Part shown: one piece after another, positions 1 to 64,000 of the stretch
Position numbering within the stretch: the first letter of the stretch is position 1
Layout of the letters: each line of letters starts with the position of its first letter
Source of the DNA: a virus
Reading direction: 5' to 3' (one strand)
IMG/VR virus record: IMGVR_UViG_3300028377_000007
Coordinates: 1 to 64,000 of that record
Length of the DNA: 64,000 nt
Program-made: the position numbers and the translations under genes
Notes under the pieces: model-generated
Told to the model about the DNA's origin: nothing
What the model saw: the letters and a program-made list of their open reading frames with translations, nothing else
Databases searched by the model: none

Positions 1-173
1 ATCAGGGTTTTTTACAACTTTTTGACAATTATTTACAAGAAACTGGATCAGGGTTTTTTACAACTTTTTGACAATTATTTACAAGAAACTGGATCAGGGT
101 TTTTTACAACTTTTTGACAATTATTTACAAGAAACTGGATCAGGGTTTTTTACAACTTTTTGACAATTATTTA
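1..173. repeat. 46-bp perfect tandem repeat (3.75 copies, may continue left of the window)
   Basis: Unit ATCAGGGTTTTTTACAACTTTTTGACAATTATTTACAAGAAACTGG starts at 1, 47, 93 and 139; no spacers. Confidence 0.97.
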
Positions 174-255
174 TAGCCATAATAGCGATTGTAAATCTTT
201 TGTTAAAAAATTTTTCATCAATAAATTGGCACGAGAGTTGCTTCAAATCACTTCT

Positions 256-378
256 CTAAGTCGTTGGAAATCAAGGTTTTAGAAAAGCCTTCGAGAATGC
301 CGTACAAAGGGTTTTCAGGAGTCGATGCAGGTGATTATATAGGTCTTTTTGTAAGTTGTTGAAAAACAGTGACTTACG
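256..378. promoter_or_regulatory. Two 11-5-11 imperfect palindromes containing IHF-like sites
   Basis: CTAAGTCGTTG-GAAAT-CAAGGTTTTAG (~256-282) and GTAAGTTGTTG-AAAAA-CAGTGACTTAC (351-377); AATCAAGGTTTTA fits the IHF consensus WATCAANNNNTTR. Confidence 0.45.
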
Positions 379-627
379 AATCTGGCATGAAATATGAACG
401 CCAAACCTCGGGCATTTTAAAAAACACTTGACATTGTAGCACTAACATGTAAGCCGTGTTTTACAATTTTTTTACATTTTCCTGTTTTACATTTTTTTTA
501 CAATTACGCGGTTCGGGCCTAGGCAAAAATAAATCAAAATAAACCTTGCAATCTACAGCTTTATTCATTTAGTATTTTGCTATCGTTAATTCTGACGATG
601 TTTAAAAATCAAATATAAGTTAATCAA

Positions 628-1524
628 ATGACTACTAAATCAGATCTCCTCTCTATCCTCCCAAATGTCCAAACCCTGTCTGTCGAAGACGCAGTACACG
701 CCGCTGGCCTAAACTGGCAAGTTGAATCCGAACCCCTTGGCGGTTTAGACACTGGACGCAAAGCAACGGGCCGAAAAGGCTTGTTTACTTCCGACGACCG
801 CTTTCTGGGTGACGTTGGAACGGGTTACACTCCTACCGATCCGAGCGAATTCGTTTCGAGTCTTTACGGTTTAGCGGAATTTTCTGGTTTTCCTGTCTCC
901 CGCCTTTCCTTCATGGCATCCCGCTCGCAAATTGTTGGTTTTATTGATATGAAACCGATTGAATTTGCGAACGAGAAAATCAATGTGGGGATGATTGTAC
1001 GAGACGGTTTTGACGGGTTTACCCCTCGCTCTTACGCCATCACCTTGATTCGTGAAATTTGCAAAAATGGAATGGTTTCAAAAACCGTTTTCGGAAAATC
1101 ATCCGCTAAACACTCAAAAAACTTCGACATTAAAAATGATGAGCTTTTCAAAACTGTAACCGCGAAAATGGAAAAGAACATTGCTGACCTTTCCGAAAGG
1201 TTTCAAAAGCTTTACGGTTTGGAAATCACACCTTCGCAGGTCGATACAGTCATGGCAAAACTTTTCCCTTTTAATGCTGAAAATGAACGCTCTACTAGAT
1301 CGCAAAACACTGTTGATGACATCCTTACGCGTTTCGCTCGTGGGATCGGGAATAAAGGCCAAACCGCTTGGGATTTGTTCAACGGAATCACTGAGTTTGA
1401 AACCCACGGCAAGACTTACAAACAAACCGAAAATCAGACACCAGATTCAAACCGTTTCAAAGCGTTTACCGATGGATTCTCGCTTGCGGAAAAAGCGCAA
1501 ACGGAATTGTTAGCACTAGCCTAA
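628..1524 (+). CDS. DUF932/DUF945 family phage/plasmid protein
   Basis: AGLNWQVE N-terminal motif, CKNGM, KH, and C-terminal GQTAWDLFNGITEF typical of DUF932. Confidence 0.8.
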   Translation: MTTKSDLLSILPNVQTLSVEDAVHAAGLNWQVESEPLGGLDTGRKATGRKGLFTSDDRFLGDVGTGYTPTDPSEFVSSLYGLAEFSGFPVSRLSFMASRSQIVGFIDMKPIEFANEKINVGMIVRDGFDGFTPRSYAITLIREICKNGMVSKTVFGKSSAKHSKNFDIKNDELFKTVTAKMEKNIADLSERFQKLYGLEITPSQVDTVMAKLFPFNAENERSTRSQNTVDDILTRFARGIGNKGQTAWDLFNGITEFETHGKTYKQTENQTPDSNRFKAFTDGFSLAEKAQTELLALA

Positions 1525-1535
1525 ACTTTCCGACC

Positions 1536-1569
1536 AATCCCCCGCCTTTAATCGGGCGGGGGATTTTTT
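1536..1569 (+). terminator. Rho-independent terminator
   Basis: AATCCCCCGCC/GGCGGGGGATT stem followed by a T run just after the DUF932 stop. Confidence 0.9.
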
Positions 1570-1580
1570 ATGCCCTGACT

Positions 1581-1613
1581 CACTGGAGTAGCAGCACTGG
1601 AGTAGCAGCACTG
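1581..1613. repeat. 14-bp tandem repeat CACTGGAGTAGCAG (x2.3)
   Basis: Read directly from the sequence. Confidence 0.85.
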
Positions 1614-1952
1614 TTAACAACTTTTTTACATTTACAAGTTTTTTACAAAAAATTTACAAGTTGGCGCGGGAAAATTTTTACAAGTTTTTGACAAGTAATT
1701 GCCTTGGTAATTCTACCGCTGTTTTTATAGCGGCGTTCTTTATTCTACTATTCTAAGGTAATAGATACCTTTATAATAAGCCGTAGGATCGCCCTGACGG
1801 GGTTTGAATATACTGTAAGGGTCAAGACACCTGTAAGTCCCGATCTCCAATCCTAGAGGTTCATGGATGCCCCGAAAGGGAAATCAATCTTTTTTTAAAA
1901 AAACACGAAAAAGCTTTACAAAGTAGCGCAAAAAGGCATTTGAGACACCTAT

Positions 1953-1985
1953 AAAAAAACCCCCCACCGTTTCCAGTGGAGGGTT
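1953..1985 (-). terminator. Rho-independent terminator ending the minus-strand early block
   Basis: AACCCTCCA/TGGGGGGTT stem plus T run on the minus strand, downstream of 2003..2200. Confidence 0.75.
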
Positions 1986-2002
1986 GCCGTGGATCCTATT
2001 TG

Positions 2003-2200
2003 CTAATTCCCTTGTCCAAAACCCTCAAAGGCTTCTTCAAGGTACATATCCTCAAGGCGCTGATCTTTTGCTGCTTGAAGACCCCCGATTTCGATTTCCT
2101 CAAGAATATCCTCTTGAGTTGGATCGATAAGGCACGGATTGTTCCTTGACTCGTTGAATGCTTCGGCTCGTTGACGGATTAGCTTTTCTCTATTTAACAT
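2003..2200 (-). CDS. hypothetical protein
   Basis: 65-aa ORF on the coding strand, followed by a terminator. Confidence 0.65.
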   Translation of the reverse strand: MLNREKLIRQRAEAFNESRNNPCLIDPTQEDILEEIEIGGLQAAKDQRLEDMYLEEAFEGFGQGN

Positions 2201-2235
2201 AACTTTACTTTGCTGGTTTATGGTTGGTTGTCAAA

Positions 2236-2517
2236 TTAAATATTATATGATTCGTCTTCAAAGTCAGAAAGTTCAATTGAACATTCTTCAAGTAATTCGT
2301 TTCTGACAAGCTCCGAGAAGTCAAGGTTTTTATTCTCAACTTCAAATTGTGAGATGTCTTTCTTGGAAGAATTTGAATCTCCCCAAACAATGGAAAAGTC
2401 ATTCAAGACAACCCCCATTTTTTGTTTGTCTTCGCCGATGTCTTCGATCCGCCACTCCGCTTCCACGGAAAGATCAAGATCGAATTTGCAAATGTAAACT
2501 GATTCTTTTGTTATCAT
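2236..2517 (-). CDS. acidic hypothetical protein
   Basis: 93 aa, D/E-rich; TTGACA 30 nt upstream of the ATG. Confidence 0.75.
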   Translation of the reverse strand: MITKESVYICKFDLDLSVEAEWRIEDIGEDKQKMGVVLNDFSIVWGDSNSSKKDISQFEVENKNLDFSELVRNELLEECSIELSDFEDESYNI

Positions 2518-2648
2518 GTTTTAAAGTAAAAGATAATTTCCTGTTGATGTCAACCCCTATTTTAAAAAAGTTTTTGTGGTTCTGTTTGTGCCCCTTTGTC
2601 AAACAAAAATTTGCTGGTCATGTTTGCCTTATAAGGCCAAGAAAAAAA

Positions 2649-3089
2649 TCAAATATTCTTTTTCACCTTTTGCCAATAGTTTTTTAAGTTCAATTCTTTT
2701 TGTGGATCCTTTTCGCTTTGGTCTTTCCAAGCACTTGCCCCGCCGTTCCAAATTCTTGCAAGGTCTTCAAGTGTGACATACCCCTTTGTATTTACGATTC
2801 GCTTCCCATAGAAAGAAAGTACAGTTTTGCAAACAAAAACGCTTATTTCTGGATTAAAGGCGTCGGAGTGTTTCAAGAAAAGTTTATTTCCTTTGATTTT
2901 TTGAATCCGATTGAAGTCTTGAATCATTATATCGTGAATTTGCAAGACTCCGTACGCTTTTCCGTTGTCGCCTATTGCGCTTGCATCTCCGCCACTTTCA
3001 ACTTGTATTAAAGCCTTGACAAGTGAATCAAATTCATTTGCCGCAAAACAAGTAATTGACGAAAGAATAAATAGAATAAGTTTTTTCAT
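2649..3089 (-). CDS. exported lysozyme-like/transglycosylase (destabilase/SLT-like) protein
   Basis: Signal peptide; ALIQVESGG catalytic Glu motif, GVLQI, ARIWNGG. Confidence 0.75.
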   Translation of the reverse strand: MKKLILFILSSITCFAANEFDSLVKALIQVESGGDASAIGDNGKAYGVLQIHDIMIQDFNRIQKIKGNKLFLKHSDAFNPEISVFVCKTVLSFYGKRIVNTKGYVTLEDLARIWNGGASAWKDQSEKDPQKELNLKNYWQKVKKNI

Positions 3090-3147
3090 GTATTTAAGCT
3101 AATACGAAAACGAGAACGATTGTAAGTAAAAAAAGCTCTACCATTTG

Positions 3148-3375
3148 TTATACTCCTATTTCCTTTAATGTATTTTTAAGAGTCCTTACGACTCCATATT
3201 TTAGAATTCGATCTTTACAATGAAGAGTTGTCACGGTTTCCCCAATGTAAACCTTTAAGCAAGAACCTTGCCCCTGTTTAAAATAACCGCCTAAAGATTC
3301 TACAGCCTTCAGTAGATCCCCCATTTTAATTTCTTCGACCCGCTTGATTTTTTGAATGATTTTTTCTACTTTCAT
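3148..3375 (-). CDS. HicA-like mRNA interferase-fold protein
   Basis: 75 aa; pattern LLKAVESLG..GQGS..V..TTLH..K..VVRTLKNTLKEIGV resembles the HicA family. Confidence 0.55.
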   Translation of the reverse strand: MKVEKIIQKIKRVEEIKMGDLLKAVESLGGYFKQGQGSCLKVYIGETVTTLHCKDRILKYGVVRTLKNTLKEIGV

Positions 3376-3377
3376 TT

Positions 3378-3488
3378 TTAGTACTCCTTTTTGTGCTTGG
3401 CTTTGCGCGTGTACTTCACGCGATTTTTGTGGGGCTGTGTGGCAGAACCCATGAGGCCCGTTTTGTTTTTTCTGACTTGCGGTTTCAT
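3378..3488 (-). CDS. 36-aa basic peptide with an ArfA-like YxRKxKH tail (not in the ORF track)
   Basis: MKPQVRKNKTGLMGSATQPHKNRVKYTRKAKHKKEY; TTGACC 30 nt upstream of the ATG. Confidence 0.65.
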   Translation of the reverse strand: MKPQVRKNKTGLMGSATQPHKNRVKYTRKAKHKKEY

Positions 3489-3527
3489 TTTTAAGAGTGT
3501 TTCAGATATTCACTTTGTGGTCAACCC

Positions 3528-4025
3528 CTAAAGCAACCCAGAATCGCTAAAAGAATAATAACCTTTAAAGTTTGCAAGAGAAGATGGATCGCTTGATTGT
3601 TCTCCGCAAACAACATGATCTAAAAGTTTAACACTGAGAATATTTGCAGCTTCTCTAAGTTGTCTTGTAACTCGTATATCCGCTTCACTTGGGGTTGGAT
3701 CGCCACTTGGATGATTATGAGCGACAACAATAGTTTTTATCCCTTCCCTAACTACCGATTGAAAAACGCAAGTGGGAGAAATTAAAGTAGCGTCTTGAGT
3801 CCCCGAAGAAATTATTTCGATTCCTTTAAGCCTATTTTTGATGTTCAAGAAAAGAACCATGAAATGTTCTCTTTCTGGATTAAGTTCCCCCTTATCGGCT
3901 TTTTGTTCCATAAAAGACTTTACGGCTTTCCAAGCTTTTTCTGGGTCATCAATAATTGAATCGGAAAGATTTCCTGTCATTTCCCCGACTTTGCGGTAAG
4001 TGGTTTTTACTTCTCTTATAATCAT
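3528..4025 (-). CDS. radC: RadC-like JAB domain protein
   Basis: REHF..LFLN and HNHPSGDPTPSEAD JAB motif, LLDHVV. Confidence 0.92.
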   Translation of the reverse strand: MIIREVKTTYRKVGEMTGNLSDSIIDDPEKAWKAVKSFMEQKADKGELNPEREHFMVLFLNIKNRLKGIEIISSGTQDATLISPTCVFQSVVREGIKTIVVAHNHPSGDPTPSEADIRVTRQLREAANILSVKLLDHVVCGEQSSDPSSLANFKGYYSFSDSGLL

Positions 4026-4157
4026 AGAAAAGAGACTAGAATAATATTTTTAGATTGTCAACTACTATTTTTAAAAAAATATATTTTAAATAAAGCTTGA
4101 CATATACGCACAAAAAGACATTCCAAAAAACAGATGCCTTTTTGTAGTAGCTTTTCA

Positions 4158-4198
4158 ATAAAAAAACGCGGCCATCCGAAGAAGACCGCGTTTTGTTT
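4158..4198 (-). terminator. Rho-independent terminator (possibly bidirectional)
   Basis: AAAACGCGG/CCGCGTTTT stem with A/T runs on both sides. Confidence 0.75.
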
Positions 4199-4207
4199 AT
4201 TTCTTTA

Positions 4208-4378
4208 TTAAATCAAATCGAAAAGGTAATCTGGTTCAAGCCCAAACTCTTCATGAAGAATCTCTTCAGGGTCTTCCCCATCCTCGATCCTTTCCCTTGC
4301 TTCCTCGATCATTTCTTCAGCTTCTTTTTCGCTGAGATTGTCGCGCTCCATTATGGTTTCTTTTAGTGTTTTAATCAT
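4208..4378 (-). CDS. 56-aa very acidic protein (not in the ORF track)
   Basis: MIKTLKETIMERDNLSEKEAEEMIEEARERIEDGEDPEEILHEEFGLEPDYLFDLI; TTGACT 30 nt upstream; terminator downstream. Confidence 0.8.
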   Translation of the reverse strand: MIKTLKETIMERDNLSEKEAEEMIEEARERIEDGEDPEEILHEEFGLEPDYLFDLI

Positions 4379-4422
4379 GGTTTAGAGTTAAAGATAATAT
4401 TTGTTAAGAGTCAACCCTTATT

Positions 4423-4962
4423 TTAAAAACTTTCCCCCTCTTTTACGATGGCTAAATGTCCCATACTCGAAGGATCGCTTTTAAGAAAACGCCTATGCAA
4501 CGAGTTAAGGACTTTCCTTGATGGTGCTTTGCAGTATCTTTTAACAACTCTATTTGAGCGGGTATCAATCATAACGTACTTTATTTCTTGGCACTTCTCT
4601 CTGTTCCCCTTTGTCTTAAACTCGCCAGCGTAAAGCCTTTCTGGTTTAGCCCCAATCTCCAAACATTTAATCTTCCAAGCTATTCCATGTTTCGAACCCG
4701 GAGTCAGAGCGTGTGCTATTTCGTGGAGAATAACATCTAGAATTTCCTCATCAGAACCTATTTCCGAGAACTCTCTATTGATTGCGATTGTCTTCTTTCT
4801 GTACTCGCAAAGACCATAGCAACGATAAGTACCAGTTCGGAGAAACCTCGCATTCCAATCTGACAAACCGTACAGGTTTAGAAAAGAGCGAATAGCTCCC
4901 AGTGTATCAGTTAAAAGCTTTTCCTTTGGGAAAGGCGATTTAGATAGTTCAGTTTTAATCAT
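4423..4962 (-). CDS. SprT-like zinc metalloprotease
   Basis: YGLC, LHEIAH (HExxH), HG..WK; start moved to the ATG at 4962 on promoter geometry. Confidence 0.88.
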   Translation of the reverse strand: MIKTELSKSPFPKEKLLTDTLGAIRSFLNLYGLSDWNARFLRTGTYRCYGLCEYRKKTIAINREFSEIGSDEEILDVILHEIAHALTPGSKHGIAWKIKCLEIGAKPERLYAGEFKTKGNREKCQEIKYVMIDTRSNRVVKRYCKAPSRKVLNSLHRRFLKSDPSSMGHLAIVKEGESF

Positions 4963-5012
4963 GGAAAACAGTATCAAATAATATTTCCCCAATGTCAACA
5001 CCGAAATTGTAC

Positions 5013-5311
5013 AAAAAAACTCCCAACGCTTGCTAACGCTGGGAGCTAAAAACTAATTAAATACTTATTTCTAGATTTTAAGTCGAGAGCTTAGTTTTTT
5101 GTTTTGTTTGCCCTATTATTTATTTTCCCTGCTGTTACAAGACCTCTCTAATAAATTGCCGCATATTTAACAGAATATTTGGCGCGAGCTTCTATTATTT
5201 TTTTAGTTACTTTATGCTTACTTCATTGCTTTTTTCTCCTATTTTTTCATCTATTTTTTAGGTTTAGTTTGTTCTAGTTTTCTCTGACTGTCGAGAGAAA
5301 TCCTTATTATT
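5013..5311 (-). ncRNA. candidate ~300-nt A-rich non-coding RNA
   Basis: TTGACA-17-TAGTCT promoter (5345-5317), 5' hairpin TTTCTCT/AGAGAAA, no substantial ORF, terminator at 5013-5045. Confidence 0.5.
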
Positions 5312-5353
5312 TACGAAGACTAGCGTGTTTTTTGGCGTTTGTCAAGAGTTTTT

Positions 5354-5509
5354 TTAATATCCCGCCCAAGTTTTTAGCTTAGAGAAAGAAGAAAAAACAA
5401 TTCTTTTATCGTTATCTCTCCAGTCTATGATAATGATCTTACCGTTTTCAAGAGAAGAGTTCTCCCCCCAATCGTGTAACTTGCCCCAATTCAAATGTTT
5501 CTCGTTCAT
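5354..5509 (-). CDS. 51-aa hypothetical protein ending WAGY
   Basis: Manual translation MNEKHLNWGKLHDWGE...LKTWAGY; TTGACT 29 nt upstream. Confidence 0.7.
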   Translation of the reverse strand: MNEKHLNWGKLHDWGENSSLENGKIIIIDWRDNDKRIVFSSFSKLKTWAGY

Positions 5510-5567
5510 GGTTGTATAAAAAGATAATTTTGCGGCAAAGTCAACCCCTAATTAAAGAATCTGCGAT

Positions 5568-5909
5568 TTAGTTAAGAACATAATCGGATTCCTGACAAAA
5601 AGAATTTAATTGAGATTTGAATAGAAGTTCAAGCTCTACTAAATATTCATCAATTCGGCTGTGTAGATTATATGCCACAAGATCGCCGAATTCCTCTGAC
5701 GAATCGCCAATAAAAACTAGAGAATTTTCTTTAATTTTAACAAATTCATTTTTATTTTTTGGAATTACGATCATAGAACTACCCAAGTCTAAAATAATGT
5801 CTTTATCTATATGGGCATACAAAACAGGAGAGTTTTTTTCTGAAGTTACAATAACAGCGGCACTCCCTTGGATTAGATCGATGGCTTTTTGTAATTTGAT
5901 TAGTTTCAT
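5568..5909 (-). CDS. hypothetical protein
   Basis: 113-aa ORF on the coding strand. Confidence 0.7.
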   Translation of the reverse strand: MKLIKLQKAIDLIQGSAAVIVTSEKNSPVLYAHIDKDIILDLGSSMIVIPKNKNEFVKIKENSLVFIGDSSEEFGDLVAYNLHSRIDEYLVELELLFKSQLNSFCQESDYVLN

Positions 5910-5952
5910 GGTTTTGATAATGATGATAGAACTTATAAATTCAACTCTTTTT

Positions 5953-6153
5953 TTAAAAAAGTTTCATTTGTTCAAGTTTAATTAAATGATTTTTGGCGTC
6001 GGTTTTTTGTTGGTCGATTCGCGCTTTCTTTCTTTTTCGCGCTTCGACGCTTCTTCTGCTAGCAATCTTGCAAGCTTCAGAGTAAGAGGGCCGGGGACTA
6101 GTTTCATTTTGGATCCTTAGTGTTAATGAGTGGAATGATTCTTTTCTCTTCAT
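5953..6153 (-). CDS. basic hypothetical protein
   Basis: 66 aa; TTGACT 29 nt upstream. Confidence 0.65.
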   Translation of the reverse strand: MKRKESFHSLTLRIQNETSPRPSYSEACKIASRRSVEARKRKKARIDQQKTDAKNHLIKLEQMKLF

Positions 6154-6174
6154 AACGTTATTTAGAATAATATA

Positions 6175-6396
6175 TTACGAAAAGTCAAGCATTCTTTTTT
6201 CAAAATCTAAAATTTCTTCTAAGTTAATCCATTCTATTTCTCCCAGTGGAATCAATAAATTATATAGTTCTTTCATCTTAGCAATTTGGTCCACAACGCT
6301 CAAGGCCCAAAGATGCTTTTCTTTTCTATCTCCAAAGCCTAAAAAATATTCGCAATCTTGTTGTAGTCTAGCTAGCAATTGGTATTCAAAGTTCAT
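6175..6396 (-). CDS. LPD11 domain protein
   Basis: YQLLARLQQDCEYFLG.G...KHLWA....QIAKMKELYN..EW matches large-polyvalent-protein domain 11. Confidence 0.8.
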   Translation of the reverse strand: MNFEYQLLARLQQDCEYFLGFGDRKEKHLWALSVVDQIAKMKELYNLLIPLGEIEWINLEEILDFEKRMLDFS

Positions 6397-6594
6397 GATT
6401 AAGATACTGATTATTATTTCGCGAAAGTCAATGATTAAAATTCTTTTTCTGCCTCTTTTTTTGCCGCCAAGTATCCACCCTTATAAGGATTTGAACTAGT
6501 TTTTTTGTTGAGCTTAAAAGAAACTCGATTGTCGTGAATATAAATGAATAAGTGATTTTTCATTCTTATATACAAACAAAGGTTTCTGATAAAG

Positions 6595-6855
6595 TCAAGA
6601 ATTATTTTCAGCTAATGGTAAATAGTTTTTATCCCCCTCATATCCTTTGTATGATACTCTAAAATCATTAAAGTCTTTTATGGTTGCGGATCGAAGAACC
6701 GGTTTCTCTGGGACATAAATCCAACCTTGTTCCGTGGGTATTGTTGCCCCGCGCAAAACAGAAGAATGCAAAATCCCAAAAAACCTTTTATTATCTTGGC
6801 GCATATACCCAAGAATATTATTATTTAAAACAAAAAACCGTATTTTCTTATTCAT
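6595..6855 (-). CDS. hypothetical protein
   Basis: 86 aa; own TTGACT promoter. Confidence 0.7.
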   Translation of the reverse strand: MNKKIRFFVLNNNILGYMRQDNKRFFGILHSSVLRGATIPTEQGWIYVPEKPVLRSATIKDFNDFRVSYKGYEGDKNYLPLAENNS

Positions 6856-6931
6856 GCCCTTAGTATTACAAAGAAAGCGGCGAAGTCAAGTCTTTTTTGG
6901 AACGATTTTGGAACGATTTCATTATTTAAAA

Positions 6932-7005
6932 TGGTGCGCCCACTGAGATTCGAACTCAGATTGATTGGTTAAAAGCCAAATGTTCTACCATTGAACTATA
7001 GGCGC
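6932..7005 (-). tRNA. tRNA-Lys(UUU)
   Basis: GCGCCTA/TGGGCGC acceptor stem, loop CT-TTT-AA, GTTCGAATC T-arm, encoded CCA. Confidence 0.95.
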
Positions 7006-7318
7006 ATTTTAGATTTTTAGTACCCTCTCTATTTGTAGGTTAAATGTCAACAACAAATTTATCAATATTCAAAATAATAATTTGCTTTCCAGTTGGCAAG
7101 CTCTCATGTTTATGTTGAATGATATATGCATCACAATTAAATCCTTGAATAAATTTTTGTATTGAGTGTGAAAACCTATGATAATTTGAATAATTTACTC
7201 TACTCTATAGAATTTCATGGTGGTTATAATGTATATTTAACTTTAAATGTCAAGGTTTATCTCGCAATCAAACAAAAAAGGGGAATAGCCCCACCACAAA
7301 ACTACTCCCCAACCATGT

Positions 7319-7525
7319 TCAAGCTTTTTGGCAATCAGTCGGCTTATTTTTATTTAATATTTTTTCGCACTCTTCTAAAATGTCATCTTTTAAATCAAAT
7401 AATTCTTTAATTGCAGAAATTCTTTGAATAGCCCCATCTGTAAAATCTCCAACCCAGATAGCTTTGCCGTCTCGAACAATATCGACCACTGTTATTCTGT
7501 CTCGATTTGCGGCGAGAAAGCCCAT
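7319..7525 (-). CDS. hypothetical protein (the true start may lie slightly upstream)
   Basis: ORF track; coding strand. Confidence 0.5.
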   Translation of the reverse strand: MGFLAANRDRITVVDIVRDGKAIWVGDFTDGAIQRISAIKELFDLKDDILEECEKILNKNKPTDCQKA

Positions 7526-7567
7526 ACTTACAACGAAATTTAAATCTTTATAGTGTTTTCCATAACT

Positions 7568-7816
7568 CTAAGTCCTCAAAAAGTCAAGCAAATATTTCTT
7601 AAATTCTCCCACTGAGATATCCATAAGAGAACTTCCACGCGATCCGTTCGGGTCTTCGGCAATCTGGATCCAAGTATTGTAGAATTTGAATCTATAATTT
7701 AAGCCGTTGACGTTGACCTTAACAAAAACCCATTCGTTTTTATGATTCAAACGAGTCTTATTTAGTTGCTTTACAGCGTCTTCGGTGTTTCCCGCAATTA
7801 TTTCTAGTTCATTCAT
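7568..7816 (-). CDS. hypothetical protein
   Basis: 82 aa; TTGACT 29 nt upstream. Confidence 0.75.
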   Translation of the reverse strand: MNELEIIAGNTEDAVKQLNKTRLNHKNEWVFVKVNVNGLNYRFKFYNTWIQIAEDPNGSRGSSLMDISVGEFKKYLLDFLRT

Positions 7817-8031
7817 GGTTGTACAAAAAGATATTTTTGTTATAAAGTCAAGCTATATTCGCAAAATCATCAATATAATATTGGGGAAATTTTTTGATTG
7901 TTTTTATTCTATCGTTCATTTCTTGTTTTGCTTTCTCCATGCTTCGGTGTTTAGTAGAAGACTGACCCCCTCCATAAACAGTATAAACAGGCTTGCTATT
8001 TGGCTTTATTTCAGTCCATGAGTGGCCAGAG

Positions 8032-8238
8032 TCAAATCCAAACTATTTGCCAATTATAACAATTCAAAGTAACCCTTTTTCTGGAAACAGGTCTATTGGA
8101 ATAATGCCAAGGCCAGCGGCAATAAAATTTAGTTGCTTTTTTATCCTTATAAAAAACTGTATCAAACCTCTTAGCTTTTGGCGAGTATTCTTTTAATACC
8201 TCATCTGTTGTCGGCTCTTGTCTGGCGTATATTTTCAT
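8032..8238 (-). CDS. hypothetical protein
   Basis: 68 aa; TTGACT 32 nt upstream. Confidence 0.7.
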   Translation of the reverse strand: MKIYARQEPTTDEVLKEYSPKAKRFDTVFYKDKKATKFYCRWPWHYSNRPVSRKRVTLNCYNWQIVWI

Positions 8239-8371
8239 TATTTTCAGAGTATTAAACGTTATTTGCTATAAGTCAATAAAATAATTCCCTATTTAACAAA
8301 AGAGGCGACAGGATTTTACCCTGCCGCCCCCGATCATTCTTTTTGGATCCGCCCCGATCATTCTTTTTGGA

Positions 8372-8737
8372 TTAAGCTTTTACCTTGACTTTTTCAGCCT
8401 TGGTTTGTTCCTTGGCTTGTTCCTTTTCCAACTTGGCTTTTTCCTTGGCAGCGACCTCTTCCGCTTCTGGCAACCAAGCGGTTGTCTTTTGAACCGTAGT
8501 GTCCTTGACTTCCGCCGTTTCTTCGTCTCCAAACTGGTAGGTCTTTAGTCCCTTCATGCCTTGAGCGATAGCGTACTTGCGAGCCGTCTGAACCTCAGTT
8601 GGCTTGAGCTGAACGGAAGGAGTGTTTTCTTCAGTAAAGCCCCCCTTCTTAGTTGCGGCGATCATTTCGTCAAGCTCATTATGGTATGGCTTGCGGATTT
8701 CACGGTTATGGCGAACGGTGATGTTTCTGGTATTCAT
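8372..8737 (-). CDS. hypothetical protein with a K/E/A-rich C-terminus, probably highly expressed
   Basis: 121 aa, GC-richer codon usage; followed by a ~23-bp direct repeat (about 8325-8372) and a terminator-like hairpin (~8297-8330). Confidence 0.8.
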   Translation of the reverse strand: MNTRNITVRHNREIRKPYHNELDEMIAATKKGGFTEENTPSVQLKPTEVQTARKYAIAQGMKGLKTYQFGDEETAEVKDTTVQKTTAWLPEAEEVAAKEKAKLEKEQAKEQTKAEKVKVKA

Positions 8738-8829
8738 TATATTGTCCTTAGTTTTTGTTGTTAGTAAATAGTCATCCTTGACTATGAAAAAGAGTATTTC
8801 AGAAGTTATCTATAATGTCAATAGTTTTT

Positions 8830-9057
8830 TCAAGAAATCGAAACTTTTCTGCGATTCTCGATCATTTCGCTGATATCGACAGAAGTTGCTTTTTGAGTCA
8901 ATGCCCCCAAGCGGAAATTCAAAACGTTTTTAGCTTTGCCTTTTCCCGCTTCCAAAAAAGAAATAACGCGAATCTTGCCGCCATTCTCGTATTTAAGATT
9001 AGTGCGATAAAGATCGCTGTTGCGTTGCTTGCGAATGGTTTTCTGTATTACTTTCAT
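8830..9057 (-). CDS. hypothetical protein
   Basis: 75 aa; TTGACT 30 nt upstream. Confidence 0.7.
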   Translation of the reverse strand: MKVIQKTIRKQRNSDLYRTNLKYENGGKIRVISFLEAGKGKAKNVLNFRLGALTQKATSVDISEMIENRRKVSIS

Positions 9058-9075
9058 GATTAAGAGACAATAGTG

Positions 9076-9468
9076 TTATTGTTGTGAAGTCAAGAGTTTT
9101 TTTAAATCTTTGTTGAAGTAATTGCAGTAATCAAACAAAGTATCTGTTTGTTTTTGGGAAAGCTCTTTTTTTGTGAAAAAAAGTTCTAGGTTGTCATCAT
9201 AACCGATCCACGAACCATCTTTTATTCTAGCCCAACCCACCTTGAAAAGATAGTCGTCAAACAATTCTTTAAAAAATCTTCCACTCTTTAAAACAGATTG
9301 ATCTTTATTTAAAATAAAAACCCCTATATATTTAGCAACCCTATTATGCTCTGCCCCGCCGCAACAATAGAAATCCCCTTTCGGCGAAATCCAACCATTC
9401 CTAGTAAAAGAATCAGTTTCCTCGTGCTTCAGGTTTTCGAGGTTAGAAGAGTGAACTAAGTATTTCAT
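9076..9468 (-). CDS. conserved phage hypothetical protein (GWISPxG...H motif)
   Basis: NGWISPKGDFY...EH...GWARI. Confidence 0.75.
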   Translation of the reverse strand: MKYLVHSSNLENLKHEETDSFTRNGWISPKGDFYCCGGAEHNRVAKYIGVFILNKDQSVLKSGRFFKELFDDYLFKVGWARIKDGSWIGYDDNLELFFTKKELSQKQTDTLFDYCNYFNKDLKKLLTSQQ

Positions 9469-9499
9469 TATTACAATAAATACTATTTATAGATCCTAG

Positions 9500-9721
9500 T
9501 CAAGGATTATTTGAGAAATTTCTAGAAATAATTTCTGCGATGGCTTTTTGGCCCTCTTTTGTTCCTATTCTCGATCCAGTAATAGAATACTCGTATATTT
9601 CTTTTGCTGATACAATCGCTCTGGTATCTTCCCCACAAGAAAAACAAATTCTGTTTCTGGTAAGTACTGTTCTTTCGCTCGAAGACCGGTTATTTAAGCA
9701 CTTTGGGCAAGTGGTTCTCAT
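9500..9721 (-). CDS. small zinc-ribbon protein
   Basis: CPKC...CFSC. Confidence 0.6.
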   Translation of the reverse strand: MRTTCPKCLNNRSSSERTVLTRNRICFSCGEDTRAIVSAKEIYEYSITGSRIGTKEGQKAIAEIISRNFSNNP

Positions 9722-9753
9722 ATTACTTTATTTAATTTAAAGTGCCGCGAAAA

Positions 9754-9993
9754 TCAATATACATAAAATGCTATTCCTTCGTCGATGTTTTTTTCTTCAA
9801 CGTTGGCGCTTATGTTATTTGCATAAGGGTACTGGCCCCACTCCACGCCTTCAGATACAATATCCCTTTCTAACATGTCGTCATCGAAAGGATAGGTCTT
9901 GGTATTAACTAATACCCCAAACTTAAACTGTTTGTTATTTTCTCGGTCTAATCCCGAAACTACAAATGAGCGGATTCTATTTTCGTTTTCCAT
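9754..9993 (-). CDS. hypothetical protein
   Basis: Start MENENR; TTGACA 30 nt upstream. Confidence 0.65.
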   Translation of the reverse strand: MENENRIRSFVVSGLDRENNKQFKFGVLVNTKTYPFDDDMLERDIVSEGVEWGQYPYANNISANVEEKNIDEGIAFYVY

Positions 9994-10698
9994 GCTTATC
10001 ATACAATAGAAAACTATAAGCTTTGTCAAACAAAAAGTTAAAATACTTATTTATCTTTATAATCCTCGTGCCACCCCATTTCCTTGCTAAAAAAACTATA
10101 TAGTTTATAGCAACAACAAACCACGAACCCAAACGTTATTCCTATCGTAGCGAATAAGAGGTCTACAATCTTATTTAATGTTTTATTTGGCACAAACAAA
10201 TATTAGGATTAACACAATAATAAAGACTTCGCCGCCGCCCATTATTTATCCCCCTCTTTGGATTTTTGAAACACTTCTGGACCACCATCGCTTGATAGTA
10301 GATTTCCCACTGGAATATCTGTTGAGGTTAAAAGTTTTTCAACTCTTTCCCTAAATTCAATCCACTCTTCGTCTGTGAATGCTCGTTTGTTATCATAGTA
10401 GTGTGAATATCCCATAGTTTTATTTGTTTAGTTCAAACAGTCCAGTCGCTAAAATGATCTCTTCGACCTTCCAATAGTCTTCTAGTTCTTTCCGTAATTC
10501 GATTTTCCGTAAAGGTCTTCGTCTTCTTGAATCCAAGTGCCCTCGAAGTTCTCAGAGAAAGAGAAGATCATTTCTCCGTTTTCGCCTTCTTTTGAGAAGT
10601 AAGTTTCACCATTTGCATTTGTAAGAGTGTTGATTTTGTTTTTCATATTTTTCAGTTATTTATTTGGTTATCGGTGTGAAAACAGTGTCTTTTGGATT

Positions 10699-11400
10699 TC
10701 ATTGTTTTTGAGAGTGAACTATTTTTGAGGTTTTGTCAATATTTATTTGAGTTGCCGCAGCCGCCTTTTTCTTGTTACTCCCATGAACAGGAAAAGCAAT
10801 AATTGTTTTGCGCTTTGCACGTTGGCACAATCCACAAGACATACAATTTACATATTCACTTTTAGTTGCGGGACAAATCGTTACTCGATTGCCTTGTTTC
10901 GTGTACTTTTCATCAAAATCTTCGGGCGCCACCGATACAACTGGACCGATACCAAGCTTTTTGTATTCATCCGCTTGGTCAAGATTGTTGGCGCTAAGAT
11001 TTACAGTCAAACCGTTTTCGTTGGCCATTTTAATGGCATCTCGATTTTTTTTCTTGCTTACGTCATGATGGGTATAAGTAAACATCCTTTTGTCCTTTGC
11101 CGCTTTAACAAGACCTTTTAAAAAAGAAAGATTAATTGTTTCATCTTTATTCTTGAGTAAATCCCCCGCTTGATTGTGTCTCATCAAAATTCCATCTGGC
11201 AAAGCCTTAATTGCTTTGAAGAATTCGCTTTGGGATAATGCGTTGCGCGAACGTTCCCATACTATTCTCAAAGGTCCACTGTTGGCATAACAACCGTTTG
11301 CTTTTAATGGACAAGAGTTTGGGCAACTATCGGGAGTTGTAGTAGTTACAGGGATCGGACCCGTCTTACGGTTGGAAGATTTCGCTGTTAAAATAAACAT
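10699..11400 (-). CDS. cysteine-rich conserved phage protein (radical-SAM-like/Gp88-like Fe-S candidate)
   Basis: SNRKTGPIP, CPNSCPLKANGCYA, RHNQAGD, TYTH, VNLS, CPA...CMSCGLC, FPVHG. Confidence 0.6.
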   Translation of the reverse strand: MFILTAKSSNRKTGPIPVTTTTPDSCPNSCPLKANGCYANSGPLRIVWERSRNALSQSEFFKAIKALPDGILMRHNQAGDLLKNKDETINLSFLKGLVKAAKDKRMFTYTHHDVSKKKNRDAIKMANENGLTVNLSANNLDQADEYKKLGIGPVVSVAPEDFDEKYTKQGNRVTICPATKSEYVNCMSCGLCQRAKRKTIIAFPVHGSNKKKAAAATQINIDKTSKIVHSQKQ

Positions 11401-11457
11401 GATCGCTACAATGACGGCTCATCTTAAAATGTCAACCCCTTTTTTAAAAATATTTTT

Positions 11458-11838
11458 CTAAGACTTATATTTTTTAAATGCTGACTCTGGATACTTCATA
11501 ACCCTATTACCTTCATCAACAAGAAAGGGAAATTTTGTTGATCTAGGTTTGTAGCCTATAATCTTAACTGTTTTTCCGCAAACATTGATCTCTTTATTTA
11601 ATAGGTCTTCTGGAAGTCCATGAGAAAAAGAATAAGCTTTAAAATCCTGAGCTTCTTTTGTTTCTACTATTCCGTCTTCGTTTATTAGCGCGACTTGCAA
11701 TTTAAAACTCGCATTTTTATCGGTAAAACTCACATTCCCTGCGTTAATTTCTACGTTATATTTATCGCCCACGCTCTTCAAGGCTCTATTTATTTCGCTT
11801 CGCAATACTCTAAGGTTATCTCTTGTTATTTGGTTCAT
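11458..11838 (-). CDS. conserved phage hypothetical protein
   Basis: 126-aa ORF. Confidence 0.75.
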   Translation of the reverse strand: MNQITRDNLRVLRSEINRALKSVGDKYNVEINAGNVSFTDKNASFKLQVALINEDGIVETKEAQDFKAYSFSHGLPEDLLNKEINVCGKTVKIIGYKPRSTKFPFLVDEGNRVMKYPESAFKKYKS

Positions 11839-12014
11839 GATTGTTTATTTAGTTTTTATTGTGGAATAAGGTTAGAATTTCGGCTCTTCATCATGAAGTT
11901 TGTTGATATCAGAAATAAAATCCCCTTTTTCGGCGCATATTGATTCCAAGAATCGAACTAGACTGATTAGTAGTTTTTTCATAGCCTAAAGTTAAAAAGA
12001 ATATTTGAAAAAAG

Positions 12015-12179
12015 TCAAGCCTCTTTTTTGTACTTGCTTGGATTGTTCTTTTGTCTGGCCTTTAACTTCTTATTTGAAATAACTTCTCCAGTTACTGAAT
12101 CAACAGTTGTACCGCTTGCGCGACCAGCTTGTTTGAATTTTGGATTCTTAGGCTTTGGGCTCTTTGCTTTTTTTGACAT
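12015..12179 (-). CDS. 54-aa lysine-rich protein (not in the ORF track)
   Basis: MSKKAKSPKPKNPKFKQAGRASG...KYKKEA. Confidence 0.6.
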   Translation of the reverse strand: MSKKAKSPKPKNPKFKQAGRASGTTVDSVTGEVISNKKLKARQKNNPSKYKKEA

Positions 12180-12268
12180 GATGTTTATTTAGTTGTTTAT
12201 TTGGCGAAATTAATATTTAAAATATATGCAAAATCGTTAATATTTAAGAATATATGGTAAACTGGGCA

Positions 12269-12931
12269 TCACAAATCAGTAGTCACATCTAAGATTTTTT
12301 TAGAATTTTTCTGCCAGAATCCTTTTATTTTAATTTGGTTTCGGCGATTCCCACCGATGTACTCAATGATTTTACCCTTATGGTCATGAAGAGTAACAAC
12401 CCACTTAGATAAACTACTATGTCGATCAAAGTTTTGTAACTTGACGGTGTTTCCCCCTCCATCTAGATTACCAATATTAAAATTAATTGTTTTTTCTTGC
12501 TGGATTGCTATATTCCCAGAAAACAATTCTTTATAAGAATATATTTCTTCATTATTGGTTGTAAATTTCCAGCCGTATACTTTATAAGAATAATCCCTAT
12601 TGCCGCGATTTTCTAGTCTAATTTTTAATTCGTCATACCTTGCATTAGGAACAGCCTCGAAAATAGTAAAGGGGGCAGGAAGAATTTTTTTTAAATAAAG
12701 TATATCTTCGTCGCTCAAATCTTTAAAATCAACCCAAAAGAATCTCCCATCAGATCGGAGTATTTGAATCGATTTCCCCTCTAGCGTTTTTGCTTCTGCC
12801 TTAATGGTTTGTCCGCTTTTTGAGGTCCAAACCCTTGTTTCGCCCTCAACTTTTGTATGAGGAAATGAACCAAGACCTAAAGTAGAACAAAAAGCCCAAG
12901 TAGCAGATAAAAAGAATAGTATTGTTTTCAT
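12269..12931 (-). CDS. exported SHD1 (SLA1 homology domain 1) protein
   Basis: Signal peptide, then RVWTSKSGQTIKAE...LRSDG....VDFKDLSDEDILYL. Confidence 0.75.
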   Translation of the reverse strand: MKTILFFLSATWAFCSTLGLGSFPHTKVEGETRVWTSKSGQTIKAEAKTLEGKSIQILRSDGRFFWVDFKDLSDEDILYLKKILPAPFTIFEAVPNARYDELKIRLENRGNRDYSYKVYGWKFTTNNEEIYSYKELFSGNIAIQQEKTINFNIGNLDGGGNTVKLQNFDRHSSLSKWVVTLHDHKGKIIEYIGGNRRNQIKIKGFWQKNSKKILDVTTDL

Positions 12932-12963
12932 TGTTAACAATTAATAGTGTTTTTTTGTTTTTG

Positions 12964-13731
12964 TCAAGGGTTATTTGCGAATTCGTTGATTTGTTTCCAA
13001 TGTTTGCGGGTAATTTCTACTCCAGAATCAAGTTTTACAGCTTCGATGTTACTGTTTCCAAAAGTACTAGAGACATTAAAGGCGTCTTCTAGCATTTTGA
13101 AACTAATTTCGGCGCAGCCATATTTAACTAAATGATCTTTAATTTTTCCCTCATAACCATTAATTTTCGGCATAGAAACATCAGGCTTATTAAATAGGGT
13201 TAAAAATTCATCAGAGCTAATTATTTTGCGCGAGCTGTATGGATATTGCCTTTCTATATAATCAATATAATTAGTTGTTATTTGCTCATTCTGCAATATA
13301 ATATGATCTAGCCTAATATTTTCGTAAAAAAGAATTAAAGTATTTACATTACCATTTCTACACTTTTCATTTTCAATACCATTTTCGATTAAAAAAGCTT
13401 GAAAAGCTTTTTGTTCAAACTCAGTGGAGAACTTAACAATATGGTTTTCAAAAATATTAAAGATTTTTTGTTTCATGTTTTTGTTTCTTTTGCTGTTTGG
13501 TAGATATTTTTCCTCAAATTTTTTGTAGGATAATACCGGAAATAGCTTTTTGTGATTGTTGCGGATATAATCCCAGCTACAATAATTATAATCCATATAA
13601 ACCCTAACAGGGTAATTGCTGCAATCTTTAGGAAAAGACACATAATTATATATTTTTATTGCAAAATCATAAATAGCTTTTTGCTGGATCTCGTTGTGAA
13701 TGATTACTTGAAATGCTTCTTGTATTTTCAT
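12964..13731 (-). CDS. hypothetical protein, paralog of 16528..17355
   Basis: Shared FQVII.NE.Q, KFS.EFEQK.F, MPKING..GKI...KYGCAEI. Confidence 0.8.
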   Translation of the reverse strand: MKIQEAFQVIIHNEIQQKAIYDFAIKIYNYVSFPKDCSNYPVRVYMDYNYCSWDYIRNNHKKLFPVLSYKKFEEKYLPNSKRNKNMKQKIFNIFENHIVKFSTEFEQKAFQAFLIENGIENEKCRNGNVNTLILFYENIRLDHIILQNEQITTNYIDYIERQYPYSSRKIISSDEFLTLFNKPDVSMPKINGYEGKIKDHLVKYGCAEISFKMLEDAFNVSSTFGNSNIEAVKLDSGVEITRKHWKQINEFANNP

Positions 13732-13778
13732 GGTTCGTATATTTAAGAAAAAGTTCGCACAAGTCAAGCTTTATTTTA

Positions 13779-14246
13779 TCAAATACTAGAATAGTCTTCC
13801 TCAATTTTAAGAAGATCCATAATTGCGTCCACAATGCGCCTCAATGACCTCTCTAGTTTTATATTTCGTTCTTCTAGTTTTCGAGCAAAAATCGCTTCTA
13901 CAACTTTATCAGTGTAAGAATCAATAATAACTTCAATAATATCTTCTCGGCAAAGTTCTCCAGAATAATTTATTAGTAGTTTCTTTGTTTCTTTGCTTTT
14001 TTCTTCTGCGATTCTATACGCTTTAATCTTGCTTCTAAATTGCGATGGGGCGGCGCAAACAGCCTTCGCGATGGGAATGCCATCTTTTTTTCTATTGCAA
14101 ATTTCGTATTCTGCAATCCCCCAATAAGAATATTGTTTAGCTTTTCCTTTCGCCTTTGCGGAAGAAACTTTAATAACTGGAATGGGTCCAGAGATTTTCA
14201 ATAAATCAGATAGTATTTTTTGCGGATTTGTAAGCTCTTTTTTCAT
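13779..14246 (-). CDS. hypothetical protein
   Basis: Start MKKELTNP; own TTGACT promoter. Confidence 0.7.
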   Translation of the reverse strand: MKKELTNPQKILSDLLKISGPIPVIKVSSAKAKGKAKQYSYWGIAEYEICNRKKDGIPIAKAVCAAPSQFRSKIKAYRIAEEKSKETKKLLINYSGELCREDIIEVIIDSYTDKVVEAIFARKLEERNIKLERSLRRIVDAIMDLLKIEEDYSSI

Positions 14247-14704
14247 GATTGTTGCATATTTAAGTAAAAAGTGGCGAAAGTCAAGCTTTATTCTTGTCCT
14301 TCCAAAAAAATTATAACACAAAAGTAAAATAAAATAGCAAAAGGAATTCCTAGAATTATATAAAATAAAACAAATGGCGTCCTGAGTATATTATGATAAA
14401 CAGAAGTTTTTTTGGAAATATGTTTTGAATTACTCTGTTCAAAAGAGTTTCCCGATATTTATATTTTCTCATTTGTATGTATATTTTGCGCGAAAGGTTA
14501 CTAAAGTCAAGTTTTATTTAAGAAAAATAATTTTCTAATTCTCTATCAGACAAAAGAACCGCTTTACTTTTTAACCCCAACCAGTTAAGATTGCAAGGAA
14601 TTTAATCCCTTCGCGATAATGATTCTAAAATCTTTAAATGTTTTTTCTGGTATTGTTATTTTTTTCATGATTCGTATATTTAAGGAAAAGTTCGCACAAG
14701 TCAA

Positions 14705-15588
14705 TAAAAAAACAAACTTCTCAGAAAAAAAGTCTTTTTTCTATAAAAAAGTAAATAAAGTTTATTTTCGGAGCATAAAAAGAGGTATTTCGCCGCGATA
14801 TTTTGCTTTTTTGTGTCTCAATAAGCTTTTTTTCTGTATTTTTTTAAAAAAAAGAAGTAAAATTACTATTTTCCCGTATTTTTTATACTTACCCCCCTCT
14901 GAACCTATACCCCCGATTCTGTAAGTCGTTGTTATTCAGTTATATAAGTTTTTTTGCTTTTTTGCCTATTTTTCTTGATTTTGCCCTTTTTTTGCTGTTT
15001 TTGTCTATTTTTTTGGGGTTATTTTGCTTTTTTTATTGAGACTGGCTTTTTTCTCAGCTTTTTTTGGAAACTTTTCTAAAGTTTGTATTTTTTATTGCTT
15101 TTTGTGGGTAAAAGTGGGGCTAAATGGGTGATTATGGAGTATTTTTGTTATTTATATTGTGTGTTTCGAGCTAATCCAAAAACCCCCCCCCCAAAAAAAA
15201 ACAAAAACAGCCTTCTTCTTCTTCCTTTACTATATACTCTATATGTATTTTGGGTATTGATGCTAATAATTAAAGGCCCAGCTAAACCCTGCTAGCTATC
15301 AATAACCCTTTGTTAATCAACGCTTTAAGAAACATTTTTATCTATTATTTGAATGCTTAAAGCCTTAAAATTTTAAAACAAAAAAGCTATTATTATCCTC
15401 TATTTTTACCTATGTATTTGGCCTATATTACTGGTTATTTTTATGGTTTTGTAAGTCTTTGACAGGAAAAGCGTTATACTTCATAACAAAAAGCTAATAT
15501 CATAATACACTAGGTCTAATAGTTTAATGTAGTTGAATTATAGTTTAATAACTAACTATGATATTAAATTACCCCTTTGTTTAACTAT
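14705..15588. other. ~880-bp non-coding, low-complexity region with IHF-like palindromes (possible origin or packaging region)
   Basis: T-tracts, a C-run/A-run junction at ~15183-15201, GTAAGTCGTTG at 14921, AATCAACGCTTTA at ~15315, GTAAGTCTTTG at 15451. Confidence 0.45.
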
Positions 15589-15590
15589 GT

Positions 15591-15785
15591 TTAATGTATG
15601 CCCAGAAGACGTGAAATGAAAAATGGCTGGGAATCGTTAGAAAATAGCTCACATGCAAAAAATCCCGGTTCGCGTAATGACGGCGGAACATAATGTGAGC
15701 CCTGTTTCTGACAATTTGGGCAAATAGGTTTACGCTTCACGCGGGCGTTCCAATTAGCTAGACGTTTGATCATTTTTTCTTTCAT
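15591..15785 (-). CDS. small zinc-binding phage protein
   Basis: CPNC..GSHYVPPS...GFFAC; GC-richer than its flanks. Confidence 0.65.
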   Translation of the reverse strand: MKEKMIKRLANWNARVKRKPICPNCQKQGSHYVPPSLREPGFFACELFSNDSQPFFISRLLGIH

Positions 15786-15786
15786 A

Positions 15787-16512
15787 TTATTTTAATCTTT
15801 CCACACAAATATCGTAATATTTTTTTTCTTTTTCAATGCCGATGAATTGTCGGTTGAGGTTTTTAGCGGCTAGGCAGGTCGTGCCGCTTCCCATACAATT
15901 ATCAAGAATGAGGTCGTTTTCATTCGTATAGGTTTTGATTAGGTATTCGCAGAGGTCAACTGGTTTTTGGGTAGAGTGTAATTTCCCGTTTCTATTCGGG
16001 ACGACTTTGGAATCTAAAACCGAACTAGGCTGGACAAAATTAGGATCATACCTTTTCTTTACTTTATTAAGCTTAACATGATTAGACTCTCCACAATAAT
16101 GATCGTAGTTATAACAGGCTTTTCCAATCCCGACTCTCGGTTTCATAACTGGATTGTATGTTGGTTGATTTTTATAAAAAACTAAAATATCTTCATGGTA
16201 TCTCATCGGTCTATATTTCGCCGCTGTCATTCCGGTTGGAACGTTTTTGCTCCAAACTAGAGAATATCTAAATTTATCCCTATTGGAAACTATCAAGTCT
16301 GTTGTAAAGGGCTGGCTTGCGAATAATACAATGGCGGAAGATTCGTCGCAAATTCTTTCGTATTGTTCCCACAGTTTATCGAAAGGGATTATTGTATCCC
16401 ATTTACATGCCGTCGTTCCGTAAGGCAAATCGCACAAAATCATATCCACTGATTTATCAGGGACGTCTTTCATTAACTCTAAACAGTCACCATGCCAAAT
16501 TTCTTGTTTCAT
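15787..16512 (-). CDS. DNA N6-adenine/N4-cytosine methyltransferase (beta class)
   Basis: GDCLELM, CDLPYG (motif IV), HSTQKP, LDNCMGSGTT (motif I). Confidence 0.95.
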   Translation of the reverse strand: MKQEIWHGDCLELMKDVPDKSVDMILCDLPYGTTACKWDTIIPFDKLWEQYERICDESSAIVLFASQPFTTDLIVSNRDKFRYSLVWSKNVPTGMTAAKYRPMRYHEDILVFYKNQPTYNPVMKPRVGIGKACYNYDHYCGESNHVKLNKVKKRYDPNFVQPSSVLDSKVVPNRNGKLHSTQKPVDLCEYLIKTYTNENDLILDNCMGSGTTCLAAKNLNRQFIGIEKEKKYYDICVERLK

Positions 16513-16527
16513 ATTATGGATGTAATT

Positions 16528-17355
16528 TTAATTCTCTAAAGCCTTCGTATCCATGTTTTCTATGTACTCCTTAATTTCGGCCCAATTATCATAAGTAATT
16601 TTTACCCCCGAAGCAAGTTCAACAGATACAATACTTCTATTTCCCCGATAAGTATCCCCAAAGGAATTTACTAACATACGAGGATCGATTTCTGCGCACC
16701 CATATTTAATCATTCCTTTATCTGTTATTTTGCCATCATGACCGTTGATTTTTGGCATAAAAACATCTGGTTTTTCAAGTAATTTTAAAAACTCATCTGG
16801 AGAAATTATCTTTTTACCGCACATATCAACAAAATTTTTATAAGTTGTTAATACTTGATCTTCATGCAATACAATATAATTCAATCTAGGTGGAATATTC
16901 CCGTTATCCTCCGCTAAACTAATAATTAAAGTTGGAACGGTATTTTCTTGGTGTCTTTGCTCATTTTTTACTCCATTTTCTTCTAAAAATAAATGAAATT
17001 GCTTTTGTTCAAACTCACTTGAGAACTTTATTGCTTGAGATTTTAAAACCCTTTTTATTTTGCTTTCATCGATTTTCATGATATATTTTTGATTAAATTG
17101 TTCGAAAGTTAATTCTGGAATATGTTTTTGAACGTTATCTGAGATCAAATCCCAACCACAACAATATTTTTGGCTGTCCGTTTTTTTTCTTCCAAAATCG
17201 TAAAAATATACTCTTATTGGGTATTTTGTATAGATTCGCTTGAAACAAATTTTGCTATCTGGCCCAAAGATTTCTTTAGCAAAATCATAAACTACTTTGT
17301 TTTGCTCTTCATTCTCAATGATTACTTGGAATTCTTCTTTGTTTTTTTCTTTCAT
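16528..17355 (-). CDS. hypothetical protein, paralog of 12964..13731
   Basis: Same shared motifs as 12964..13731; TTGACT 30 nt upstream of MKEKNK. Confidence 0.8.
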   Translation of the reverse strand: MKEKNKEEFQVIIENEEQNKVVYDFAKEIFGPDSKICFKRIYTKYPIRVYFYDFGRKKTDSQKYCCGWDLISDNVQKHIPELTFEQFNQKYIMKIDESKIKRVLKSQAIKFSSEFEQKQFHLFLEENGVKNEQRHQENTVPTLIISLAEDNGNIPPRLNYIVLHEDQVLTTYKNFVDMCGKKIISPDEFLKLLEKPDVFMPKINGHDGKITDKGMIKYGCAEIDPRMLVNSFGDTYRGNRSIVSVELASGVKITYDNWAEIKEYIENMDTKALEN

Positions 17356-17547
17356 GGTTTGTATGTTTTCAGAATTTTTGGTAAAAGTCAAGATTTATTT
17401 TACACTACTGTCGGATCTGACATTAAGAAAAAATGCTCTCTAAGACAGTTACATAAGGCAAAGCTAAAGCGTAGCCTAATACCACTCCAAAAAGAAAGCC
17501 GAAAATAATAATTATGAGGTATTTTAGTTTTGTTTTGTTATCTATGT

Positions 17548-17823
17548 TCATAATTTTTTTTCAAAATACTGTTCTAATGCCTTAATAATCAAATCAGCGT
17601 TATTTTCCCACTCCTCTTTTGTCGCAAATTTTGGGGCTTTTGCCATACAATAAGCCATATCCTTATGCTTTTCAATAAAAATACTGCCATTATTCGTACC
17701 ATCTTCATTTTTTCTAAATGAGATTTTCAATTTGTCGTGTGGTTCTATTAGCATATTTGGATTCATTTTGGTATTCTCCCTACTTGAATTAAAATCCCGA
17801 TAATAGCGCAACCAATAATCCAA
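17548..17823 (-). CDS. hypothetical protein (probable start MNPNM)
   Basis: ORF track. Confidence 0.6.
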   Translation of the reverse strand: MDYWLRYYRDFNSSRENTKMNPNMLIEPHDKLKISFRKNEDGTNNGSIFIEKHKDMAYCMAKAPKFATKEEWENNADLIIKALEQYFEKKL

Positions 17824-17878
17824 AGAAATAAATCTTCATTGATCGGTAATTGAAATTCTGCTATGGGAATAAATAGTT

Positions 17879-18625
17879 TCATTGTTTATGATAAGCGTAC
17901 ATAATAACAGTGTCAATATTTGTTCCAGAATCTTTAAATGATTTCTCTCTTAGGTTTCTGAAACCAATATGTTCAAAGGTTTCTTCCCACTTTTGAATTT
18001 TTGATTTATATTTTTCTTCAAAGTTTGAAGGTAAAATGATAACACAAGAACCGCCCTTATAAATAATATCAAGCATTTTTTCTACATGAAGCAATGCTTT
18101 TTTGAATGGTGGATTTGCATAAATAACATCATACTTTTCATCTGTTTTAAAAGTATCAAAATCTTCCCCAACTAAATTTACGCCCTTTTCTTGTAGGATT
18201 TTTCTGTTTGTTGGTTCAATTTCAACAGCATCCCATGTTATATTCGCCATACTACCCGCGCCATTATTCATATAATCAATAATAGCCCCTCTCCCAGCAG
18301 AGGGTTCTAGGCACCTGACTTCTCCGCAAGGAATATGAGTATTTAACATTTCAATAACAACGTCTTCGGGAGTAGGAAAGTAATGCCATTCCTGTTTATA
18401 GTTTGGTTTTTCGCCGCCTCTTAGTTTATTTAAAAGATCCGTGGGATCAAATGAAAATTCAAAATGCTGTTTCTTTCCACCGATCCATTCCCCCAAATTT
18501 TGAGTTAAAAGTTTTTTAAAATCGGCATAAAGCTTTGGCTCCATTTCAATAACTTCGCGACTTGGCGGGTTTATTGCGTTGCCAGATATAGAACAATTAT
18601 TGAAGACTTCTATTCGGTTGCTCAT
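17879..18625 (-). CDS. N6-adenine methyltransferase (gamma-class motif order)
   Basis: YFPTP, LEPSAGRG (motif I), ANPPF (motif IV). Confidence 0.88.
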   Translation of the reverse strand: MSNRIEVFNNCSISGNAINPPSREVIEMEPKLYADFKKLLTQNLGEWIGGKKQHFEFSFDPTDLLNKLRGGEKPNYKQEWHYFPTPEDVVIEMLNTHIPCGEVRCLEPSAGRGAIIDYMNNGAGSMANITWDAVEIEPTNRKILQEKGVNLVGEDFDTFKTDEKYDVIYANPPFKKALLHVEKMLDIIYKGGSCVIILPSNFEEKYKSKIQKWEETFEHIGFRNLREKSFKDSGTNIDTVIMYAYHKQ

Positions 18626-18870
18626 GTTGTTTATTTTTTAATATGTAGGGAAGTATGAAGAAAAATTTTCAAAAGTCAACCCTTTATTGAAAAAACCAAA
18701 AACAAAATTCGATCCCTCTTCTCTCTGTTCTGTGATGATCAATCAAACAGCTTCTCCAGCTAGTTATTTTTACAACATTATCTTTTTCATCTAGCCATTT
18801 TTTCCATATACAAGAAAAGCATTTAATTAATAAACGATTTTTTTGTTATATTATCTTTCATTTTTAGAAT

Positions 18871-18949
18871 TGGTGGGCCTTATGGGATTTAAACCCATGA
18901 TCTTCCATTTATGAGATGGTTGCTTTGAATCAGACTAAGCTAAAGGCCC
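18871..18949 (-). tRNA. tRNA with CAU anticodon (Ile2-like or Met), atypical D- and T-loops
   Basis: GGGCCTT/AAGGCCC acceptor stem, loop CT-CAT-AA, encoded CCA; T-loop reads TTTAAAT. Confidence 0.85.
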
Positions 18950-19231
18950 GTAAAATTAAAAGTTATTCTTCATTTTTAAGTGGACGCTTGCTTTGAAACC
19001 ATTTTGCCGCTAACATAAGCAAAGCAATAACAAAAGCTATAAGAAGTTTTGTTCATTGTTCTACTCTAGGTTGATATTCTTGTATCTTTTCCCAAGAAAC
19101 TACTTCAATAAAGTTTCTATATAAGCTCATTTCGTTTGACAATGGATTTCTCCATTGAAATACAGTCCAAGCAAAAAAAACATAAAACAAAAATACCATC
19201 AATAAAATTTTTAATAAACTAATAGAAGCTT

Positions 19232-19459
19232 TCATTTCATAATTACCCCCATAAGATATTGTTCTTGTTTTTTGAGTTCGCCGATAGAGCGATCATAATC
19301 TTTATTATTCGCCCAAAATATAATACTTTCATTGAACATAATCAACTGAAAGTTTTCTTCATTAGAAAGATTTTGTCGCCCAAAAGAAATAATTACATTG
19401 TTTAGTTCGAACATTTCTTGCCGGATGTAATTAATTGTGTCTCTGTTGTGTCCGTCCAT
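19232..19459 (-). CDS. hypothetical protein
   Basis: 75 aa, overlapping the next small membrane ORF 19053..19235. Confidence 0.6.
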   Translation of the reverse strand: MDGHNRDTINYIRQEMFELNNVIISFGRQNLSNEENFQLIMFNESIIFWANNKDYDRSIGELKKQEQYLMGVIMK

Positions 19460-19924
19460 GATTTTTTATTATTTATAAAGAGAGTGGGGAAAATTTCTCT
19501 GATTGTCAAGAAAAAAAATTATTCTTCCCAAAGTAATCCACACGCTTCTGCAATTTTAATTCTTTGTTTCTTTTTATCCAATTTTTATATGATAAGGGTT
19601 ATCTACTGGAATTAAATCACAAGAATATGCTTCATGTCCTTTTTCTCTAAAACAATCTCTAATAACCCCAGAGGATTCGCAACCAATTAATACCTTCATT
19701 AAAATTGAGTCCTTACTTGGTCTGTACTCCTAATCGCCATTTTAAATAAATGCTTTGTTTTTTCTCTCCATTTTTCCATTGCGGATAATTTGTTCGAGCT
19801 TTCTTCTTCAAAAAGAAAATCAATTTCTACGTTTGATTCTTCCTCGCTTTTATCAGAGTAAACAATAATTTCTTTGCTGTCTTCTGTTACATAGATCAGT
19901 ATCTTTTGCTTTTCCATAGTATTA

Positions 19925-20173
19925 TTATCCTTTAATGTTTCCGCATTTAAAATCAAATACGGTTTCTAGGTTGATGCTTCTGTAGTTTTTCTTTTGGCAA
20001 TCCCATACAGTTACAAGATTAGAATGGTTTTTATGGGTATTTTCACCGCCGCGAAGATACTTTTTCACCCCCGTTCTAGCCAACATTTTCCTTTCACTTC
20101 CATCTTTTTTGATGAATGATGCAGAAAAGAATTTGCCGCGAGTTTGTTCAATTGCTTGTTTTGTATTTTTCAT
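19925..20173 (-). CDS. SH3-fold/WYL_2 (DUF2693-like) phage protein
   Basis: FFSASFIKKDGSERKM..RTGV...VTVWD.QKKNYRSI. Confidence 0.7.
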   Translation of the reverse strand: MKNTKQAIEQTRGKFFSASFIKKDGSERKMLARTGVKKYLRGGENTHKNHSNLVTVWDCQKKNYRSINLETVFDFKCGNIKG

Positions 20174-20221
20174 TATTTATATCCTTTCAGAATTTATTTG
20201 TTTTGTCAACAGTTTTTTTAG

Positions 20222-20298
20222 TGGTACGGAGGGCGGGACTCGAACCCGCGACCCACGGTTTAGAAAACCGTTGCTCTATCCAACTGAGCTACCCCCGC
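20222..20298 (-). tRNA. tRNA-Arg(UCU)
   Basis: Stem ACGGT/ACCGT, loop TT-TCT-AA, GTTCGAGTC T-arm, encoded CCA. Confidence 0.95.
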
Positions 20299-20559
20299 AA
20301 AAATCAAGTGTATTCCTTCTCTGGTTCTGGAATATCCAAACACTCTAAATAAGCAAATAAAAGCCCTTTAATATCATCATAAAACCTTGAAAAAGTATTA
20401 TTATTAATAATAGAATTAGAATTGTCATTATTAATTAACAACAAAGAATATTTCTTAACTTCTCCGTCTATATGTTGTCCTATAATCTTAAATATGAAAG
20501 TTTCATCGAAAGACACTTCATCACCAAGATAAAATCTGCCGTTTTCTATGTCTGATTTG

Positions 20560-20952
20560 TTATTTATTGTTTTCATTTTCTTTGTTTTTTTCTATTTCTT
20601 TTATAATGTTATTTGTCTCCAATATCAACAAGGTGGATATTAGACATATATAATTTGCTTTTAGCGATTTGTGAAAAAATCCTACCATCAAAGTAATAAA
20701 AAAATATAAAAATGCGTAATAAGATAAAAATACCGCCACAATTGTTAAAATAACATTATAATTATTGATAAACAAGTAAATAAATACAGCAACTGTCGAT
20801 AATATAGAAAAAAGGGATATAAAATTTATCCAAAGCTTTTTTACCGCTATTTTCACAGATCTTAATACATAGTAGATAGACGGCTTCTTGTTTTTTCCTT
20901 CATAAACATCATAAATCTCGAAGTCATTTTTATTTCTCTTTTCTATCTTCAT
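20560..20952 (-). CDS. membrane protein
   Basis: Two or three hydrophobic segments. Confidence 0.65.
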   Translation of the reverse strand: MKIEKRNKNDFEIYDVYEGKNKKPSIYYVLRSVKIAVKKLWINFISLFSILSTVAVFIYLFINNYNVILTIVAVFLSYYAFLYFFITLMVGFFHKSLKANYICLISTLLILETNNIIKEIEKNKENENNK

Positions 20953-21885
20953 TTATATAAGGGATTTAATAATTTGCTTGCCATGCATCGTGACTGACCT
21001 TTTGGAATCAATTGATATTGCGTCGATCTTCATCAGATAAGGTTCAATTGTCTGTCTAATCACCTGAGTTGTCAAGCCTGTACTTGCTCCAATCTTAGTC
21101 AAAGAACAGGGGGAATAGTTGTCAATTGTTTTTAAAACATTTACCTCTGAATTATTCAAACCATAAGGTTGAATATGTAAACTCTTTTTAAGATTGCCCA
21201 ACTCTTTCTTGGTAAAAGACTTGTCTTCTCTATCGGATAATAGAATTTTAATATCTTTGGCAATAAGAGCCGCGTTTCTAGCATTAAACCTTGCTGCCTT
21301 GCTGATTTCTTCTAAAGATTCGTTGCAGAACTTACAATTCTCAACATTCATTTTAATAATCCTTCCTAACTCTGGATAAGAGTAAGGAACAAAATCAATA
21401 ATAATCATCCTATCCAATAAAGGTTTTACCAACTTTTGTTGATCCGTAGTGGCAAATAAAAAAGTTAACTTTCTAAAATCAAAAGTAATTTCTTCTCCAT
21501 TTGCGCGGGTAATTGTTTTTCTATTGCCCTTTTCTGTATTCATAATACTCAAAAGAATATTCTGAACATCTTTTGGGATTTCATGTACTTCATCAAACAA
21601 GATAGTAATCCCGTCGCAATCCTCTGATAGCAAAGGTATAATCAAGCAATCAAAAAACTGATTAACATTTTTAAGGATAGAACAGTTAACTTCTACAAAC
21701 TTTGTTTTTTCGTCTGTATTTGACTTTACTTTCTTTGCCACTTCTCTAGCAAAAAGAGTTTTACCATTACCTTGTGCGCCAGTGAACATTAGAAAAGGCA
21801 ATGCCTCTCCGTTCTTATGCCCGTTTAGGTAAAAAGATAATTTACTTTTTGCTATGCTTTGTCCGATTAATGATTTGAATAACAT
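20953..21885 (-). CDS. ruvB: RuvB-like AAA+ ATPase (Holliday junction branch migration helicase family)
   Basis: IGQ, GAQGNGKT Walker A, LFDEVH Walker B, FATT..L.KPLLDR, C-terminal wHTH with IEPYL. Confidence 0.8.
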   Translation of the reverse strand: MLFKSLIGQSIAKSKLSFYLNGHKNGEALPFLMFTGAQGNGKTLFAREVAKKVKSNTDEKTKFVEVNCSILKNVNQFFDCLIIPLLSEDCDGITILFDEVHEIPKDVQNILLSIMNTEKGNRKTITRANGEEITFDFRKLTFLFATTDQQKLVKPLLDRMIIIDFVPYSYPELGRIIKMNVENCKFCNESLEEISKAARFNARNAALIAKDIKILLSDREDKSFTKKELGNLKKSLHIQPYGLNNSEVNVLKTIDNYSPCSLTKIGASTGLTTQVIRQTIEPYLMKIDAISIDSKRSVTMHGKQIIKSLI

Positions 21886-22160
21886 TTATAGATCCTCTGA
21901 TTTGAAAAGTGGAACAGATTCCCCTTCTTTTTCTTTAACAACACTAATCTGTACTGTTTCTGGCGGCTTGTCAATAGAAAAACCCAAAACTTCCAACCAT
22001 TTTCTGCTTACCCTTATAGGGGCATTCTCTGGAAAAAATTCGTTTAACGTAGAAAGAGAAATATTCACAAGGGTTTCCCCCTTTTTTCTTTCTTTTCTTG
22101 CCTGACTTATATTGATTTTTCTCATTTGTAGAAGCATAAAAACACAGTCTGGTTATTTTG

Positions 22161-22634
22161 TCAAGCGTTTTTTTTAAAATTTACGGTATTATAGTAAATT
22201 TGTTCTTCTAGGAATTTTTTTGTCTTTTTATAAAGCCTTTTTCTCTCTGATATTAATGATGGCCTTTTTGAGCTATATTCCATGCAACCAATATAATACT
22301 CTTCTTTCTCGCAATAATAACTTCCCGCTTTTCCACTTTTAAAGTACTTTGACCAAGCTTCTGCCACAAAAGCATCAAAGATCATTTTTTTAAACAGATG
22401 TTCTTTTGTTCTATTTTTGTAGCTTCTTTCTTTGCAAGTTGTGGGCGAAATAGAAAAACAATAAGTTGATCCATTTATAGAGTAATAATCTGGGTTTCTC
22501 TTTAAATTATATGGAGCAAAGTTTTTAACCAAGCACATAAATTCTCTAATTAGATTGAACTCAGAAAAATTCGGGTAAAAGATTAACCCGCTGGTACCGT
22601 AGTTGTCGATGATGATTTTATTATTATTTAGCAT
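22161..22634 (-). CDS. hypothetical protein
   Basis: 157-aa ORF. Confidence 0.65.
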   Translation of the reverse strand: MLNNNKIIIDNYGTSGLIFYPNFSEFNLIREFMCLVKNFAPYNLKRNPDYYSINGSTYCFSISPTTCKERSYKNRTKEHLFKKMIFDAFVAEAWSKYFKSGKAGSYYCEKEEYYIGCMEYSSKRPSLISERKRLYKKTKKFLEEQIYYNTVNFKKNA

Positions 22635-22669
22635 TATGTTTTTGATGTGTAAAATTAATATATATTGTT

Positions 22670-23074
22670 ATGGTTTGCGATTTTCAAAGAAGTAGGGTTT
22701 ATTATTCTGAAAATGATGTTTTTAAGGATTATTCACTTGTGACTATTGATAAATTGATTTTATATTTTGCTTCTATTATTAGCTCTGATATATTTATAGA
22801 AAAATTTGGCCATCCTATAATTTTTTTAGAGTTTTATGATAGAAAGTATTCTATGTTTGATTATAAAAAAAGAACAATATTTATTTCGGCGCAACAACAA
22901 ATGGAACCCACTATTTTGCACGAGTTATCCCACGCGGTTTGTAAAATTTATAAACAACCCCTACATGGCAAAGAGTTTTGCAAAAGGTATTTATGGTTTA
23001 TTTATAATTTTCTAGAAATAAAATACTATTATTCTTTAGAAAAGTCTTTTCAGGATAATAAGGTTATTTTTTAG
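22670..23074 (+). CDS. zinc metallohydrolase (SprT-related, TIGR04338-like)
   Basis: DFQRSRVY.SE, ILHELSH, HGKEF; one of only two convincing plus-strand genes. Confidence 0.75.
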   Translation: MVCDFQRSRVYYSENDVFKDYSLVTIDKLILYFASIISSDIFIEKFGHPIIFLEFYDRKYSMFDYKKRTIFISAQQQMEPTILHELSHAVCKIYKQPLHGKEFCKRYLWFIYNFLEIKYYYSLEKSFQDNKVIF

Positions 23075-23362
23075 ATTTTTTTCTCCTATTTTTCTTTGAG
23101 AACATCTTTGTTTCGATCCCGTTCTCTAGCTCTTCGATCACTACTCCTCCGAATGAATTAGCGTTTTGCTTTGCGTAATTGAAAGCAGAACCTCTTCCAA
23201 AGATCAAATCTAGATCTTTTGAATAACTGGCAACCAATTCTTCGTGTTCGTTGTATACTTTGTATCTTAGTTTCTTGTTCATATTTGTTTTTTAAAGTTC
23301 TTTGTATGATTCGTGTAATTTTAATGCTTTATAGGTTCTATGAATCTCTATAAATACTTTTT

Positions 23363-24163
23363 TCAAAACTTAAACTTAATAGGTTTGTCCAACAAGACCA
23401 TGCCATTCGGCACTTTTACTTTTGGCGGTTCATTAAAATAACGACTGCTAACATGAGTGAGGATTGTATTTTTTGCGTCGATTTCATTGGCTTTATTAAT
23501 AGCTTCACTTAAAGTATTATGGGTATTTCTTTCTTTGTCATCTGGATTAAGAAAATTAGCATCCTGAATGAACCAGTTACAACCATTAATTTCTTCAGAG
23601 AAGCCGCAATTATCCAAGGCATAAACAAAATCTGCAAATTCATATTGTTCAGATATTTTTTCGCCAGAAGCCACGAGTCTTTTTATTTCGTGCTGATTAC
23701 GATTTTTGTATTCTCTTTTTAATCTTGTACGCTTTTCATAAATAATATACCCGAGGCTTTCTTTTGAGTGTCTTGTTTTAAAAGCTGTGATATAGTGTTT
23801 ATTTGTTATATCTTGCTTGAAGTCTGGAAGGATTCCAACCCATTTTACATGTTTGTTGAACTTGGTGAGCGTTTTAATTGCATCGATCTTTTCTTGCCCG
23901 TAAACACTAATCGGATAATAAATAGTTAGTTCTTTTTCTTTGTCTCCACGAGCGGAAGTGCGAGAATTTAAAAATTGTGGAATTCCGCTTAAATGATCAG
24001 AATGTACATGGCTAAGGTAAAGACTATCCACCCCAAAGATTTTATTTCTAAAATGAGTAGCAAAACCTTCTCCGCAATCAAACAAGGCTCGAAATGGTTT
24101 GTAATAGCACCAAGACGAATACCCGCCGATTGAGAAGATTTCTATGTTGTTGTTTTTGTTCAT
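23363..24163 (-). CDS. rnz: ribonuclease Z-like metallo-beta-lactamase
   Basis: LFDCGEG, SHVHSDH, H...SLGY, exosite-like insert, H, LTHVSSRY. Confidence 0.88.
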   Translation of the reverse strand: MNKNNNIEIFSIGGYSSWCYYKPFRALFDCGEGFATHFRNKIFGVDSLYLSHVHSDHLSGIPQFLNSRTSARGDKEKELTIYYPISVYGQEKIDAIKTLTKFNKHVKWVGILPDFKQDITNKHYITAFKTRHSKESLGYIIYEKRTRLKREYKNRNQHEIKRLVASGEKISEQYEFADFVYALDNCGFSEEINGCNWFIQDANFLNPDDKERNTHNTLSEAINKANEIDAKNTILTHVSSRYFNEPPKVKVPNGMVLLDKPIKFKF

Positions 24164-24557
24164 TTATCAATTTTTTCTATAGATTCTGTTGTATATATCG
24201 GAATGATAAATAACCACCAAGTTTTTACTTTAAACGTGATAACAATTGATACCATCTAATTAACTGTTTTTTTTGCCTAGCGAATTATAATATTTTTTTA
24301 TTATTTTTTCTGTTTTTTTTAATAATCATTTTTATATTTCTTCGTATAAAGATTTAATATAATCTTTGCGCTGTTTATTTAAAATATTTAAGGAAAAAAG
24401 CCCCAGTAAAATACCAGGGAGAAAAAAAGCTAGACCCAAATAAGTTCCCTCCATAGATGCTGATATTACTATAAATAAAAAAAATAAAGTTATAAAAGAA
24501 GCTAAAAATGTATTCAATCTCCAATCTTCATAATCGAACTCAATTGCTATTTCTATT

Positions 24558-25289
24558 TTATTTGGATTCATTTGTTGGTTTTAGCCAGAGGCTTTTTACT
24601 TTGTCTTTGAAAAGGGAGTCTCTTAAATTTTTATATTCCTCAAGTTGGCACAATGTAGCGTGAGTGTCGAACAAAAAGCAACGAAAAAGTTCTTCTCTCA
24701 CTCTTTCTTGGGAAACATTTTTTTCTAAAGCACCGCAATAATATTTATCGCTCATACATTCTTTGATTTCGTTGGAAAGAAAAAAGCTTTTTGTGATAGC
24801 AAACCTGAAATATCTTAACAATCTAAGGTTATCCTCTTTGATTCTTACTTTAGCAGAACCCACAGCATTAATTAAACTGTTTTTAATATCCTCTACCCCG
24901 TTAAAAGGATCAATGATTTCGCCATTCGATAAATCTACAGCAACAGCATTCATTGTCGCATCTCTACGCTTCAAATCCTCTTCAATCCTAGACGCCACCT
25001 TTACACTGTCTGGCCTTCTTGCATCGGTATAAGCTCCGTCCTTGCGAGCCATAGCAATATCTACAGATCCTAACTTTGGCAACTTGCAACGAACAGTTAG
25101 ATATTCTGGTTTAGAAATAAAAACTTTGCCGCCGACTCTTTCAATTTCAGATTCTACTTCTGCGATTGAATCGCAAACCATACACAAATCAATATCCTTT
25201 GGCTTAGAATTTTCATTCATAATTTTATCCCTGACATAACCGCCGACTATGTAAGTTGGATAATTAAAGCTTATATTTGGAATCTTCAT
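24558..25289 (-). CDS. cca: CCA tRNA nucleotidyltransferase (class II head domain)
   Basis: VGGYVRD, DIDL, EDLKRRDATMNA, DPFNG, EDNLRLLR. Confidence 0.92.
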   Translation of the reverse strand: MKIPNISFNYPTYIVGGYVRDKIMNENSKPKDIDLCMVCDSIAEVESEIERVGGKVFISKPEYLTVRCKLPKLGSVDIAMARKDGAYTDARRPDSVKVASRIEEDLKRRDATMNAVAVDLSNGEIIDPFNGVEDIKNSLINAVGSAKVRIKEDNLRLLRYFRFAITKSFFLSNEIKECMSDKYYCGALEKNVSQERVREELFRCFLFDTHATLCQLEEYKNLRDSLFKDKVKSLWLKPTNESK

Positions 25290-25700
25290 TATAGTTTTTT
25301 TATCAATACAGACATATGATTAAAAATATAGTCTGATAATTGTTCTTTTGTTACTAATAGGTATTTGTCCATTTCTGGATAATTTCTAAGCTCGACAGTG
25401 GTTGAACAGGTAAGCTTTGTCAAGTCTAAATCGTCTTTTCTACCAATAAAAAATACAAAGTTCTTTTTGTTTGTTGAATATTTGTGGAAGAATACTATTT
25501 CATCTTTTTCGAACAGCAAACCAGATTCTTCTTTCGTTTTTCGAATCGCCGCATCTTTCTCTGTTTCACCTTGTTCTATTTTTCCTTTTGTGAAACCCCC
25601 AAACTTCTCTTCCTTTGTTATCCTTAGAGAATGTAGAACGAGCTATTAGAAATTTATCTCCGCTTTTAACGATTATGCCGCATGATGTTTGTTTCGCCAT
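25289..25700 (-). pseudogene. frameshifted NUDIX hydrolase (T4 NudE-like)
   Basis: MAKQTSCGII...VWG, one extra G in a G5 run (25596-25600), then FTKGKIEQGETEKDAAIRKTKEESGL Nudix box continuing into 25289..25519. Confidence 0.8.
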
Positions 25701-25983
25701 TATTTTAAATTTTATTAAGCAAAAGGCATTGTGGGGCCAATATAGGGCTCTTTATCAGTTTCTATCCTTTCTGGGTTATTTTTTTTGTCAATATATTCTT
25801 CGATTGTTTCGCAAAGTTTTTCATCATCTAAAATTTCCTCCATTTTTGATGTCATAAACTTCATGTAATCAGATAAAGATATTTTTAGGTTCTTTTTTTT
25901 CTCTTCTTATTGCTTGTGTGTGGGAAATTATGTTTTTATCAAAATTATCCCCCAGACTTAATCCTATTTTTTCTTTTCTCATA

Positions 25984-26481
25984 TTACTTCCTCTTGTATA
26001 CTTTTGTGGGTTTTCCTCTCCCGCCCTTAATTTCTCTTGATATAACCCAATCATCGCGCTTCATAAGTTGATTATAAATATAGGAATTACTTTTACCGTA
26101 TTCTTTTGCTAGGTCTTTGATGGTAAATTCTTTGTCTGGTAATTCCATAATGAATTGATTTGTTACTCCAGAGATTTTTTTATTGTCCTCGAACTTTTTC
26201 TTTTTCAACTCTTCATATTTAATTTTTGCGCTTTCTATATTCGGGTAAGTAAAACCATACGTTCCCCACAATTCATTGCTTGGATACATTTCTGCTGGTT
26301 CAACCTTGTTTCCTGCAATTTCATATCCATCATGTTTACTAATTTTGATTACTTCGAAGGCAATAAATTCATCGTTATCTTTCTTTCTTTGTTCATAGAT
26401 TGCGACATCCCCCTCTCTTTTTACTTGTGTAAAAGTGAATTGCCATTTTGTGATTTTTTTCTCTAGTATTTTGTAGTTCAT
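25984..26481 (-). CDS. hypothetical protein with a C-terminal HTH
   Basis: EFTIKDLAKEYGKS...GRGKPT. Confidence 0.65.
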   Translation of the reverse strand: MNYKILEKKITKWQFTFTQVKREGDVAIYEQRKKDNDEFIAFEVIKISKHDGYEIAGNKVEPAEMYPSNELWGTYGFTYPNIESAKIKYEELKKKKFEDNKKISGVTNQFIMELPDKEFTIKDLAKEYGKSNSYIYNQLMKRDDWVISREIKGGRGKPTKVYKRK

Positions 26482-26488
26482 CGTTTTG

Positions 26489-27487
26489 TTATTTTACAAT
26501 AAGAACTTTAGACGGTGTATTATTATCGCCGCGAGTTTTATAATTGTTCTCATTCACAATTCCAAGGATTTGTTCTGAAACAAAAGGTGTCTTGAAATTC
26601 TTTTTGATTGTTTTGATCATGATTGAGCCAGCTTCTTTTAGCTTTCTATCGATATAGACGATCAATTTTTCTTGGCTATTTTCAACCTTCTTTTCTTTTG
26701 CCACAGGAGACTTGTTTTCTGGTTTTTCTTTGTTCAATTCTTTAATAATTTCATAACGGCAAACTCTGCACTTATGAAAAGTGGAATTATTTGGAACACT
26801 AACGGCGTCTGCTGGATTGAATCTTACAAGAATAAATTTAGTCCCCCATCCTTTCGCAAAGGAATAAGATCCAACATGTAGCCCCTCCGCGCAACTTGCG
26901 TCTGGATTATCAACGCAAGATAGTCTGCTGATTTCAATTGTGGAACCCACCTTATTGAGAATTTGGCCCTTTTCATTTGTTTCTCCTTGTAGTACAATAG
27001 TGTTTGGATTTCCCATAACACTATAATCGTTTTCTTTAATCCCCTTGAATGCTACAACAAAACCATCTTCATCAATAACTAAATTATGATGTTCTAAAAA
27101 TCCGTATAGTTGGTCAACACTATTCTTTGACGGATTCTTGATCAAATGATTAACAAATTTCAAAAGATGTTTAATGTTTTTATTTCCGCTGTTATACTCA
27201 GCTACAATATAATTTGTAACATATGTATTCAACAAAATCCATTTGTTGTTGATAAAGATTTCAAGACCACTTGCGGTAACTCTTGTGTTTTCGTATTCAA
27301 AAACCCCGCTTTCATCCTCTTTTTCGAAAATGGTGCCTTTTAATAGACTCGGAATAACATCATACTTTGCCTTTCTCAAAGCCATTAAAATGTTATCAAA
27401 GTTTTTATGAGATTTGTTGATAATGGTTTGCTCCCCATCAATAAAAAGCGTGATTTGATTAGTGGTAATTGTGTGTAGTATTTTCAT
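26489..27487 (-). CDS. rIIB: RIIB-like lysis inhibition/Rex-exclusion protein
   Basis: NPS...DQLYGFL, DG.VVAFKG, C..GLHVG, VRFNPADAVSVP, KCRVCRYE; downstream of rIIA. Confidence 0.88.
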   Translation of the reverse strand: MKILHTITTNQITLFIDGEQTIINKSHKNFDNILMALRKAKYDVIPSLLKGTIFEKEDESGVFEYENTRVTASGLEIFINNKWILLNTYVTNYIVAEYNSGNKNIKHLLKFVNHLIKNPSKNSVDQLYGFLEHHNLVIDEDGFVVAFKGIKENDYSVMGNPNTIVLQGETNEKGQILNKVGSTIEISRLSCVDNPDASCAEGLHVGSYSFAKGWGTKFILVRFNPADAVSVPNNSTFHKCRVCRYEIIKELNKEKPENKSPVAKEKKVENSQEKLIVYIDRKLKEAGSIMIKTIKKNFKTPFVSEQILGIVNENNYKTRGDNNTPSKVLIVK

Positions 27488-27533
27488 TGTTCGTGTATAT
27501 TGAATTATTTCTCTTGGATTGTCAAATTTTTTC

Positions 27534-29702
27534 TTAGATATTTAGGATTTTTTCTTTGTTTTTTCTTAGGTATTCGATGCTCCCAGATTTTTCAAAATCT
27601 ATATACTTTAAAATCTCATATTTTTTAGATATGGATTCTGATTGTTCTTTTAGGGCATCGTGCACGGATATTAAAGCTTTATGTATTTTATTCCCATTGA
27701 TTTTTGGATACTCAAAAAACTTTTCTGTTGATATTTTTGAATGCTTTAAATATGAATGATAACAATTTTCGCAATCATAAGAAAAGCTATAGTCCACACT
27801 TCTTTCGGATATTTCAATTTTTAATGGAGACTTGTCCTTTTTGATAATTGATTTATACAAAGAAAGACCAAACATTGAGCTATTTTCGTGGGAATAAATT
27901 CTAAAAGATGGGTGAGCATTAATAATAGATTTCCTGATATCATACTTTTTGTGCTTAATTTCAGATTTGATCTTTTCATCTAGGTTAACCCAAGAAGATT
28001 CTAAGTCTTTGATGTCATTTTCTCTAATAATATAAATGTTTTTGATTTCAAAAGTAATTCTAGCGGTTTCGTATTCAAAAAACTCTAATCTAGCAGAGCT
28101 ATTCTTTACAGAAAAATGCTTCGTTGGAATATAATACTTTTCCTCTAGTTCATCTAGTTCATCAATTTCATCTTCTGTTAATGGCTTTGAACATCTTCTA
28201 TCTGAAACATCTGAGTACTTAAATTTAAAAAACTTAACCCCTGACTTTTTTTCCACCTTACTCAAGTTGCTAGCTTTTGCTCCTGTTCTTGTTTTTACTT
28301 CAAAACTCCAATTTGAAATATCTACAATCTCAATACCCAATTTATCTTTCCCGCCAACAAGATTGATTAGGTTTTCCAACTCTTTTGGTTCTTTGATTTC
28401 AATATTGTCCTCTCTTGAATCAGATTCGATATTATCTTTGAATTTAGCTGCACTTCTTTTCCCTTCTATATTAATATATAGTTTCTCTATTTGGTCGAAG
28501 TGAATGCGGTCGGTGTTATCTGACTTTAAAACCCTTCCATACCCTCTGACTTTAGACCTAAAATAATAATTCTTTCCAGAAATCTTAAATGGGTGAAAAA
28601 TATTCAAAAACACACCATTAAAAGAAAGTTCGTCATATACTTTTCTATAGAATGGAAAAACTTTCTTAGATAATGCTAAAGCCTCTTTAAGCGTCTTTGT
28701 TGCGCTGATCTTTTTCGAATAATCCTCTACTAAATTATCATATATTTTTAGAAAATAATTGCCAAGGTTAATTACAGTTTTCTTATCCAGCGTTAGGTTT
28801 TCTCTACTAGGAGGAAAAGAAACTTCTTTTGGTAAAACATACAAATGAATAGAAAAAGAGTTTAAAAGATCATCAATATTGTTATAATCTTTTTCGCTAA
28901 AAGAACTTTCTATTTTTCTGAGAAGTTCATGCTTATCAAAGTTATAGGCAATATTGGCCATGATAACTTTTTTCTGACCATCATTTTTTCTACGAATCTT
29001 ATATTTAACTCCATCGCTCAAATCTTTTTCAAAATCAAATTCAGGAATATGATCGTCAAAACTAAAAGAGGGATCATTTGTAATCACTGGCAACACAGAA
29101 AAGAAACTAAAACACTCTTTTGCTGTCCTATTAAAATAATTTACTTCGCAATCACCGATTGAAAAAGAAATCTCTAATCCATTAGGTTGATCTGTATCGA
29201 ATGTGCCGATGTTATAAACAGTATTATTGTTTTTATCATTAATTCTTACTTCATAGACGCCAAGCTTTCCATTTTGAAAAGTCTTAACAATAAAAGAGTC
29301 ATTACCTTCGATTGCTAATGGGGCGAACCTACCAATCCCAAAACAACCAGCTTGATTTTCGCTTTGAAAATTATCCTCTCTTTTTGTACTTTTACCAAAG
29401 AGATTATATGCGGTATCCATTCTTTCAAACGAAATTCCGTTGCCAAAGTCTCTGATGGAACAAGTCTTATCTTCTAGAGTAGGAAGTTTAACATGAATTG
29501 GTTTATCTTGAATCCCAGAATCGAAGTGGGAATCCATAGCGTTTGTTGTGGTTTCTCTGATCGCCGCCAATTCTTTGTTGGAATAGATAAAATCCCTCAA
29601 AAGAGACGCCATATAACCGCTGTCCTCTGTATCAAAAGAACAGTCCTTAGAACTGATTCCTTCGCTTGAGATAACTTTTTGCTTTGTGGTGATTACGTTC
29701 AT
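27534..29702 (-). CDS. rIIA: RIIA-like protein with an N-terminal HATPase (GHKL) domain
   Basis: YSNKELAAIRE..TNAMDSH, IRDFGNGIS, STKR, GCFGIG. Confidence 0.9.
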   Translation of the reverse strand: MNVITTKQKVISSEGISSKDCSFDTEDSGYMASLLRDFIYSNKELAAIRETTTNAMDSHFDSGIQDKPIHVKLPTLEDKTCSIRDFGNGISFERMDTAYNLFGKSTKREDNFQSENQAGCFGIGRFAPLAIEGNDSFIVKTFQNGKLGVYEVRINDKNNNTVYNIGTFDTDQPNGLEISFSIGDCEVNYFNRTAKECFSFFSVLPVITNDPSFSFDDHIPEFDFEKDLSDGVKYKIRRKNDGQKKVIMANIAYNFDKHELLRKIESSFSEKDYNNIDDLLNSFSIHLYVLPKEVSFPPSRENLTLDKKTVINLGNYFLKIYDNLVEDYSKKISATKTLKEALALSKKVFPFYRKVYDELSFNGVFLNIFHPFKISGKNYYFRSKVRGYGRVLKSDNTDRIHFDQIEKLYINIEGKRSAAKFKDNIESDSREDNIEIKEPKELENLINLVGGKDKLGIEIVDISNWSFEVKTRTGAKASNLSKVEKKSGVKFFKFKYSDVSDRRCSKPLTEDEIDELDELEEKYYIPTKHFSVKNSSARLEFFEYETARITFEIKNIYIIRENDIKDLESSWVNLDEKIKSEIKHKKYDIRKSIINAHPSFRIYSHENSSMFGLSLYKSIIKKDKSPLKIEISERSVDYSFSYDCENCYHSYLKHSKISTEKFFEYPKINGNKIHKALISVHDALKEQSESISKKYEILKYIDFEKSGSIEYLRKNKEKILNI

Positions 29703-29791
29703 TTTTTGTTGATTAGTTGGTTTCCGATTTGATGCTGTCCACAATGACAGGGAATCGGGGGTTGTCAAGCGTTTTTTCAACATTTATAATA

Positions 29792-30043
29792 TCAAGAATC
29801 TGGATCTGGATAACTGGGACAATCAATTGTAGGTATTTCAACAGCCACGCAACCGCTAGACTCTTTGACGGGTTCGACATAGATTCCCGCTAACTTTTCA
29901 ATATCACTTCTATAATAGCGTCTATGTCCGTCTTCTGTATGGAATGGGGTTAATTTACCCACACGTTCCCAATTTCTAAGAGTTTTATCGGAGACTCCAA
30001 GGATGGATACGGCATCGCTGATTGATAGAATTTTCTTATCCAT
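29792..30043 (-). pseudogene. IS607 tnpA N-terminal (MerR HTH) relic
   Basis: MDKKILSISDA.SILGVS..TLRNWER.GKLTPFHT..GHRRY, near-identical to the tnpA HTH at 39852..40343 and truncated before the recombinase domain. Confidence 0.85.
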
Positions 30044-30956
30044 TTTTGAATTCTTGGGGTAAAAAAGAAAATATATGGGCTATTACATCTACTGTCCAAC
30101 CGTTACCTAGAGCGGCTTTAGCTTTGTTAATTTGAATCGGTGATGTATAATTATCTGGAATGGTTTGTAATCTTTCGTGCTCGATTCTGGTAGTCTTCCT
30201 AACCCCATTTTTTGTTAAAATTTTTGCTCCATGTGGAGCGGAATGCGAAAGGCATCCCATTTTACCATCGAGAAAATACGCCCTATAGTTTTGAGAATTA
30301 TATCCCTTGTTTGTGCCGTCATATTGCCACGATATACCTCTCTTTTCGCCGTTTTGGTAAATATCTTGGTGGACAAACTCAAAATCCCCGCTCGTCTCAA
30401 TAATATCCTTAATAGTAATTTTTTTGTCTATTAGAGGCAAAATATTACCTTCGATATTTGTCCAATAGAGACGTTTTCTTTTTTGAGCAGAAACTAAAGA
30501 AGAGTCTATTTCTATAGGAGTTGTATTTAAGTTGTCTGAGATTATTTTTTGAAATTCTTTTTTCATCTTTACGTTCTCAAGCAAGAATTTAATATCTGGA
30601 TTTTTTACTTTTAATTCATTGAGTAATCTAACAAATTCAAAAAATAATTTACTTCTAGGGTCCAGAAAATTTAATTGTTTGCCAGCAAAACTAAACCCCT
30701 GACAAGGCGACCCTGCAATTATTAAATCTATTTTAGGTAAATTCTTAACATTAACATCAACAACCGAGCCTAATTGAATCGCATCTGGCCAGTTATGCTG
30801 AGTTACTTTAATTGCATGTTTGCCAATTTCGCTTGCAAAATATTGATTGACTTTAATTCCTGCCCGATGTAGCGCAATTTGCCCACAGGAAATACCGTCA
30901 AACAAACTCAATACATTAATTCCTTTGTTATAATTTGGTTCAATTGGTTTGCTCAT
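30036..30956 (-). CDS. dcm: DNA (cytosine-5) methyltransferase
   Basis: LSLFDG, AGSPCQGFS, LLENV, QKRKRLYW, ERLQT, LGNGW. Confidence 0.95.
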   Translation of the reverse strand: MSKPIEPNYNKGINVLSLFDGISCGQIALHRAGIKVNQYFASEIGKHAIKVTQHNWPDAIQLGSVVDVNVKNLPKIDLIIAGSPCQGFSFAGKQLNFLDPRSKLFFEFVRLLNELKVKNPDIKFLLENVKMKKEFQKIISDNLNTTPIEIDSSLVSAQKRKRLYWTNIEGNILPLIDKKITIKDIIETSGDFEFVHQDIYQNGEKRGISWQYDGTNKGYNSQNYRAYFLDGKMGCLSHSAPHGAKILTKNGVRKTTRIEHERLQTIPDNYTSPIQINKAKAALGNGWTVDVIAHIFSFLPQEFKNG

Positions 30957-30977
30957 AATATTCAAGAGATTTTTTTA

Positions 30978-31376
30978 TTATTTTCCGAAGATTTTTAATG
31001 TTCTTCCATCATCTTGCACAGAAAAATCAAAATTGTCAAGGTATTTTACCAATTCTCTGCTATTTTCTCCAATAAATTCTACGCGGGTGATTTTTTGTGG
31101 ATCGAATTCAATGGTTTTGTCTGCTTCGATTTCATATTCCTCTGTTTTAGTGAAATAATTATATCCCTCTGTTCTAAGGGTTTGTATATAATCGTTTATT
31201 TCGCCGATATTAATATATCCCTTTGAGCATATTAAACTAGATAACATCTTTTTTTCAATAATATCATAAAATCCGTAACTAAACTTGTATCTTTTTTCCT
31301 TCTTACTCATAATTCTTTTAAAATATAAATGTATTAAATAAAACCGCCAAACACAAGAAATGAAGCATCTGGTCAA
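30978..31376 (-). CDS. hypothetical protein (probable start MSKKEK)
   Basis: C-terminal ITRVE.I...RE...SVQDDGRTLKIF phage motif. Confidence 0.65.
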   Translation of the reverse strand: MTRCFISCVWRFYLIHLYFKRIMSKKEKRYKFSYGFYDIIEKKMLSSLICSKGYINIGEINDYIQTLRTEGYNYFTKTEEYEIEADKTIEFDPQKITRVEFIGENSRELVKYLDNFDFSVQDDGRTLKIFGK

Positions 31377-31461
31377 ATCCGACTATAACGAACCCCATAT
31401 GATAAATAGTGCGCTGATAAAACCATATAAACATTTATAAAGAAAAAATATAAGTCTAAAT

Positions 31462-32013
31462 TCATACGTACAAATATTCATAAATTGATATTGCTTTTAT
31501 TAACATTTCTTTTTCTTGCTTTTCTTTGTTTGATTCTATCTCTTTGAGTTCTTTGTTCAGTTTCCTTTCCAATTCTTTGTCTGGAATTTCACGCAACATT
31601 TCTAATCCGCCGTTTTTACATGCTTCAGTTTCCACAAAAGAAGTTTTAAATGTTTCACTCCAATCTTTTAAAGCTTTTTCACACTTTATTTCATTGTTGT
31701 TTCTACCGTTTTTTGCGTACTCATAAACTTCGTTTAGGATATTGCCATATAAATCCATATCTACCAAAACCCGATCAAAGATTTTATCCTGTTCTACTAT
31801 TTGGATAATTGACCCGAAAACAAAGTCTGGAATTAATCCGCTCGTGTCGCAATAAGTATTATAGCGGATATATTTCTTTATCCATCTTTGCCTTGGAAAA
31901 ATAAAATACTTTGCAGCGTAATAAATTTCCCTTGGATATAGAAAATAAAATCTTATTGCTCTAAAAAAATTAGAGGGTCTATTTGGTATATGGTGTTTCC
32001 AGTGTGTTTTCAT
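31462..32013 (-). CDS. hypothetical protein, paralog of 60293..60778
   Basis: PRQ.WIKK.I.YN..CD...LI.DF.FG shared. Confidence 0.75.
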   Translation of the reverse strand: MKTHWKHHIPNRPSNFFRAIRFYFLYPREIYYAAKYFIFPRQRWIKKYIRYNTYCDTSGLIPDFVFGSIIQIVEQDKIFDRVLVDMDLYGNILNEVYEYAKNGRNNNEIKCEKALKDWSETFKTSFVETEACKNGGLEMLREIPDKELERKLNKELKEIESNKEKQEKEMLIKAISIYEYLYV

Positions 32014-32915
32014 TTATTTAATATTTTTAAAATTGCTTTGTCTTTTGCTTTAACCTCGCACTCCCATATAATTTGTGGGTTGTCAAGGATAATTTGTGGA
32101 ATATTTGAAAAATAATCTACATGGGAACGAATTTTTCCATTAGCACCACCCTCAGACCAATGAAAAATTGGTGTAAAATCTCTCCATGTTTTTAAAAAAT
32201 AACCAAATAAGTCTGATGGTTTATTGCACTCGTTATGAAGATTATCGAACGTCAAAGGCAAATCTTGGTTTGTTGTATGATTATAGTATTGCCAAAACTC
32301 AAACAACTTTTCCATATTCCAATAAGCCTTATCACAATTTTCAAGAACCAATCTTTTTTTAGCGCTATCAGATAGTTTATTTAAGTTGTTGACAAAAATA
32401 TCAAACGCATCTTGAACACTTTCGAATGTTCCTGTTGGGTGAATATTGATAGGATTAGAATAATCTTGCGGCAAATCCAAGCAATCATGAATCCATCCAT
32501 GCAATTCTAAATCAATAATAGAATTATTTATAATCTTATCATCTTTATTAAACATTACTATGTATTGCGATGGGTGAGTGGACACAGTTATGTTATTTTG
32601 TTTTAAAAGTTTACCACATTTTGACAATAAATCTTTATATAAAGAATAACTTTTTACTTCCTCCCATGAATCAAAGCATTGTTGATCTGTATAAGCGGGA
32701 AACAAAGAACTAGAAAGCCTATAGTGTTTTATGTTATTTTGTGCGCAATGTTTTATTATTCTTGATGTTACTTGTAGATTGTTTATTGTTCGATCATGCA
32801 CAACTTTTTTAGCTTCTTCTCTCGGCAAAGATAAAAACCGTTTGCGGGTAATGGTTTGGAAAGAAAACCCTTTGTCTTTAAGAATTTCCGATATGCAACA
32901 TAATCCTAATTTCAT
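32010..32915 (-). CDS. uvsE: UV DNA damage endonuclease
   Basis: LGLCC, YRLSSSLFP, HPSQY, INIH, RLVLEN.D, FDNLH, TW, H.SE, HVDY, EVKAKD. Confidence 0.93.
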   Translation of the reverse strand: MKLGLCCISEILKDKGFSFQTITRKRFLSLPREEAKKVVHDRTINNLQVTSRIIKHCAQNNIKHYRLSSSLFPAYTDQQCFDSWEEVKSYSLYKDLLSKCGKLLKQNNITVSTHPSQYIVMFNKDDKIINNSIIDLELHGWIHDCLDLPQDYSNPINIHPTGTFESVQDAFDIFVNNLNKLSDSAKKRLVLENCDKAYWNMEKLFEFWQYYNHTTNQDLPLTFDNLHNECNKPSDLFGYFLKTWRDFTPIFHWSEGGANGKIRSHVDYFSNIPQIILDNPQIIWECEVKAKDKAILKILNK

Positions 32916-32961
32916 GATAATTCTTTTATTTTTTCTGTGTTCATTTTATTATTTTTATTTA

Positions 32962-34047
32962 TTATTTTTTCAAAACTTGATATAGTAATTTTTTGTAATT
33001 TTCTTTTGTCAGCTCTTTTCCCTGCCTCAAACTAAAAACAAAGCCAGACCGATTTGTATCTCCCCATTTTTGAAATGTTTTTGCGGCAAAGGTTTTTTGA
33101 TCTATTTCCTTATGATCCTGCACGAATTTTTTCATAAAGTCAACAATTTTTTTGACTTCTTTCCAACCGTCACAGATTCTAGAAATGCTTCCCTTCGTTT
33201 GTTCAGCAATTTCATAGTCTAAAGTATCAACAATTATTTGATAAGCTTTATTATATTCTGGCATATCATGAGAAATCCAAAAATCAATAACCCTTTCAAA
33301 AGAACCGAGTTCTGATTTCATTCTATGTAAAGATAAATAGTGCTCGGCTTTTAGTTTTCTAATATCCTGGCCTTTATTACAATAAATACAAACTCCTTCC
33401 TTCCCTTCCCAAGAAGGTACGTCAGATAAAACATCTTTTATGCTATTATAACTGTATGTTTTTGGGCGCTTAACTAGAATGTTATTTGCTTCTTCATCAA
33501 TAATAAATTGTGATGCCATAGTATAATTCTCATGTTCTATTATGCCAATTAAATAAAGTTCTGGCTCTTCTCCGTAGTCAAGTACAATCTTATTATTTGG
33601 AGTCACCCACTCATAAAGATAGGAGAGTTCAGAATTGATTTCAAAAGCTTTTGGATGCTTTTCTTTTAGATAATTTATTTCAAAACCGTTATCTAATTTT
33701 GTAGCATCAATTGTTCCTCTAGTTCTAACAATCAATTCATTTTTATACTGCGAGACTATCAACGTAGAACCATCTATCTTTTCAATAATTTGGACCCCGC
33801 CGTTTGCAGTAGTAGAAAACGGAGTATAAGTTAATTCTGGTTGCTCTGAAAAGTTAAAGAATTTTTTAAATCCAGCGGAAATCAATTCACCATCAACATT
33901 CCAAATAGAAGATCTAAAAATTAGATTGTCTTTGGTCCACTTTACACCTATATGTTTTGGGAAAATCAAAAAGCATTTATCGCCGCCAATTATTCCTTCT
34001 TTAAGAATAAAATCTGATAAATCATAGTCTGCTAAGTTTATTTTCAT
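32962..34047 (-). CDS. rnlA: RNA ligase 1 (T4 RnlA family)
   Basis: FKKFFN..E, EKIDGS (motif I), TRG, YE..TPNNKIV, EGV, KLK. Confidence 0.88.
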   Translation of the reverse strand: MKINLADYDLSDFILKEGIIGGDKCFLIFPKHIGVKWTKDNLIFRSSIWNVDGELISAGFKKFFNFSEQPELTYTPFSTTANGGVQIIEKIDGSTLIVSQYKNELIVRTRGTIDATKLDNGFEINYLKEKHPKAFEINSELSYLYEWVTPNNKIVLDYGEEPELYLIGIIEHENYTMASQFIIDEEANNILVKRPKTYSYNSIKDVLSDVPSWEGKEGVCIYCNKGQDIRKLKAEHYLSLHRMKSELGSFERVIDFWISHDMPEYNKAYQIIVDTLDYEIAEQTKGSISRICDGWKEVKKIVDFMKKFVQDHKEIDQKTFAAKTFQKWGDTNRSGFVFSLRQGKELTKENYKKLLYQVLKK

Positions 34048-34063
34048 TTTGTGGTATTTTGAG

Positions 34064-34141
34064 TTATTTTAATCTTTCAACGCAAATATCATAATATTCT
34101 TTCTCTTTTTCAATCCCTATAAATTGTCTATTGAGATTATT
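34064..34141 (-). pseudogene. 3' relic of a second beta-class DNA methyltransferase
   Basis: Translates to NNLNRQFIGIEKEKEYYDICVERLK*, versus KNLNRQFIGIEKEKKYYDICVERLK* at the end of 15787..16512. Confidence 0.85.
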
Positions 34142-34910
34142 TCTTTTTTCATTTCTGTAATATTTCTAAATGGTATATACTATTAAATGTTTCAAAGATA
34201 TATTCTTTATCTGATATTTTTTCTACATTTATAACGCATGAAGTACGAAAAATTCCGTCAACTTTTATGCCGTTTCTTTCTATTCTCTTGAGACAACAAT
34301 GCTCATCTTTTTTGGGAATGCCAAGCGCATAACAAATAACTTCGTAGCCAGACCAAATAGATTTTTCTGGATCGCTAAAGTCTTTATTTACATCCTTATC
34401 TGTTGAAGTCTCTACTGCGGGATTTTTTGACGCTGATTTTTTCTTAATTTTTACTATCATTTTATTTACCCTCTTCTAACATACCCTTTTCAAAAAGCCA
34501 CTCATCAAAATAAGTTGGTTTATCTCCCCCGTTAAAACAATAATCAAAAAGCCATTCTTCTGTATTTTCTGTCAAGCCCTGAGATTTTAATTTTTCGACC
34601 ATTTCATCATACTCTCGTTGTATGATTCTATTTAGGTTTATCAAAAGCTCTTGCTTTGCCCAAATTTCGTCTAGCCACTCTGTTTTTAGCTCTGATTCTT
34701 TTACTTTGCTCATATTTTATTTTTAAGATTTTCCTTAGTTTCTCCCGTCGTCCAAGTATTTAATTCTCCGCAACAATCGCAGATATATTTTCCTTCGATA
34801 TGTCTAATTTCCCTATAAATCGTAGTTCGATAAGCTTTTATTCTTTTTTTGCTCATTTTATTTAAAACTTTATCTTCTATATATTTCATTTTTTTATTCC
34901 CCTTCTATTT

Positions 34911-35906
34911 TTAAAAGTTTCTATCAATAATATTTAAGAAATTCTCTCTAATCAATGTTGACGAGGATTGATTAAGGCTTTTGAATAAAAGTTTTTGCTC
35001 TGACTTTTCAAGTTCATTATATTTCTGCGAGTTTTCGCGCATATAATCTTCTAAAACATCTGAGTTTAATTCCTTCATAATCTTGCCGAAATCTTTATCA
35101 GTGACATCTCCAATTTTAGACAATGCACTTCTTAATCTATTTTCATTAACAAAGCTTTCGAGTTCTTCAATTTCTTTGGATAGTTCGGGCGAATATTCGA
35201 TTTTTTGTTTTTTCTTTTTTGTTTTTTCTTTCTCTGAGAATTTGGGGTTCTTATTTTTAAGTATAACCCTAGAACCGCACCCAAAAAACTTTGGAATAAA
35301 AGATTTGATAACGATCCCCTCTGACATATTTCCTTCTACTTTTTCCAATCCAAAATCTTTGTAAATCGGGTCTTCAAAAATAGGACTAAATTCTAAACAT
35401 TCGTCAAAAGTTCCAGTAAATAAAATTGGCGAATAAGGTATATCCGAATTCTTAAAAACATCAATTTTATAATCAAAGTCTAAATAAAAAGTATCTACTT
35501 TAATATCAACAGCATAAAACTCTATTTCTGGGGAATATTTTACCCTGTTTTGAATTGCTTTGACATTTGATTTAATATTTGGGTATGAACCGCCAAATAA
35601 TTCTCCGTAAATAGATAGACATTCAAATGTGACATATTTGCTTTTTAAATATGCCCAAGCTTTTTTTATGTAAGACTCTAATTTTTCTTCAATAGAGCGA
35701 AAATTATAAAAGTCTTCATTTCCGCCGATAAAACCAGACCTTTTAGCATATCTTATTTCTTTCCCATCATAATGAACGGAAAAGTTTGCTCCATCAATTT
35801 TATTTGATACTTCCCATAGACCATCTTCAAGGCCATCGAACCTAATTTGTTCGATTGTTTTTTCTCTATAGGTGTTTTCGATTGAGTTATATTTTGTGAA
35901 CTTCAT
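34911..35906 (-). CDS. RNA ligase 2 (Rnl2 family)
   Basis: FTKYNSIEN, KIDGANF, KR, YGELFGG, EGIVIK, ILKNKNPKFSEK. Confidence 0.92.
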   Translation of the reverse strand: MKFTKYNSIENTYREKTIEQIRFDGLEDGLWEVSNKIDGANFSVHYDGKEIRYAKRSGFIGGNEDFYNFRSIEEKLESYIKKAWAYLKSKYVTFECLSIYGELFGGSYPNIKSNVKAIQNRVKYSPEIEFYAVDIKVDTFYLDFDYKIDVFKNSDIPYSPILFTGTFDECLEFSPIFEDPIYKDFGLEKVEGNMSEGIVIKSFIPKFFGCGSRVILKNKNPKFSEKEKTKKKKQKIEYSPELSKEIEELESFVNENRLRSALSKIGDVTDKDFGKIMKELNSDVLEDYMRENSQKYNELEKSEQKLLFKSLNQSSSTLIRENFLNIIDRNF

Positions 35907-36160
35907 GATTATTTTCTCTGTTTCTTGCAAACAACTTTGCTTGATATTTGAATCTGATTTTTTGTAAAGCTTCTAAATTATTGATAAGTAATGCTATATT
36001 TAATCCATCATCAAATATTTTATCTATTTGATTAAAAATATCTTCCATATATTCGATTTGGGTTGCAATTTTAATTTCTGAAGATTTTGTAATTTTATCT
36101 GAAAATTCACATATGGTATGCGGATAATCCCCATCAGAAGTAGAAATCGGCGCAACTATT

Positions 36161-36529
36161 TTATTTTTGTGGTATTTCATTTTGTATATTTTTTCCTAGT
36201 TGCAAAGCTGTTCTTGCATTTTCCAATGCTTTTTCTAAATAATTAACCTGTCTTAATTTTCTAATTAAAAATGAATTTAAAGCCTCTTCTTTGGTGGGGT
36301 AAGCATATCTCTTTCGAGAGACTTTCGAAACCCATTTTTCTGTACACTTAAATATATAAAAATCTCCTTTATAAATTTCTTTTATCCAATAGCCCTTTGG
36401 GGTTTCTTTTGTTACATCAAACTCAATTAGTTTTACCTCTATATTATCATAACTACATCTTACAAAATTATCAAATGGGTCTATTCCTCCTGTTGAGTGT
36501 ATATCTTCTTGATATCTATAGTGTTTCAT
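36161..36529 (-). CDS. conserved phage hypothetical protein
   Basis: V.KETPKGYWI...KWV....RKRYAYPTKEEALNSF. Confidence 0.75.
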   Translation of the reverse strand: MKHYRYQEDIHSTGGIDPFDNFVRCSYDNIEVKLIEFDVTKETPKGYWIKEIYKGDFYIFKCTEKWVSKVSRKRYAYPTKEEALNSFLIRKLRQVNYLEKALENARTALQLGKNIQNEIPQK

Positions 36530-37121
36530 TAAATTTTTAAAAAGTAAGTATAATCAGATTCATTTAGGGATTCTATTTGTTAAGAATTATTGTGGCGTCT
36601 TTTTTTTTAAAGTCAATACTTTTTTGAAAAATTTATTTTTTAAGTTTCTCGTGGGGCTTGGATATCGTCTTTTTCGCTTACATCGAACTCGTGGTTTTAT
36701 TCGCTTATTCTGCCGTGAGAATATTCGCTTATTGCGCAGAAAAATAAAATAGATTCTCCTCCTGTTGGGTGTATATCTTCTTGTTATAATTCACTGGAGA
36801 AGAAAAAATGGTCAGTATCGGCGGCAGCGTATTGCCCTAGTTTTTGGCTCACCCCATCCTTAGCTAAATGATAGCACAACCATCCCTTGTATTCATCGAG
36901 GTACCTGTTCGTGTAGGAAATGGAATGAGGGCGCTTGCCGTATTTTTCGATATACTTGTCCCAAGCCTTGCGGTCCTTACCTCTAGTCGGTCTCGATTCG
37001 TAATACATAATTATAACCAGCCAGATCAGGACAACTCGCTTCGCTAGCGCCTGTCTTCGAAAATATCTATAGTGTTTCATTAAATTTTTAAAAAGTAAGT
37101 ATAATCAGATTCATTTAAGGA
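36485..37121. repeat. ~86-bp direct duplication; the second copy is split by the cassette insertion
   Basis: 36485..36570 equals 36757..36783 plus 37063..37121, with 2 mismatches. Confidence 0.9.
36784..37062 (+). mobile_element. integron gene cassette with attC (reverse-oriented 74-aa ORF at 36784..37008 on the minus strand)
   Basis: Starts G|TTATAATT; inverse core AATTATAAC at 37009-37017; 5-nt spacer; L'' AGATCAGG and L' CCTGTCT with one bulged base; GC-richer than the phage; inserted at G|ATAT. Confidence 0.75.
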
Positions 37122-37868
37122 CTCAAACATCAAGCTTTTACTCTTTACCACCATATAGGATTTTTGTAAATTGTCGAGGCAAAAATTCGTTTTTTCTTTT
37201 TCCCTCAACTCCGAAGTCCTTTTTGTTGTATGCCCGACTATTTGGCGAATATTATCAACTGGAACAAATTCTTCCCAATCAACCCAAATCGGCGAAGAAT
37301 AATGATCCGAGCCGCCCCTGTATGAACTCACATTCCAAATCCAATGGAAAGGTTTGTGATGAAAAGAAAGCTTATCTTTCTCCCACTCATCGTAAAGATA
37401 TTGTATATTATCTTCCTCGCTTAAATATGGCTTAAATTGAGCATATTGAAACCCAGCATGTACACAATAATATTCCCCGACTTTACAACACAACTTTAAT
37501 TTTTTAAAAAACTTTGGGTCTATGTATTTGTTGAAATCAGTAGCTTTACTTCTTGTCCAACCAGAACAACAATAGAAAGTATTTTTTGACGGAATTATTT
37601 TTGGCGTATAAGATGCTAAATATGCTAAATCATGGTTTCCAAGTAAAAAATTAAACCTTTCATCGTCTAGTTTATCGTTTATCCACTTACAAACATTTTT
37701 AATAGAGAAATGCGTAGCATTGTTTATGTTATCGAATGTATCAAAGAAATCCCCTAAAAATACAACATTATCAAAGTCCTTTTCTTTTTCAAGAATTGCG
37801 TCAGCGAAACCTAAATTTTGATGGATATCGGGGATTATGATTGTTTTACCTTTGTTTATTTTTTTCAT
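37080..37868 (-). CDS. calcineurin-like metallophosphoesterase
   Basis: PDIH, FLGDFFD, LGNHD, VHAG, VGHT. Confidence 0.92.
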   Translation of the reverse strand: MKKINKGKTIIIPDIHQNLGFADAILEKEKDFDNVVFLGDFFDTFDNINNATHFSIKNVCKWINDKLDDERFNFLLGNHDLAYLASYTPKIIPSKNTFYCCSGWTRSKATDFNKYIDPKFFKKLKLCCKVGEYYCVHAGFQYAQFKPYLSEEDNIQYLYDEWEKDKLSFHHKPFHWIWNVSSYRGGSDHYSSPIWVDWEEFVPVDNIRQIVGHTTKRTSELREKEKTNFCLDNLQKSYMVVKSKSLMFESLNESDYTYFLKI

Positions 37869-37948
37869 CTTCTTTTGTTGCTTTTTCTTCCGCTATATCC
37901 ATTTACTGGTACAGGTTTCCGTTCTTTTAAACTTACAAAAATCTAAAG

Positions 37949-39166
37949 TCATATTTTTAAGATATAAACTCTTGATTTTTTGTTAAATTCCTGCTTCACA
38001 GAACAGCTAACCAAACTTTCGTTTGATGAACTCTGTTCTCCACAGGCCGACACGGTAGAGCTTACCGCCAAATTCTTTAAATTGATAGAGGCATTAAAAT
38101 CCCTATCCATTTTATTGTCACACACCTTACACTCAAATACTCTATCCGTCAAGGTCAGACTTTCGTTTTTCCATCCGCAGCATGAACACAATTTAGAGCT
38201 AGCGAAGAAAGTATCGGCAAAGATAACTTTTCTATTGCTCCATTTTGCTTTATATTCGACCTGACGACGAAATTCGAATAGTCCAACATCACTGATAGCT
38301 TGCGCCAAACAATGATTCTTCATCATATTGCTTACTTTCAAATCTTCTAAAACTATTGTTTTATTTTCACGAACAATTTTAGTGGTTATTTTATGCAAGC
38401 AATCTTTACGAATATTTGATATGTGATTGTGTAGTTTTGCTAATTTTTGTTTTGCTTTTCCATAGTTTTTACTTCCTTTTTTCTTTCTTGATAATTGACG
38501 TTGTTTGAGCTTTAATTTATTGAGATTCTTCTTTAATGCTTTGGGATTTTCGTAAGTCGTCCCGTCTGAGCAAGTAGCCAGAGTCTTAATGCCTAAATCA
38601 ACTCCAATTACATCATTAATGGCGTTTGTAGGCTCTCTATCGGGCGTTTCTACTTGAACCGACACAAACCATCTGCCAGCTTTCTTGGACACTGTAGCAG
38701 ATAAGATTTTACAATCGGTTGGAATATAATCTTTTTCGGCTAATTTCAGCTTACCGATTCGCGGCAATTTAATACATCCAGATTCAACCGAAATTGCTCC
38801 ATCCAATCTAAAAGATTGTTTGTCATTCTTTTTGGATTTGAATTTCGGGAACCCTTTCTTGCCTTTAACTTTTTTCTTGCAACGAGTGAAGAAATTTTGA
38901 AATGCTTTATCACAATCTCTTAATGCGTTTTGTGGCGAACTTTTGCTTGAATTATACATCCAAGGAATATCGGTTTTCTTTAGTTTGTTTAATTCTCTAT
39001 GAAGTTCAATAGCATTAGGGGTTTTCTCTTTCTTATCAAATGCCTCTTTCTTGATATTTAAAGCCCAATTATAAGCAAAACGCGCCGCGCCCAAAGATTT
39101 CATCAGGTCGGTTTTTTGTGCATTGTTGGTCACTACAATCTCGGTTTTATATGCTCGTAAAATCAT
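37949..39166 (-). CDS. tnpB: RNA-guided endonuclease TnpB
   Basis: N-terminal HTH (RAYK, ARFAYNWAL); RuvC I GVDLG, II VLEDL, III DRDFNAS; zinc finger CSCCG..CKVC; catalytic residues intact. Confidence 0.95.
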   Translation of the reverse strand: MILRAYKTEIVVTNNAQKTDLMKSLGAARFAYNWALNIKKEAFDKKEKTPNAIELHRELNKLKKTDIPWMYNSSKSSPQNALRDCDKAFQNFFTRCKKKVKGKKGFPKFKSKKNDKQSFRLDGAISVESGCIKLPRIGKLKLAEKDYIPTDCKILSATVSKKAGRWFVSVQVETPDREPTNAINDVIGVDLGIKTLATCSDGTTYENPKALKKNLNKLKLKQRQLSRKKKGSKNYGKAKQKLAKLHNHISNIRKDCLHKITTKIVRENKTIVLEDLKVSNMMKNHCLAQAISDVGLFEFRRQVEYKAKWSNRKVIFADTFFASSKLCSCCGWKNESLTLTDRVFECKVCDNKMDRDFNASINLKNLAVSSTVSACGEQSSSNESLVSCSVKQEFNKKSRVYILKI

Positions 39167-39672
39167 ATCTTAAAAACCCTACCGAAATTAGAAAATATAT
39201 GCTCAAATTCTGAAAATTTATTTCCCTTATAACATAAACAACAAGCCATTGGAGCACCTTTTTTATCCTCTATTCCGTTGTTAAAAAAACGAAGTCTAGT
39301 GTCTGATAAAAAACAAATAGCGGTATATTTTTTAAAAACTATTTCCTTAAAGTGTTTGGTGTTAGTAGCGACAGGAACTAAGAAAATTAATTCACCCTCT
39401 GTCTCAAGGGATTTTTTAAACCAGTCATATAGAGACTTCCCTTTACTTCTGCCGTAAGGAGGATTTACAAAGATGGTTTTAGCGTCCCATTTTTCAATTA
39501 ATCCGTCCTTATTTGGGTATATTAGATTATTTCTCGCAGAAACCAGAGAATTCTGATTGGAACATGGGTCTAATTCGATTTCTCCACCAAAAAATGCTGT
39601 TATTGGAATTATGTATTTCGGAGGGGTATTCCAATCCTTTTTATCAGAATTATTTTTGCGACCAGCACTCAT
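39163..39672 (-). CDS. phage Dam-like DNA N6-adenine methyltransferase
   Basis: DWNTP, ELDPC, DGL..W, IFVNPPYG, LVP..T.T, RLRF. Confidence 0.88.
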   Translation of the reverse strand: MSAGRKNNSDKKDWNTPPKYIIPITAFFGGEIELDPCSNQNSLVSARNNLIYPNKDGLIEKWDAKTIFVNPPYGRSKGKSLYDWFKKSLETEGELIFLVPVATNTKHFKEIVFKKYTAICFLSDTRLRFFNNGIEDKKGAPMACCLCYKGNKFSEFEHIFSNFGRVFKI

Positions 39673-40343
39673 ACCAATTCCTCCATTTCTTTCTTAATTC
39701 ATTTTCAAAGCCCTTAGACATCACTTCTTCAACTTTTTCAATCCTAACTTTATATGAATTAAAATATGAAACCAAATAATTAAAGCAAAATCTCGACAAT
39801 CTATCTTTATGCTCAATCAAAACCACATCAATTTCTTTCGCTTCCACCAATTCAAATAATTACAGCAATAATACTGTAACCGCGTTTAAGAGCTTCTGTA
39901 GTCATTCTACCAACCTGCCTCCCTAAGTCGCCTTTAGTCTTTTGTTCGTGCGGGCTAACGCGACAATAGATAGCTGCACGCTTACCGCTAGATTCTTTAA
40001 TGGGTTCAACATAAATTCCCGCCAACTTCTCAATATCGCTGCGATAATAGCGTCTATGTCTGCCTTCGGTATGAAACGGCGTTAATTTGCCTGCACGTTC
40101 CCAATTCCTTAATGTTTCGTCGGAAACACCAAGAATAGATGCGGCATCGCTGATAGATAGAATCTTTTTATCCATTTTATCTATCAATCCTTTCTGTTGA
40201 AATAATCTAAACCATCCATCGTAGATTTTCTGAAATTCCTCAATTGTAGGAACCTCATCCAATTCAAACGGAATATCATGGATAACTCCATCATCGGTTT
40301 CAAATTCTGTTTTGGTAACTCTTGTAATCATTTTTGGTTTCAT
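39650..40343 (-). pseudogene. tnpA: IS607 serine recombinase TnpA, frameshifted and C-terminally truncated, with a 56-aa N-terminal extension
   Basis: MerR HTH and AAIYCRVS in 39852..40343; EHKDRLSRF in 39650..39850; the usual DxGSG segment and the C-terminal helix are missing. Confidence 0.85.
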
Positions 40344-40412
40344 ATATATTTACACTAAAAGTTTAGATTTTTCAAGAAAAAAGTTAAATTATTTTAATTT
40401 TATTTAGATATT

Positions 40413-40649
40413 TTAGATTATCGGGTAGCAGTTGTCAACCCCGTCATTTGCTAATTTTAATATTCTTCTTAGAATTTTTAACTCTGTTTTTGTAAAATTT
40501 ATTTTATGCCATAGATCTATAATATCGTCGACTAAATATAAATTCTCACATTCTATATTTTTTAAAAAATTAAAAAGCTTTTCTGAATTGTTATATTTGC
40601 AACCCATATGGGAATCAGATATAAAAATATGCTTTGATTTTATCATCAC
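40413..40649 (-). pseudogene. truncated LpxH-like metallophosphoesterase
   Basis: IFISDSHMG, LYLV.DIIDLW; ends before GNHD, at the IS607 left end. Confidence 0.7.
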
Positions 40650-40966
40650 CCAATTTTATTAAAGAATTCTATTATTTTATCTTGGAAATCTTTTTCTTCA
40701 TAAATTTCTGAATGAACTACCCTTGCGGAGCCTTGCCCTAAAATACAAAACTTATATTTCCATGTTTTTTCATGGCATATCTCGTCAATAATAAAAAGAA
40801 ATATTTCGCCGAAGCTTTGTTTGATTCTATGACCGCCGAAATTAATTTCTCTGCTTCCTTGGTGTTGCCTTGTGAATCTATTAACTTTGCCGATTTTCTC
40901 TAACTCAAAGTTGTTTTCCAAGATTTTTTTGCGGAAGTCTGTTTTTTTTATTTTCATTTTAATAAT

Positions 40967-41223
40967 TTATAATTTATTTTTTAAAAGTTTTACAATAAAA
41001 TCTACGGAGTCTTTTCCCTGAATTGCTATAACCGAATTAGCTCTTTTCATTTGTTTTGAAATTCTTGATGAATAAAAATTTTTAATCTCTAAATAAACAT
41101 CGTATTCTGGTAAATAAAAATCTAAATGTAAAGATCCCTCTTGCTCATGAAGATATTTTATACCAGCTTGATCCAAGGATTCTGCTATTTTTTTTCAAGT
41201 GGGCATGTTATTCTATCATTCAT
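40967..41223 (-). pseudogene. PD-(D/E)XK nuclease-like gene, frameshifted in an A8 run
   Basis: MNDRITCPLEK, frame break at 41188-41195, then IAESLDQAGIKY...LDFYLPEYDVYLEIK. Confidence 0.6.
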
Positions 41224-41286
41224 TTTATAAAAAAGGGGGCTGTAGATTTTACAAACCCCTTTGTATTTTGTTATTCAGAAAAGTTG

Positions 41287-41604
41287 TTAAGCGTTAACTC
41301 TTTTCAATTCAGCCAATTCTTTTTTCAAATCGGCAAGCTCTCTTTCAGCGTAACGCACTTCAATAATGTACTTGACCAAATCAAGTTTCAAATTAAGAGT
41401 TGTGCTGCCTCTTTTTTCGGTCGCAGAATCTGGAATAAAGCTTTCTTGCTTTGTTTCTTTCAACTCTGCGTTGATACTTTGAGCCAAACGATCCAAATCT
41501 CTTAAAGACAAATCCCACAATTCTTCAATTATCAAATTGCCTTTTCCAGACATGAAACGTAGCTTGTTTCTTGTTGCTTTTTCGAACATTTGTTGTGTTT
41601 CCAT
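41287..41604 (-). CDS. conserved phage coiled-coil protein
   Basis: MFEKATRNKLRF.S.KG.L..E.LWDL. Confidence 0.75.
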   Translation of the reverse strand: METQQMFEKATRNKLRFMSGKGNLIIEELWDLSLRDLDRLAQSINAELKETKQESFIPDSATEKRGSTTLNLKLDLVKYIIEVRYAERELADLKKELAELKRVNA

Positions 41605-41814
41605 TTTTTTGTTTTTTATTGTTATTGTTATTGTTTAATAAAATTACACTTTTACTTTGAGTGTTCTTTTAAATTTGCCTTCTACTTTTACGATGAAGTC
41701 GTTTCTTATTGTGTCAGAAAATCCGATTCCCGATAAAATTGTTTATTTGATATTTCTTTATTATATCCTTAAATCTTTTCTTTGCGTATATTATCTGTGC
41801 TAATTTTTTATTCA

Positions 41815-43524
41815 TTACATTATACTTTTAATACTTGTTTTATATTTTTTTGCGATTGGGATATTTCGGCCAAAACCAAAACTTCTTTTATTAACTCTTA
41901 AAATTGGCGGCATGATTCTCCTTTTGTACTCATTTTTCTCCACCATATTAATTATTTTTTCGATTTTGTCAATGGAAATTTCCTTAATTGCAGAAAAACA
42001 CTGTTCTTTTTCTTTGAAACTAAGTAAATCCCCCTCTAAATATAATTTTAAAACATTATCTAAAATATGATAAGGCGGTAGACTATCAGTGTCAACTTGC
42101 CCCCCCCATAATTCCGCGCTCGGTTCTTTATCAATAACAGATTTTGGGACAACTTCACAACCATAATAATTATTCATCCATTTTGCGAGAGTATATACCT
42201 CTGTTTTGTAAAGATCCCCTATAACAGAAATTCCCCCAACAGTATCCCCTAAAATTGAAAAATACCCCATAGAAGACTCTGATTTATTACTCGTATTTAA
42301 TACTAAAGCCCCAAAATCATTGGAATATTCCATTAATTTTCTTGCGCGAATTCTTGGTTGAATATTCTCAATTGTTAATCTCTTGGGCTGTTGAAATGTT
42401 TCTGTGTAATTTTTAATTGCCAACTCTACTTCTTCGCCGATTGGCATTGTATATAAATTAATACCCAACTCATCACATTGCTTTTTGCTATCTGTGATAC
42501 TTCCTTCGCTAGAAAATTTTGATGGCATTGTAATACACTCAATATTATCTTCGCCTAATATTTTAGCTGCTAAAGCAATTACTAAAGCCGAATCAATTCC
42601 CCCACTCGCTCCGACAACAGCTTTTGTGAAGCCATTTTTCCGAAAATAATCTTTAAGTCCGATTTCTAAAGAATTAAAAATATAAGTATATTTGTCGGAA
42701 GTAACCGTACTAATTTGTGTATTAGGAGATTTTGTACTTACAACTTGGGGAGATTTTGTACTTACAACTTGATTTGCTTCTCTAATTTCTTCTCTAAATC
42801 CGCACATAGTAATAACATCATCCCCATCAACATAAAAAGAATGCCCATCAAAAATTAATTCGTCATTTCCGCCGACTTGATTAACATAAACAAACGGAAC
42901 CTTATAAATTTTAGAAAGCTTTCGATACATATCATAACGGTCATTATGTTTAAGAATATTACTAGGAGAAGCGTTTAGGGTTATAATGGCTTCGATATTT
43001 TCGCTAGAATTTTTATACGGGGAAAGGGGCTCTGCATTGTATATTTTTCTACTAACAAAATTAGAATCATCAAAACAATCTTCGCATATTAAGATTCCAA
43101 CATCTCCATATTTACTATTGAAAACAACGCCGCTTTCTTTCCCAACTTCAAAGTATCTGCTTTCATCAAAGATATTATAAGTTGGTAACAATTGTTTGTT
43201 GTATGTTTTGGAAATTTTTCCGTCTTTAATATGAACTGCCGAATTAAAAAGAGGTTTGCCTATTTTATTGTTTTCTGTGATGCATCCCACGATTATTTCT
43301 GCGGGATTATTAAACGTTAATTCTACAAGTTTTTCAAGATAACAGTTTTGTTCTTCAATAAAATCTTTACGAAGCAACAAATCATTCGGTGGATACCCTG
43401 TTAAAGCTAATTCGCTATATACATGAACCCCTTGGAAATTTGGACTGTAATTTTGCTTTATTTTTAGAAAATTATTTTCTATATCTCCAACTGTGAAGTT
43501 TAATTGGTGTATTTTGAGGTTCAT
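41815..43524 (-). CDS. nadE: glutamine-dependent NAD+ synthetase
   Basis: Nitrilase domain E-K-C triad (SELALTGY, YNKQLLP, ICED) plus synthetase motifs SGGIDS, ENIQ.RIR, NKSE, DLYKT, PSAEL. Confidence 0.96.
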   Translation of the reverse strand: MNLKIHQLNFTVGDIENNFLKIKQNYSPNFQGVHVYSELALTGYPPNDLLLRKDFIEEQNCYLEKLVELTFNNPAEIIVGCITENNKIGKPLFNSAVHIKDGKISKTYNKQLLPTYNIFDESRYFEVGKESGVVFNSKYGDVGILICEDCFDDSNFVSRKIYNAEPLSPYKNSSENIEAIITLNASPSNILKHNDRYDMYRKLSKIYKVPFVYVNQVGGNDELIFDGHSFYVDGDDVITMCGFREEIREANQVVSTKSPQVVSTKSPNTQISTVTSDKYTYIFNSLEIGLKDYFRKNGFTKAVVGASGGIDSALVIALAAKILGEDNIECITMPSKFSSEGSITDSKKQCDELGINLYTMPIGEEVELAIKNYTETFQQPKRLTIENIQPRIRARKLMEYSNDFGALVLNTSNKSESSMGYFSILGDTVGGISVIGDLYKTEVYTLAKWMNNYYGCEVVPKSVIDKEPSAELWGGQVDTDSLPPYHILDNVLKLYLEGDLLSFKEKEQCFSAIKEISIDKIEKIINMVEKNEYKRRIMPPILRVNKRSFGFGRNIPIAKKYKTSIKSIM

Positions 43525-43525
43525 A

Positions 43526-43963
43526 TTATTGTAATTTTTCTTTAACCATAGAGGAAATTTTCTTAATGTCAACACTAATCCCGAATTTTTCCTTGATTTT
43601 CCCAATCACCTTGCCCATATCTCTCATAGACTCTGCCCCAACCTCTTTAATATATTGGTCTATCATATCTGGGTATTCAGATTCTAAAACTTTTTCTGGC
43701 AACAAATCGTCTAATACTTCTGATTTTTCAAAAAATAACAAAGACTCCGATGGTTTTTTATCTTTGAATAACTCATAAGAATCTAAGAATGCTTTCTTCT
43801 CTTTTTCGATAACAGAATAAATTTCGTCCTCTGAAAGCGTTTTGTTTTCTCTATTTTCCCTTTCTTGAATCGCGGATAAAACAGATTGGTATGCCAACAT
43901 TTTTGTTGGTTCTTTATTTTTGCGCGAAGCAAAGATATAGTCTTGGATTGTTTTTTTGTTCAT
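43526..43963 (-). CDS. GatB/YqeY domain protein
   Basis: E.K...S.E.F...E.EVL..LLP...MRDMGKVIG. Confidence 0.8.
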   Translation of the reverse strand: MNKKTIQDYIFASRKNKEPTKMLAYQSVLSAIQERENRENKTLSEDEIYSVIEKEKKAFLDSYELFKDKKPSESLLFFEKSEVLDDLLPEKVLESEYPDMIDQYIKEVGAESMRDMGKVIGKIKEKFGISVDIKKISSMVKEKLQ

Positions 43964-44057
43964 TTTTTTATTTTCCTTTCTTTATTAATTGTTTCTGCAA
44001 CCATAGAATGTATTTTAGATTCTTTCGACTAATACAAGCCTAACTGTTTCTAGCACT

Positions 44058-45179
44058 TCACTCATAATTTCTAATTATTAAATTTGTATAAGGAATCAAA
44101 GGCACCCCATATTCTGAATACTCTTGAAAATCAACTGTAATCACTTCGCCAATATATTTTTCTTTGTTTTCTAAAACCTCTCTTAAAAATTCCATTGTTC
44201 CACGAACATTAGACTCGAAAGTTTCTCCGTTGTCAAGCTCACAAACAATCTTTTTTGCACAACCGCCCCAGTTTCCTTTTCCCCCTAGAATATCAACAAT
44301 TTTAAACTCAGCGTCAATAAAGTTCTTTACTTTTAAAAGATCATGGGTTCTTTTGTGTTGATAAGGCATATCCTTGATTCTAAGAATTGCACCTTCATGG
44401 CCTTCGTTGATAATTTTTTCGGCAAATTCTTTTACTTCTATTTCATCGTTTGCGTATTCCCAAATAACTTCTTTGCAGTATTTTGATTCTTTGGCTATTT
44501 CTGTTATTTGCTGAAATCTTTTTTCATAAGGAACGCCTTCTTTCCCTTTAAAGTATCCGTCATAAACATAAAAACGAACTATTTCCTCTGATTCTTTTAT
44601 TAAATCATCTGTTAGATCTTTTTCTTTTCTTGTTACGGCTACTAATTTAATCAATCTATTTAAATTGTTGCGCAAGTCTTCGTTAAAAAGTTCCCCATCC
44701 AAAACTAAATCTGGATACTTTTCAAAAATAGGTTTTAAGGATTCTTTTATGTGTTTTATATTAAAAAATTCCTCCCCCTTTCTTGAGTTTGCGGAATCTT
44801 TACTTATTACGCATCTTACCCCGTTATATTTTATGTTCATTATAACGGGCCAAATGATTTCTTTTTTTCGATTTTTAAATGGTTTTGCTAAAACAGGTTG
44901 AATCCAAGACTCTTTATCTATGTCTTCAATGTTTTCGTAATGCTTTTGTTTCTTTTTCTTTTTGAATTTTGCCTCTGCTTCTATAAATGCTTGTTCTTCT
45001 GGAGTTGTTTCGTTCTTTTTACCGATATTTTTTACCTCGCAGAAAGTCGGTTTATCAATAACAATAGATCCACCTTGAATTCCATGTTCTGACCAGAATT
45101 TATTATCTTCGACTACAATAGTCCATTCTTGGATTGAGCCGCTTGTATTGCGCTTGTAAAGTGTTGGAAATTTTTTCAT
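44058..45179 (-). CDS. ATP-dependent DNA ligase
   Basis: P.LAK, KYNGVRC, SRKG, LDGEL, VYD, EGAILR, KR...LLKVK, OB domain. Confidence 0.93.
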   Translation of the reverse strand: MKKFPTLYKRNTSGSIQEWTIVVEDNKFWSEHGIQGGSIVIDKPTFCEVKNIGKKNETTPEEQAFIEAEAKFKKKKKQKHYENIEDIDKESWIQPVLAKPFKNRKKEIIWPVIMNIKYNGVRCVISKDSANSRKGEEFFNIKHIKESLKPIFEKYPDLVLDGELFNEDLRNNLNRLIKLVAVTRKEKDLTDDLIKESEEIVRFYVYDGYFKGKEGVPYEKRFQQITEIAKESKYCKEVIWEYANDEIEVKEFAEKIINEGHEGAILRIKDMPYQHKRTHDLLKVKNFIDAEFKIVDILGGKGNWGGCAKKIVCELDNGETFESNVRGTMEFLREVLENKEKYIGEVITVDFQEYSEYGVPLIPYTNLIIRNYE

Positions 45180-45254
45180 TATTTTAGTTCCTTGATTATC
45201 TTTTCTAATCTATCGAAAGATTTTCCTGTTATATTTGTAAGGCTGTAATTATTA

Positions 45255-46424
45255 TTAATAGTTTTCTATGGCGTGAATTAAATATTTAAGGTATAAAGGA
45301 TCTTCACAACTAGCCTTCCCAGAGTCAGCCGATAACTTTGCCACTGGTTGATCATTGTTCTTCGTAACCTTCATTACAATAGACGGAACTTTAATTCCAA
45401 CATCATTAGTTAAATCTGTTCCTATTCCAAAAATTGGCTCTATTTTCCCGCGACAATATTTTTCTATTTCAATTGCTTTTGGAATATTTAAGCCATCTGA
45501 GAATACAATTTTTTTAAACATAGGATCAATATTAAAATCTCTATACATTTTAACAATCATATCTGTATATTCAAAAGGACAACCACTGTCATGCCTTACT
45601 CCATCATACCCTTTTGCTAAGTCAAAGGAAAAATCCTTCAAAAACTTTTCATCCCCAAAGGTATCTGTCAAACAAATAGCTAATTTTCCCTTATATTGAT
45701 TTAACCATTGTTCAAAGATTTCTTTTTGGGAATTTTGAATTGGATATAAACTCTGAACGCCCATAAAAATTTCATGTCCCATTGTACCAATCGGAGTAGA
45801 GTCATATTTTCGCGCCAGATTAACATTTGAAGTCCCAGAAATAAGATTGTTTGAATTAAGCATAGAAAAGATATATTCTTGCCATTCCGCGCTGAATCTT
45901 CTTCTTGTTCCAAATTCTATTAAATTAATTTGGCTTTCTTTAAGGTACTTGATTTTTTCAATTATTTTTTCTGTACCATAATGTATTTCGAATGGAGTCC
46001 CATATTTAAAACTTTTCTCGCCATAAATTTCATTCACTATGCTCAAAACGATTGTCTCAAATAATATAACAGACAACCAACTACCTTTTGCTCGTAATTT
46101 CCAAGGCTCTGATTCATCATCGTTCTTTTCGAAAACCAATTGCGATGGATTAAATCTAAAATCTTGCAACCACCTTATAAAGCTATCGCTAAAATAACCC
46201 AAAGATTGCAAATATTTTTTTTCTTCATTAGTAAGTTTTAGGATTTTTAGTTTATTAAATTCTTCCAAAAGATCTGATGGCCTGATAATATTATAAAAAT
46301 CAGTGGCTTCCGCATTACGGCATTTAAACGTGTATTCAATTTCTACATTACTGAACCTATCATAAACCATTTGCGCAACGGTTAATTTATAAAGATCTAA
46401 ATCTAGTATGCTTTTTATAATCAT
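45255..46424 (-). CDS. pncB: nicotinate phosphoribosyltransferase
   Basis: DLYKLT, EFGTRRRFS, GTSNV, GTMGHE (phospho-His), LTDTFG, GVRHDSG, FSDGL, FGIGT, IVMK, AKLS. Confidence 0.95.
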   Translation of the reverse strand: MIIKSILDLDLYKLTVAQMVYDRFSNVEIEYTFKCRNAEATDFYNIIRPSDLLEEFNKLKILKLTNEEKKYLQSLGYFSDSFIRWLQDFRFNPSQLVFEKNDDESEPWKLRAKGSWLSVILFETIVLSIVNEIYGEKSFKYGTPFEIHYGTEKIIEKIKYLKESQINLIEFGTRRRFSAEWQEYIFSMLNSNNLISGTSNVNLARKYDSTPIGTMGHEIFMGVQSLYPIQNSQKEIFEQWLNQYKGKLAICLTDTFGDEKFLKDFSFDLAKGYDGVRHDSGCPFEYTDMIVKMYRDFNIDPMFKKIVFSDGLNIPKAIEIEKYCRGKIEPIFGIGTDLTNDVGIKVPSIVMKVTKNNDQPVAKLSADSGKASCEDPLYLKYLIHAIENY

Positions 46425-46425
46425 A

Positions 46426-46977
46426 TTAGTGGTGGGTCATTGTTTTTTTGTTTTTTGCTAAGTTAATTATAGTATCTAAATTCACTGGAGTATAATCCCA
46501 AAGATTTACTCCCATGTCAAACACTTTATGTTGATAATAGTCTTTTTGCTTGCCGATGAGGTTTCCATGAACATGACCGTGAAGATGAATTGCGTCCCTA
46601 TGGCATTTGTTCCACTCCAAAATCGGGAAATGAAACATACAAAACATCTGTCCTTTATATTTCAACTCATAATAGTCTTTTACCCAAACAAGTCTATCTC
46701 TAAAATCTTTATTATTTAAAGCTTTAAAATCGTGGTTGCCTTTAATAAAATGAATATTACCATTAAGTCTTTCAATTATTTTAATAGCTTTTTGTGCAGA
46801 AAAACAAAAATCCCCAAGATAATAAACATCTTCATTTGGTTCGACTACTTTATTCCAATTGGCGATATTAATTTCATCATGTTCTTGAATATCTTTGAAC
46901 GGCCTATTATCATATTTCATGATATTGACATGAGAAAAGTGTATGTCGGAGATTGCGAATTTATTGTTTTCTTGCAT
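46426..46977 (-). CDS. metallophosphoesterase
   Basis: ISDIHF.H, YLGDF, KGNHD, HFP, LHGHVH. Confidence 0.92.
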   Translation of the reverse strand: MQENNKFAISDIHFSHVNIMKYDNRPFKDIQEHDEINIANWNKVVEPNEDVYYLGDFCFSAQKAIKIIERLNGNIHFIKGNHDFKALNNKDFRDRLVWVKDYYELKYKGQMFCMFHFPILEWNKCHRDAIHLHGHVHGNLIGKQKDYYQHKVFDMGVNLWDYTPVNLDTIINLAKNKKTMTHH

Positions 46978-47203
46978 TTTATAGAGTTGTTTTAAATACT
47001 AAATTTCATTGTAAATCTTTCTGGCCTCTTTTATTTCACGAAGTCGTTTATATTTCTCTCGGATTGGTCTCCGTATTAATGAATAAGGGGTCCCGCTTCA
47101 ACTGGAAAATGGAGTGTTTCCGTATTCCAAGTTTTTGCGCCATTTAATACTCTTCTAATGTAGGGGATTATTTTGGATTTTTCTTCTTTTGTTAAAATCT
47201 TTT

Positions 47204-47734
47204 TCATACTAGTTTCTCCTGATTAGAAAGTCTACAAATTACAACATCAATACCATAATCCGCCGCTAATACTTCGATCATTTTCAAAATAATAGGAAAT
47301 CTAGCCCCAGCCAAATTACTTGCAATTCCGTAGGGCACTAAAATCTTATATTCTTTATCTTTGATACACGAAAACAAGCCTTTCACGCAATCGTGAAAAG
47401 CATCATAACTTGTGTCTCTATCCCCTAAACTATCTCTTGTAAATTTATATTGACTATAAAAATTGACTATAATCTTGTTTTCTGCAACTTTGGCGAAAGA
47501 ATAAGTTCCCAATTTGTTGCTATCGCCTTTTCTTGTTGAACAATCTGCTTGGTATGCTTCTGGGTATTTTTCGCGAATTAAGCGAGCAACACCACTCCCC
47601 ATTGTATGAAAACAATTTGCTTGATGAATTATTACAGCTTTTTCTGACTCCTCAAAAACCTCAAAAATATCTGCTTCTATAATTTTGCAAGTTCCTGATT
47701 CATAAAGTGTATGGTATTTACTTAATTCTTTCAT
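47204..47734 (-). CDS. macro domain (Appr-1-p processing) protein
   Basis: IIHQANCFHTMGSGVARLI..KYP, N.YSQ, PYGIASNLAG. Confidence 0.9.
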   Translation of the reverse strand: MKELSKYHTLYESGTCKIIEADIFEVFEESEKAVIIHQANCFHTMGSGVARLIREKYPEAYQADCSTRKGDSNKLGTYSFAKVAENKIIVNFYSQYKFTRDSLGDRDTSYDAFHDCVKGLFSCIKDKEYKILVPYGIASNLAGARFPIILKMIEVLAADYGIDVVICRLSNQEKLV

Positions 47735-48260
47735 TTCATTTATTAGTGAGTATTTCTTTGCCTCTTTTTGTTATTGCTATCCATCTTCCCCATCCAGTAA
47801 TAAATCCATCGCTTTCTAATTTTGGCAATAGTATTTTATAAAAAAAATTTTCATTCAACCAATAATCATTCTTTTTAATGGTATTAAATGTTTTCTTTTT
47901 TGTGGTAAATGGAAATCTTTTTTTTGATAATTCTTCAAGAATAAGGACGTTCAATGTTCTCATTGTATATTCTAGGTAATAACCAGAATGGCTACTATAG
48001 AAATTATCTTTTTCTGGTTTTTTTCTTTTGCTTTTCATTGATTCTCAGGATATTTCCACTTATGGGTTACTTTATATTTTTCGTATGGAGTAATTAACTC
48101 ATATTTATCATTCTCTGTCAAGCGTAAAATCCAAACTTTTCCATTCGATGGGTTCTTTATTTCCTCAAACTGCTCAACGGTCAAATGCAAAAACTTCATA
48201 AACTTTTATCAACATTTCCCTCTGATTGTCCGTGTCTGATTATGTATATGTATTTTGGCT

Positions 48261-49952
48261 TCATTTGCTATTCAATTTATATAATTTATTCGCACAAGCT
48301 ACTAACGTTTGATTTTTGTCGGAAAAAAGTAGATCCTCCGAATTCAATGGCGAGTCTAACACTTTTATGCGCGAATTGTCAACAAAAATCTCTATATTTT
48401 GGCCGTTTTTCGCAACAGAAACCCCTTTTTCTAAAACTGTAAAATCAAAATCGTCCAAATCAACTTTCTCACTTCTATATGTATATGTTCCATCTTTATT
48501 GAAACAAAAAACACATCTAAAATAATAACCACTTTTTTCTATAGTAAAGACAGCAACATTATTTAAGTATTTTACTTCAAGAATTTTTAATCCATTCAAC
48601 TCTTTTAAATAGGTCTTTTTCGCTGTATTGTTTTTCGGCGTAATAATATTAACCTTATTAAAAATCTTATTTCCATCGTCAAAAGGCCAATATTCGACAA
48701 CACAGCCATCAAATAATTCATAGTTCCAAAAAAGATTTGCCACTGGTTTATTTGAAGCCAGCAACTTTTTCATTTTGCTTATTTTAACTTCATAAAGGCT
48801 GTCTGCTTTTTCAATATAAATATTATTTTCATAAACAAAGAAATTTTTCGCCGCTATACTGCATTTATCTTGTTTTGTGATATTAAAAACTTCTATTGTT
48901 GACTTAGCTTTATCTAATTCTACAATATATGGTTCATTATTTAAAAATAAGAAGTCCCTTTTTATATTAGAATTTGCGTTTAATGATAGATTGAACTTGT
49001 TGCCATTTTTATAAAAACTATTTTTCGTTAATACATATTGAATCCCGAAATCATATTTTACAGATGCGATTATAGAATCAAAATCTTTTATTAATTCTAA
49101 AGAAAAACTTCCATTACTAGAAATTATTTTTGGCGTTACTTTTCCAATTTTGATTTCTTCGTCGTCTGACTTTGGCGGCTTTATTCTTTCCCCATGCTCG
49201 AAAACCTTTTGAAACCATTTTAAATGACTTTTCGGAATGACATCCCAATCTTGTGAGGCTGGCGGCAATTTGCTTTTATTATTAAAAACAGAAATTCCAT
49301 CCTCCAATCTTTTCAACCAATCTTTTATTCCGTAGTCTGGGTGTCTGCCTTTGTATGGATGCGAACCCATATACAATTCAAACATAACTATTCCCCAAGA
49401 AAACCAATCGCTTTCTTCTGTAAATTTTTTATTTTTAACAAGCGGGTCGCGGATACTATCCATGATTGCAGTTGCTGGGTAGTTCTTTGTTTGATAGCTA
49501 TCTACGTCTATATGATAAGGTGTTTTATAATCTCTGCTTACAAGAAAATTAAATGGATTGTAATCTACCACCAAAGTTTCATTTTTATGTACAAACTCTA
49601 ATACTTCTCTAAAGCCATCTACCAATGCTTTAATATTTTCTGGCGATACGTTGTTTTTATTTCTGTATCCTTTGTTAAAAAGTTTTACTAAATATTCGTT
49701 GTTTTTTATATAGGGCATCGAAAAACCTATATTTTCGCCCTTTGTATTTTGGATGGGAAATTTCGGGCATAGAATTTCTTTTCTATTTAACTTGGCAAGT
49801 TCGCCGATTTTTCCAGAAGAGATACATTTATTTTTTTCATGGTAAATCTTATAAGCAAATCCATCTTTCGTATAAATAGAAGCTTCTCCGCCTTGAGAAA
49901 GATAATTATTTTTTGATAAAAATATCTCTCTATTGTTTTCTATTATTTTCAC
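48261..49952 (-). CDS. YegI-like Ser/Thr protein kinase with a C-terminal beta domain
   Basis: GGEASIY, YKIYH, M.YI, H....VVD.NP.NFLV, IDVDSYQ, DWFSWG, HPYKG. Confidence 0.85.
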   Translation of the reverse strand: MKIIENNREIFLSKNNYLSQGGEASIYTKDGFAYKIYHEKNKCISSGKIGELAKLNRKEILCPKFPIQNTKGENIGFSMPYIKNNEYLVKLFNKGYRNKNNVSPENIKALVDGFREVLEFVHKNETLVVDYNPFNFLVSRDYKTPYHIDVDSYQTKNYPATAIMDSIRDPLVKNKKFTEESDWFSWGIVMFELYMGSHPYKGRHPDYGIKDWLKRLEDGISVFNNKSKLPPASQDWDVIPKSHLKWFQKVFEHGERIKPPKSDDEEIKIGKVTPKIISSNGSFSLELIKDFDSIIASVKYDFGIQYVLTKNSFYKNGNKFNLSLNANSNIKRDFLFLNNEPYIVELDKAKSTIEVFNITKQDKCSIAAKNFFVYENNIYIEKADSLYEVKISKMKKLLASNKPVANLFWNYELFDGCVVEYWPFDDGNKIFNKVNIITPKNNTAKKTYLKELNGLKILEVKYLNNVAVFTIEKSGYYFRCVFCFNKDGTYTYRSEKVDLDDFDFTVLEKGVSVAKNGQNIEIFVDNSRIKVLDSPLNSEDLLFSDKNQTLVACANKLYKLNSK

Positions 49953-50473
49953 TTTTAATATCCAAATTTAGTATATAAATTTTTTTTATCGCCGACTTCT
50001 TTTTCCCCATCAATGAATTTTTTTATATCTGCCATGACACTTTCGTTTTCCAAAATTTCTTTAGCTGTTAAACCAGAGATTTTTAATGTTAGTTTTTTCT
50101 GTGGCTGTAATGGTTTTAATTTAGAGTTCATCGTATAAATCTCTTAGTTTTAACTTTTCTTTCAGGTCTTCTAAACTTGAAAATTCAATCTCGAATTCTT
50201 GATTGCTATCTTCTTTTATTGTGCTCATATTTTTTATTAATATTTTTTCTTGCGATTCTATTGTGGATTCTATAAGTTTTTTGGGATAATAAAATCCAGA
50301 CATAAGTCGGTAGCTGTAAAAACCACTATTTCCATAATTTTGAGACGGTTTATTCTTCGGGACTTGGCTGGCTATTATTTTGGCGAAATCTTCATTCTTA
50401 TCATATTTTTTAGCAAAAAGATTAATAAATCCATCACTAATTGCTTTTTCTGCTTCAACATACAAATCTTTTA

Positions 50474-51616
50474 TCATATATAAATATTCCTTCCAAATGG
50501 GGCTGGACCGACATTCTCTGTCAACAAAGTAATTTGTTTTGCGCGGGTTCTTTTCACATTCCAATCTGTATAACCATCTGTAATTGTTAATATAACATTC
50601 GGCTTTAATTTGTCAACATCCTCAATCGCTTTTCTCATCGAAGTTCCGCCGCCACCTAAAGCACAAATACTTTCGATGCTTTTAACTTGCTGTATGTTGT
50701 GTATTTCACAATCGGCGGAAATTATTTTTACATCATCGAATCTTTTTAATATAGCATTGACCTCCGACAAAACTTTGTTTCCTTCTGAATTCATTGACCC
50801 AGAAGTGTCTAGAATTACTGCGATAGATGGTTGCCTAGAATATGGAGAAGGAAAAATTAAATCGCCGCAATTTCTTCTATGATTAATTTTTGAATAAGTG
50901 ACATCATCATAGCCTCTTTTGATTATGCTTGCTATTCTACTTTTTAATTCTTTTCTATAATCGACTTTTGGCGGGGCCAATTGAAAATCTGCCCATATTT
51001 TCATTCCAATTGGAACATTCCCCTTTTCTTTAGAATGAGACTTTATGGCTTTTGCGGTTTCTTTTATAATACAATCAGCCATATACCCATCTATCCCTTC
51101 ATATTCCTCTGGTGTTCCTCCGTCTTTTGCCTCATTATATTCCCATTCCCTTTTTATACCATCCGAACAAGATCCTCCAAAAGTTGATTCCCCGCTTTCT
51201 TTCTCGCTCTTTCCTTTCTTTTTTTCTTCTCTATAATACTCTTCAGCGGTTAATCCATCCTCCATCGAAATTTGGTGGGGAAGACAAAAATCGAAAGGAA
51301 AAGGGAGGTCTTTTATGTCATCGTTTATTTCTCTATCTGTGGCATGATTCCAAGCCATAGCTTCTCTATTTGAAATTCTTTCGTGGTGTTTTCTTAGTAA
51401 GTGGGATAGCTCATGAATTAAAACTGTGGCAGTTACTTTTTCCCCCCATTTTTCAATTGTTTCTTCGGAATAATAACATCTCCAGAATTTATCTACACCC
51501 ATTGTTTCCAAGCCGTCAACTTTGATCATTTTCATAGAAAACAATCCAGTAGAGTAATAGGGGAACTTATGGGCCGCATAATATCGGGCCATTCTTATTT
51601 TTTCACTTTTATCCAT
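50474..51616 (-). CDS. DUF2201 metallopeptidase plus vWA domain protein
   Basis: LIHELSH, WN.A.D.EIN, LDTSGSM (MIDAS), GGGT, ITDGY. Confidence 0.9.
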   Translation of the reverse strand: MDKSEKIRMARYYAAHKFPYYSTGLFSMKMIKVDGLETMGVDKFWRCYYSEETIEKWGEKVTATVLIHELSHLLRKHHERISNREAMAWNHATDREINDDIKDLPFPFDFCLPHQISMEDGLTAEEYYREEKKKGKSEKESGESTFGGSCSDGIKREWEYNEAKDGGTPEEYEGIDGYMADCIIKETAKAIKSHSKEKGNVPIGMKIWADFQLAPPKVDYRKELKSRIASIIKRGYDDVTYSKINHRRNCGDLIFPSPYSRQPSIAVILDTSGSMNSEGNKVLSEVNAILKRFDDVKIISADCEIHNIQQVKSIESICALGGGGTSMRKAIEDVDKLKPNVILTITDGYTDWNVKRTRAKQITLLTENVGPAPFGRNIYI

Positions 51617-51617
51617 T

Positions 51618-52688
51618 TTAAGAACCCTCTAGGGACTTTCTTACTTCAACGAATTTTCTTATAAGACTTTTTTCAAAAATCTTGGGAATACCATAGTTTT
51701 TATTGATATTTTTTAGATTTTTAGAAGACATAACGGCGATATCAGACTTCTTATTTTGGCAAAGATGTTCTAATACTTCCCATCCTTTGTTCCATCTTTC
51801 CTCACTATTATTATCTCTAATTCTATTAATCACGCTATTAATAGTTAACATAGAAATATCATCTCTTTTTGAAATTTTCCAGCTTCTTGGCTTTCTTAGA
51901 ATTTCTTCTGGATCTGGCAAATCCAATGTTTTTTTCCAATTTACAAATTCAATTGCTGCTGATTCTCCAACGCAACCAGCAATAAAAGGGAAGGGATCTT
52001 CATTTAAAGATTCTGAAGCCGCAATAACAGTCGCCACGTTTGTCCAAGAGCGATACGAAGGCCAAGCCTCCCCTTGATTATCTCTGTCTTCTGGCATTTT
52101 GTTTGCTAGATCAGAATTTAAATTCAAGAAAGACGCCACATAATTTCTTGCGTCTTGAATCCCGTCTTTCCAATTTTTCGGCAAATCAAAATAATCCTCT
52201 GATTCAAAATTAGAAAGTAGTTTATTTGTCCACGTATTTAGATCCATTTTCCAATCCAAGTGACAAAACCTATTCGCCATAGGCGGTTCCAAATCGCTTC
52301 CATCTGCCGCTTCTTCTGGTGGATTTGACGCCGCTATAATAATAGTAGAATCTGGAAGAGAAAAAGAGTGAATTTTGCGACTTTGAATTAATGTCAAAGC
52401 TGGAGCTTGAACGCTTGGCCTTGCAGTCGTCAATTCATCAAAAAACAAAATACTTTTCTCTGCTTTCTCTAGCCTTTCCAACCAATCTGGCGGAGCAAAA
52501 ACTGTTCTTCCGTTTTTAATAAAAGGAATGCCACCGACATCTGATGGGTCTCTTTGGCTTAGAACCAATGTTTCACAATGATAGCCGAGTTTTCTAGCTA
52601 TGCTTTCTATCGCCGATGATTTTCCTTGACCGGGACTTGACCAATAAATTGTAGGTATACCCGCAAATGCTGGAATTAGTTGTTTCAT
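51618..52688 (-). CDS. MoxR-like AAA+ ATPase
   Basis: SSPGQGKS, FFDEL, AASNP, ANRF, SYRSW; adjacent to the vWA gene. Confidence 0.9.
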   Translation of the reverse strand: MKQLIPAFAGIPTIYWSSPGQGKSSAIESIARKLGYHCETLVLSQRDPSDVGGIPFIKNGRTVFAPPDWLERLEKAEKSILFFDELTTARPSVQAPALTLIQSRKIHSFSLPDSTIIIAASNPPEEAADGSDLEPPMANRFCHLDWKMDLNTWTNKLLSNFESEDYFDLPKNWKDGIQDARNYVASFLNLNSDLANKMPEDRDNQGEAWPSYRSWTNVATVIAASESLNEDPFPFIAGCVGESAAIEFVNWKKTLDLPDPEEILRKPRSWKISKRDDISMLTINSVINRIRDNNSEERWNKGWEVLEHLCQNKKSDIAVMSSKNLKNINKNYGIPKIFEKSLIRKFVEVRKSLEGS

Positions 52689-52704
52689 ATTCTTATGTTT
52701 TAGT

Positions 52705-53511
52705 TTATTGTTTGTTATTGAATACCACAAGACTCAAATCATCGAAATGGCTCAGGTTTTCTTTTTTTTGAGTTTTTTCGAATTTTTCTAATCTTCTTTC
52801 AACGAATTTGCCAGAAAAGTTCTTAAAGTCAAGCATTTTTTGTATGGAAATTATAGATTTTTCATCTGAAAAGGATTCTATCCCGTCACTCGTTAGAGCT
52901 ATCCATTCGTAATCAAGGCAACCTGAATAAAAATGCGTTTGGTTTTTGTCCGAGAAATTTAAATCTTGTTCTGGAACGCTTTCGCATTTAAGGTTACTAA
53001 AAAAACTTTCTTGCTTTCTTTTATATTCCCCACTTAAAAATTCACCCCTATTATTTTTAAAAAAAGAATAAAACGGATAAAAAGGAGCAGAATTTTCAAA
53101 CTCGATTGTTGTTCTTTCTATATGACCACTTTTGTATTTAACAACAATATTTCCGTCTCCAAATATGCCATATTGTGTGATATTTTTTTTCTTGTGGTGC
53201 AAGACACATAAAAGAGTAGAAGAAAGGTTTTCTTCTAATTCTGAAACAATAAATTGACTATTCTCTAATCTAGTAAAAATGTTTATCAAAAACATATCCC
53301 AGAAGTTTTTCGTTTCAAAGATTTTTTCTAAACTATCTAAATTATTTTTTGCGGCATGAGCAACCAATCTTGCGCCGAAATCTGTATTTTTAGCTCCACT
53401 ACAACCGTCACAAAGAAAACCATAAACAAAATGTTCTGTTTCTCCATGAAGCGCATAATCTTGACAAATTTTATGTTTATCACCGATAATATAATGCGAA
53501 TCTATATTCAT
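52705..53511 (-). CDS. PP2C-family protein phosphatase (YegK-like)
   Basis: G..H.ICQD, CDGCS, STL, GDG, TSDG, DD.S. Confidence 0.88.
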   Translation of the reverse strand: MNIDSHYIIGDKHKICQDYALHGETEHFVYGFLCDGCSGAKNTDFGARLVAHAAKNNLDSLEKIFETKNFWDMFLINIFTRLENSQFIVSELEENLSSTLLCVLHHKKKNITQYGIFGDGNIVVKYKSGHIERTTIEFENSAPFYPFYSFFKNNRGEFLSGEYKRKQESFFSNLKCESVPEQDLNFSDKNQTHFYSGCLDYEWIALTSDGIESFSDEKSIISIQKMLDFKNFSGKFVERRLEKFEKTQKKENLSHFDDLSLVVFNNKQ

Positions 53512-53591
53512 TTTTACTCAGATAAAATATCTTTTTTGTTCTGCAAACTTTTCTCTTTTTATTTTTGCAATTACTTTGTCGCCTATTTTCA

Positions 53592-54515
53592 TTATATTAT
53601 CCCATTCCACAAAAGCCTTTCAATAATCGGATTATGCAATTTCTCTATTTCTGGCAATTTTTTTGTTTTAAACCACTTTAATTTTTGTATGTCGTCTTGG
53701 GCTTTAAACTTAGTGCCTTCTTTTATGGAAACTTGAAAAACGGAAGTTCTAATCTTGTTTTTTGTTTTATTGTATCTTGGATCATCAATGTTTATATTTC
53801 CTAGATAACGAAGGTCTTCTTCTTTTACTGTAATATTTGTTTCCTCGAATAATTCCCTTATCGCGTCTTCTTCATAATCTTCGCTATTTGGATCGGCAAA
53901 ACCGCCAACGATGCGCCAAGAAGTTTGATTTGTTTTTTGTGCCAAAAGAACCTTTGTTTGCTCCAAATTAGTTATTACAATATCAACCGTTGGAATAACC
54001 GTTGGAAATTGATTATTTAAACAATAAACTATTCCTTTTTGGAAATCCTCATTAAGAATCTCTTTGTTTATTGATTCTCTGACCTCTGTTGCGGAAATGT
54101 TTTCCTCTGCTTGAATGTCTTTTTTCTCGAAAGAACCGTTATAAGGAAAGGAATCTCTGCTTCCATAAAGGGTAATTTTGTCGTAGCCTTTTATTTTCTT
54201 GATTTGGGAATCTAAATTTTTAGACCAAATATCTAAATTGTATACATCTTTAATTTCTAGAAAATGTAGTTTTGGACTTTTCTTTAATAACAGTATGCTT
54301 TTTATGTATAGCAAACACCTTTTTATGATGCATTTTCTGTAATTAAATGATAAAGGATTTCTATTGGTTTTGCCATCTAATTTCGATGAGCCAATAAAAA
54401 CTGCTATGCCATCGACCTTATTTTTTAAAATAACTTCTCTAAATAAATTTTCGTGCCCTTCTGTTAAAAATGGGGACTGAAATCTACCGACTATTACTGC
54501 TAGTTTTTTTGACAT
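53592..54515 (-). CDS. nadM: bifunctional NMN/NaMN adenylyltransferase plus Nudix (ADP-ribose pyrophosphatase), NadM-Nudix type
   Basis: GRFQ..L.EGH, IGS, RNPL.F..R, SAT.VR; Nudix box GGF.D...ED.EEDAIRELFEET, DPRY, A.DD. Confidence 0.88.
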   Translation of the reverse strand: MSKKLAVIVGRFQSPFLTEGHENLFREVILKNKVDGIAVFIGSSKLDGKTNRNPLSFNYRKCIIKRCLLYIKSILLLKKSPKLHFLEIKDVYNLDIWSKNLDSQIKKIKGYDKITLYGSRDSFPYNGSFEKKDIQAEENISATEVRESINKEILNEDFQKGIVYCLNNQFPTVIPTVDIVITNLEQTKVLLAQKTNQTSWRIVGGFADPNSEDYEEDAIRELFEETNITVKEEDLRYLGNINIDDPRYNKTKNKIRTSVFQVSIKEGTKFKAQDDIQKLKWFKTKKLPEIEKLHNPIIERLLWNGII

Positions 54516-55269
54516 TTTTTTATGTATTTATTATATTTACGGATTCCACTCGGGAATTTTTTCATATTCTTCTTTAGACATAGAAACTTCTTGTATTTCG
54601 ACAATTGATTCTTTCCCTATTAAATCGAAAAGCTCTTTAATTGTCGAGTTTTTTGGGAGTATCAAATCTTGAATTCCTCCGTCGAATATGATTTTGTAAT
54701 ACATAATATTAGTCGAAATGTATCTTGATTTTTTTTACTTCTGAGATCGGGAAAATAATAATATCTTTTTCATCCCAAAAAGAAACAACTTCATTATTAT
54801 CGCCAAAAGGAGTAGTTTGTCTTATCATTTTTCTATTATTTAAATACTAAGATTTGTGCTAGGACCACCAGTTCCAAGGCTTTGGCTCGAACTAGAAATA
54901 GACCTAGAAACGAAATCTGCTAATTTAGCCAAGCTTTTTGCGGTAACTCCGTTGATGAAAATGAATTGAGTTCTTGCATTTTTTTATCAGATTCTGAATC
55001 TATTTTTATAATACCGCTATTTGGTATATCTATAAACTTAATTAAATTATTAAATTGTTTAAAAGCGTTCGGATTTTTTTCTGTGTCATAACACTTTTTA
55101 AAACAAAACATCGTTGTCGGGACATTATTCTCTGATAGAGTCTTCATACATTCTTGAATAATGTCTTCCTTTTCTTTTTCTTCTGGAAATTTTTCAAGAA
55201 ACTCTCTGTTCTTTTTATCCGCTTCTGCCTGTTCTGCCTCGAATTGCTCTATATTTATATTTTTTCATT

Positions 55270-55595
55270 TTATTTTTCTTCTACTGAGATAATATTTCTG
55301 TATTTTGAAAAGATAGGGAGTCTAAAGCCGTATACGGATGCTTCGTATTCTTCATTTTTTTGAATATTTCCGTAAATATCTGAACTATCGAATTTAAAAT
55401 ACATAATAGAATCGGTATTCTCAAACGTTTCTTCTTTCGTGTAGATTAAATATTTTGAATCACCGCTTTTAACAATTCTTTCTTTATCTGTAACTACTAT
55501 ATTTAGAGTTTCCTTTGTTATATATGGATAGCTAATAAAAGCTGCCACAACAAATAAAATAATAGCTACTACAATATATACTTCTTTGTTTTTCA
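55270..55595 (-). CDS. membrane-anchored phage protein (DUF1523-like)
   Basis: TM helix, then VTDKER...KYLIYT...FENTDS...KFDSSD...V.G.R.P..S.YRNII. Confidence 0.7.
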
Positions 55596-56384
55596 TGAAA
55601 AGAATTTGTCGGAAGTTGTAATTTGGATTCCCTTGCTTTTTGCCCAATTCATAAAATCATCATGAAAAGACTCAAAACCAGTTACTGGACTCATACAATC
55701 TTCGAGAAGGACTAATTTTTTGGCTTGTTCTTCTCCGAATTGATCAACACAATCTTCTATTGTTGTTTTAACACAGTGGGAGCTTGCTTGACCCGACACA
55801 AGGATTCTGTCTGCTTCTTGTAACCTTTGAATAAAAGATGTATTAATATCTGTGCTTGGGTCTTCTGGGTCAAGAACATCAGCTTGAATAGCGGAATAAT
55901 GTTCTGTAAATGGATTTGAACCCTTCGTTACCCAATCTACCAAAGCAAATTCTTTTTGCCATTCAATCAACGCATCAGAAAAAGAAGGAAAAACAGCATA
56001 ACCTTTTGTGCCGATCAAACAATGTTCTGGCCAAATAAACAAACTATACCTGCCGTTTTCTTCTAGCTTTCTAACATAGGATTCTGCCCTTGATTGAAAA
56101 GAGGGATTATAAGTCTTATATTTACCGTTTTTAACATCTTCTAGACTGATTGGGGTAAATGGCGAAGGATGGTTCCCATTACTATCAACCCAAAAAATAG
56201 GGTGAGCAACATGAACCACTTGATGACTATCCAATGTTACTCGAACATCATCAATTTTTTCTTTATGCTTGATTAGCATCGAAGCCAATCTATCCATATC
56301 TTTTTCCGCCCCATTGACATAAAGCGAACCGTTTGGATCGCAGAAATCATTTTGCGGATCAATTGTTAATAGTGTGATTTTCAT
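55593..56384 (-). CDS. pncA: nicotinamidase-like cysteine hydrolase
   Basis: IDPQNDFC, TLDSH, WPEHC, KG, GQASSHCV (catalytic D-K-C plus metal ligands). Confidence 0.85.
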   Translation of the reverse strand: MKITLLTIDPQNDFCDPNGSLYVNGAEKDMDRLASMLIKHKEKIDDVRVTLDSHQVVHVAHPIFWVDSNGNHPSPFTPISLEDVKNGKYKTYNPSFQSRAESYVRKLEENGRYSLFIWPEHCLIGTKGYAVFPSFSDALIEWQKEFALVDWVTKGSNPFTEHYSAIQADVLDPEDPSTDINTSFIQRLQEADRILVSGQASSHCVKTTIEDCVDQFGEEQAKKLVLLEDCMSPVTGFESFHDDFMNWAKSKGIQITTSDKFFS

Positions 56385-56588
56385 ATTTTTATTAGTGATT
56401 AGTTATTAGTTTTTGATGTATAAATTTTAAAAATTACTATATCTTTTTCTTTGTCTACAAAGTAATCATATTTATAAACTTCAACGTTCTTTTCTTTGGC
56501 GGAAAATTCATCCCCGAAATTTGTAATTATATCGCTTAGTTTTATTTCTTGGTATTGAATGTAAAGATTTTGTTTTTCTTTTGGCATT

Positions 56589-56849
56589 TTATTCCTCTTC
56601 GTTTTTTTCTTTGTTTTTTTCTTTGTTTTTTTCTTTGTTTTTTTCTTCGTTTTTAATGTGTTCTTCTAGTAATCCAGTAATAAAATCAGAAACCTCCTGA
56701 TCTGTCAAATCTTTTTTTTCTTTGCCCAATTTTTCTGCAACCATTTGGTCAAATTCGTCAGTAGTTTCTACTTCAGCATTAACGCTTCCGTCTTTATTCT
56801 CTCGAACGTTTAGAAACTTGATAAGTTTTTTATTTTTGCTATCTTTCAT
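56589..56849 (-). CDS. hypothetical protein with a (KNKE)3 tail
   Basis: 12-bp tandem repeat at ~56600-56645; own promoter. Confidence 0.7.
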   Translation of the reverse strand: MKDSKNKKLIKFLNVRENKDGSVNAEVETTDEFDQMVAEKLGKEKKDLTDQEVSDFITGLLEEHIKNEEKNKEKNKEKNKEKNEEE

Positions 56850-56995
56850 GGTTTTTATTATGAATTTTTTTTCGGTTTAGTCAAGGGTTTTTTGCGGGGT
56901 TTCTTATTTTTTTTGAAAATATTGTCGTAGTTGTCTCTGAATTTAGAAAAATTAGTTACTCTGTTTTTATCGCCTTTGCCGTTCATATCTGGTTG

Positions 56996-57138
56996 CCGTT
57001 CTTTTAAACCTACAAAAATCTAAAGCCATCTTTTTAAGATATAAACTCTCGATTTTTTGTTAAATTCCTGCTTCGCGTTTCATCAGAAACTCCTAGAATA
57101 GATGCGGCATCACTAATTGATAGAATTTTTTTATTCAT
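56996..57138 (-). mobile_element. internally deleted IS607 relic (tnpA 5' end fused to the tnpB 3'/right end)
   Basis: MNKKILSISDAASILGVSDET joined to a near copy of 37919..37997 ending AAAAGAACGG. Confidence 0.85.
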
Positions 57139-57230
57139 CCACCCCCTCCATATTTGCAAAAAAACTTATCGTATTTTTAAATTTTTCATTTGACGGCATC
57201 CCTTCTGGTACAAATATTTGCACCCCAAAG

Positions 57231-57494
57231 TCAAGAAGATTTTTGGGATTTTTTTATTAAATCAATTATTTCCTGCTTGTCAGATTCTTTGAAGATTATT
57301 TCGTCAAAATTTCCGTATTTAGATTTATAACCAAAAATATACTTGACTCCAAGAAAAACCCTTTTTAAAAATCTTTTTTCTAACAAATGAAAGGTAAGAT
57401 AAAAATCTTCTCCATCCCAAGTAAAAATCACTTGATGCTCTGGGGAAAAACAAGAACAAATAAATAATTTCTGTTCCATATTAAAAGTTCCCAA
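57231..57494 (-). CDS. conserved phage hypothetical protein
   Basis: CSC.S.EH...HL....FLKR...GVKYIFGY.S.YG.FDE. Confidence 0.7.
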   Translation of the reverse strand: MGTFNMEQKLFICSCFSPEHQVIFTWDGEDFYLTFHLLEKRFLKRVFLGVKYIFGYKSKYGNFDEIIFKESDKQEIIDLIKKSQKSS

Positions 57495-58371
57495 AGTTTA
57501 CTTGAAAACATGGTACCCCCAATCTATTGCGAACCATTTCAACAACTTGGTCCCTGTCATCGAACCACAACAATACGTTTTCTTTGTCTGTAATATTTTT
57601 CATAAACATCTCATATTTAACAAGAGAATCTTTTCTATGATCCTTTGTATCTCTGAGTATCAAGTGAGGGTTTTCGATCCCGCATTTTACCTCTAAAAAT
57701 CTGATTGTTTCATCGCGGCAAATACCAACATCTTCTCTTGCTGAGAAAAAGATAATTTTATATTGCGGCGAATCCATTTTGCCCAACACAACTAATAAGG
57801 CTTGGTTTGCTTCGTCTTCAAAAACCCTGTCTCCATCGTAAGGACTTCTATCTGTAACTCTGTTTGCAATAGTACCATCCAAATCACAGATAATAAACTT
57901 TTCATATGAACCCAAAGAAACCTTATTTGTTTCTCCATGCCAAACTACTTTATTACCTTCTGGCAAAGTCAAGCCCAACCATTGTCTTTTAATAATATCT
58001 TCTGGGGCTTTCCTTTCCCTGTTTGAATTTCTTTCGCAAGCCTCATTCAAGGAAACGGGAAAATAGTGCCATTCAATCAAAGCATCATTTTGTTTTGCAA
58101 CACTTTCTAAACCAATTCTGTTTTTTGGATTGTAATGTGTCGCATCTACAATTGGAGTTTTATCTAATTGCAAAGACTTGACCACGCGAGAATAAAGGGT
58201 ATCGAAAACAAGTTTCCCGTTTGACTGGTTATTTTCGTCGCCAAAAAGTTCCTTCCTGATCGAATCACTAGAAATATAATCGGTGAATCCACTGATATTA
58301 TTATTTTCGTTGGACGCCCAAGTACTTTTGCCAGAACACGAACATCCGATTGTTGCTACGATTGTTTTCAT
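57481..58371 (-). CDS. pseT: polynucleotide 5'-kinase/3'-phosphatase (T4 PseT-like)
   Basis: G.SCSGKST P-loop, SSD.IR, VDAT, RN..R; HAD DLDGT, SAR, D.R.D...K, FDDR. Confidence 0.92.
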   Translation of the reverse strand: MKTIVATIGCSCSGKSTWASNENNNISGFTDYISSDSIRKELFGDENNQSNGKLVFDTLYSRVVKSLQLDKTPIVDATHYNPKNRIGLESVAKQNDALIEWHYFPVSLNEACERNSNRERKAPEDIIKRQWLGLTLPEGNKVVWHGETNKVSLGSYEKFIICDLDGTIANRVTDRSPYDGDRVFEDEANQALLVVLGKMDSPQYKIIFFSAREDVGICRDETIRFLEVKCGIENPHLILRDTKDHRKDSLVKYEMFMKNITDKENVLLWFDDRDQVVEMVRNRLGVPCFQVNFGNF

Positions 58372-58830
58372 TATTGGATAGAATGCTGATTTTTTCGCAG
58401 AAGTCAAGAACAAAAAAATCATTACCTGTCAAGAAAAATTATTTTTCAACTTATTGTTTTAATTTTTTCTGTTTTTTTGTTTCTGCGTTTATAAGATAGT
58501 AGTTTTTTTGTTTCTTTAACTCTTTTTTTGATTTATAGTTATCGAAAGAATCTAGTGCGGCTTTTTCACTTTGGTATTTTGAGCCGTTAATAAAATCGTA
58601 AAGATATATGGAATCTTCTTTTCTGTTGTTTAGTTCTTTGCCAGTTTTTGTTTTTACTATTTCCTCTGTAAATTTACCATTTTTGAAAATTACGCTTTTA
58701 AAAGTAATAATCGCGTCATCTTTCCACTCAGAAATAATAATCCAAGGTTTTTTCTTGGATTTTTTTAACTTTTTGCCGAATTTCTTTTCTTCGGCGGGAA
58801 GTTGTTTTTTCTTTTTGAACTCTGCTTTTT

Positions 58831-59631
58831 CTAAAGACATGCTATTTTTGTTACCTCTTCTATAATTGCTTTTTTATTACATGCATATGTACCACAAGTA
58901 GAAAAAGCGTTAAATTCTAACAAATAAAACTCTTCGTCTTGACCTTGGCAAATATCCACTGAGAATACTTTATCTGGCATATTACCACGCTTTAAGATCT
59001 TGTCAACTAAATTTGTTGCTTTTATTGGTGCGGAAGGAATTTTAGTATCCAATCCGTGAAATTTATAAGAGCTAACAGCAATAATCTTTTCTTCGGAGCA
59101 AATAAATCTCCATTCTCCAATAATATTTTTGGGAGTAGAAATAATAACTAATTCGTCACTTTTCATTCCATACTGTAGATTCTGTTCAAAAACGCTATCG
59201 AAGTCTTTTAAATCAATTACCTGACCCGCGAAAGATTTTAATCCATTATCTGGTCGAACAAAAATACAAGCTTCTTTTCCATATTTAGAATAAACATCCC
59301 ATTTTTGGCGCATAAGCTCTGATGCGGGAAGAATTATATATTTATCATTAAACAATAAATCTCCAAATCTTGGATAATATTTTGAACATAAATAATTTTC
59401 TTCTGTTAGCCAAACTATGGGCCAGCATGTTTTTAATTCTTCTTTTAGTTTTAACCCAAGTTGTATGCTTCCGTTGAAAATAATGCATCTGTTTTCTGGT
59501 TTATATTTTAATTCATAAGCGCACCAGCTATTTAAAACAACACATTCTAAATTTTGATTTTTTACTTCCGCGATAAGTTCTTTATAATTATTATCGTTAG
59601 TAAAATCTTCTATTATCCAAAGTGGCTTCAT
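58831..59631 (-). CDS. ATP-grasp protein (DUF4343/R2K family)
   Basis: FVRP....KSF.G, EWRF, VDI, LEFN..ST.G.Y. Confidence 0.82.
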   Translation of the reverse strand: MKPLWIIEDFTNDNNYKELIAEVKNQNLECVVLNSWCAYELKYKPENRCIIFNGSIQLGLKLKEELKTCWPIVWLTEENYLCSKYYPRFGDLLFNDKYIILPASELMRQKWDVYSKYGKEACIFVRPDNGLKSFAGQVIDLKDFDSVFEQNLQYGMKSDELVIISTPKNIIGEWRFICSEEKIIAVSSYKFHGLDTKIPSAPIKATNLVDKILKRGNMPDKVFSVDICQGQDEEFYLLEFNAFSTCGTYACNKKAIIEEVTKIACL

Positions 59632-60292
59632 CTTCTAACCAATTTTCCTGTTTTTTCAAAAAGTTCTACATTAAAATAAAATGCCCCATGATCTTCTATA
59701 TTTGAATATATTGAATAAGTTTCATTGGTATACGAATTGAATTTCCTATAAACAGGATACACTACGTACCTCTCTTTGTTACTCCATATATATGAATGCG
59801 AAAATTGTGTTGTTCCGATTTCCTCTATCTTTGACGGCGGTTTGTGAAAAATTCTCTTGTACCAAGGTTGTTTTTTGAATTTCATTTCGCCATTTTTATC
59901 AATATAACCATCTTTTCTTTCTCCAGTTATAGAATCTACCGAAACGAATCTTAAACCATTATTTTCTTTACTCATATTAATATCCCCGACACATTCTACA
60001 AAGAATTTCGCTTATTCTAGGAATGTCTTTTTTATCTATATCTGTTTGACTTATGTTAAAAAGTGGCGAGTAAATACTATAAAGCTCTCCCGCCATTTGA
60101 TATTTATATTTTGATTCTGAATTTAAAAAGTTATCTAGAAATTTTTTGTCCTCTTCTTTTATTTTGTATTTAGAAAAAAGGTCTTTTATTAGATCTTTAG
60201 AGTCTTCTGTCAAAGAAATTAAAGAACGCTTGCTATTCTTTTTTTCTATTCTTTCGGGCGTAACAAATACTGTTGTTTCTACTATTGACATA

Positions 60293-60778
60293 TTAGGTCC
60301 ACATTTGTTCTTTATATTTAACGATTTTTGTTAAATATTTCATGTCTTTTTCCTCTAGCTCTTTTTGAAATTCCTTCCATTCTCCGTAATTGACACTAAA
60401 AGAATTTTCTATTTTCTCCTCTAGAGCGGGTCTATCAACTTTGATATAATTGTAACATTCTTTTATAAAATCACCGAATTCTTTCCAAGGGGGTTCATCC
60501 ATAACCGTCATTTCAAAAGTTTTTTCTTCCTCAATAAAATGAACCACACACCCAAAAAGAAAATCTGTTATTAATTCTGGCTTATCGCACCATTCGTTGT
60601 AAGAAATATGTTTTTTGATCCATTTTTGGCGCGGATTAAAAAAGAATCTAATCTTCCATGCCCAATTTGTAAAATGTGTTGGAAAAATAAGTTCCCAACA
60701 CCAAAAAATAAACATCAATGGTTTTTCTATAATAAAGGGATACTCTCCGCAGATCAGTTTTAATTTTATGTTATACAT
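60293..60778 (-). CDS. hypothetical protein, paralog of 31462..32013
   Basis: Same shared motif as 31462..32013. Confidence 0.75.
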   Translation of the reverse strand: MYNIKLKLICGEYPFIIEKPLMFIFWCWELIFPTHFTNWAWKIRFFFNPRQKWIKKHISYNEWCDKPELITDFLFGCVVHFIEEEKTFEMTVMDEPPWKEFGDFIKECYNYIKVDRPALEEKIENSFSVNYGEWKEFQKELEEKDMKYLTKIVKYKEQMWT

Positions 60779-61019
60779 TTTCTTGTTTTATTATTTTGTC
60801 GTCGAACCATTCCCAGTTTTTTGAGAAAATTGGTATTTCCTTGTCCAATTCATCTTTGTAAATTGCCGATCCGCGTTTAATATGGGTTGCTAGATCGTTC
60901 CAGTTTTTGCCACTTTTTTGAAAAATCAATTCCTGTAATTCATCTGTGTTTTTATTATTGCATTCTTTGTGGCGTAATTTATCTGCCCAATTTTGCATTT
61001 TTTCTTTACTCGCTCTCAT
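60771..61019 (-). pseudogene. C-terminal relic of a Thg1-like tRNA-His guanylyltransferase
   Basis: HKE..NKN..ELQELIFQKSG.NWND.....KRG.....EIPIF; catalytic N-terminal domain absent. Confidence 0.65.
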
Positions 61020-61021
61020 TT

Positions 61022-61310
61022 CTAATACGCTATCGATTTTTTAACCTTTGTCAATGCTTTTCCCAAAAGATTTTGCCCATCCCAATTTTTGGAATCACAG
61101 TGAATTTCAGAAATATAATCCAATCCAATCCCTATCCCCCAAATTTTATCAATCGGCGATGCCTCTACAAATTCATCCCCCGAATTTATGAGAATTTTTC
61201 TTAGATGAGGATTCTGCGTGAACTTCAATAAATTCCCATAAAAAACAATCTTTTCTTTATGATTATCCCATGTTGATTGTTTGTAATCAAAAATTTGCCG
61301 CCCTATTCTC
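61022..61310 (-). pseudogene. N-terminally truncated NADAR (YbiA-like) protein
   Basis: RIGRQI......WD.....IV..GN..KF.QN..L...L......VEASP.D.IWGIG...W.GQNLLG; in-frame stop upstream and no N-terminal half. Confidence 0.85.
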
Positions 61311-61405
61311 CATTATGCGACCTTGCCTCAATTACATCAATTTTGTTTTGATTTGTTGAACAACCTATGACCGCAAATAATAATGTTAGTATAATATATT
61401 TCATT

Positions 61406-62776
61406 TTAAGTATATAGTTTGTAATAATAGTTTTCTTTTCCGCAAATTGATACTTTTATTTTTTTCTTTTTTATTCCGCCATACATTGATGATTTTTTTT
61501 CAATCATTGGCGCATACCCAACAACTCCGATTCCCGACGATGATTTAGAGGATTTTATATTTTTAGAAATTAAGAATTCCTGTAAATCGCTTGTGTTATT
61601 GCCATAAAATCTAGAGTTAAAAATATATTCTCCGTTGTCCAACAAATACACAATAGCTCTATTTTTTAATATGTGTCTATTTAATCTGCCGAACCTTCTT
61701 GTTTTTTCTGATACTTCGCCGCATATATAAACTCCTTTAATAAAAGAAAGAAATATCGGCGCATTAGAATTGCAACCACTACTTGAATAACAGCTCGTCC
61801 AACCATCGCCAAGATTCGACATATTTATCTTGTATAAAACATCATTCGTTATGATATACTTTTTATCATTAAATTTATAAAACTTTTGATCTAATTCAAA
61901 GTCTTCTAATTCATAAGTTTTTAGAATATATTTTATATTATTCTTTTTTCTGGATAAATATTGTTTTAGAATGTCTATCTGTTTTTTTTGTTGTATTATT
62001 TTCTTTGAGCTTGTCGGGATTTTTAATTTTGAAAATTCTAGTAGCCCATTTAAAGAATCTTCATTTTTTTGAAATCTTGCTGCTCGTATTTTTCTTTTTG
62101 TTTTTCTTCCAACATGAATTTCTGAATCAACTTTTATGCCAGTGATATTTCGCCTTCCGTATTTTGAGCTTTGGAAGTGTATTTTCTTTTTATTGGATTT
62201 AAAGCCCACTTTAGAAATTATATTTGGAATATTATTTTTTAAAAATTCAAAAATTGTTTTTTCAGAATGATCTACTAAGAATTTTTCATTTTCACTTTCT
62301 TTGTATGAAAAAGATAAATCATCTGCGTATCTTGTATAAACAATATCTAATTTATGTTTTTTAATAAACCGCAAAATAGCCCGATCTAATTTCAAGGCTG
62401 CTATATTTGCCACAAGTGGGCTTGTCGGCAATCCCTGCCTCGGCGCTAAGTCTATAAAACATTTATTTATTAAATCGTCGCTTATTAATTGTTTAACCAT
62501 ATTTGGTTTTACCGAATCAAAAAAATCTGTCAAATCAAAATTAACAGTGTAATCATATCCTTTGTGGCAAATAGAATTTGTTATAATTGATCTTTTTGGG
62601 ATAAAGCCGTGAACTATAATGTTCTTTGTTGCCCCTAAAATAATCTTTTCTTGCGCGAAAAAACATTCTTCTAGTTCTGAGAGATATTCTTGGTATTTGT
62701 AAGATTCAGAACCAGACAATGAATATATCGTTCTATATTCTCCCTTTGTTTTTTTTGGTATTTTTATTATTTTCAT
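61406..62776 (-). CDS. retron-type reverse transcriptase with a ~190-aa C-terminal extra domain
   Basis: IPKK..G.YR.I, HGF...RS...NSICH (region X NAxxH), DL.DFF.S, QGLPTSP..AN, YTRYADD, ITG (region Y VTG). Confidence 0.9.
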   Translation of the reverse strand: MKIIKIPKKTKGEYRTIYSLSGSESYKYQEYLSELEECFFAQEKIILGATKNIIVHGFIPKRSIITNSICHKGYDYTVNFDLTDFFDSVKPNMVKQLISDDLINKCFIDLAPRQGLPTSPLVANIAALKLDRAILRFIKKHKLDIVYTRYADDLSFSYKESENEKFLVDHSEKTIFEFLKNNIPNIISKVGFKSNKKKIHFQSSKYGRRNITGIKVDSEIHVGRKTKRKIRAARFQKNEDSLNGLLEFSKLKIPTSSKKIIQQKKQIDILKQYLSRKKNNIKYILKTYELEDFELDQKFYKFNDKKYIITNDVLYKINMSNLGDGWTSCYSSSGCNSNAPIFLSFIKGVYICGEVSEKTRRFGRLNRHILKNRAIVYLLDNGEYIFNSRFYGNNTSDLQEFLISKNIKSSKSSSGIGVVGYAPMIEKKSSMYGGIKKKKIKVSICGKENYYYKLYT

Positions 62777-62798
62777 TCGCTATTCGCGAATAGCGAAT

Positions 62799-62985
62799 TA
62801 AGAATTTTTATATGCTATAATAACTATATTAAATATATAATTAGGCGGAGCGATTAATAGTGTAGAATAATTATATATTTAATATAGTTATTATAACAAA
62901 ATACATCGTAAAACTTTAATAAGCCGAGCTAGACGATAACATCTAAGGCAATAAAGTCTCCTTTTATTCCATATAAATTTATTCC
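62799..62985 (-). ncRNA. putative retron msr-msd RNA
   Basis: Imperfect hairpin 62913-62957 (msr-like), perfect 28-bp inverted repeat 62816-62843/62868-62895 (msd-like), flanking TTTATATG/CATATAAA pairing (a2/a1-like), directly upstream of the RT. Confidence 0.65.
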
Positions 62986-63158
62986 TTGTTGATTATTTTT
63001 AACATCTTGTCCTTTTCTGAAAAAGAAAGCTTACAGTTAGAATTAATAAATTGCGTATACTGCCAATCTTCCATAAAAACTGGTATTTTTTTAGATAGAT
63101 CTTTTCTGCCTAGTGACGACAAGAAGATCTTTAATTTTTTTTGTTTATTTGCTGACAT
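62979..63158 (-). CDS. 59-aa protein heading the RT operon (not in the ORF track)
   Basis: MSANKQKKLKIFLSSLGRKDLSKKIPVFMEDWQYTQFINSNCKLSFSEKDKMLKIINKE; TTGACT 29 nt upstream. Confidence 0.65.
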   Translation of the reverse strand: MSANKQKKLKIFLSSLGRKDLSKKIPVFMEDWQYTQFINSNCKLSFSEKDKMLKIINKE

Positions 63159-63200
63159 GGTTTGTATATTGCTGTTTTTTTTGAAGGAGTCAAGAGAGAA

Positions 63201-63740
63201 TTAACGATATTCTTCTTTAAAAAGTCTCCATTTTTTTGAGTCGATTTCTTTTTCGCCGCTGTCGATTTTTCTAATTACCTCAATAGCATCTACCACAGAA
63301 GAGTAAATATAATTATGTTGAAGCATCCAAAAAATCCAAAAAGGGCATTCCTTCTTTCCTTCTCCCCAAACAAAGAATATAGGTTTTTGGCATCTGTTAG
63401 CCCAAGATAATTCTTCTATTGTACCAATGGTAAAAGTTTTTTTCTCGAATACGCAAAGAACAAAATCACAGCGATCAATTAATGCTAAATCCTGTCGGCG
63501 AATATCTTTATAATCTGCAATTTTTTCATACTGCTCATTTTCACGGTATTGTTTTAGTAGATCATGTGTTTCGCTACTTTCTTCAATAAATCCTTCGTAT
63601 GGTCTATTATAATGGTCCCATACAACAATATTCATTTTTGATAATTCTTTTTTTATCTCTTGTCTTAATTGTTTGCCCCTTTCATTATCAGACTCCATTG
63701 GCCCAATGACTACTGTTTTTGTATTTTTTAATTTGTTCAT
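63201..63740 (-). CDS. nucleoside 2-deoxyribosyltransferase-like protein
   Basis: VIGPME, DLALIDRCDF, GTIEEL..A....KP. Confidence 0.8.
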   Translation of the reverse strand: MNKLKNTKTVVIGPMESDNERGKQLRQEIKKELSKMNIVVWDHYNRPYEGFIEESSETHDLLKQYRENEQYEKIADYKDIRRQDLALIDRCDFVLCVFEKKTFTIGTIEELSWANRCQKPIFFVWGEGKKECPFWIFWMLQHNYIYSSVVDAIEVIRKIDSGEKEIDSKKWRLFKEEYR

Positions 63741-64000
63741 TTGTTAAAAGTAAAACCTCTCCATTCTTCTCTAATATTTTTTTCTTCAATAAAAAGAAAA
63801 TTTGCAGGAATTTTTGTTCCACTCAAAACTCTACCATCTTTATCATAATAAGGCGTAGTAGAACCTTTCCTTGAGTTACATCTTTTGCAAGTCAAAGTTA
63901 AATTGTTAGAAATATTTGTACCATGATTTGATTTTGGATCAACGTGTTCAATAGTCAATTTGCTTCTAGGAAACTTTCCCCAACAAAGCTGGCAAGTATT
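63737..64000 (-). CDS. HNH endonuclease (5' end outside the window)
   Basis: CQLC...LTIEHV.P.S..G.N...NL..TC.RCN.RKG. Confidence 0.85.
   Translation of the reverse strand, partial: NTCQLCWGKFPRSKLTIEHVDPKSNHGTNISNNLTLTCKRCNSRKGSTTPYYDKDGRVLSGTKIPANFLFIEEKNIREEWRGFTFNK

Follow-up and report, generated by a model that had tools for sequence, protein, structure and literature searches.

The locus described here lies within the first 64 kb (the window, meaning the whole stretch of DNA that was analysed) of an 87,040-bp virus record from IMG/VR, which is linear, approximately 59% complete and has a GC content of 32.5%. Reading along the minus strand, a gene for a calcineurin-like phosphoesterase is followed by codons for the short peptide MKHYRY, an insert, a short remnant of phage gene X and a spacer (U); beyond U lie a remnant of the phosphoesterase 3′ end, an intact 122-aa gene X, a 97-aa ORF and an Rnl2-type RNA ligase (Table 1). 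The RNA ligase (RNA_ligase and T4_Rnl2_C domains, 34911-35930) and the phosphoesterase bracket this plastic region, a pairing reminiscent of phage RNA-repair modules.

Table 1. Features at the locus (window coordinates; the arrow marks the proposed recombination point).
Feature	Position	Strand	Remarks
Gene X, 122 aa, intact	36161..36529	minus
Copy A, uninterrupted target	36485..36573		G↓AT at 36511/36512; single-copy equivalent in L007; contains the 5′ end of intact gene X and a non-coding remnant of the phosphoesterase gene 3′ end
Spacer U, 183 bp	36574..36756	minus	Separates copies A and B
Copy B, target left half	36757..36783		Terminal target G at 36783 plus first cassette bases = GTTATAATT
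Insert (candidate cassette), 279 bp	36784..37062	+	attC top strand is the + strand
Fusion ORF, 98 aa	36784..37080	minus	MKHYRY, 18 residues read from the attC, cargo
Cassette start TTATAA	36784..36789	+	3′ part of R′ (G↓TTATAA) once circularised
Cargo ORF, 74 aa	36787..37008	minus	Conserved small-protein family
R″ box TTATAAC	37011..37017	+	Pairing extends to 9 bp, AATTATAAC, 37009-37017
Spacer″ CAGCC, unpaired	37018..37022	+
L″ box AGATCAGG	37023..37030	+	Bulged T at 37026, following base 3
Variable terminal loop, 19 nt	37031..37049	+	Includes CGCTTCGC
L′ box CCTGTCT	37050..37056	+
Spacer′ TCGAA, unpaired	37057..37061	+
Final cassette base	37062	+	A in the window, G in L008 (the G of G↓TT)
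Copy B, target right half	37063..37124		MKHYRY start codons and true phosphoesterase 3′ end
Calcineurin-like phosphoesterase gene	37080..37868	minus

The insert and its boundaries

The 279-bp insert has a GC content of 45.9%, compared with 32.5% for the 87-kb record, and direct reading together with a repeat finder places it within the target CTTCTTG↓ATATCT, the left flank ending at 36783 and the right flank starting at 37063. The same target survives unsplit in copy A, 551 bp from the interrupted site. In copy B the left half is 94% identical to 36485-36515 and the right half is 97% identical to 36512-36573. The insert begins with TTATAATT and is present as a single copy, no other copies of it or of its leader being found in the genome; there is no target duplication, and neither junction displays microhomology. 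An earlier note on this DNA had described a GC-richer insert of 279 bp splitting this target, with an intact duplicate nearby, and our analysis arrives at the same boundaries to the base. The intact target does lie in the duplicate, but the note overlooked that the insert sits inside a 551-bp unit of duplication plus spacer and is never seen without it.

A search with the junction pattern recovered two JGI metagenome contigs, L007 and L008. L008 is collinear with positions 33001-37920 of the window at 99.6% identity and contains the duplication, U and the insert. L007 contains one unsplit copy, in which the phosphoesterase is joined directly to MKHYRYQEDIH..., and carries neither U nor the insert. 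Both the paralogue (copy A) and the lone, unsplit target in L007 therefore fix the boundaries of the insert, independently of any assumption about attC sites. They fall between the G and the TT of a core site: at the left edge TTATAA comes directly after the target G at 36783, and at the right edge, in L008, ...TCGAAG gives way to ATATCT.

Haplotypes in related metagenomes

Contigs from the Logan collection, assembled from lake-water and salt-lake metagenomes, contain the window haplotype in one run (X1) and the L008 haplotype in two others (X3 and X5), while a fourth (X6) is dominated by the L007-type form, with part of U and part of the insert on a minor contig. The sole structural polymorphism that we see is the presence or absence of the whole 551-bp unit, with the insert always accompanied by the adjacent duplication. 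Cassette-only, duplication-only and circle-junction forms were not seen in the contigs of these four runs, which cannot prove such forms absent. The L007 form could be ancestral, or could result from a deletion across the 62-bp direct repeats; in both cases, copy B corresponds to copy A plus the insert.

Within the insert, the window and L008 differ at five positions, three of them in the 54-nt attC part (37021, 37048 and 37062) and two in the 225-nt ORF. The three differences in the attC part are all transitions, at a density far above the 0.4% divergence of the flanks; one of the ORF differences is synonymous and the other is D12G. This pattern fits a recombination site that may have been drifting since insertion. 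At position 37062, where the window has A, L008 has G. The earlier note had argued that this terminal A should be a G, and the G is indeed present both in L008 and in the haplotype behind protein P0002. The 98-aa fusion is represented in its protein cluster by Leu7/Gly36 and Phe7/Asp36 haplotypes, and Gly at cargo residue 12 is the family consensus. Since the G is linked to this consensus Gly, the G-bearing haplotype is probably the older, which suggests that G at 37062 is the ancestral state.

Several other differences and features were noted in the course of these comparisons. In L007, a 511-bp deletion (equivalent to window 35912-36422) and a 12-nt deletion, at 3904-3981 of that contig, join the opening 35 codons of gene X to the final codons of the 97-aa ORF and so yield a 43-aa product (P0007); because it is truncated and fused here, gene X appears to be dispensable. 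An IS607-type block occupies window 37921-40439 and contains an intact TnpB gene (37949..39166; OrfB_IS605 and Cas12f-like TNB domains) and an apparently split MerR-HTH/serine-recombinase tnpA (39852..40343 and 39650..39850). About 650 bp of other sequence stands in its place in both L007 and L008, so the block is a recent insertion in the window lineage. Other islands of 47-58% GC are found in the window at 626-975, 8301-8750 and 39876-40150, and in the remainder of the genome at 65826-66275 and 86076-86875; each holds an ORF of 110-300 aa, none contains a match to the strict attC grammar described below, and they may represent further foreign genes. Genes for tRNA-Lys(ttt) (6932-7005), tRNA-Met(cat) (18871-18949) and tRNA-Arg(tct) (20222-20298) are all located on the minus strand.

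A candidate attC site at the circular junction

When the L008 form of the insert is circularised, its two ends generate R″ TTATAAC and R′ GTTATAA boxes with no mismatches, and in the window the R′ box is ATTATAA, a single transition away. Inside these, L″ AGA(T)CAGG pairs with L′ CCTGTCT, again with no mismatches and with a bulge after base 3. The resulting layout, 7-5-8(bulged T after base 3)-19-7-5-7, amounts to 58 nt and contains one extrahelical base only; attC sites in the literature range from 55 to 141 nt. The parts of this candidate site listed in the earlier note, namely the R″ repeat, CAGCC, an L″ box with a bulge, CCTGTCT, TCGAA and the terminal A, are all as it described them. The AAC and GTT triplets of the consensus cores RYYYAAC (R″) and GTTRRRY (R′) are thus present in the L008 form; the degenerate positions depart from R/Y in the manner also found in the validated sites of phage H101 (GTATAAC/GTTATAT).

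The minimum-free-energy fold of the circular junction (the last 54 nt joined to the first 9 nt) consists of a 9-bp R stem (AATTATAAC paired with GTTATAATT), a 5x5 internal loop, and then a 7-bp L stem with one bulged T, closed by the terminal loop. With DNA parameters, the z-score of this junction is -2.24 in the window form and -3.15 when the L008 G is used, whereas the linear hairpin, folded as it stands in the integrated DNA, does not outperform shuffled sequences (z of -0.45 and -0.31). The bulge is in the 5′ arm, a polarity that places the crossover in R′, where the boundary of the insert sits. Top-strand recombination of a cassette in the normal orientation was considered and rejected, as it needs a bulge in the 3′ arm. 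The arrangement is also economical: the cargo stop codon (TAA, the complement of 36784-36786) overlaps the cassette start and occupies the first three bases of the insert, the ATG abuts R″, and almost no non-coding DNA is left over.

The target G↓AT, within GATAT, fits both the sequence 5′-GWT-3′ and the older consensus GWTMW. The latter had been pointed out in the earlier note, and the junction also agrees with the rule published for genomic attG sites, 5′-GWT-3′ with cleavage after the G (bioRxiv 10.1101/2022.09.11.507474). The hotspot motif CRGM is absent at +6 to +9 of the target, where TATA is found.

Chance expectation and model searches

We wrote a grammar for attC sites consisting of an R″ ending in AAC, a spacer, an 8-nt L″ with one bulge, a loop, a 7-nt L′, a second spacer and an R′ that opens with GTT. 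In its strictest tier, which demands perfect R and L boxes and 5/5 spacers, the grammar accepts the L008 cassette; this tier gives 0 matches in 174 kb of real sequence (both genome strands) and 6 matches in 30 Mb of composition-matched random sequence, or about 2e-7 per nt. The loosest tier recovers seven of eight genuine attCs and matches at a rate of 5.5e-4 per nt. Given that the G↓TT must hit an independently defined boundary, the chance that it falls exactly on the edge of the indel is about 4e-7 to 1e-3, of which the lower figure is to be taken with caution because the grammar was composed after the candidate had been seen.

Covariance models were built from four class 1 attCs (R1) and from these together with cmlA1 and three H101 sites (R2). 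The models detect cmlA1 (33 bits) and the H101 attCs (17-19 bits), but when run on the window, L007 and L008 they do not report the integrated candidate at E<=10. A targeted search with R2 aligns the whole of the integrated candidate at 8.7 bits, with the expected register and strand, against a window background of up to 12.6. In the integrated form the R′ box is replaced by target DNA (GATATCT), which disrupts three R pairs, and the missing significant match is thus partly expected; the authors of IntegronFinder report similar misses of sites that lack R′ at the edges of arrays.

No tyrosine recombinase (PF00589) is encoded in the window, as the earlier note had stated, or anywhere in the 87-kb record. 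Neither the grammar nor the covariance models detect a second attC or a cassette array in the record, and no further copies of the attC pattern were found in IMG/VR, where queries with the phosphoesterase protein and the junction DNA likewise gave no match. A scan of 36000-37900 with Rfam returned nothing relevant and no IS605 or omega-RNA motifs.

The cargo gene

The cargo ORF is located on the strand opposite the attC top strand, so that the usual layout of one ORF and one attC on the same strand is not found here. Inverted cassettes are known, as a minority, and we regard the reversed cargo as atypical rather than excluding. The reversal, and an in-frame fusion to MKHYRY, had been recognised previously and are borne out by a 98-aa ORF, the start of which overlaps the phosphoesterase stop codon (TAATG). 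The sequences TTATAAT and TATAAT were examined as a promoter -10 box for the cargo ORF and rejected, being only 1 nt from its ATG.

Exhaustive HMMER searches identify free-standing homologues of the cargo, 73-84 aa in length and 36-50% identical, which conform to the pattern Y..RPK.G.ARKAWDKY...P...Y.PNYD...KGWVC...H.FY.S.EL-stop. On the strength of this conservation, we take the 74-aa ORF to be a real gene of a conserved family. The homologues start and end where the 74-aa ORF does, which leaves the first 24 residues of the fusion (MKHYRY and the following 18) outside the cargo. There is no corresponding family in Pfam or PHROGs. A confident AlphaFold model of the cargo (pLDDT 82.7) consists of a helix packed on a small sheet, for which Foldseek retrieves nothing from the PDB at E<=0.001; the best match in a wide VIA search (Z 5.1) is a generic helix-on-sheet arrangement that is not above background, and the best score in the ESM Atlas (0.81) is not informative.

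The genomic context is known for one cargo homologue only, which lies on a viral contig of 52% GC (L002) as an unremarkable member of an operon, flanked by genes for a P4-type primase and a TraR-like zinc-finger protein. Almost nothing of the family is found in 185,579 species genomes (GTDB; one partial match), 50,697 phage records and 72,556 plasmids. Protein searches of the phages and plasmids with the L002 homologue and with protein P0001 gave no match, and neither did a DNA search of the phage collection. The cargo looks phage-derived, and it is therefore a misfit with the simplest account, in which a host gene was given to the phage.

The duplication and spacer U

In spacer U, an A/T-rich, promoter-like module containing TTGACT (36585-36641) is 83% identical to an intergenic segment at 67253-67310 of the genome, and this repetition indicates that at least part of U is native phage regulatory DNA; no other copies of U were found in the genome. 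The module reads …AAAGTCAAT.CTTTTTTGAAAAATTT…, with TTGACT on the minus strand, and its second copy adjoins a tRNA-rich region. The GC-richer half of U contains three TTCGCTTA repeats (at 36673, 36700 and 36724, spanning 36673-36731 with spacings of 27 and 24 nt); this motif is not enriched across the window (4 observed, 3.2 expected). U has no attC features, and its interpretation as a second cassette was rejected for want of an R″ partner.

Integron chemistry does not explain the duplication. Had the duplication come before the insertion, it would have offered a neutral target; had it come afterwards, it would have restored an intact gene X. T4-type phages reportedly contain mobile regulatory cassettes termed promoter-stem-loops (PeSLs), attributed to Arbiol et al. 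in 2010, and the present region is similar to these in that repeated segments with promoters enclose small foreign ORFs in a plastic part of a large phage genome. By analogy, PeSL-like shuffling might explain the duplication and spacer U. Unlike the insertion considered here, however, that process depends on homologous recombination between repeats and predicts neither a G↓TT crossover nor attC geometry.

Comparison with known integron systems

A SALIN is a single attC site lacking an integrase, and by definition has no local integrase or array. The insertion of cassettes at attG sites has been demonstrated in the laboratory, and SALINs have been predicted in bacterial genomes (bioRxiv 10.1101/2022.09.11.507474). 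The locus shares with the system of Loot et al. a single ORF and a single attC without a nearby integrase, a 5′-GWT-3′ target cut after the G, the composition of both junctions (target G and cassette TT on the left, cassette G and target WT on the right) and the expression of the cargo from neighbouring host promoters. It differs in that the recipient is a phage genome from lake metagenomes rather than a bacterial chromosome, in that the cargo is inverted with respect to the attC and joined in frame to a start codon of the phage, and in that no integrase or donor array is known.

Virulent phages, too, are reported to carry attC sites and CALINs (Qi et al. 2023, PMC9892861); with IntI1, the sites of Pseudoalteromonas phage H101 recombine with attI1 as efficiently as attCaadA7 does. 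The attC1 and attC2 sites of H101 resemble the candidate in length (57-58 nt), in their 5/5 spacers, in their R boxes ((A/G)TATAAC and GTTATAT/C) and in their location in a large phage genome. The H101-type sites form clusters of at least two with intact R′ cores and have no empty-site allele, whereas the candidate is one attC with its R′ replaced by target DNA and with filled and empty alleles that are both natural; the L boxes are unrelated in sequence. The suggestion in the earlier note that the style of the attC identifies the host, with a hint of Verrucomicrobiota, finds no support, the nearest look-alike R boxes being those of this Pseudoalteromonas phage.

For class 1 integrons, we used the attCs of aadA1, aadA2, psp and qacH in the phage P1 isolate MH445380, which have the geometry 7-5-8(bulge after base 3)-20-7-6-7. 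The candidate is collinear with the 60-nt aadA-type site (the 59-base element), with the bulge after the third L″ base and the loop sequence CGCTTCGC in common. It departs from the class 1 sites in its 5-nt rather than 6-nt spacer′, and hence lacks one extrahelical base, in having T rather than C (top strand) as the bulged base and in its L boxes, and the class 1-based model awards it only the 8.7 bits given above.

Discussion

We consider it probable, at roughly 0.7, that the 279-bp insert is a genuine isolated integron-type cassette of the SALIN kind, made up of a reversed 74-aa ORF and a 58-nt attC. The central proposal of the earlier note, an attC cassette captured at a G↓AT secondary site, is thus the best supported explanation, although a significant match to the attC models built here, an integrase and an array are all missing from the locus. 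Direct observation covers the boundaries, the target, the geometry, the G of a relative and the reality of the cargo family, whereas the part played by an integron integrase (IntI), the circular intermediate and the timing with respect to the 551-bp duplication belong to the mechanism that we infer. It would begin with a circular cassette whose attC adopts its fold in single-stranded form. The IntI of a host would then have carried out a single-strand exchange, with the G↓TT of R′ as one partner and, as the other, the G↓AT of an attG or secondary site that lies seven codons inside the duplicated 5′ part of phage gene X, and replication would have fixed the insertion. The cargo would now be read together with the phage genes, either by read-through as the 98-aa fusion or from its own ATG, and the attC would have been decaying since the insertion, as the apparent change from G to A at 37062 in the window haplotype suggests. 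Elements of this kind have already been described, as SALINs, attG insertions and phage-borne attCs, and the present one would be an unusually clean natural example in a phage.

The most serious competitor, which we judge rather unlikely, is ordinary phage mosaicism, in which the gene and its 54-nt leader were acquired from another phage by illegitimate or microhomology-mediated recombination, perhaps arriving with U and the duplication in one 551-bp event, and the resemblance to an attC is coincidental. TTATAA would then double as a Leu-stop and a -10-like box, and the rest of the leader would be an unrelated hairpin. Such an origin would be consistent with a cargo family that is phage-borne where its context is known, with the phage promoter-like module of U that recurs elsewhere in the genome, and with the entire 551-bp unit as the only polymorphism seen; the conserved C-terminus (...EL-stop) accounts for part of the left repeat, and the covariance models are not significant on the integrated site. 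Neither junction contains the microhomology that this process would use, however, and the TATAAT, 1 nt from the ATG, is not a -10 box for the cargo ORF. Coincidence would also have to bring together a 9-bp repeat with the AAC and GTT triplets, a 7-bp L stem with its bulge in the right place, spacers of 5 nt on both sides and a crossover at G↓TT, for which the expectation is that calculated above, and it offers no account of the G that was predicted at 37062 and then found in L008.

A different system of hairpin-dependent, single-strand recombination (Xer/IMEX-like, rolling-circle transposition of the IS91 type, or a miniature element derived from IS200/IS605) appears improbable. The insertion follows CTTG, which is an IS91 target, it has produced no target duplication, and the phage contains IS607/TnpB elements. 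Against these points, terminal inverted repeats are lacking, as is any second subterminal hairpin in non-coding DNA; the insert is a single copy consisting almost wholly of one conserved ORF, with coding sequence at its left end; the TTGAT-type target of IS605 misfits the junction; Rfam finds none of the corresponding motifs here; and the geometry agrees with that of an attC in every measured respect.

Least credible of all is a tandem arrangement created by a repeat loop in assembly, with an uninterrupted genome and a variant or small circle as the true state: a 55-nt repeat does collapse into one node of summed depth in the Logan unitigs, with the U-cassette piece as a loop on that node (depth 13.7, against 22 on the gene X side), but the same order occurs in the 87-kb IMG/VR record, in the 40.8-kb JGI contig L008 and in ENA contigs of up to 114 kb that encode the 98-aa fusion, fixed substitutions separate the two copies, and even a real artefact would leave the cassette and its junctions standing. 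A group I or II intron or an intein was rejected, the insert being a free-standing conserved ORF that ends in a stop codon, as was a TnpB omega-RNA, on account of its distance from the tnpB 3′ end.

Returning to the isolated integron-type cassette, its main biological oddities are the phage-like cargo and the reversed orientation. We tentatively propose that integron integrases naturally load cassettes into large, probably virulent lake phages at GWT sites, and that such cassettes may act as a shuttle that carries phage genes between phages by way of their hosts. The cargo family, which is otherwise seen only in phage or metagenome DNA, could on this proposal comprise, for example, small inhibitors or counter-defence factors.

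Until now there has been no natural example of such an insertion with junctions that can be compared exactly with the empty site. The locus offers one, in a phage, and two of its haplotypes appear to show the decay of the attC after insertion. If the shuttle proposal is true, the filled and empty alleles seen here would be the first such pair from nature to record an event of this kind. Confirmation by a recombination assay, for which the locus supplies both a 58-nt substrate and a target, would establish gene flow from integrons to phages in an environmental population. The locus also flags the conserved 74-aa family as mobile cargo.

What the first reader, a model, noticed from the sequence alone, without database searches (positions are those of the whole stretch)
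41815..56384. Complete four-step deamidated NAD+ rebuilding pathway in a phage (PncA, PncB, NadM-Nudix, NadE)
Seen: nicotinamidase-like hydrolase (55593), NadM-Nudix (53592), a true PncB (DLYK/EFGTRRR/GHE, not NadV-type) and a Gln-dependent NadE, all within 15 kb and all apparently intact. Established: NADase defences (Thoeris, DSR, SIR2-HerA, SEFIR) give nicotinamide plus ADP-ribose. The described phage countermeasures NARP1 (Adps/Namat) and NARP2 (Nampt/Nmnat, as in KVP40 NadV/NatV) are two-step amidated routes. Inference: this is a third route (Nam to nicotinate to NaMN to NaAD to NAD), with the Nudix domain recycling ADP-ribose to ribose-5-phosphate. Deamidated intermediates might escape NADases.
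Basis: partly seen in the sequence, partly recalled or inferred. Interest (0 to 1): 0.82.

Follow-up and report, generated by a model that had tools for sequence, protein, structure and literature searches.

The report
Phage nicotinamide-to-NAD+ salvage gene cluster
A large lake-water phage carries intact genes for all four steps that turn nicotinamide back into NAD+ through nicotinic acid, wrapped around a kinase-phosphatase module; similar gene sets are already reported in giant phages, but nobody has tested what they do.

Summary
All four genes are intact on the minus strand: a PncA-like nicotinamidase (55593-56384), NadM-Nudix (53592-54515), a true PncB (45255-46424) and a glutamine-dependent NadE (41815-43524). 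The record is an 87-kb T4-like phage contig, about 59% complete.

- Preiss-Handler gene sets in jumbo phages are already published (Li et al. 2024, PMC11662467).
- The name NARP3 is already taken by PnuC/NadR.
- No counter-defence activity of this route has been shown.

The PncA-like gene is the head of a conserved cassette: PncA, a vWA protein, a PP2C phosphatase and a Ser/Thr kinase. In 80 viral loci these partners occur in 77, 72 and 69 loci. The cassette also occurs in bacteria, where the ADP-ribose-sensing repressor NrtR is often nearby. NAD genes are repeatedly inserted into or beside it. This scan has noted the same cassette before on other DNA.

In 33 large cassette-bearing phage records, 12 have candidates for all four steps, and no Nampt was seen in the three weak cases I checked.

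In this phage the vWA gene is a remnant. Salt-lake variants have lost pncB and most of the kinase.

Verdict: a real, coherent deamidated salvage set and a new variant of a known kind. Its function is inferred.

The parts
55593..56384 (-). PncA-like nicotinamidase (263 aa), head gene of the cassette
   Evidence: D9/K154/C204 and D52/H54/H121 are invariant in 32 homologues. These pair with matching residues of yeast Pnc1; the Mtb PncA alignment covers only part. It scores below the Pfam and NCBIfam cut-offs. 5967 homologues were found among 6329 candidates.
55270..55647 (-). 125-aa ORF with a hydrophobic N-terminal stretch (DUF1523 / phrog_301 'secreted protein'); it sits where other phages have the vWA gene
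   Evidence: No homologue in 0 of 80 viral loci.
54843..54983 (-). 3' remnant (about 45 codons) of the cassette's vWA gene; the vWA domain itself is missing
   Evidence: The cluster-1 HMM matches only positions 207-248 of 255 (193-253 with HMMER's filters off), E 1.6e-13, with stop codons upstream in that frame.
53592..54515 (-). NadM-Nudix: HIGH-type nucleotide adenylyltransferase fused to a Nudix hydrolase (307 aa)
52705..53511 (-). PP2C phosphatase, orthologue of the cassette's PP2C
   Evidence: Pfam PP2C_2 at 9e-12. Cassette PP2C HMM at 2.2e-63 over positions 2-268 of 271. Homologues in 73 of 80 loci.
51618..52730 (-). MoxR-like AAA ATPase, inserted between PP2C and the kinase
   Evidence: Pfam AAA_5. 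A homologue in only 1 of 80 loci.
50474..51616 (-). DUF2201 protein (metallopeptidase-like N-terminal domain plus VWA-like domain), partner of the MoxR ATPase
   Evidence: Pfam DUF2201_N at 1.3e-20 and DUF2201 at 1.5e-14. Homologues in 0 of 80 loci.
48261..49952 (-). Ser/Thr-type protein kinase (563 aa), orthologue of the cassette's kinase
   Evidence: Pfam Pkinase at 3.8e-08. Cassette kinase HMM at 2.4e-163 over positions 4-561 of 561. Homologues in 69 of 80 loci. Largely deleted in the salt-lake variants.
47204..47734 (-). Macro-domain protein, a possible ADP-ribose-derivative hydrolase
   Evidence: phrog_335 at 9.4e-44. Weak hits to Macro, DarG and ADP-ribose 1''-phosphate phosphatase models and structures. 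Homologues in 4 of 80 loci.
46426..46977 (-). Calcineurin-like metallophosphoesterase; its stop codon lies 1 nt before the pncB ATG
   Evidence: phrog_547 at 7.5e-49. PDB 1xm7 at 1.3e-10. Homologues in 15 of 80 loci. Coordinates.
45255..46424 (-). PncB, nicotinate phosphoribosyltransferase (389 aa)
44058..45179 (-). ATP-dependent DNA ligase (not NAD-dependent), lying between pncB and yqeY
   Evidence: Pfam DNA_ligase_A_M and NF006592. Homologues in 6 of 80 loci.
43526..43963 (-). YqeY-like protein; it ends 1 nt before the nadE ATG
   Evidence: Pfam YqeY at 3.5e-24. Coordinates.
41815..43524 (-). Glutamine-dependent NAD+ synthetase NadE (569 aa counted from the ATG at 43522-43524)

Best explanation
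This is a phage-encoded deamidated (Preiss-Handler-type) NAD+ salvage set.

The proposed route:
1. PncA hydrolyses nicotinamide to nicotinate.
2. PncB joins nicotinate to PRPP to give NaMN.
3. The adenylyltransferase domain of NadM-Nudix, or failing that the host's NadD, makes NaAD.
4. The two-domain NadE amidates NaAD to NAD+ using glutamine.
5. The Nudix domain most likely splits ADP-ribose into AMP and ribose-5-phosphate. Host Prs could then turn that into the PRPP that PncB needs.

The set lets the infected cell rebuild NAD+ from the two products of NAD+ cleavage. It would therefore help the phage when NAD+ is being consumed, most plausibly by NAD+-depleting defence systems.

The first enzyme belongs to a conserved PncA-vWA-PP2C-kinase cassette, so flux is probably under phosphorylation control. 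In this phage the vWA partner has decayed, and a MoxR/DUF2201-VWA pair sits in the cassette instead.

Shown here: gene identity, intact catalytic motifs, and recurrent linkage of these genes in phages and bacteria.
Inferred: every enzymatic activity, use of NaMN by NadM, regulation by the kinase, and the counter-defence role.
For: Linkage in 80 viral loci carrying the PncA-like gene (80 kept of 135 confirmed, from 175 pattern matches):
- 34 loci have an NAD gene within +-10 kb.
- 23 loci have one within 1.5 kb of PncA.
- 8 of 68 loci have one between PncA and the kinase.

Whole-record search of the 33 records of >=100 kb (33 of the 80):
- NAPRTase family in 22. Of these, 17 are clear PncB-type, and 3 of the 5 weak ones were examined: all three have TIGR01513-type nicotinate PRTase as best family (two above the curated cut-off, G018 below it), not Nampt.
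- NadE in 20.
- A cytidylyltransferase-like gene in 20.
- All four steps in 12.

Other cassettes carry a NadD-like gene plus a free-standing Nudix where this phage has the fused NadM-Nudix.

In bacteria the same PncA family sits with vWA, kinase and PP2C (33, 29 and 22 of the 39 loci of >=12 kb). PncB is present in 11 of those 39, and an NrtR gene in 24 of 80.

A secondary source states that the Francisella and Acinetobacter NadM enzymes accept both NaMN and NMN (PMC6128845, passages).

The amidated phage route NARP2 is experimentally proven to defeat Thoeris and DSR2 (Osterman et al. preprint, passages).

An independent lake sample has the same gene order from nadE to the vWA remnant (X3).
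Against: - No activity was measured.
- PncA and NadM score below the curated family cut-offs, and their folds could not be modelled.
- NadM-family enzymes are named NMN adenylyltransferases, and this one's preference is unknown.
- The route costs more ATP than Nampt plus Nmnat, and its end product is still a substrate for NADases.
- The cassette's vWA gene is a pseudogene remnant here.
- Contigs from two salt-lake samples carry a 2265-bp deletion that removes the ligase and all but about 67 codons of pncB, and a 1321-bp deletion inside the kinase. One of them also has the middle of nadE replaced. The set is therefore dispensable in some populations.
- 2 of the 18 near-complete cassette-bearing records (G032, G033) have no pncB, nadE or cytidylyltransferase hit at all.
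- The record is only about 59% complete, so a Nampt elsewhere in the genome cannot be excluded.
- No RNA run holds the locus. This says nothing either way about expression.
Confidence: 0.6

Rival explanations
1. General metabolic booster, not counter-defence. The phage raises NAD+ supply for its own replication and for NAD+-using enzymes, whatever the host's immunity.
For: Li et al. 2024 read the jumbo-phage NAD genes this way. The Osterman preprint notes that NARP2 raises NAD+ even without a defence system. The bacterial cassette sits in ordinary NrtR-type salvage contexts.
Against: The 87-kb record has no NAD-dependent ligase and no Tpt1, and its ligase is ATP-dependent. The route starts from nicotinamide and pairs with an ADP-ribose-type Nudix, which are the two products of NADase action.
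Confidence: 0.25
2. Split route. NadM-Nudix handles only NMN and ADP-ribose, as KVP40 NatV is described. The phage's deamidated branch (PncA, PncB, NadE) then depends on the host's NadD for NaMN -> NaAD, so the phage does not encode a self-contained pathway.
For: The family is named for NMN. NadD is near-universal in bacteria (my own knowledge). G029 (100% complete by CheckV), one of the two large records with a full NadM-Nudix, also has a second cytidylyltransferase-like gene near nadE.
Against: Dual specificity is reported for two NadM enzymes (secondary source). NadM-Nudix occupies the neighbourhood where other cassettes have a NadD-like gene plus a Nudix gene. No Nampt that could supply NMN was found in the 87 kb.
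Confidence: 0.3
3. PncA's main job is to remove or sense nicotinamide as part of the kinase/phosphatase signalling cassette, and the NAD-synthesis genes are optional add-ons. Removing nicotinamide might, for example, relieve inhibition of NAD+-using enzymes or report NADase attack.
For: vWA, PP2C and kinase accompany PncA in 77, 72 and 69 of 80 viral loci, whereas PncB, NadM and NadE accompany it in 20, 18 and 16. Some near-complete phage records have the cassette and no other NAD gene.
Against: At least 19 of the 33 large records carry a clear nicotinate PRTase (20 counting G018, whose best hit is below cut-off), and NAD genes are interleaved within the cassette. Bacterial versions sit with pncB and NrtR.
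Confidence: 0.15
4. Francisella-type order. NadE amidates NaMN to NMN, and NadM then makes NAD+ from NMN.
For: NadM and NadE co-occur without NadD, as in Francisella. That pathway is recalled from Sorci et al. 2009, which I saw cited but did not read.
Against: This NadE is the two-domain glutamine type. It matches the NAD+ synthase equivalog above its cut-off and canonical Gln-dependent enzymes at about 1e-85. It matches the single-domain NH3-dependent chain 3fiu only at 4.8e-21; that 3fiu is the Francisella enzyme is my recollection.
Confidence: 0.07
5. Decaying cargo. The cluster is under relaxed selection in this lineage and no longer works as a unit.
For: The vWA gene is a pseudogene remnant. 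Deletion variants lacking pncB and the kinase exist in two salt-lake samples.
Against: All four NAD ORFs, PP2C and the kinase are full-length with catalytic motifs. The exact PncA protein was seen on 9 contigs and the exact NadM protein on 7. The gene order is conserved in an independent lake sample.
Confidence: 0.1

Closest known systems
Preiss-Handler gene sets of 'NAD-jumbo phages' (Li et al., Microbiome 2024, PMC11662467)
   Same: Phage-encoded pncB and nadE plus an adenylyltransferase, clustered together. The paper mentions phage pncA. All evidence there is bioinformatic.
   Different: This record is an 87-kb contig estimated 59% complete, so it is probably below the 200-kb jumbo limit. 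The adenylyltransferase is a fused NadM-Nudix rather than NadD. PncA is explicitly part of the set. The kinase/PP2C cassette is not mentioned in the parts of the paper I read. Supplementary Tables S5 and S8, which I could not see, may list such cases.
NARP2 (KVP40 Nampt/NadV plus Nmnat/NatV; Osterman et al. preprint 10.1101/2024.02.11.579819)
   Same: It starts from nicotinamide and PRPP, uses an adenylyltransferase, and rebuilds NAD+ in infected cells. It is proven to overcome Thoeris and DSR2. That KVP40 NatV carries a fused Nudix domain is my recollection; no passage I read says so.
   Different: NARP2 has two amidated steps, while this set has four deamidated ones. No Nampt was found here. 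KVP40 was not hit by this NadM-Nudix at E<=1e-8.
Bacterial pyridine nucleotide cycle PncA-PncB-NadD-NadE under NrtR
   Same: Same chemistry. The same PncA subfamily sits with pncB and NrtR in bacterial genomes.
   Different: Here the genes are on a virus, there is no NrtR, and NadM-Nudix takes the place of NadD.
TerY-P triad (TerY-like vWA + PP2C + Ser/Thr kinase; described in PMC10542128, which cites Anantharaman et al. 2012 and Gao et al. 2020)
   Same: The same three-component architecture next to the PncA-like gene in phages and bacteria.
   Different: The matches to PADLOC defence models were weak (best E 3.4e-06), to families named mad6, PD-T4-6 and PDC-M21C and none to a TerY-named model. 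The triad is tied to a nicotinamidase. In this window the vWA member is only a remnant.
NARP1-AP (Adps-Adpp-Namat; preprint 10.64898/2026.01.28.702374) and NARP3 (PnuC-NadR; PMC13464706)
   Same: Phage NAD+ rebuilding modules. NARP1-AP includes a Macro-domain ADPR-1''-phosphate phosphatase, and a Macro gene lies two genes upstream of pncB here.
   Different: No Prs/Adps-type gene and no PnuC were found in the record. The Macro protein's activity is unknown.

Membership tests
Nicotinamidase (PncA, isochorismatase-like cysteine hydrolases) | Asp-Lys-Cys catalytic triad | tested here: met
   D9, K154 and C204 are invariant in 32 homologues. They pair with matching residues of Pnc1 in the printed alignment; the Mtb PncA alignment shows the Asp and Cys only. 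That these are the catalytic residues is recalled.
Nicotinamidase (PncA, isochorismatase-like cysteine hydrolases) | Metal site (Asp-x-His plus the His of WPxHC) that binds the pyridine nitrogen | tested here: met
   D52, H54 and H121 are invariant and pair with a D, an H and H94 of Pnc1 in the alignment. H94 is counted from the alignment; the numbering of the other two, and the metal-site role, are recalled.
Nicotinamidase (PncA, isochorismatase-like cysteine hydrolases) | Score above the curated family cut-offs | tested here: not met
   Pfam PF00857 scores 25.1 against 27. NF008623 scores 45 against 174. The family has an insertion of roughly 30-60 residues relative to short PncAs, judged from the alignments.
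Nicotinamidase (PncA, isochorismatase-like cysteine hydrolases) | Isochorismatase fold and nicotinamide deamidase activity | not testable with these tools
The activity needs a bench assay.
PncB (nicotinate phosphoribosyltransferase) | Equivalog model above cut-off and the two-domain layout | tested here: met
   TIGR01514 scores 377.1 against 269.55 and NF003704 scores 429 against 379. Pfam finds NAPRTase_N plus NAPRTase.
PncB (nicotinate phosphoribosyltransferase) | Nicotinate type rather than Nampt/NadV type | tested here: met
   All 6 PDB hits at E<=1e-10 are nicotinate PRTases. The PHROG 'nicotinamide PRTase' family matches only at 4.8e-12. GTMGHE aligns with GTMAHE of 1yir.
NadM-Nudix (bifunctional NMN adenylyltransferase / ADP-ribose pyrophosphatase) | N-terminal HIGH-type nucleotidyltransferase domain plus C-terminal Nudix domain | tested here: met
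   The family profile matches 2qjt and 2qjo over both domains. The motifs GRFQ...TEGH, ISATEVR and RELFEET are present.
NadM-Nudix (bifunctional NMN adenylyltransferase / ADP-ribose pyrophosphatase) | Score above the curated equivalog cut-off | tested here: not met
   The best model, NF003786, scores 56 bits against 397.
NadM-Nudix (bifunctional NMN adenylyltransferase / ADP-ribose pyrophosphatase) | Accepts NaMN, as the proposed route needs | not testable with these tools
   There is only indirect support: a secondary literature statement and positional equivalence with NadD-like genes in other cassettes.
Glutamine-dependent NAD+ synthetase (NadE) | CN-hydrolase domain with Glu-Lys-Cys, plus a synthetase domain with an SGGxDS loop, and an equivalog model above cut-off | tested here: met
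   NF010588 scores 515.7 against 479. The alignment to 5kha is and the motif positions.
NARP2 | Nampt (NadV) present together with Nmnat | tested here: not met
   PF04095 matches once in the 87-kb record, and that match is PncB. The record is about 59% complete.
NARP1 / NARP1-AP | Adps (a Prs-like enzyme) and Namat | tested here: not met
   No Pribosyltran_N match and no second NAPRTase-family gene in the record.
NARP3 | PnuC transporter with NadR | tested here: not met
   No NMN_transporter match in the record. NadR was not searched for separately.
TerY-P triad | A vWA protein, a PP2C phosphatase and a Ser/Thr kinase encoded together | tested here: inconclusive
   PP2C and the kinase are present and full-length. 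The vWA member is only a 3' remnant here, although it is present in 77 of 80 related viral loci. PADLOC matches were weak and to other named families (mad6, PD-T4-6, PDC-M21C), none TerY-named. The kinase's C-terminal domain was not analysed.
'NAD-jumbo phage' (Li et al. 2024) | Genome over 200 kb with a complete salvage or Preiss-Handler pathway | tested here: inconclusive
   Pathway candidates are complete. The record is 87 kb at 59% estimated completeness, so about 150 kb by inference.

The most novel reading that the evidence does not exclude
The PncA-(vWA)-PP2C-kinase cassette may be a phosphorylation switch that senses NAD+ breakdown and turns on a phage-encoded deamidated NAD+ reconstitution pathway, in effect a regulated 'NARP4'. 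This phage would be a variant in which a MoxR/DUF2201-VWA pair has replaced the lost vWA adaptor.
Probability: 0.15. Interest if true: 0.85.

Novelty: new variant of a known kind. Interest (0 to 1): 0.5.

Why it matters
Three phage routes that rebuild NAD+ have been shown experimentally to defeat NAD+-depleting immunity: NARP1, NARP2 and NARP3. The deamidated route has only been listed in genome surveys.

This locus is a compact, intact and testable example. It starts from nicotinamide itself and pairs the route with an ADP-ribose-type Nudix.

It also shows that the phage nicotinamidase belongs to a kinase/phosphatase cassette shared with bacteria. I did not find that link in the papers I could search. 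If the kinase controls the route, NAD+ salvage has a regulatory layer that has not been studied.

The natural deletion variants, which lack pncB and the kinase, offer ready-made comparisons.

Tried and rejected
Steps that led nowhere or were blocked:
- Megablast of the whole 14.6-kb cluster against the phage records found no match.
- A single-protein scan of viral contigs with PncB found nothing. I replaced it with the PncA-family alignment.
Fold-level membership therefore rests on profile-to-sequence matches only.
I therefore cannot say whether the nearest relatives keep the vWA gene or carry a Nampt.
- The promoter and terminator scan found 69 promoter-like and 8 terminator-like sites, against 64.4 and 7.9 expected from shuffles. 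It is uninformative.
- No RNA holder was listed among the 24 sequencing runs.
- In one search the PncA stretch (55423-56384) had almost no laid contigs in the four runs. The tool warns that such a hole proves nothing.
- Joints in X11 with side 21 (43988->54557 and 46725->49421) were ignored as unreliable.

A reading I corrected: I first took five weak NAPRTase-family matches in longer ORFs to be Nampt. Three of the five were examined and have TIGR01513-type nicotinate PRTase as best family (G014 and G017 above the cut-off, G018 below it). G022 and G026 were not examined.

Readings I considered and rejected:
- That the cassette is a close relative of the stand-alone TerY-P defence system. PADLOC gave only weak matches, none to a TerY-named model.
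- That 'deamidated intermediates escape NADases' is evidence-based. Nothing here bears on it.

Papers and supplements:
- Lee et al. 2017 on KVP40 is not held. What I say about KVP40 comes from passages of the Osterman preprint.
- Anantharaman 2012, Gao 2020, Sorci 2009 and Huang 2008 were not read. They are cited through other papers or from recall.
- I did not request any supplementary files. Tables S5 and S8 of PMC11662467 and Table S2 of the Osterman preprint may list phages with pncA or this gene set.

Counting caveats:
- The 80 viral loci include near-duplicates: there are 40 distinct label architectures. G007 and G029 look like the same phage type.
- 'All four steps' counts any PF01467 (cytidylyltransferase-like) gene as the adenylyltransferase.

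Full report
WHAT IS THERE.
The window is the first 64 kb of an 87,040-bp IMG/VR virus record with a CheckV completeness of 59%. It carries rIIA, rIIB, two RNA ligases, polynucleotide kinase, a clamp-loader-like gene, three tRNAs and, beyond the window, DNA polymerase, helicase, primase-like and UvsX genes. It is therefore a large T4-like phage. GC content is about 0.30-0.34 and all genes of the region lie on the minus strand. No close DNA relative is among the 50,697 phage records searched.

THE FOUR ENZYMES.
- NadE. The ORF runs 41815-43605, but the ATG at 43522-43524 lies 1 nt after the yqeY stop and gives 569 aa. It has CN_hydrolase and NAD_synthase domains. It scores 515.7 bits on the NAD+ synthase equivalog NF010588, whose cut-off is 479. 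It aligns end to end with Gln-dependent NAD+ synthetases 5kha and 4f4h (E 2.4e-85 and 3.1e-83), with the Glu, Lys and Cys motifs of the glutaminase domain and the SGGIDS loop in register.
- PncB (45255-46424). It passes two curated nicotinate PRTase models. All 6 of its PDB hits at E<=1e-10 are nicotinate PRTases.
- NadM-Nudix (53592-54515). As a single sequence it is weak: 56 bits against a cut-off of 397, and Pfam sees only the Nudix half. A profile of 27 homologues matches the two solved bifunctional NadM-Nudix enzymes over both domains, at 5.1e-26 and 1.2e-22. The nucleotidyltransferase and Nudix motifs are present.
- The PncA-like protein (55593-56384). It is below the Pfam and NCBIfam cut-offs. 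It belongs to a large family of proteins of about 265 aa: 5967 hits among 6329 candidates. In that family the catalytic Asp-Lys-Cys and the three metal ligands are invariant in 32 sampled members. These six residues pair with matching residues of yeast Pnc1; the M. tuberculosis PncA alignment covers only three of the six positions. Of the 7 PDB hits to the family profile, 5 are named nicotinamidase or pyrazinamidase.

I scanned IMG/VR with the PncA-family alignment. There were 175 pattern matches, 135 confirmed relatives, and 80 loci kept with up to 10 kb of flank on each side where the contig allowed. I clustered all neighbouring ORFs without prior labels.
- The three commonest neighbours are a vWA-like protein of about 249 aa (77 of 80 loci), a PP2C phosphatase (72 of 80) and a protein kinase of about 565 aa (69 of 80).
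- The NAD genes are rarer neighbours: PncB 20, NadM-Nudix 18, NadE 16, a metallophosphoesterase 15, ATP ligase 6 and Macro 4 of 80.
- The window has true orthologues of the PP2C (E 2.2e-63) and the kinase (E 2.4e-163).
- Of the vWA gene, only the last 45 or so codons survive, at about 54843-54983, with stops upstream. A 125-aa ORF with a hydrophobic N-terminus and a 75-aa ORF lie in its place.
- A MoxR-type ATPase and a DUF2201 (metallopeptidase-like plus VWA) gene sit between PP2C and the kinase. They have homologues in 1 and 0 of the 80 loci.
The architecture is that of the TerY-P triad (passages of PMC10542128). The matches to PADLOC defence models were weak (best E 3.4e-06), to families named mad6, PD-T4-6 and PDC-M21C, none TerY-named.

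ARE THE NAD GENES LINKED TO THE CASSETTE?
Yes.
- In 34 of 80 loci an NAD gene lies within +-10 kb. In 23 it lies within 1.5 kb of PncA. In 8 of the 68 loci that hold both PncA and the kinase, an NAD gene lies between them.
- Example orders are PncA-vWA-PncB-NadE-PP2C-NadD-like-kinase-Nudix (L062) and PncA-vWA-PP2C-PncB-NadE-kinase (L077).
- The loci include near-duplicates: there are 40 distinct architectures.
I then searched the whole records of the 33 loci whose contigs are >=100 kb.
- NAPRTase family: 22 of 33. Of these, 17 are clear PncB-type.
- NadE: 20 of 33.
- A cytidylyltransferase-like gene: 20 of 33.
- Full-length NadM-Nudix: 2 of 33.
- Five weak NAPRTase matches in longer ORFs looked like Nampt to me. 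The three I examined have the second nicotinate PRTase family, TIGR01513, as their best match: 341 and 406.3 bits against a cut-off of 297.4, and 262 bits (below the cut-off) for the third.
- Counting those three, 16 of 33 records have a nicotinate PRTase plus NadE, and 12 of 33 have candidates for all four steps.
- Two near-complete records (G032, G033) have the cassette but none of the other NAD genes.
- Where other cassettes have a small adenylyltransferase, the one representative I scanned has NadD models as its 11 best NCBIfam hits (TIGR00482 at 81.7 bits, below its cut-off of 112.45), and a separate Nudix gene lies nearby. It is unrelated in sequence to this phage's NadM. The fused NadM-Nudix therefore looks like a non-orthologous replacement at the NaMN adenylylation step. 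This is an inference.

BACTERIAL SIDE.
- Of the 39 fetched loci of >=12 kb, vWA is a neighbour in 33, the kinase in 29, PP2C in 22, all three in 22 and PncB in 11.
- A neighbour cluster found in 24 of the 80 loci is NrtR: a Nudix domain plus the NrtR winged-helix domain, at E 1e-25 to 7e-15 in the three members tested.
NrtR is named in NCBIfam as the ADP-ribose-responsive repressor (one search lists that model's name). Its role in NAD regulons is from my own knowledge of Rodionov et al. 2008, which I did not read here. This ties the cassette to NAD and ADP-ribose metabolism independently of the phage data.

THE OTHER KNOWN PHAGE ROUTES ARE ABSENT FROM THE RECORD.
In the 87 kb there is one NAPRTase-family gene (PncB), no Prs/Adps-type gene and no PnuC. 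There is also no NAD-dependent ligase and no Tpt1. The record is incomplete, so absence is provisional.

POPULATION DATA.
The stretch 46426-56384 of the cluster is held by 24 listed DNA runs from lake-water and salt-lake metagenomes, and none is on record as RNA. I laid contigs of four runs on 41815-56384.
- An independent lake sample (X3) covers 41815-44809 and 44819-54969 colinearly, with 14 and 33 differing letters. The gene order from nadE to the vWA remnant is therefore not an artefact of one assembly.
- Two salt-lake samples (X6 and X11, from different studies) share a joint 43958->46224. It removes 2265 bp: the ligase and all but about 67 codons of pncB.
- They also share a joint 48441->49763, which removes 1321 bp inside the kinase and is not a multiple of three.
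- X6 additionally has 42194-43425, the middle of nadE, replaced by 827 other letters.
- Because the joints fall inside ORFs, loss is the simpler reading. Contigs cannot give frequencies.

LITERATURE.
- Li et al. 2024 (PMC11662467; abstract, passages and section 17 read) report 174 of 668 gut jumbo phages with a complete salvage or Preiss-Handler pathway. They describe a pncB-nadD-nadE cluster and mention phage pncA in the discussion. All of it is bioinformatic.
- Iyer et al. 2021 (PMC7824862; passages) describe only the Nampt/Nmnat-Nudix/NadR-type system. The words PncA, NadE, PP2C and TerY do not occur in the text.
- The Osterman preprint has no PncA, PncB, NadE or Preiss-Handler mention. It proves NARP1 and NARP2 experimentally.
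- NARP3 is PnuC plus NadR.
- NARP1-AP adds a Macro-domain ADPR-1''-phosphate phosphatase.
- My searches for a nicotinamidase linked to PP2C, a kinase and vWA, or for PncA as an anti-defence gene, listed no paper describing them.
- Deposited huge-phage records already contain the set without annotation. LR756500 has PncB, NadM-Nudix, PncA and a partial NadE-like match (30% of the query) within about 34 kb. LR756511 has PncB, NadE and PncA.

EARLIER NOTES OF THIS SCAN.
After I had found the cassette myself, the notes showed that the scan has met it many times on other DNA: 131 notes in at least 108 genomes. Several follow-ups reached the same reading and also found no paper. The NrtR link was their lead, and I tested it. 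They name E. coli yegL-pphC-yegI as an example of the triad; I did not test that.

VERDICT.
The four-gene deamidated route is real, intact and part of a recurrent phage module. The claim that it is a new, third counter-defence route is only partly right. The gene set is in print for jumbo phages, its function is untested, and this phage's relatives can lose pncB. What is distinctive here:
- a probably sub-jumbo T4-like genome;
- NadM-Nudix in place of NadD;
- a Macro/phosphoesterase pair next to pncB;
- the embedding in a PncA-PP2C-kinase cassette whose vWA member has decayed.
I rate it a new variant of a known kind, with moderate interest.

Noticed in passing
window 54843-54983 (minus strand): Only the 3' end (about 45 codons) of the cassette's vWA gene survives. 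Elsewhere this gene is present in 77 of 80 related viral loci. A 125-aa ORF with a hydrophobic N-terminus (55270-55647) and a 75-aa ORF (54920-55147) occupy its place.
   Followed up: yes
window 50474-52730 (minus strand): A MoxR-type AAA ATPase and a DUF2201 (metallopeptidase-like plus VWA) gene sit between PP2C and the kinase. Homologues are almost absent from the other 80 cassettes (1 and 0 loci). They may be a functional replacement for the lost vWA partner.
   Followed up: partly
window 43958/46224 and 48441/49763 (joints in runs X6 and X11): Salt-lake population variants lack the ATP ligase plus most of pncB (2265 bp) and most of the kinase (1321 bp). In X6 the middle of nadE (42194-43425) is replaced by 827 other letters.
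   Followed up: partly
window 46426-47734 (minus strand): A Macro-domain gene and a calcineurin-like phosphoesterase lie just upstream of pncB, and the phosphoesterase stop is 1 nt from the pncB ATG. A Macro-domain ADPR-1''-phosphate phosphatase accompanies 15% of NARP1 operons (preprint 10.64898/2026.01.28.702374). Whether this Macro protein does the same, or acts like DarG, is open.
   Followed up: partly
window 43526-43963 (minus strand): A YqeY-like (GatB/YqeY domain) gene ends 1 nt before the nadE start codon, which suggests translational coupling with the glutamine-dependent NAD+ synthetase. No homologue was found in the other 80 loci.
   Followed up: no
window 42724-42771 (minus strand): The NadE inter-domain linker holds a perfect tandem duplication of eight residues (QVVSTKSP twice). 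Sample X3 shows substitutions and a net 6-nt shorter version at 42734-42748, so the linker is polymorphic.
   Followed up: partly
L006-L009, L046, L050-L052 (viral loci): A LAGLIDADG homing-endonuclease gene lies on the opposite strand right beside the PncA-like gene: between NadM-Nudix and PncA in most of these phages, and between PncA and vWA in L046.
   Followed up: no
G014:C1:174746-176092, G017:C1:108970-110316, G018:C1:90512-92083: Some huge cassette-bearing phages carry the second nicotinate PRTase family (TIGR01513 type) instead of the TIGR01514 type seen in this window. Two different pncB families have therefore been recruited to the same module.
   Followed up: partly
GenBank records LR756500 and LR756511 (hits H1, H7, H14, H44, H47, H50, H51): Unannotated huge-phage genomes from public metagenomes contain PncA-like, PncB and NadE-like genes (in LR756500 the NadE match covers only 30% of the query). 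LR756500 also has NadM-Nudix, with all four within about 34 kb.
   Followed up: partly
L083:2094-3050 (G000 85094-86050, minus strand): A 318-aa gene matches a PHROG annotated 'dehydrogenase' (4.3e-62). It is a possible NAD(P)-using enzyme of the phage.
   Followed up: no

Follow-up and report, generated by a model that had tools for sequence, protein, structure and literature searches.

A candidate single-gene retron with an unclassified fused domain in a large T4-like phage

Locus and Phage Context

The window, that is, the whole stretch of 64,000 nucleotides analysed here, belongs to a virus record of 87 kb that is about 59% complete. On one strand of this DNA lie, in the order of transcription, a 59-aa open reading frame (ORF), a segment with two hairpins between the arms of a terminal inverted repeat, a gene for a reverse transcriptase (RT) with an additional C-terminal domain, and a 33-aa lipoprotein-like ORF (Table 1). 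The record encodes phage genes such as rIIA, PNK, DNA ligase and NAD synthetase, together with NAD-salvage genes and three tRNAs, and the carrier is a large T4-like phage of lake and salt-lake metagenomes.

The cassette has a G + C content of 28%, which resembles that of the phage, and it was seen in contigs of 24 lake or salt-lake runs from 2017-2019, with three differences across 2055 nt in one contig; no RNA run is listed among those that have it. The contigs of four runs contained neither a joint lacking the cassette nor any sequence change within the non-coding RNA (ncRNA). Of the four single-nucleotide polymorphisms observed in the RT gene three are non-synonymous, and a replacement polymorphism (168 nt/28 nt) is located directly past this gene. 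Directly downstream of the RT there are remnants of genes, one a C-terminal piece that is NADAR-like and the other Thg1-like, and the vicinity of the cassette also includes an HNH gene and an IS-like element. A DNA-level search of GenBank phages gave zero matches.

Table 1. Features of the locus, with positions numbered along the window
Feature	Position	Strand	Basis
TTGACT, -35-like hexamer upstream of the 59-aa ORF; putative promoter	63188..63193	(-)	sequence
59-aa ORF, orphan; stop codon adjoins a1	62979..63158	(-)	ORF list
a1 TTTATATG, 5' arm of terminal inverted repeat	62970..62977	(-)	fold prediction, homologous loci
Candidate branching G, first base past the a1/a2 duplex	62969	(-)	sequence; putative primer role
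msr-like imperfect hairpin, 51 nt: 9-bp outer stem, 3+7-bp inner hairpin	62910..62960	(-)	MFE = centroid
msd-like hairpin, predicted msDNA template: perfect 30-bp stem, almost pure A/T, 24-nt loop	62814..62897	(-)	
Arms of the msd stem	62897-62868 with 62843-62814	(-)	
Loop of the msd stem	62867-62844	(-)	
a2 CATATAAA, 3' arm of terminal inverted repeat; 31 nt ahead of RT start	62807..62814	(-)	
Perfect 24-nt palindrome (10-bp hairpin, 4-nt loop), covers first two bases of RT start codon	62775..62798	(-)	
RT ORF, 456 aa, intact frame	61406-62776	(-)	
RT domain with its thumb and region Y (~250 N-terminal aa)	62027..62776	(-)	Pfam, PADLOC, NCBIfam, PDB, fold, AlphaFold
C-terminal "GWTSC" domain, aa ~296-456	61409..61891	(-)	alignment, phmmer, profile search, models
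33-aa lipoprotein-like ORF, begins 2 nt past RT stop	61306..61404	(-)	translation
NDT-like ORF, 179 aa	63201-63740		

Reverse Transcriptase

The RT ORF retains every invariant residue of its family, and its start is confirmed by an alignment of 32 homologs. Retron RTs are characterized by region X, NAXXH, located between RT2 and RT3 and most conserved at its H, and by region Y, a VTG triplet in RT7 most conserved at its G (PMC7736814). The corresponding motifs of the window, NSICH (aa 67-71) and ITG (aa 211-213), are present together with YADD (aa 150-153), as had been read from the sequence before; among the 32 homologs the consensus at region X is NAxxH with H71 invariant, Y150, D152, D153 and G213 are likewise invariant, and A151 is nearly so.

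Pfam recognises RVT_1 in the RT, and the best 25 PADLOC matches are all retron RT models (1e-37 to 1e-23), including RT-Protease_XI (1.1e-37), RT_XIII, RT-TIR_XII, III-A, X and I-C. In NCBIfam the models Retron_TIR (8.5e-33), Ec67_fus (3.8e-32) and St85_RT (1.6e-30) were matched, against 1.3e-8 for group II, and DRT, Abi and group II models in general score far below the retron models. Furthermore, all 12 matches in the search of PDB sequences are retron RTs, and so are the top 17 Foldseek matches of the full-length AlphaFold model, which has a pLDDT of 89 (85-98 in the RT part). The profile, sequence and fold matches thus indicate that the RT belongs to the retron clade; clustering outside the retrons, which had been considered beforehand, finds no counterpart among the strong matches, all of them to retron models or structures.

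Non-Coding RNA

The fold of positions 62770-62990 of the minus strand has a minimum free energy (MFE) of -62.9 kcal/mol, against -34.1 ± 4.1 kcal/mol for 200 shuffled sequences (z = -7.08), and no shuffle was as good. The 8-bp a1/a2 duplex is followed by G62969, the 51-nt hairpin and the 30-bp stem; no other inverted repeat of the window is as long or as perfect as that of this stem. This is the retron-like msr/msd layout that the original prediction had placed upstream of the RT, with two details to be amended: the imperfect first hairpin exists, its span being 62960-62910 instead of 62913-62957, and the perfect stem with a 24-nt loop has 30 bp, not 28. The a1/a2 duplex, being of only 8 bp and located in a stretch of 23% G + C, could be a product of chance.

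Five of about nine distinct homologous loci (L164, L166 with two tandem units, L171/173, L172 and L175) keep the order a1, G, hairpin, long hairpin and a2 just upstream of the RT; in these loci a1 and a2 pair over 9-20 bp, a2 ends 8-70 nt ahead of the RT start, and the G after a1 is at the same place, in both units of L166 as well. It had been considered that homologs might lack the a1/a2 pairing and the upstream hairpins; these loci keep both. In addition, the tip of the first hairpin covaries in the homologous loci (97.6% of cells paired, two pairs changed on both sides), a result that applies to those loci, the window's own RNA being outside the set. The conserved tip motif of the msr, or first hairpin, belongs to one homolog subclade, outside which the window lies, and the first hairpin of the window lacks this motif. 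The msd loop contains a similar 10-mer, TCGCTCCGCC, which was treated as a chance likeness: it cannot fold into the hairpin of the homologs, and two-mismatch matches of its type number 36 in the window against 29 expected. Rfam gave sub-threshold chance matches only.

C-Terminal Fused Domain

Beyond a linker modelled with low confidence (aa ~251-295), the protein continues into a domain in which ITND, MS, WTSC, RAIVY and RFYG are all present and fall into conserved columns of the 32-homolog alignment; D312, W326, S328, C329, R373 and Y391 are invariant. Across the homologs the domain is conserved at 31-63% identity, the closest relatives (P0002 and P0003, 61-63%) being on contigs of 68 kb and 19 kb.

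A phmmer search of 1.8 billion representatives gave 31 matches, nearly all of them RT fusions of about 430 aa, and a profile search gave only 11 proteins of 100-346 aa, several of which are on short contigs or still have RVT_1. Both in metagenomes and in Pelotomaculum, the domain was found almost solely in fusions with RTs of this clade; large bacterial contigs, among them a Pelotomaculum chromosome (P0054), carry the same fusion. In IMG/VR, RT patterns gave other retron types and one family member, L002, the only record that C-terminal patterns gave; a scan of genome contigs gave RT-domain relatives only, and the C-terminal profile was not found in those searched of 401 genomes, a sample of one Bacillota-type phylum.

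The original prediction had described this domain as unrecognised, which was borne out: it is conserved and has no match in Pfam, PADLOC, NCBIfam, PHROGs or PDB sequences. The C-terminal 192 aa gave nothing in PADLOC at E ≤ 1, the domain profile gave nothing among PDB sequences at E ≤ 10, and apart from RVT_1 no Pfam family is shared by two or more of the 32 members. Foldseek with the domain gave nothing at E ≤ 0.001. The best 50 rows of VIA-align are GNAT proteins (Z 3.6-5.1, rmsd 3.1-4.7 Å over 84-112 residues, 1-12% identity), which is below the noise level of the tool, and a Q/RxxGxG/A motif is not evident in the alignment. The weak fold relatives are mostly uncharacterised phage proteins.

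Leads to PcfJ and to an EcoRI methylase from a language-model search found no support from HMMs. The PcfJ-like leads scored 0.84-0.87 and one PcfJ phage protein stood at rank 12 in BFVD (probability 0.30), while PF14284 had no match in the record at E ≤ 10 and in none of the 32 members. L003 has a different C-terminal tail, in which "GWRSS" occurs, but no relationship to the domain could be detected (hhalign probability 0.3%).

Because no fold or chemistry is recognised in the fused domain, it is termed a putative effector by analogy with other retrons. That it is an enzyme is suggested by its invariant residues, which include Asp, Ser-Cys, two Arg and Tyr.

Small Neighbouring Elements

The 24-nt palindrome at the RT start is unique in the 87-kb record, and by burying the start codon this hairpin may control RT translation, which suggests that translation is perhaps held low or timed; as the RT is also without a Shine-Dalgarno (SD) sequence, it may be poorly expressed. 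It is doubtful that the 33-aa lipoprotein-like ORF is part of the retron; it has no PADLOC match, and the sequence just 3' of it differs among populations.

The 59-aa ORF had been proposed as a partner of the RT, and this proposal was abandoned: the ORF has no match in Pfam, PADLOC or PHROG and no homolog outside its own cluster among 5.8 billion proteins, nor do the family loci share a comparable small ORF. The hexamer TTGACT is present at 63193-63188; the "dedicated promoter" seen in it is not supported, since there is no acceptable -10 element at 16-18 nt downstream, for which reason the hexamer is also absent from the list of the consensus promoter scan.

The NDT-like ORF resembles PF05014 at 28.3 bits (2.1e-6), against a cut-off of 28.8, has no DNA-binding part and matches no PADLOC NDT or retron effector model. 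It is missing from all family loci examined and was rejected as a type II effector. An M20/PepT-like gene is a neighbour in four family loci, and no counterpart of it was found in the phage by tblastn (E ≥ 0.1).

Proposed Mechanism and Alternative Explanations

As the original prediction had it, a phage record contains a retron-type RT with an msr/msd RNA. An intact retron-clade RT, a retron-shaped RNA directly upstream and a conserved fused domain occur together, and the locus is best explained, with a probability of roughly 0.7, as a complete single-gene retron of an unclassified type in an accessory-gene region of a large T4-like phage. In the folded msr-msd-RT transcript, the 2'-OH of G62969 would be exposed by the a1/a2 duplex. 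The RT would prime there and copy the hairpin at 62814-62897, and the product would be a branched msDNA, about 85-95 nt long and almost pure A/T. By comparison with types I-C, XI and XII, the RT-msDNA complex would restrain the fused domain, which would act on the cell after another element has disturbed the msDNA or the complex.

That the RT works without branched msDNA, like DRTs or type XI, and that the hairpins are regulatory or terminator-like, is very improbable. Apart from the short a1/a2 duplex and the absence of an Rfam family, such a reading could appeal to a sigma-70-like TTGTTA-18-TATAAT, which the long hairpin contains in its 5' arm, and to the report that type XI, the best-scoring RT model, has no recognisable ncRNA (PMC7736814). 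However, homologs keep the full layout with a1/a2 duplexes of up to 20 bp, the hairpin has no U-tract, the terminator scan was empty, and the low scores of the DRT, Abi and group II models point away from such enzymes.

What the phage would gain is a separate matter. An abortive-infection toxin is odd cargo for a lytic phage, and the most likely use would be to act against rival phages, or against other mobile elements that share the cell. Phage domestication, superinfection exclusion and a decoy msDNA, as originally proposed, are conceivable. Because the RT-domain fusion is also on bacterial contigs and the Pelotomaculum chromosome, the phage has an ordinary family member and not a phage-specific derivative. 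The view that a lytic phage uses the retron as its own weapon or shield, with the RT-msDNA and a fused, hitherto undescribed Cys/Ser-dependent enzyme domain excluding competing phages and mobile elements or disarming host immunity, and with a domain that would define a retron type of its own and that resembles mainly phage proteins in fold, is offered tentatively, the odds being against it.

A role in counter-defence in place of defence is unlikely. The RT-msDNA as a decoy or sponge, or the fused enzyme, would neutralise host immunity, for example by titrating a nuclease or DNA-end sensor or by replacing a host retron antitoxin; the neighbouring genes for NAD synthetase, nicotinamide phosphoribosyltransferase-like proteins, PNK and ligase, the unusually long perfect A/T hairpin of the predicted msDNA and the phage fold relatives of the domain are in keeping with this. 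On the other hand, there is no tie to any particular host system, and the bacterial fusions with a similar RNA layout fit a defence module picked up whole. Less probable still is a retron captured recently from a host or mobile element and carried, neutral or decaying, with no role in the life cycle. The downstream remnants, the replacement polymorphism, the nearby HNH gene and IS-like element, the occluded RT start codon without SD and the non-synonymous changes (three of four) would agree with passenger cargo, but the 456-codon frame is intact with all invariant family residues, the base composition is fully phage-like, the cassette recurs in 24 runs with no joint lacking it in the contigs of four, and relatives of 61-63% identity exist on the 68-kb and 19-kb contigs.

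Significance

The fused domain, which is conserved in more than 100 proteins of metagenomes and escapes PADLOC, Pfam and NCBIfam, would be the fifth RT-fused domain, extending the retron catalogue and offering new effector chemistry. A complete retron in a large virulent-type phage raises the question of what use an abortive-infection-style module is to a virus, phage-versus-phage competition and counter-defence being possible answers. Furthermore, the predicted msDNA with its 30-bp perfect hairpin and the single-gene layout make the locus a compact candidate where retrons are to be developed into tools for DNA production.

Comparison with Known Systems

Retrons are classified by their effectors, and among the 13 published types there are four RT-fused domains: Toprim, DUF3800, protease and TIR. 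The known fused types I-C, VII-A1, XI and XII were rejected for the window, the PADLOC fusion models aligning to the RT part alone, with no Toprim, DUF3800, protease or TIR.

Retron RTs in phages are already known. Retron-clade RTs occur in 27 of 50,697 GenBank phage records and in many more IMG/VR contigs; they include those of Staphylococcus phages SA 1306 Kay, S6 and vB_StaM_SA1, Pseudomonas Pf phages and Klebsiella P2-like phages. The GenBank ones cover at most 54% of the query and none covers the C-terminal domain, and no paper on the function of these phage RTs was found in the literature searched.

Among solved structures, Retron-Eco2 (Ec67) of type I-C (RT-Toprim; PDB 9i2f, 9lm3) is the best match of the full-length model (E = 5.5e-14). 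Ec67 is an RT with a fused C-terminal effector, a Toprim nuclease, and the aligned part, aa 6-295, is the RT only. Ec67 is carried by a prophage-like element, and this element is temperate, whereas the carrier of the window is a large T4-like phage. The closest solved RT by sequence (4e-13) is that of Retron-Eco1 (Ec86), type II-A3 (PDB 7v9x, 8qbk), with which the window shares the layout of a1/a2, branching G and msd hairpin and also an NDT-like gene near the RT. However, the effector of Ec86 is a separate NDT plus DNA-binding protein, and the likeness of the window's ORF to PF05014 is weak; membership in type II-A was rejected, the NDT-like ORF being under the cut-off, without a DNA-binding part and absent in homologous loci.

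The RT models that score best are those of type XII (RT-TIR; NF042941, "TIR domain-containing anti-phage reverse transcriptase") and type XI (RT-trypsin-like protease), both of which are also single polypeptides with a C-terminal extra domain and are assigned to RT clade 8 by Mestre et al. 2020 (PMC7736814). Nevertheless, the matches to these types end at aa ~235-285, the score is 114 bits against a curated cut-off of 600, and the window's C-terminal domain is neither TIR nor protease. Moreover, while type XI was described as having no recognisable ncRNA, the retron of the window has a predicted one.

Retron-type reverse transcriptase

The reverse transcriptase (RT) gene and the retron-like RNA encoded upstream of it constitute, at a probability of roughly 70%, a working single-gene retron. 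In alignment, 31 homologs begin at the same point as the RT ORF, and Pfam places RVT_1 across aa 6-203. All of the best 25 PADLOC models listed are retron RTs, among them RT-Protease_XI (1.1e-37), RT_XIII, RT-TIR_XII, III-A, X and I-C. NCBIfam gives Retron_TIR (8.5e-33), Ec67-fusion (3.8e-32) and St85 RT (1.6e-30), all three scores lying far under the curated cut-offs, and the group II intron RT at 1.3e-8. In addition, all 12 chains matched in a PDB sequence search are retron RTs, and in a fold search with the AlphaFold model of the full-length protein (mean pLDDT 89) retron Eco2, Ec86, I-A, Ec83, Eco7 and Eco8 rank ahead of all other RTs.

Retron RTs are defined by region X, NAXXH, in which H is the most conserved, and region Y, VTG, in which G is the most conserved (Mestre et al., PMC7736814). 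The corresponding motifs in the window are NSICH and ITG, and H71 and G213 are invariant across the family, as are Y150, D152 and D153 of YADD, A151 being nearly so. The retron-type RT of the original prediction is borne out by PADLOC, NCBIfam, PDB sequence and fold matches and by these motifs. Small HMM-score differences suggest a place near clade 8, which holds the C-terminal fusions.

Features of the retron-like cassette and the adjoining ORF
Feature	Position	Strand	Remarks
RT ORF	62776 to 61406	(-)	456 aa
a1/a2 helix	a1 62977-62971 (optionally G62970) with a2 62813-62807 (optionally C62814)		predicted fold
Imperfect hairpin	62960-62910		51 nt; predicted fold
Perfect stem	62897-62868 with 62843-62814		30 bp, 24-nt loop; predicted fold
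Separate hairpin	62798-62775		10 bp; predicted fold
33-aa ORF	61306-61404	(-)	lipoprotein-like signal (MKYIILTLLFAVIGC...); begins 2 nt past RT stop

RNA upstream of the RT

All the sequence elements named in the original prediction were found, and its perfect stem with a 24-nt loop is present, but the stem measures 30 bp instead of 28. No other inverted repeat in the window is as long as this 30-bp one. The 221 nt at 62990-62770 fold at -62.9 kcal/mol vs -34.1 +/- 4.1 for shuffled sequences (z -7.08). The RT start codon is buried in a perfect 24-nt palindrome (62775-62798), unique in the 87-kb record, and no Shine-Dalgarno (SD) sequence precedes the RT. The top sigma-70-like match of the region (TTGTTA, 18 nt, TATAAT; 10/12; 62870-62899 (-)) falls within the long hairpin, in its 5' arm, and may be due to chance, given the 25% GC sequence.

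A metagenome scan with the C-terminal alignment gave 15 family loci, in 12 of which (about 9 distinct) the RT start was located. In L164, L166, L171/L173, L172 and L175 a 9-20-bp inverted repeat precedes the RT, with a G after its 5' arm and its 3' arm ending 8-70 nt ahead of the RT start; the arms enclose a first hairpin and then a longer one. L166 carries two tandem retron-like ncRNA units 5' of one RT (1860-2157), each complete with a1/a2, G, a motif hairpin and a second hairpin, and the stems of the two units differ by compensatory changes. In one subclade the first hairpin has the tip CNNG-N-GCG-NUU-CGC-CNNG, which covaries (97.6% of cells paired, both-sided changes in two pairs) and occurs only 12 times, on one strand, in 1.67 Mb of other retron loci. 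This tip is absent from the window and L164, so these two have the layout in common with the subclade, not the sequence.

The fused C-terminal domain

After a linker (aa ~251-295) of low model confidence, aa ~296-456 form an alpha/beta domain with long antiparallel strands (pLDDT 80-95 in the full-length prediction). It is conserved among homologs of 31-63% identity with the consensus ITxDPxYxLGMSxxTTGWTSCM ... GVxRxxMxARxLVH ... YDRxYG, and D312, W326, S328, C329, R373, Y391 and G420 are invariant. About 70 of the best 120 hits in a whole-protein search cover more than 85% of the fusion protein, at a length of ~430 aa; among these ~70 are a gene on the chromosome of Pelotomaculum thermopropionicum SI and hits on contigs up to 647 kb. 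With the domain alone, phmmer gave 31 hits among 1.84 billion representatives, two being low-complexity artefacts, and in nearly all the domain is the C-terminus of a ~430-aa protein. When limited to 81-382 aa, a profile search found 11 proteins, of which several still have RVT_1 or come from short contigs. As far as these searches show, the domain is confined to its own RT clade.

The original prediction that the RT continues into a domain not recognizable as a known retron effector is supported: Pfam did not recognize it in the window or in any of the 32 family members, nor did PHROGs, PADLOC or a profile search of PDB sequences. Toprim, DUF3800, protease and TIR, the domains of the known fused retron types, were ruled out. 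Foldseek against PDB gave no match for the domain-only model (pLDDT 73), and an exhaustive structure aligner gave only GNAT-fold proteins (Z 3.6-5.1, under the tool's own noise guidance). In BFVD the matches are phage proteins that are uncharacterised (E 2e-3, prob 0.99), a PcfJ-domain protein ranking 12; the PcfJ-like family PF14284 has no match in the 87-kb record. The Pelotomaculum homolog, as modelled in ESM Atlas, aligns with viral hypothetical-protein clusters (TM 0.71-0.76). No fold is thus assigned to the domain, GNAT-like and PcfJ-like folds being candidate leads.

Flanking genes and population variation

The 59-aa ORF proposed as a partner was discarded, having no homolog outside its own cluster and no counterpart in the family loci. 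Of its supposed dedicated promoter the TTGACT hexamer exists, but no -10 follows it at a usable distance and a promoter scan did not detect it. The NDT-like ORF 63201-63740 (PF05014, under threshold) was rejected as a component, as it has no PADLOC effector match and is not conserved next to homologs. A conserved unknown protein of ~285-343 aa lies near the fusion in four bacterial or metagenomic loci (L161:4054-4911, L162:1871-2539, L164:3894-4925, L166:727-1668); it has the motifs AHVDTV, GADDRAG, DxEExGG and H and faint PepT/M20 peptidase similarity. It may be a partner in bacterial versions, and the phage has none.

Two short ORFs at 60771-61228 (-) align only with the C-terminal portions of larger phage protein families (97-152 of 170 positions in phrog_1017; 165-214 of 250 in tRNA-His guanylyltransferase) and look like gene remnants beside the retron. 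In three of the four runs examined, 61137-61304 (168 nt) is swapped for 28 nt, which fuses the 33-aa ORF in frame to a downstream NADAR-like remnant. A single contig covers 61305-63359 with three differences. Four RT variants occur (S23S, N279K, S404Y, C445Y), and the contigs of four runs contain no variant inside the ncRNA and no join across the cassette.

The phage

The record (87 kb, linear, estimated completeness 59%), whose first 64 kb are the window, represents a large T4-like phage whose accessory region is rich. Every long ORF of the window lies on the minus strand, the GC content is ~31% and three tRNA genes are present. PHROG matches in the phage include rIIA, polynucleotide kinase, ATP-dependent DNA ligase, NAD synthetase, nicotinamide phosphoribosyltransferase-like protein and an IS-type transposase. 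The ligase gene lies between the NAD synthetase and nicotinamide phosphoribosyltransferase-like genes (41815-46424), and the IS-type element within the phage genome is a 405-aa ORF (37949-39166 (-); phrog_506 'transposase', 3.9e-120). SD-like motifs precede only 15 of 65 long ORFs vs 12% background, and this scarcity may point to a host that uses few SD sequences, for example one of the Bacteroidota. Near-identical DNA occurs in contigs from 24 lake-water and salt-lake metagenome runs (2017-2019).

Role and comparison with known retrons

Among the candidate uses of the retron to the phage, exclusion of competitors comes first and counter-defence second. It is less likely that the cassette is neutral cargo, and likewise that the RT works without msDNA.

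Neither such an RT-domain fusion nor a retron carried by a large virulent-type phage is described in the literature searched, which does not prove their absence. Retron-type RTs occur in 27 GenBank phage records, none with the fused domain. A 101-kb viral contig encodes one (L003:5992-7311) with 36% identity over aa 1-257 and a different ~190-aa C-terminal tail of no detectable kinship to the fused domain, and in a 170-kb viral contig (L005) the tail is ~110 aa. Several kinds of extended retron RTs are found on large phage contigs. By analogy with solved retrons, the phage retron would be primed at G62969, the RT would copy the 30-bp hairpin, and the RT-msDNA complex would restrain the fused domain.
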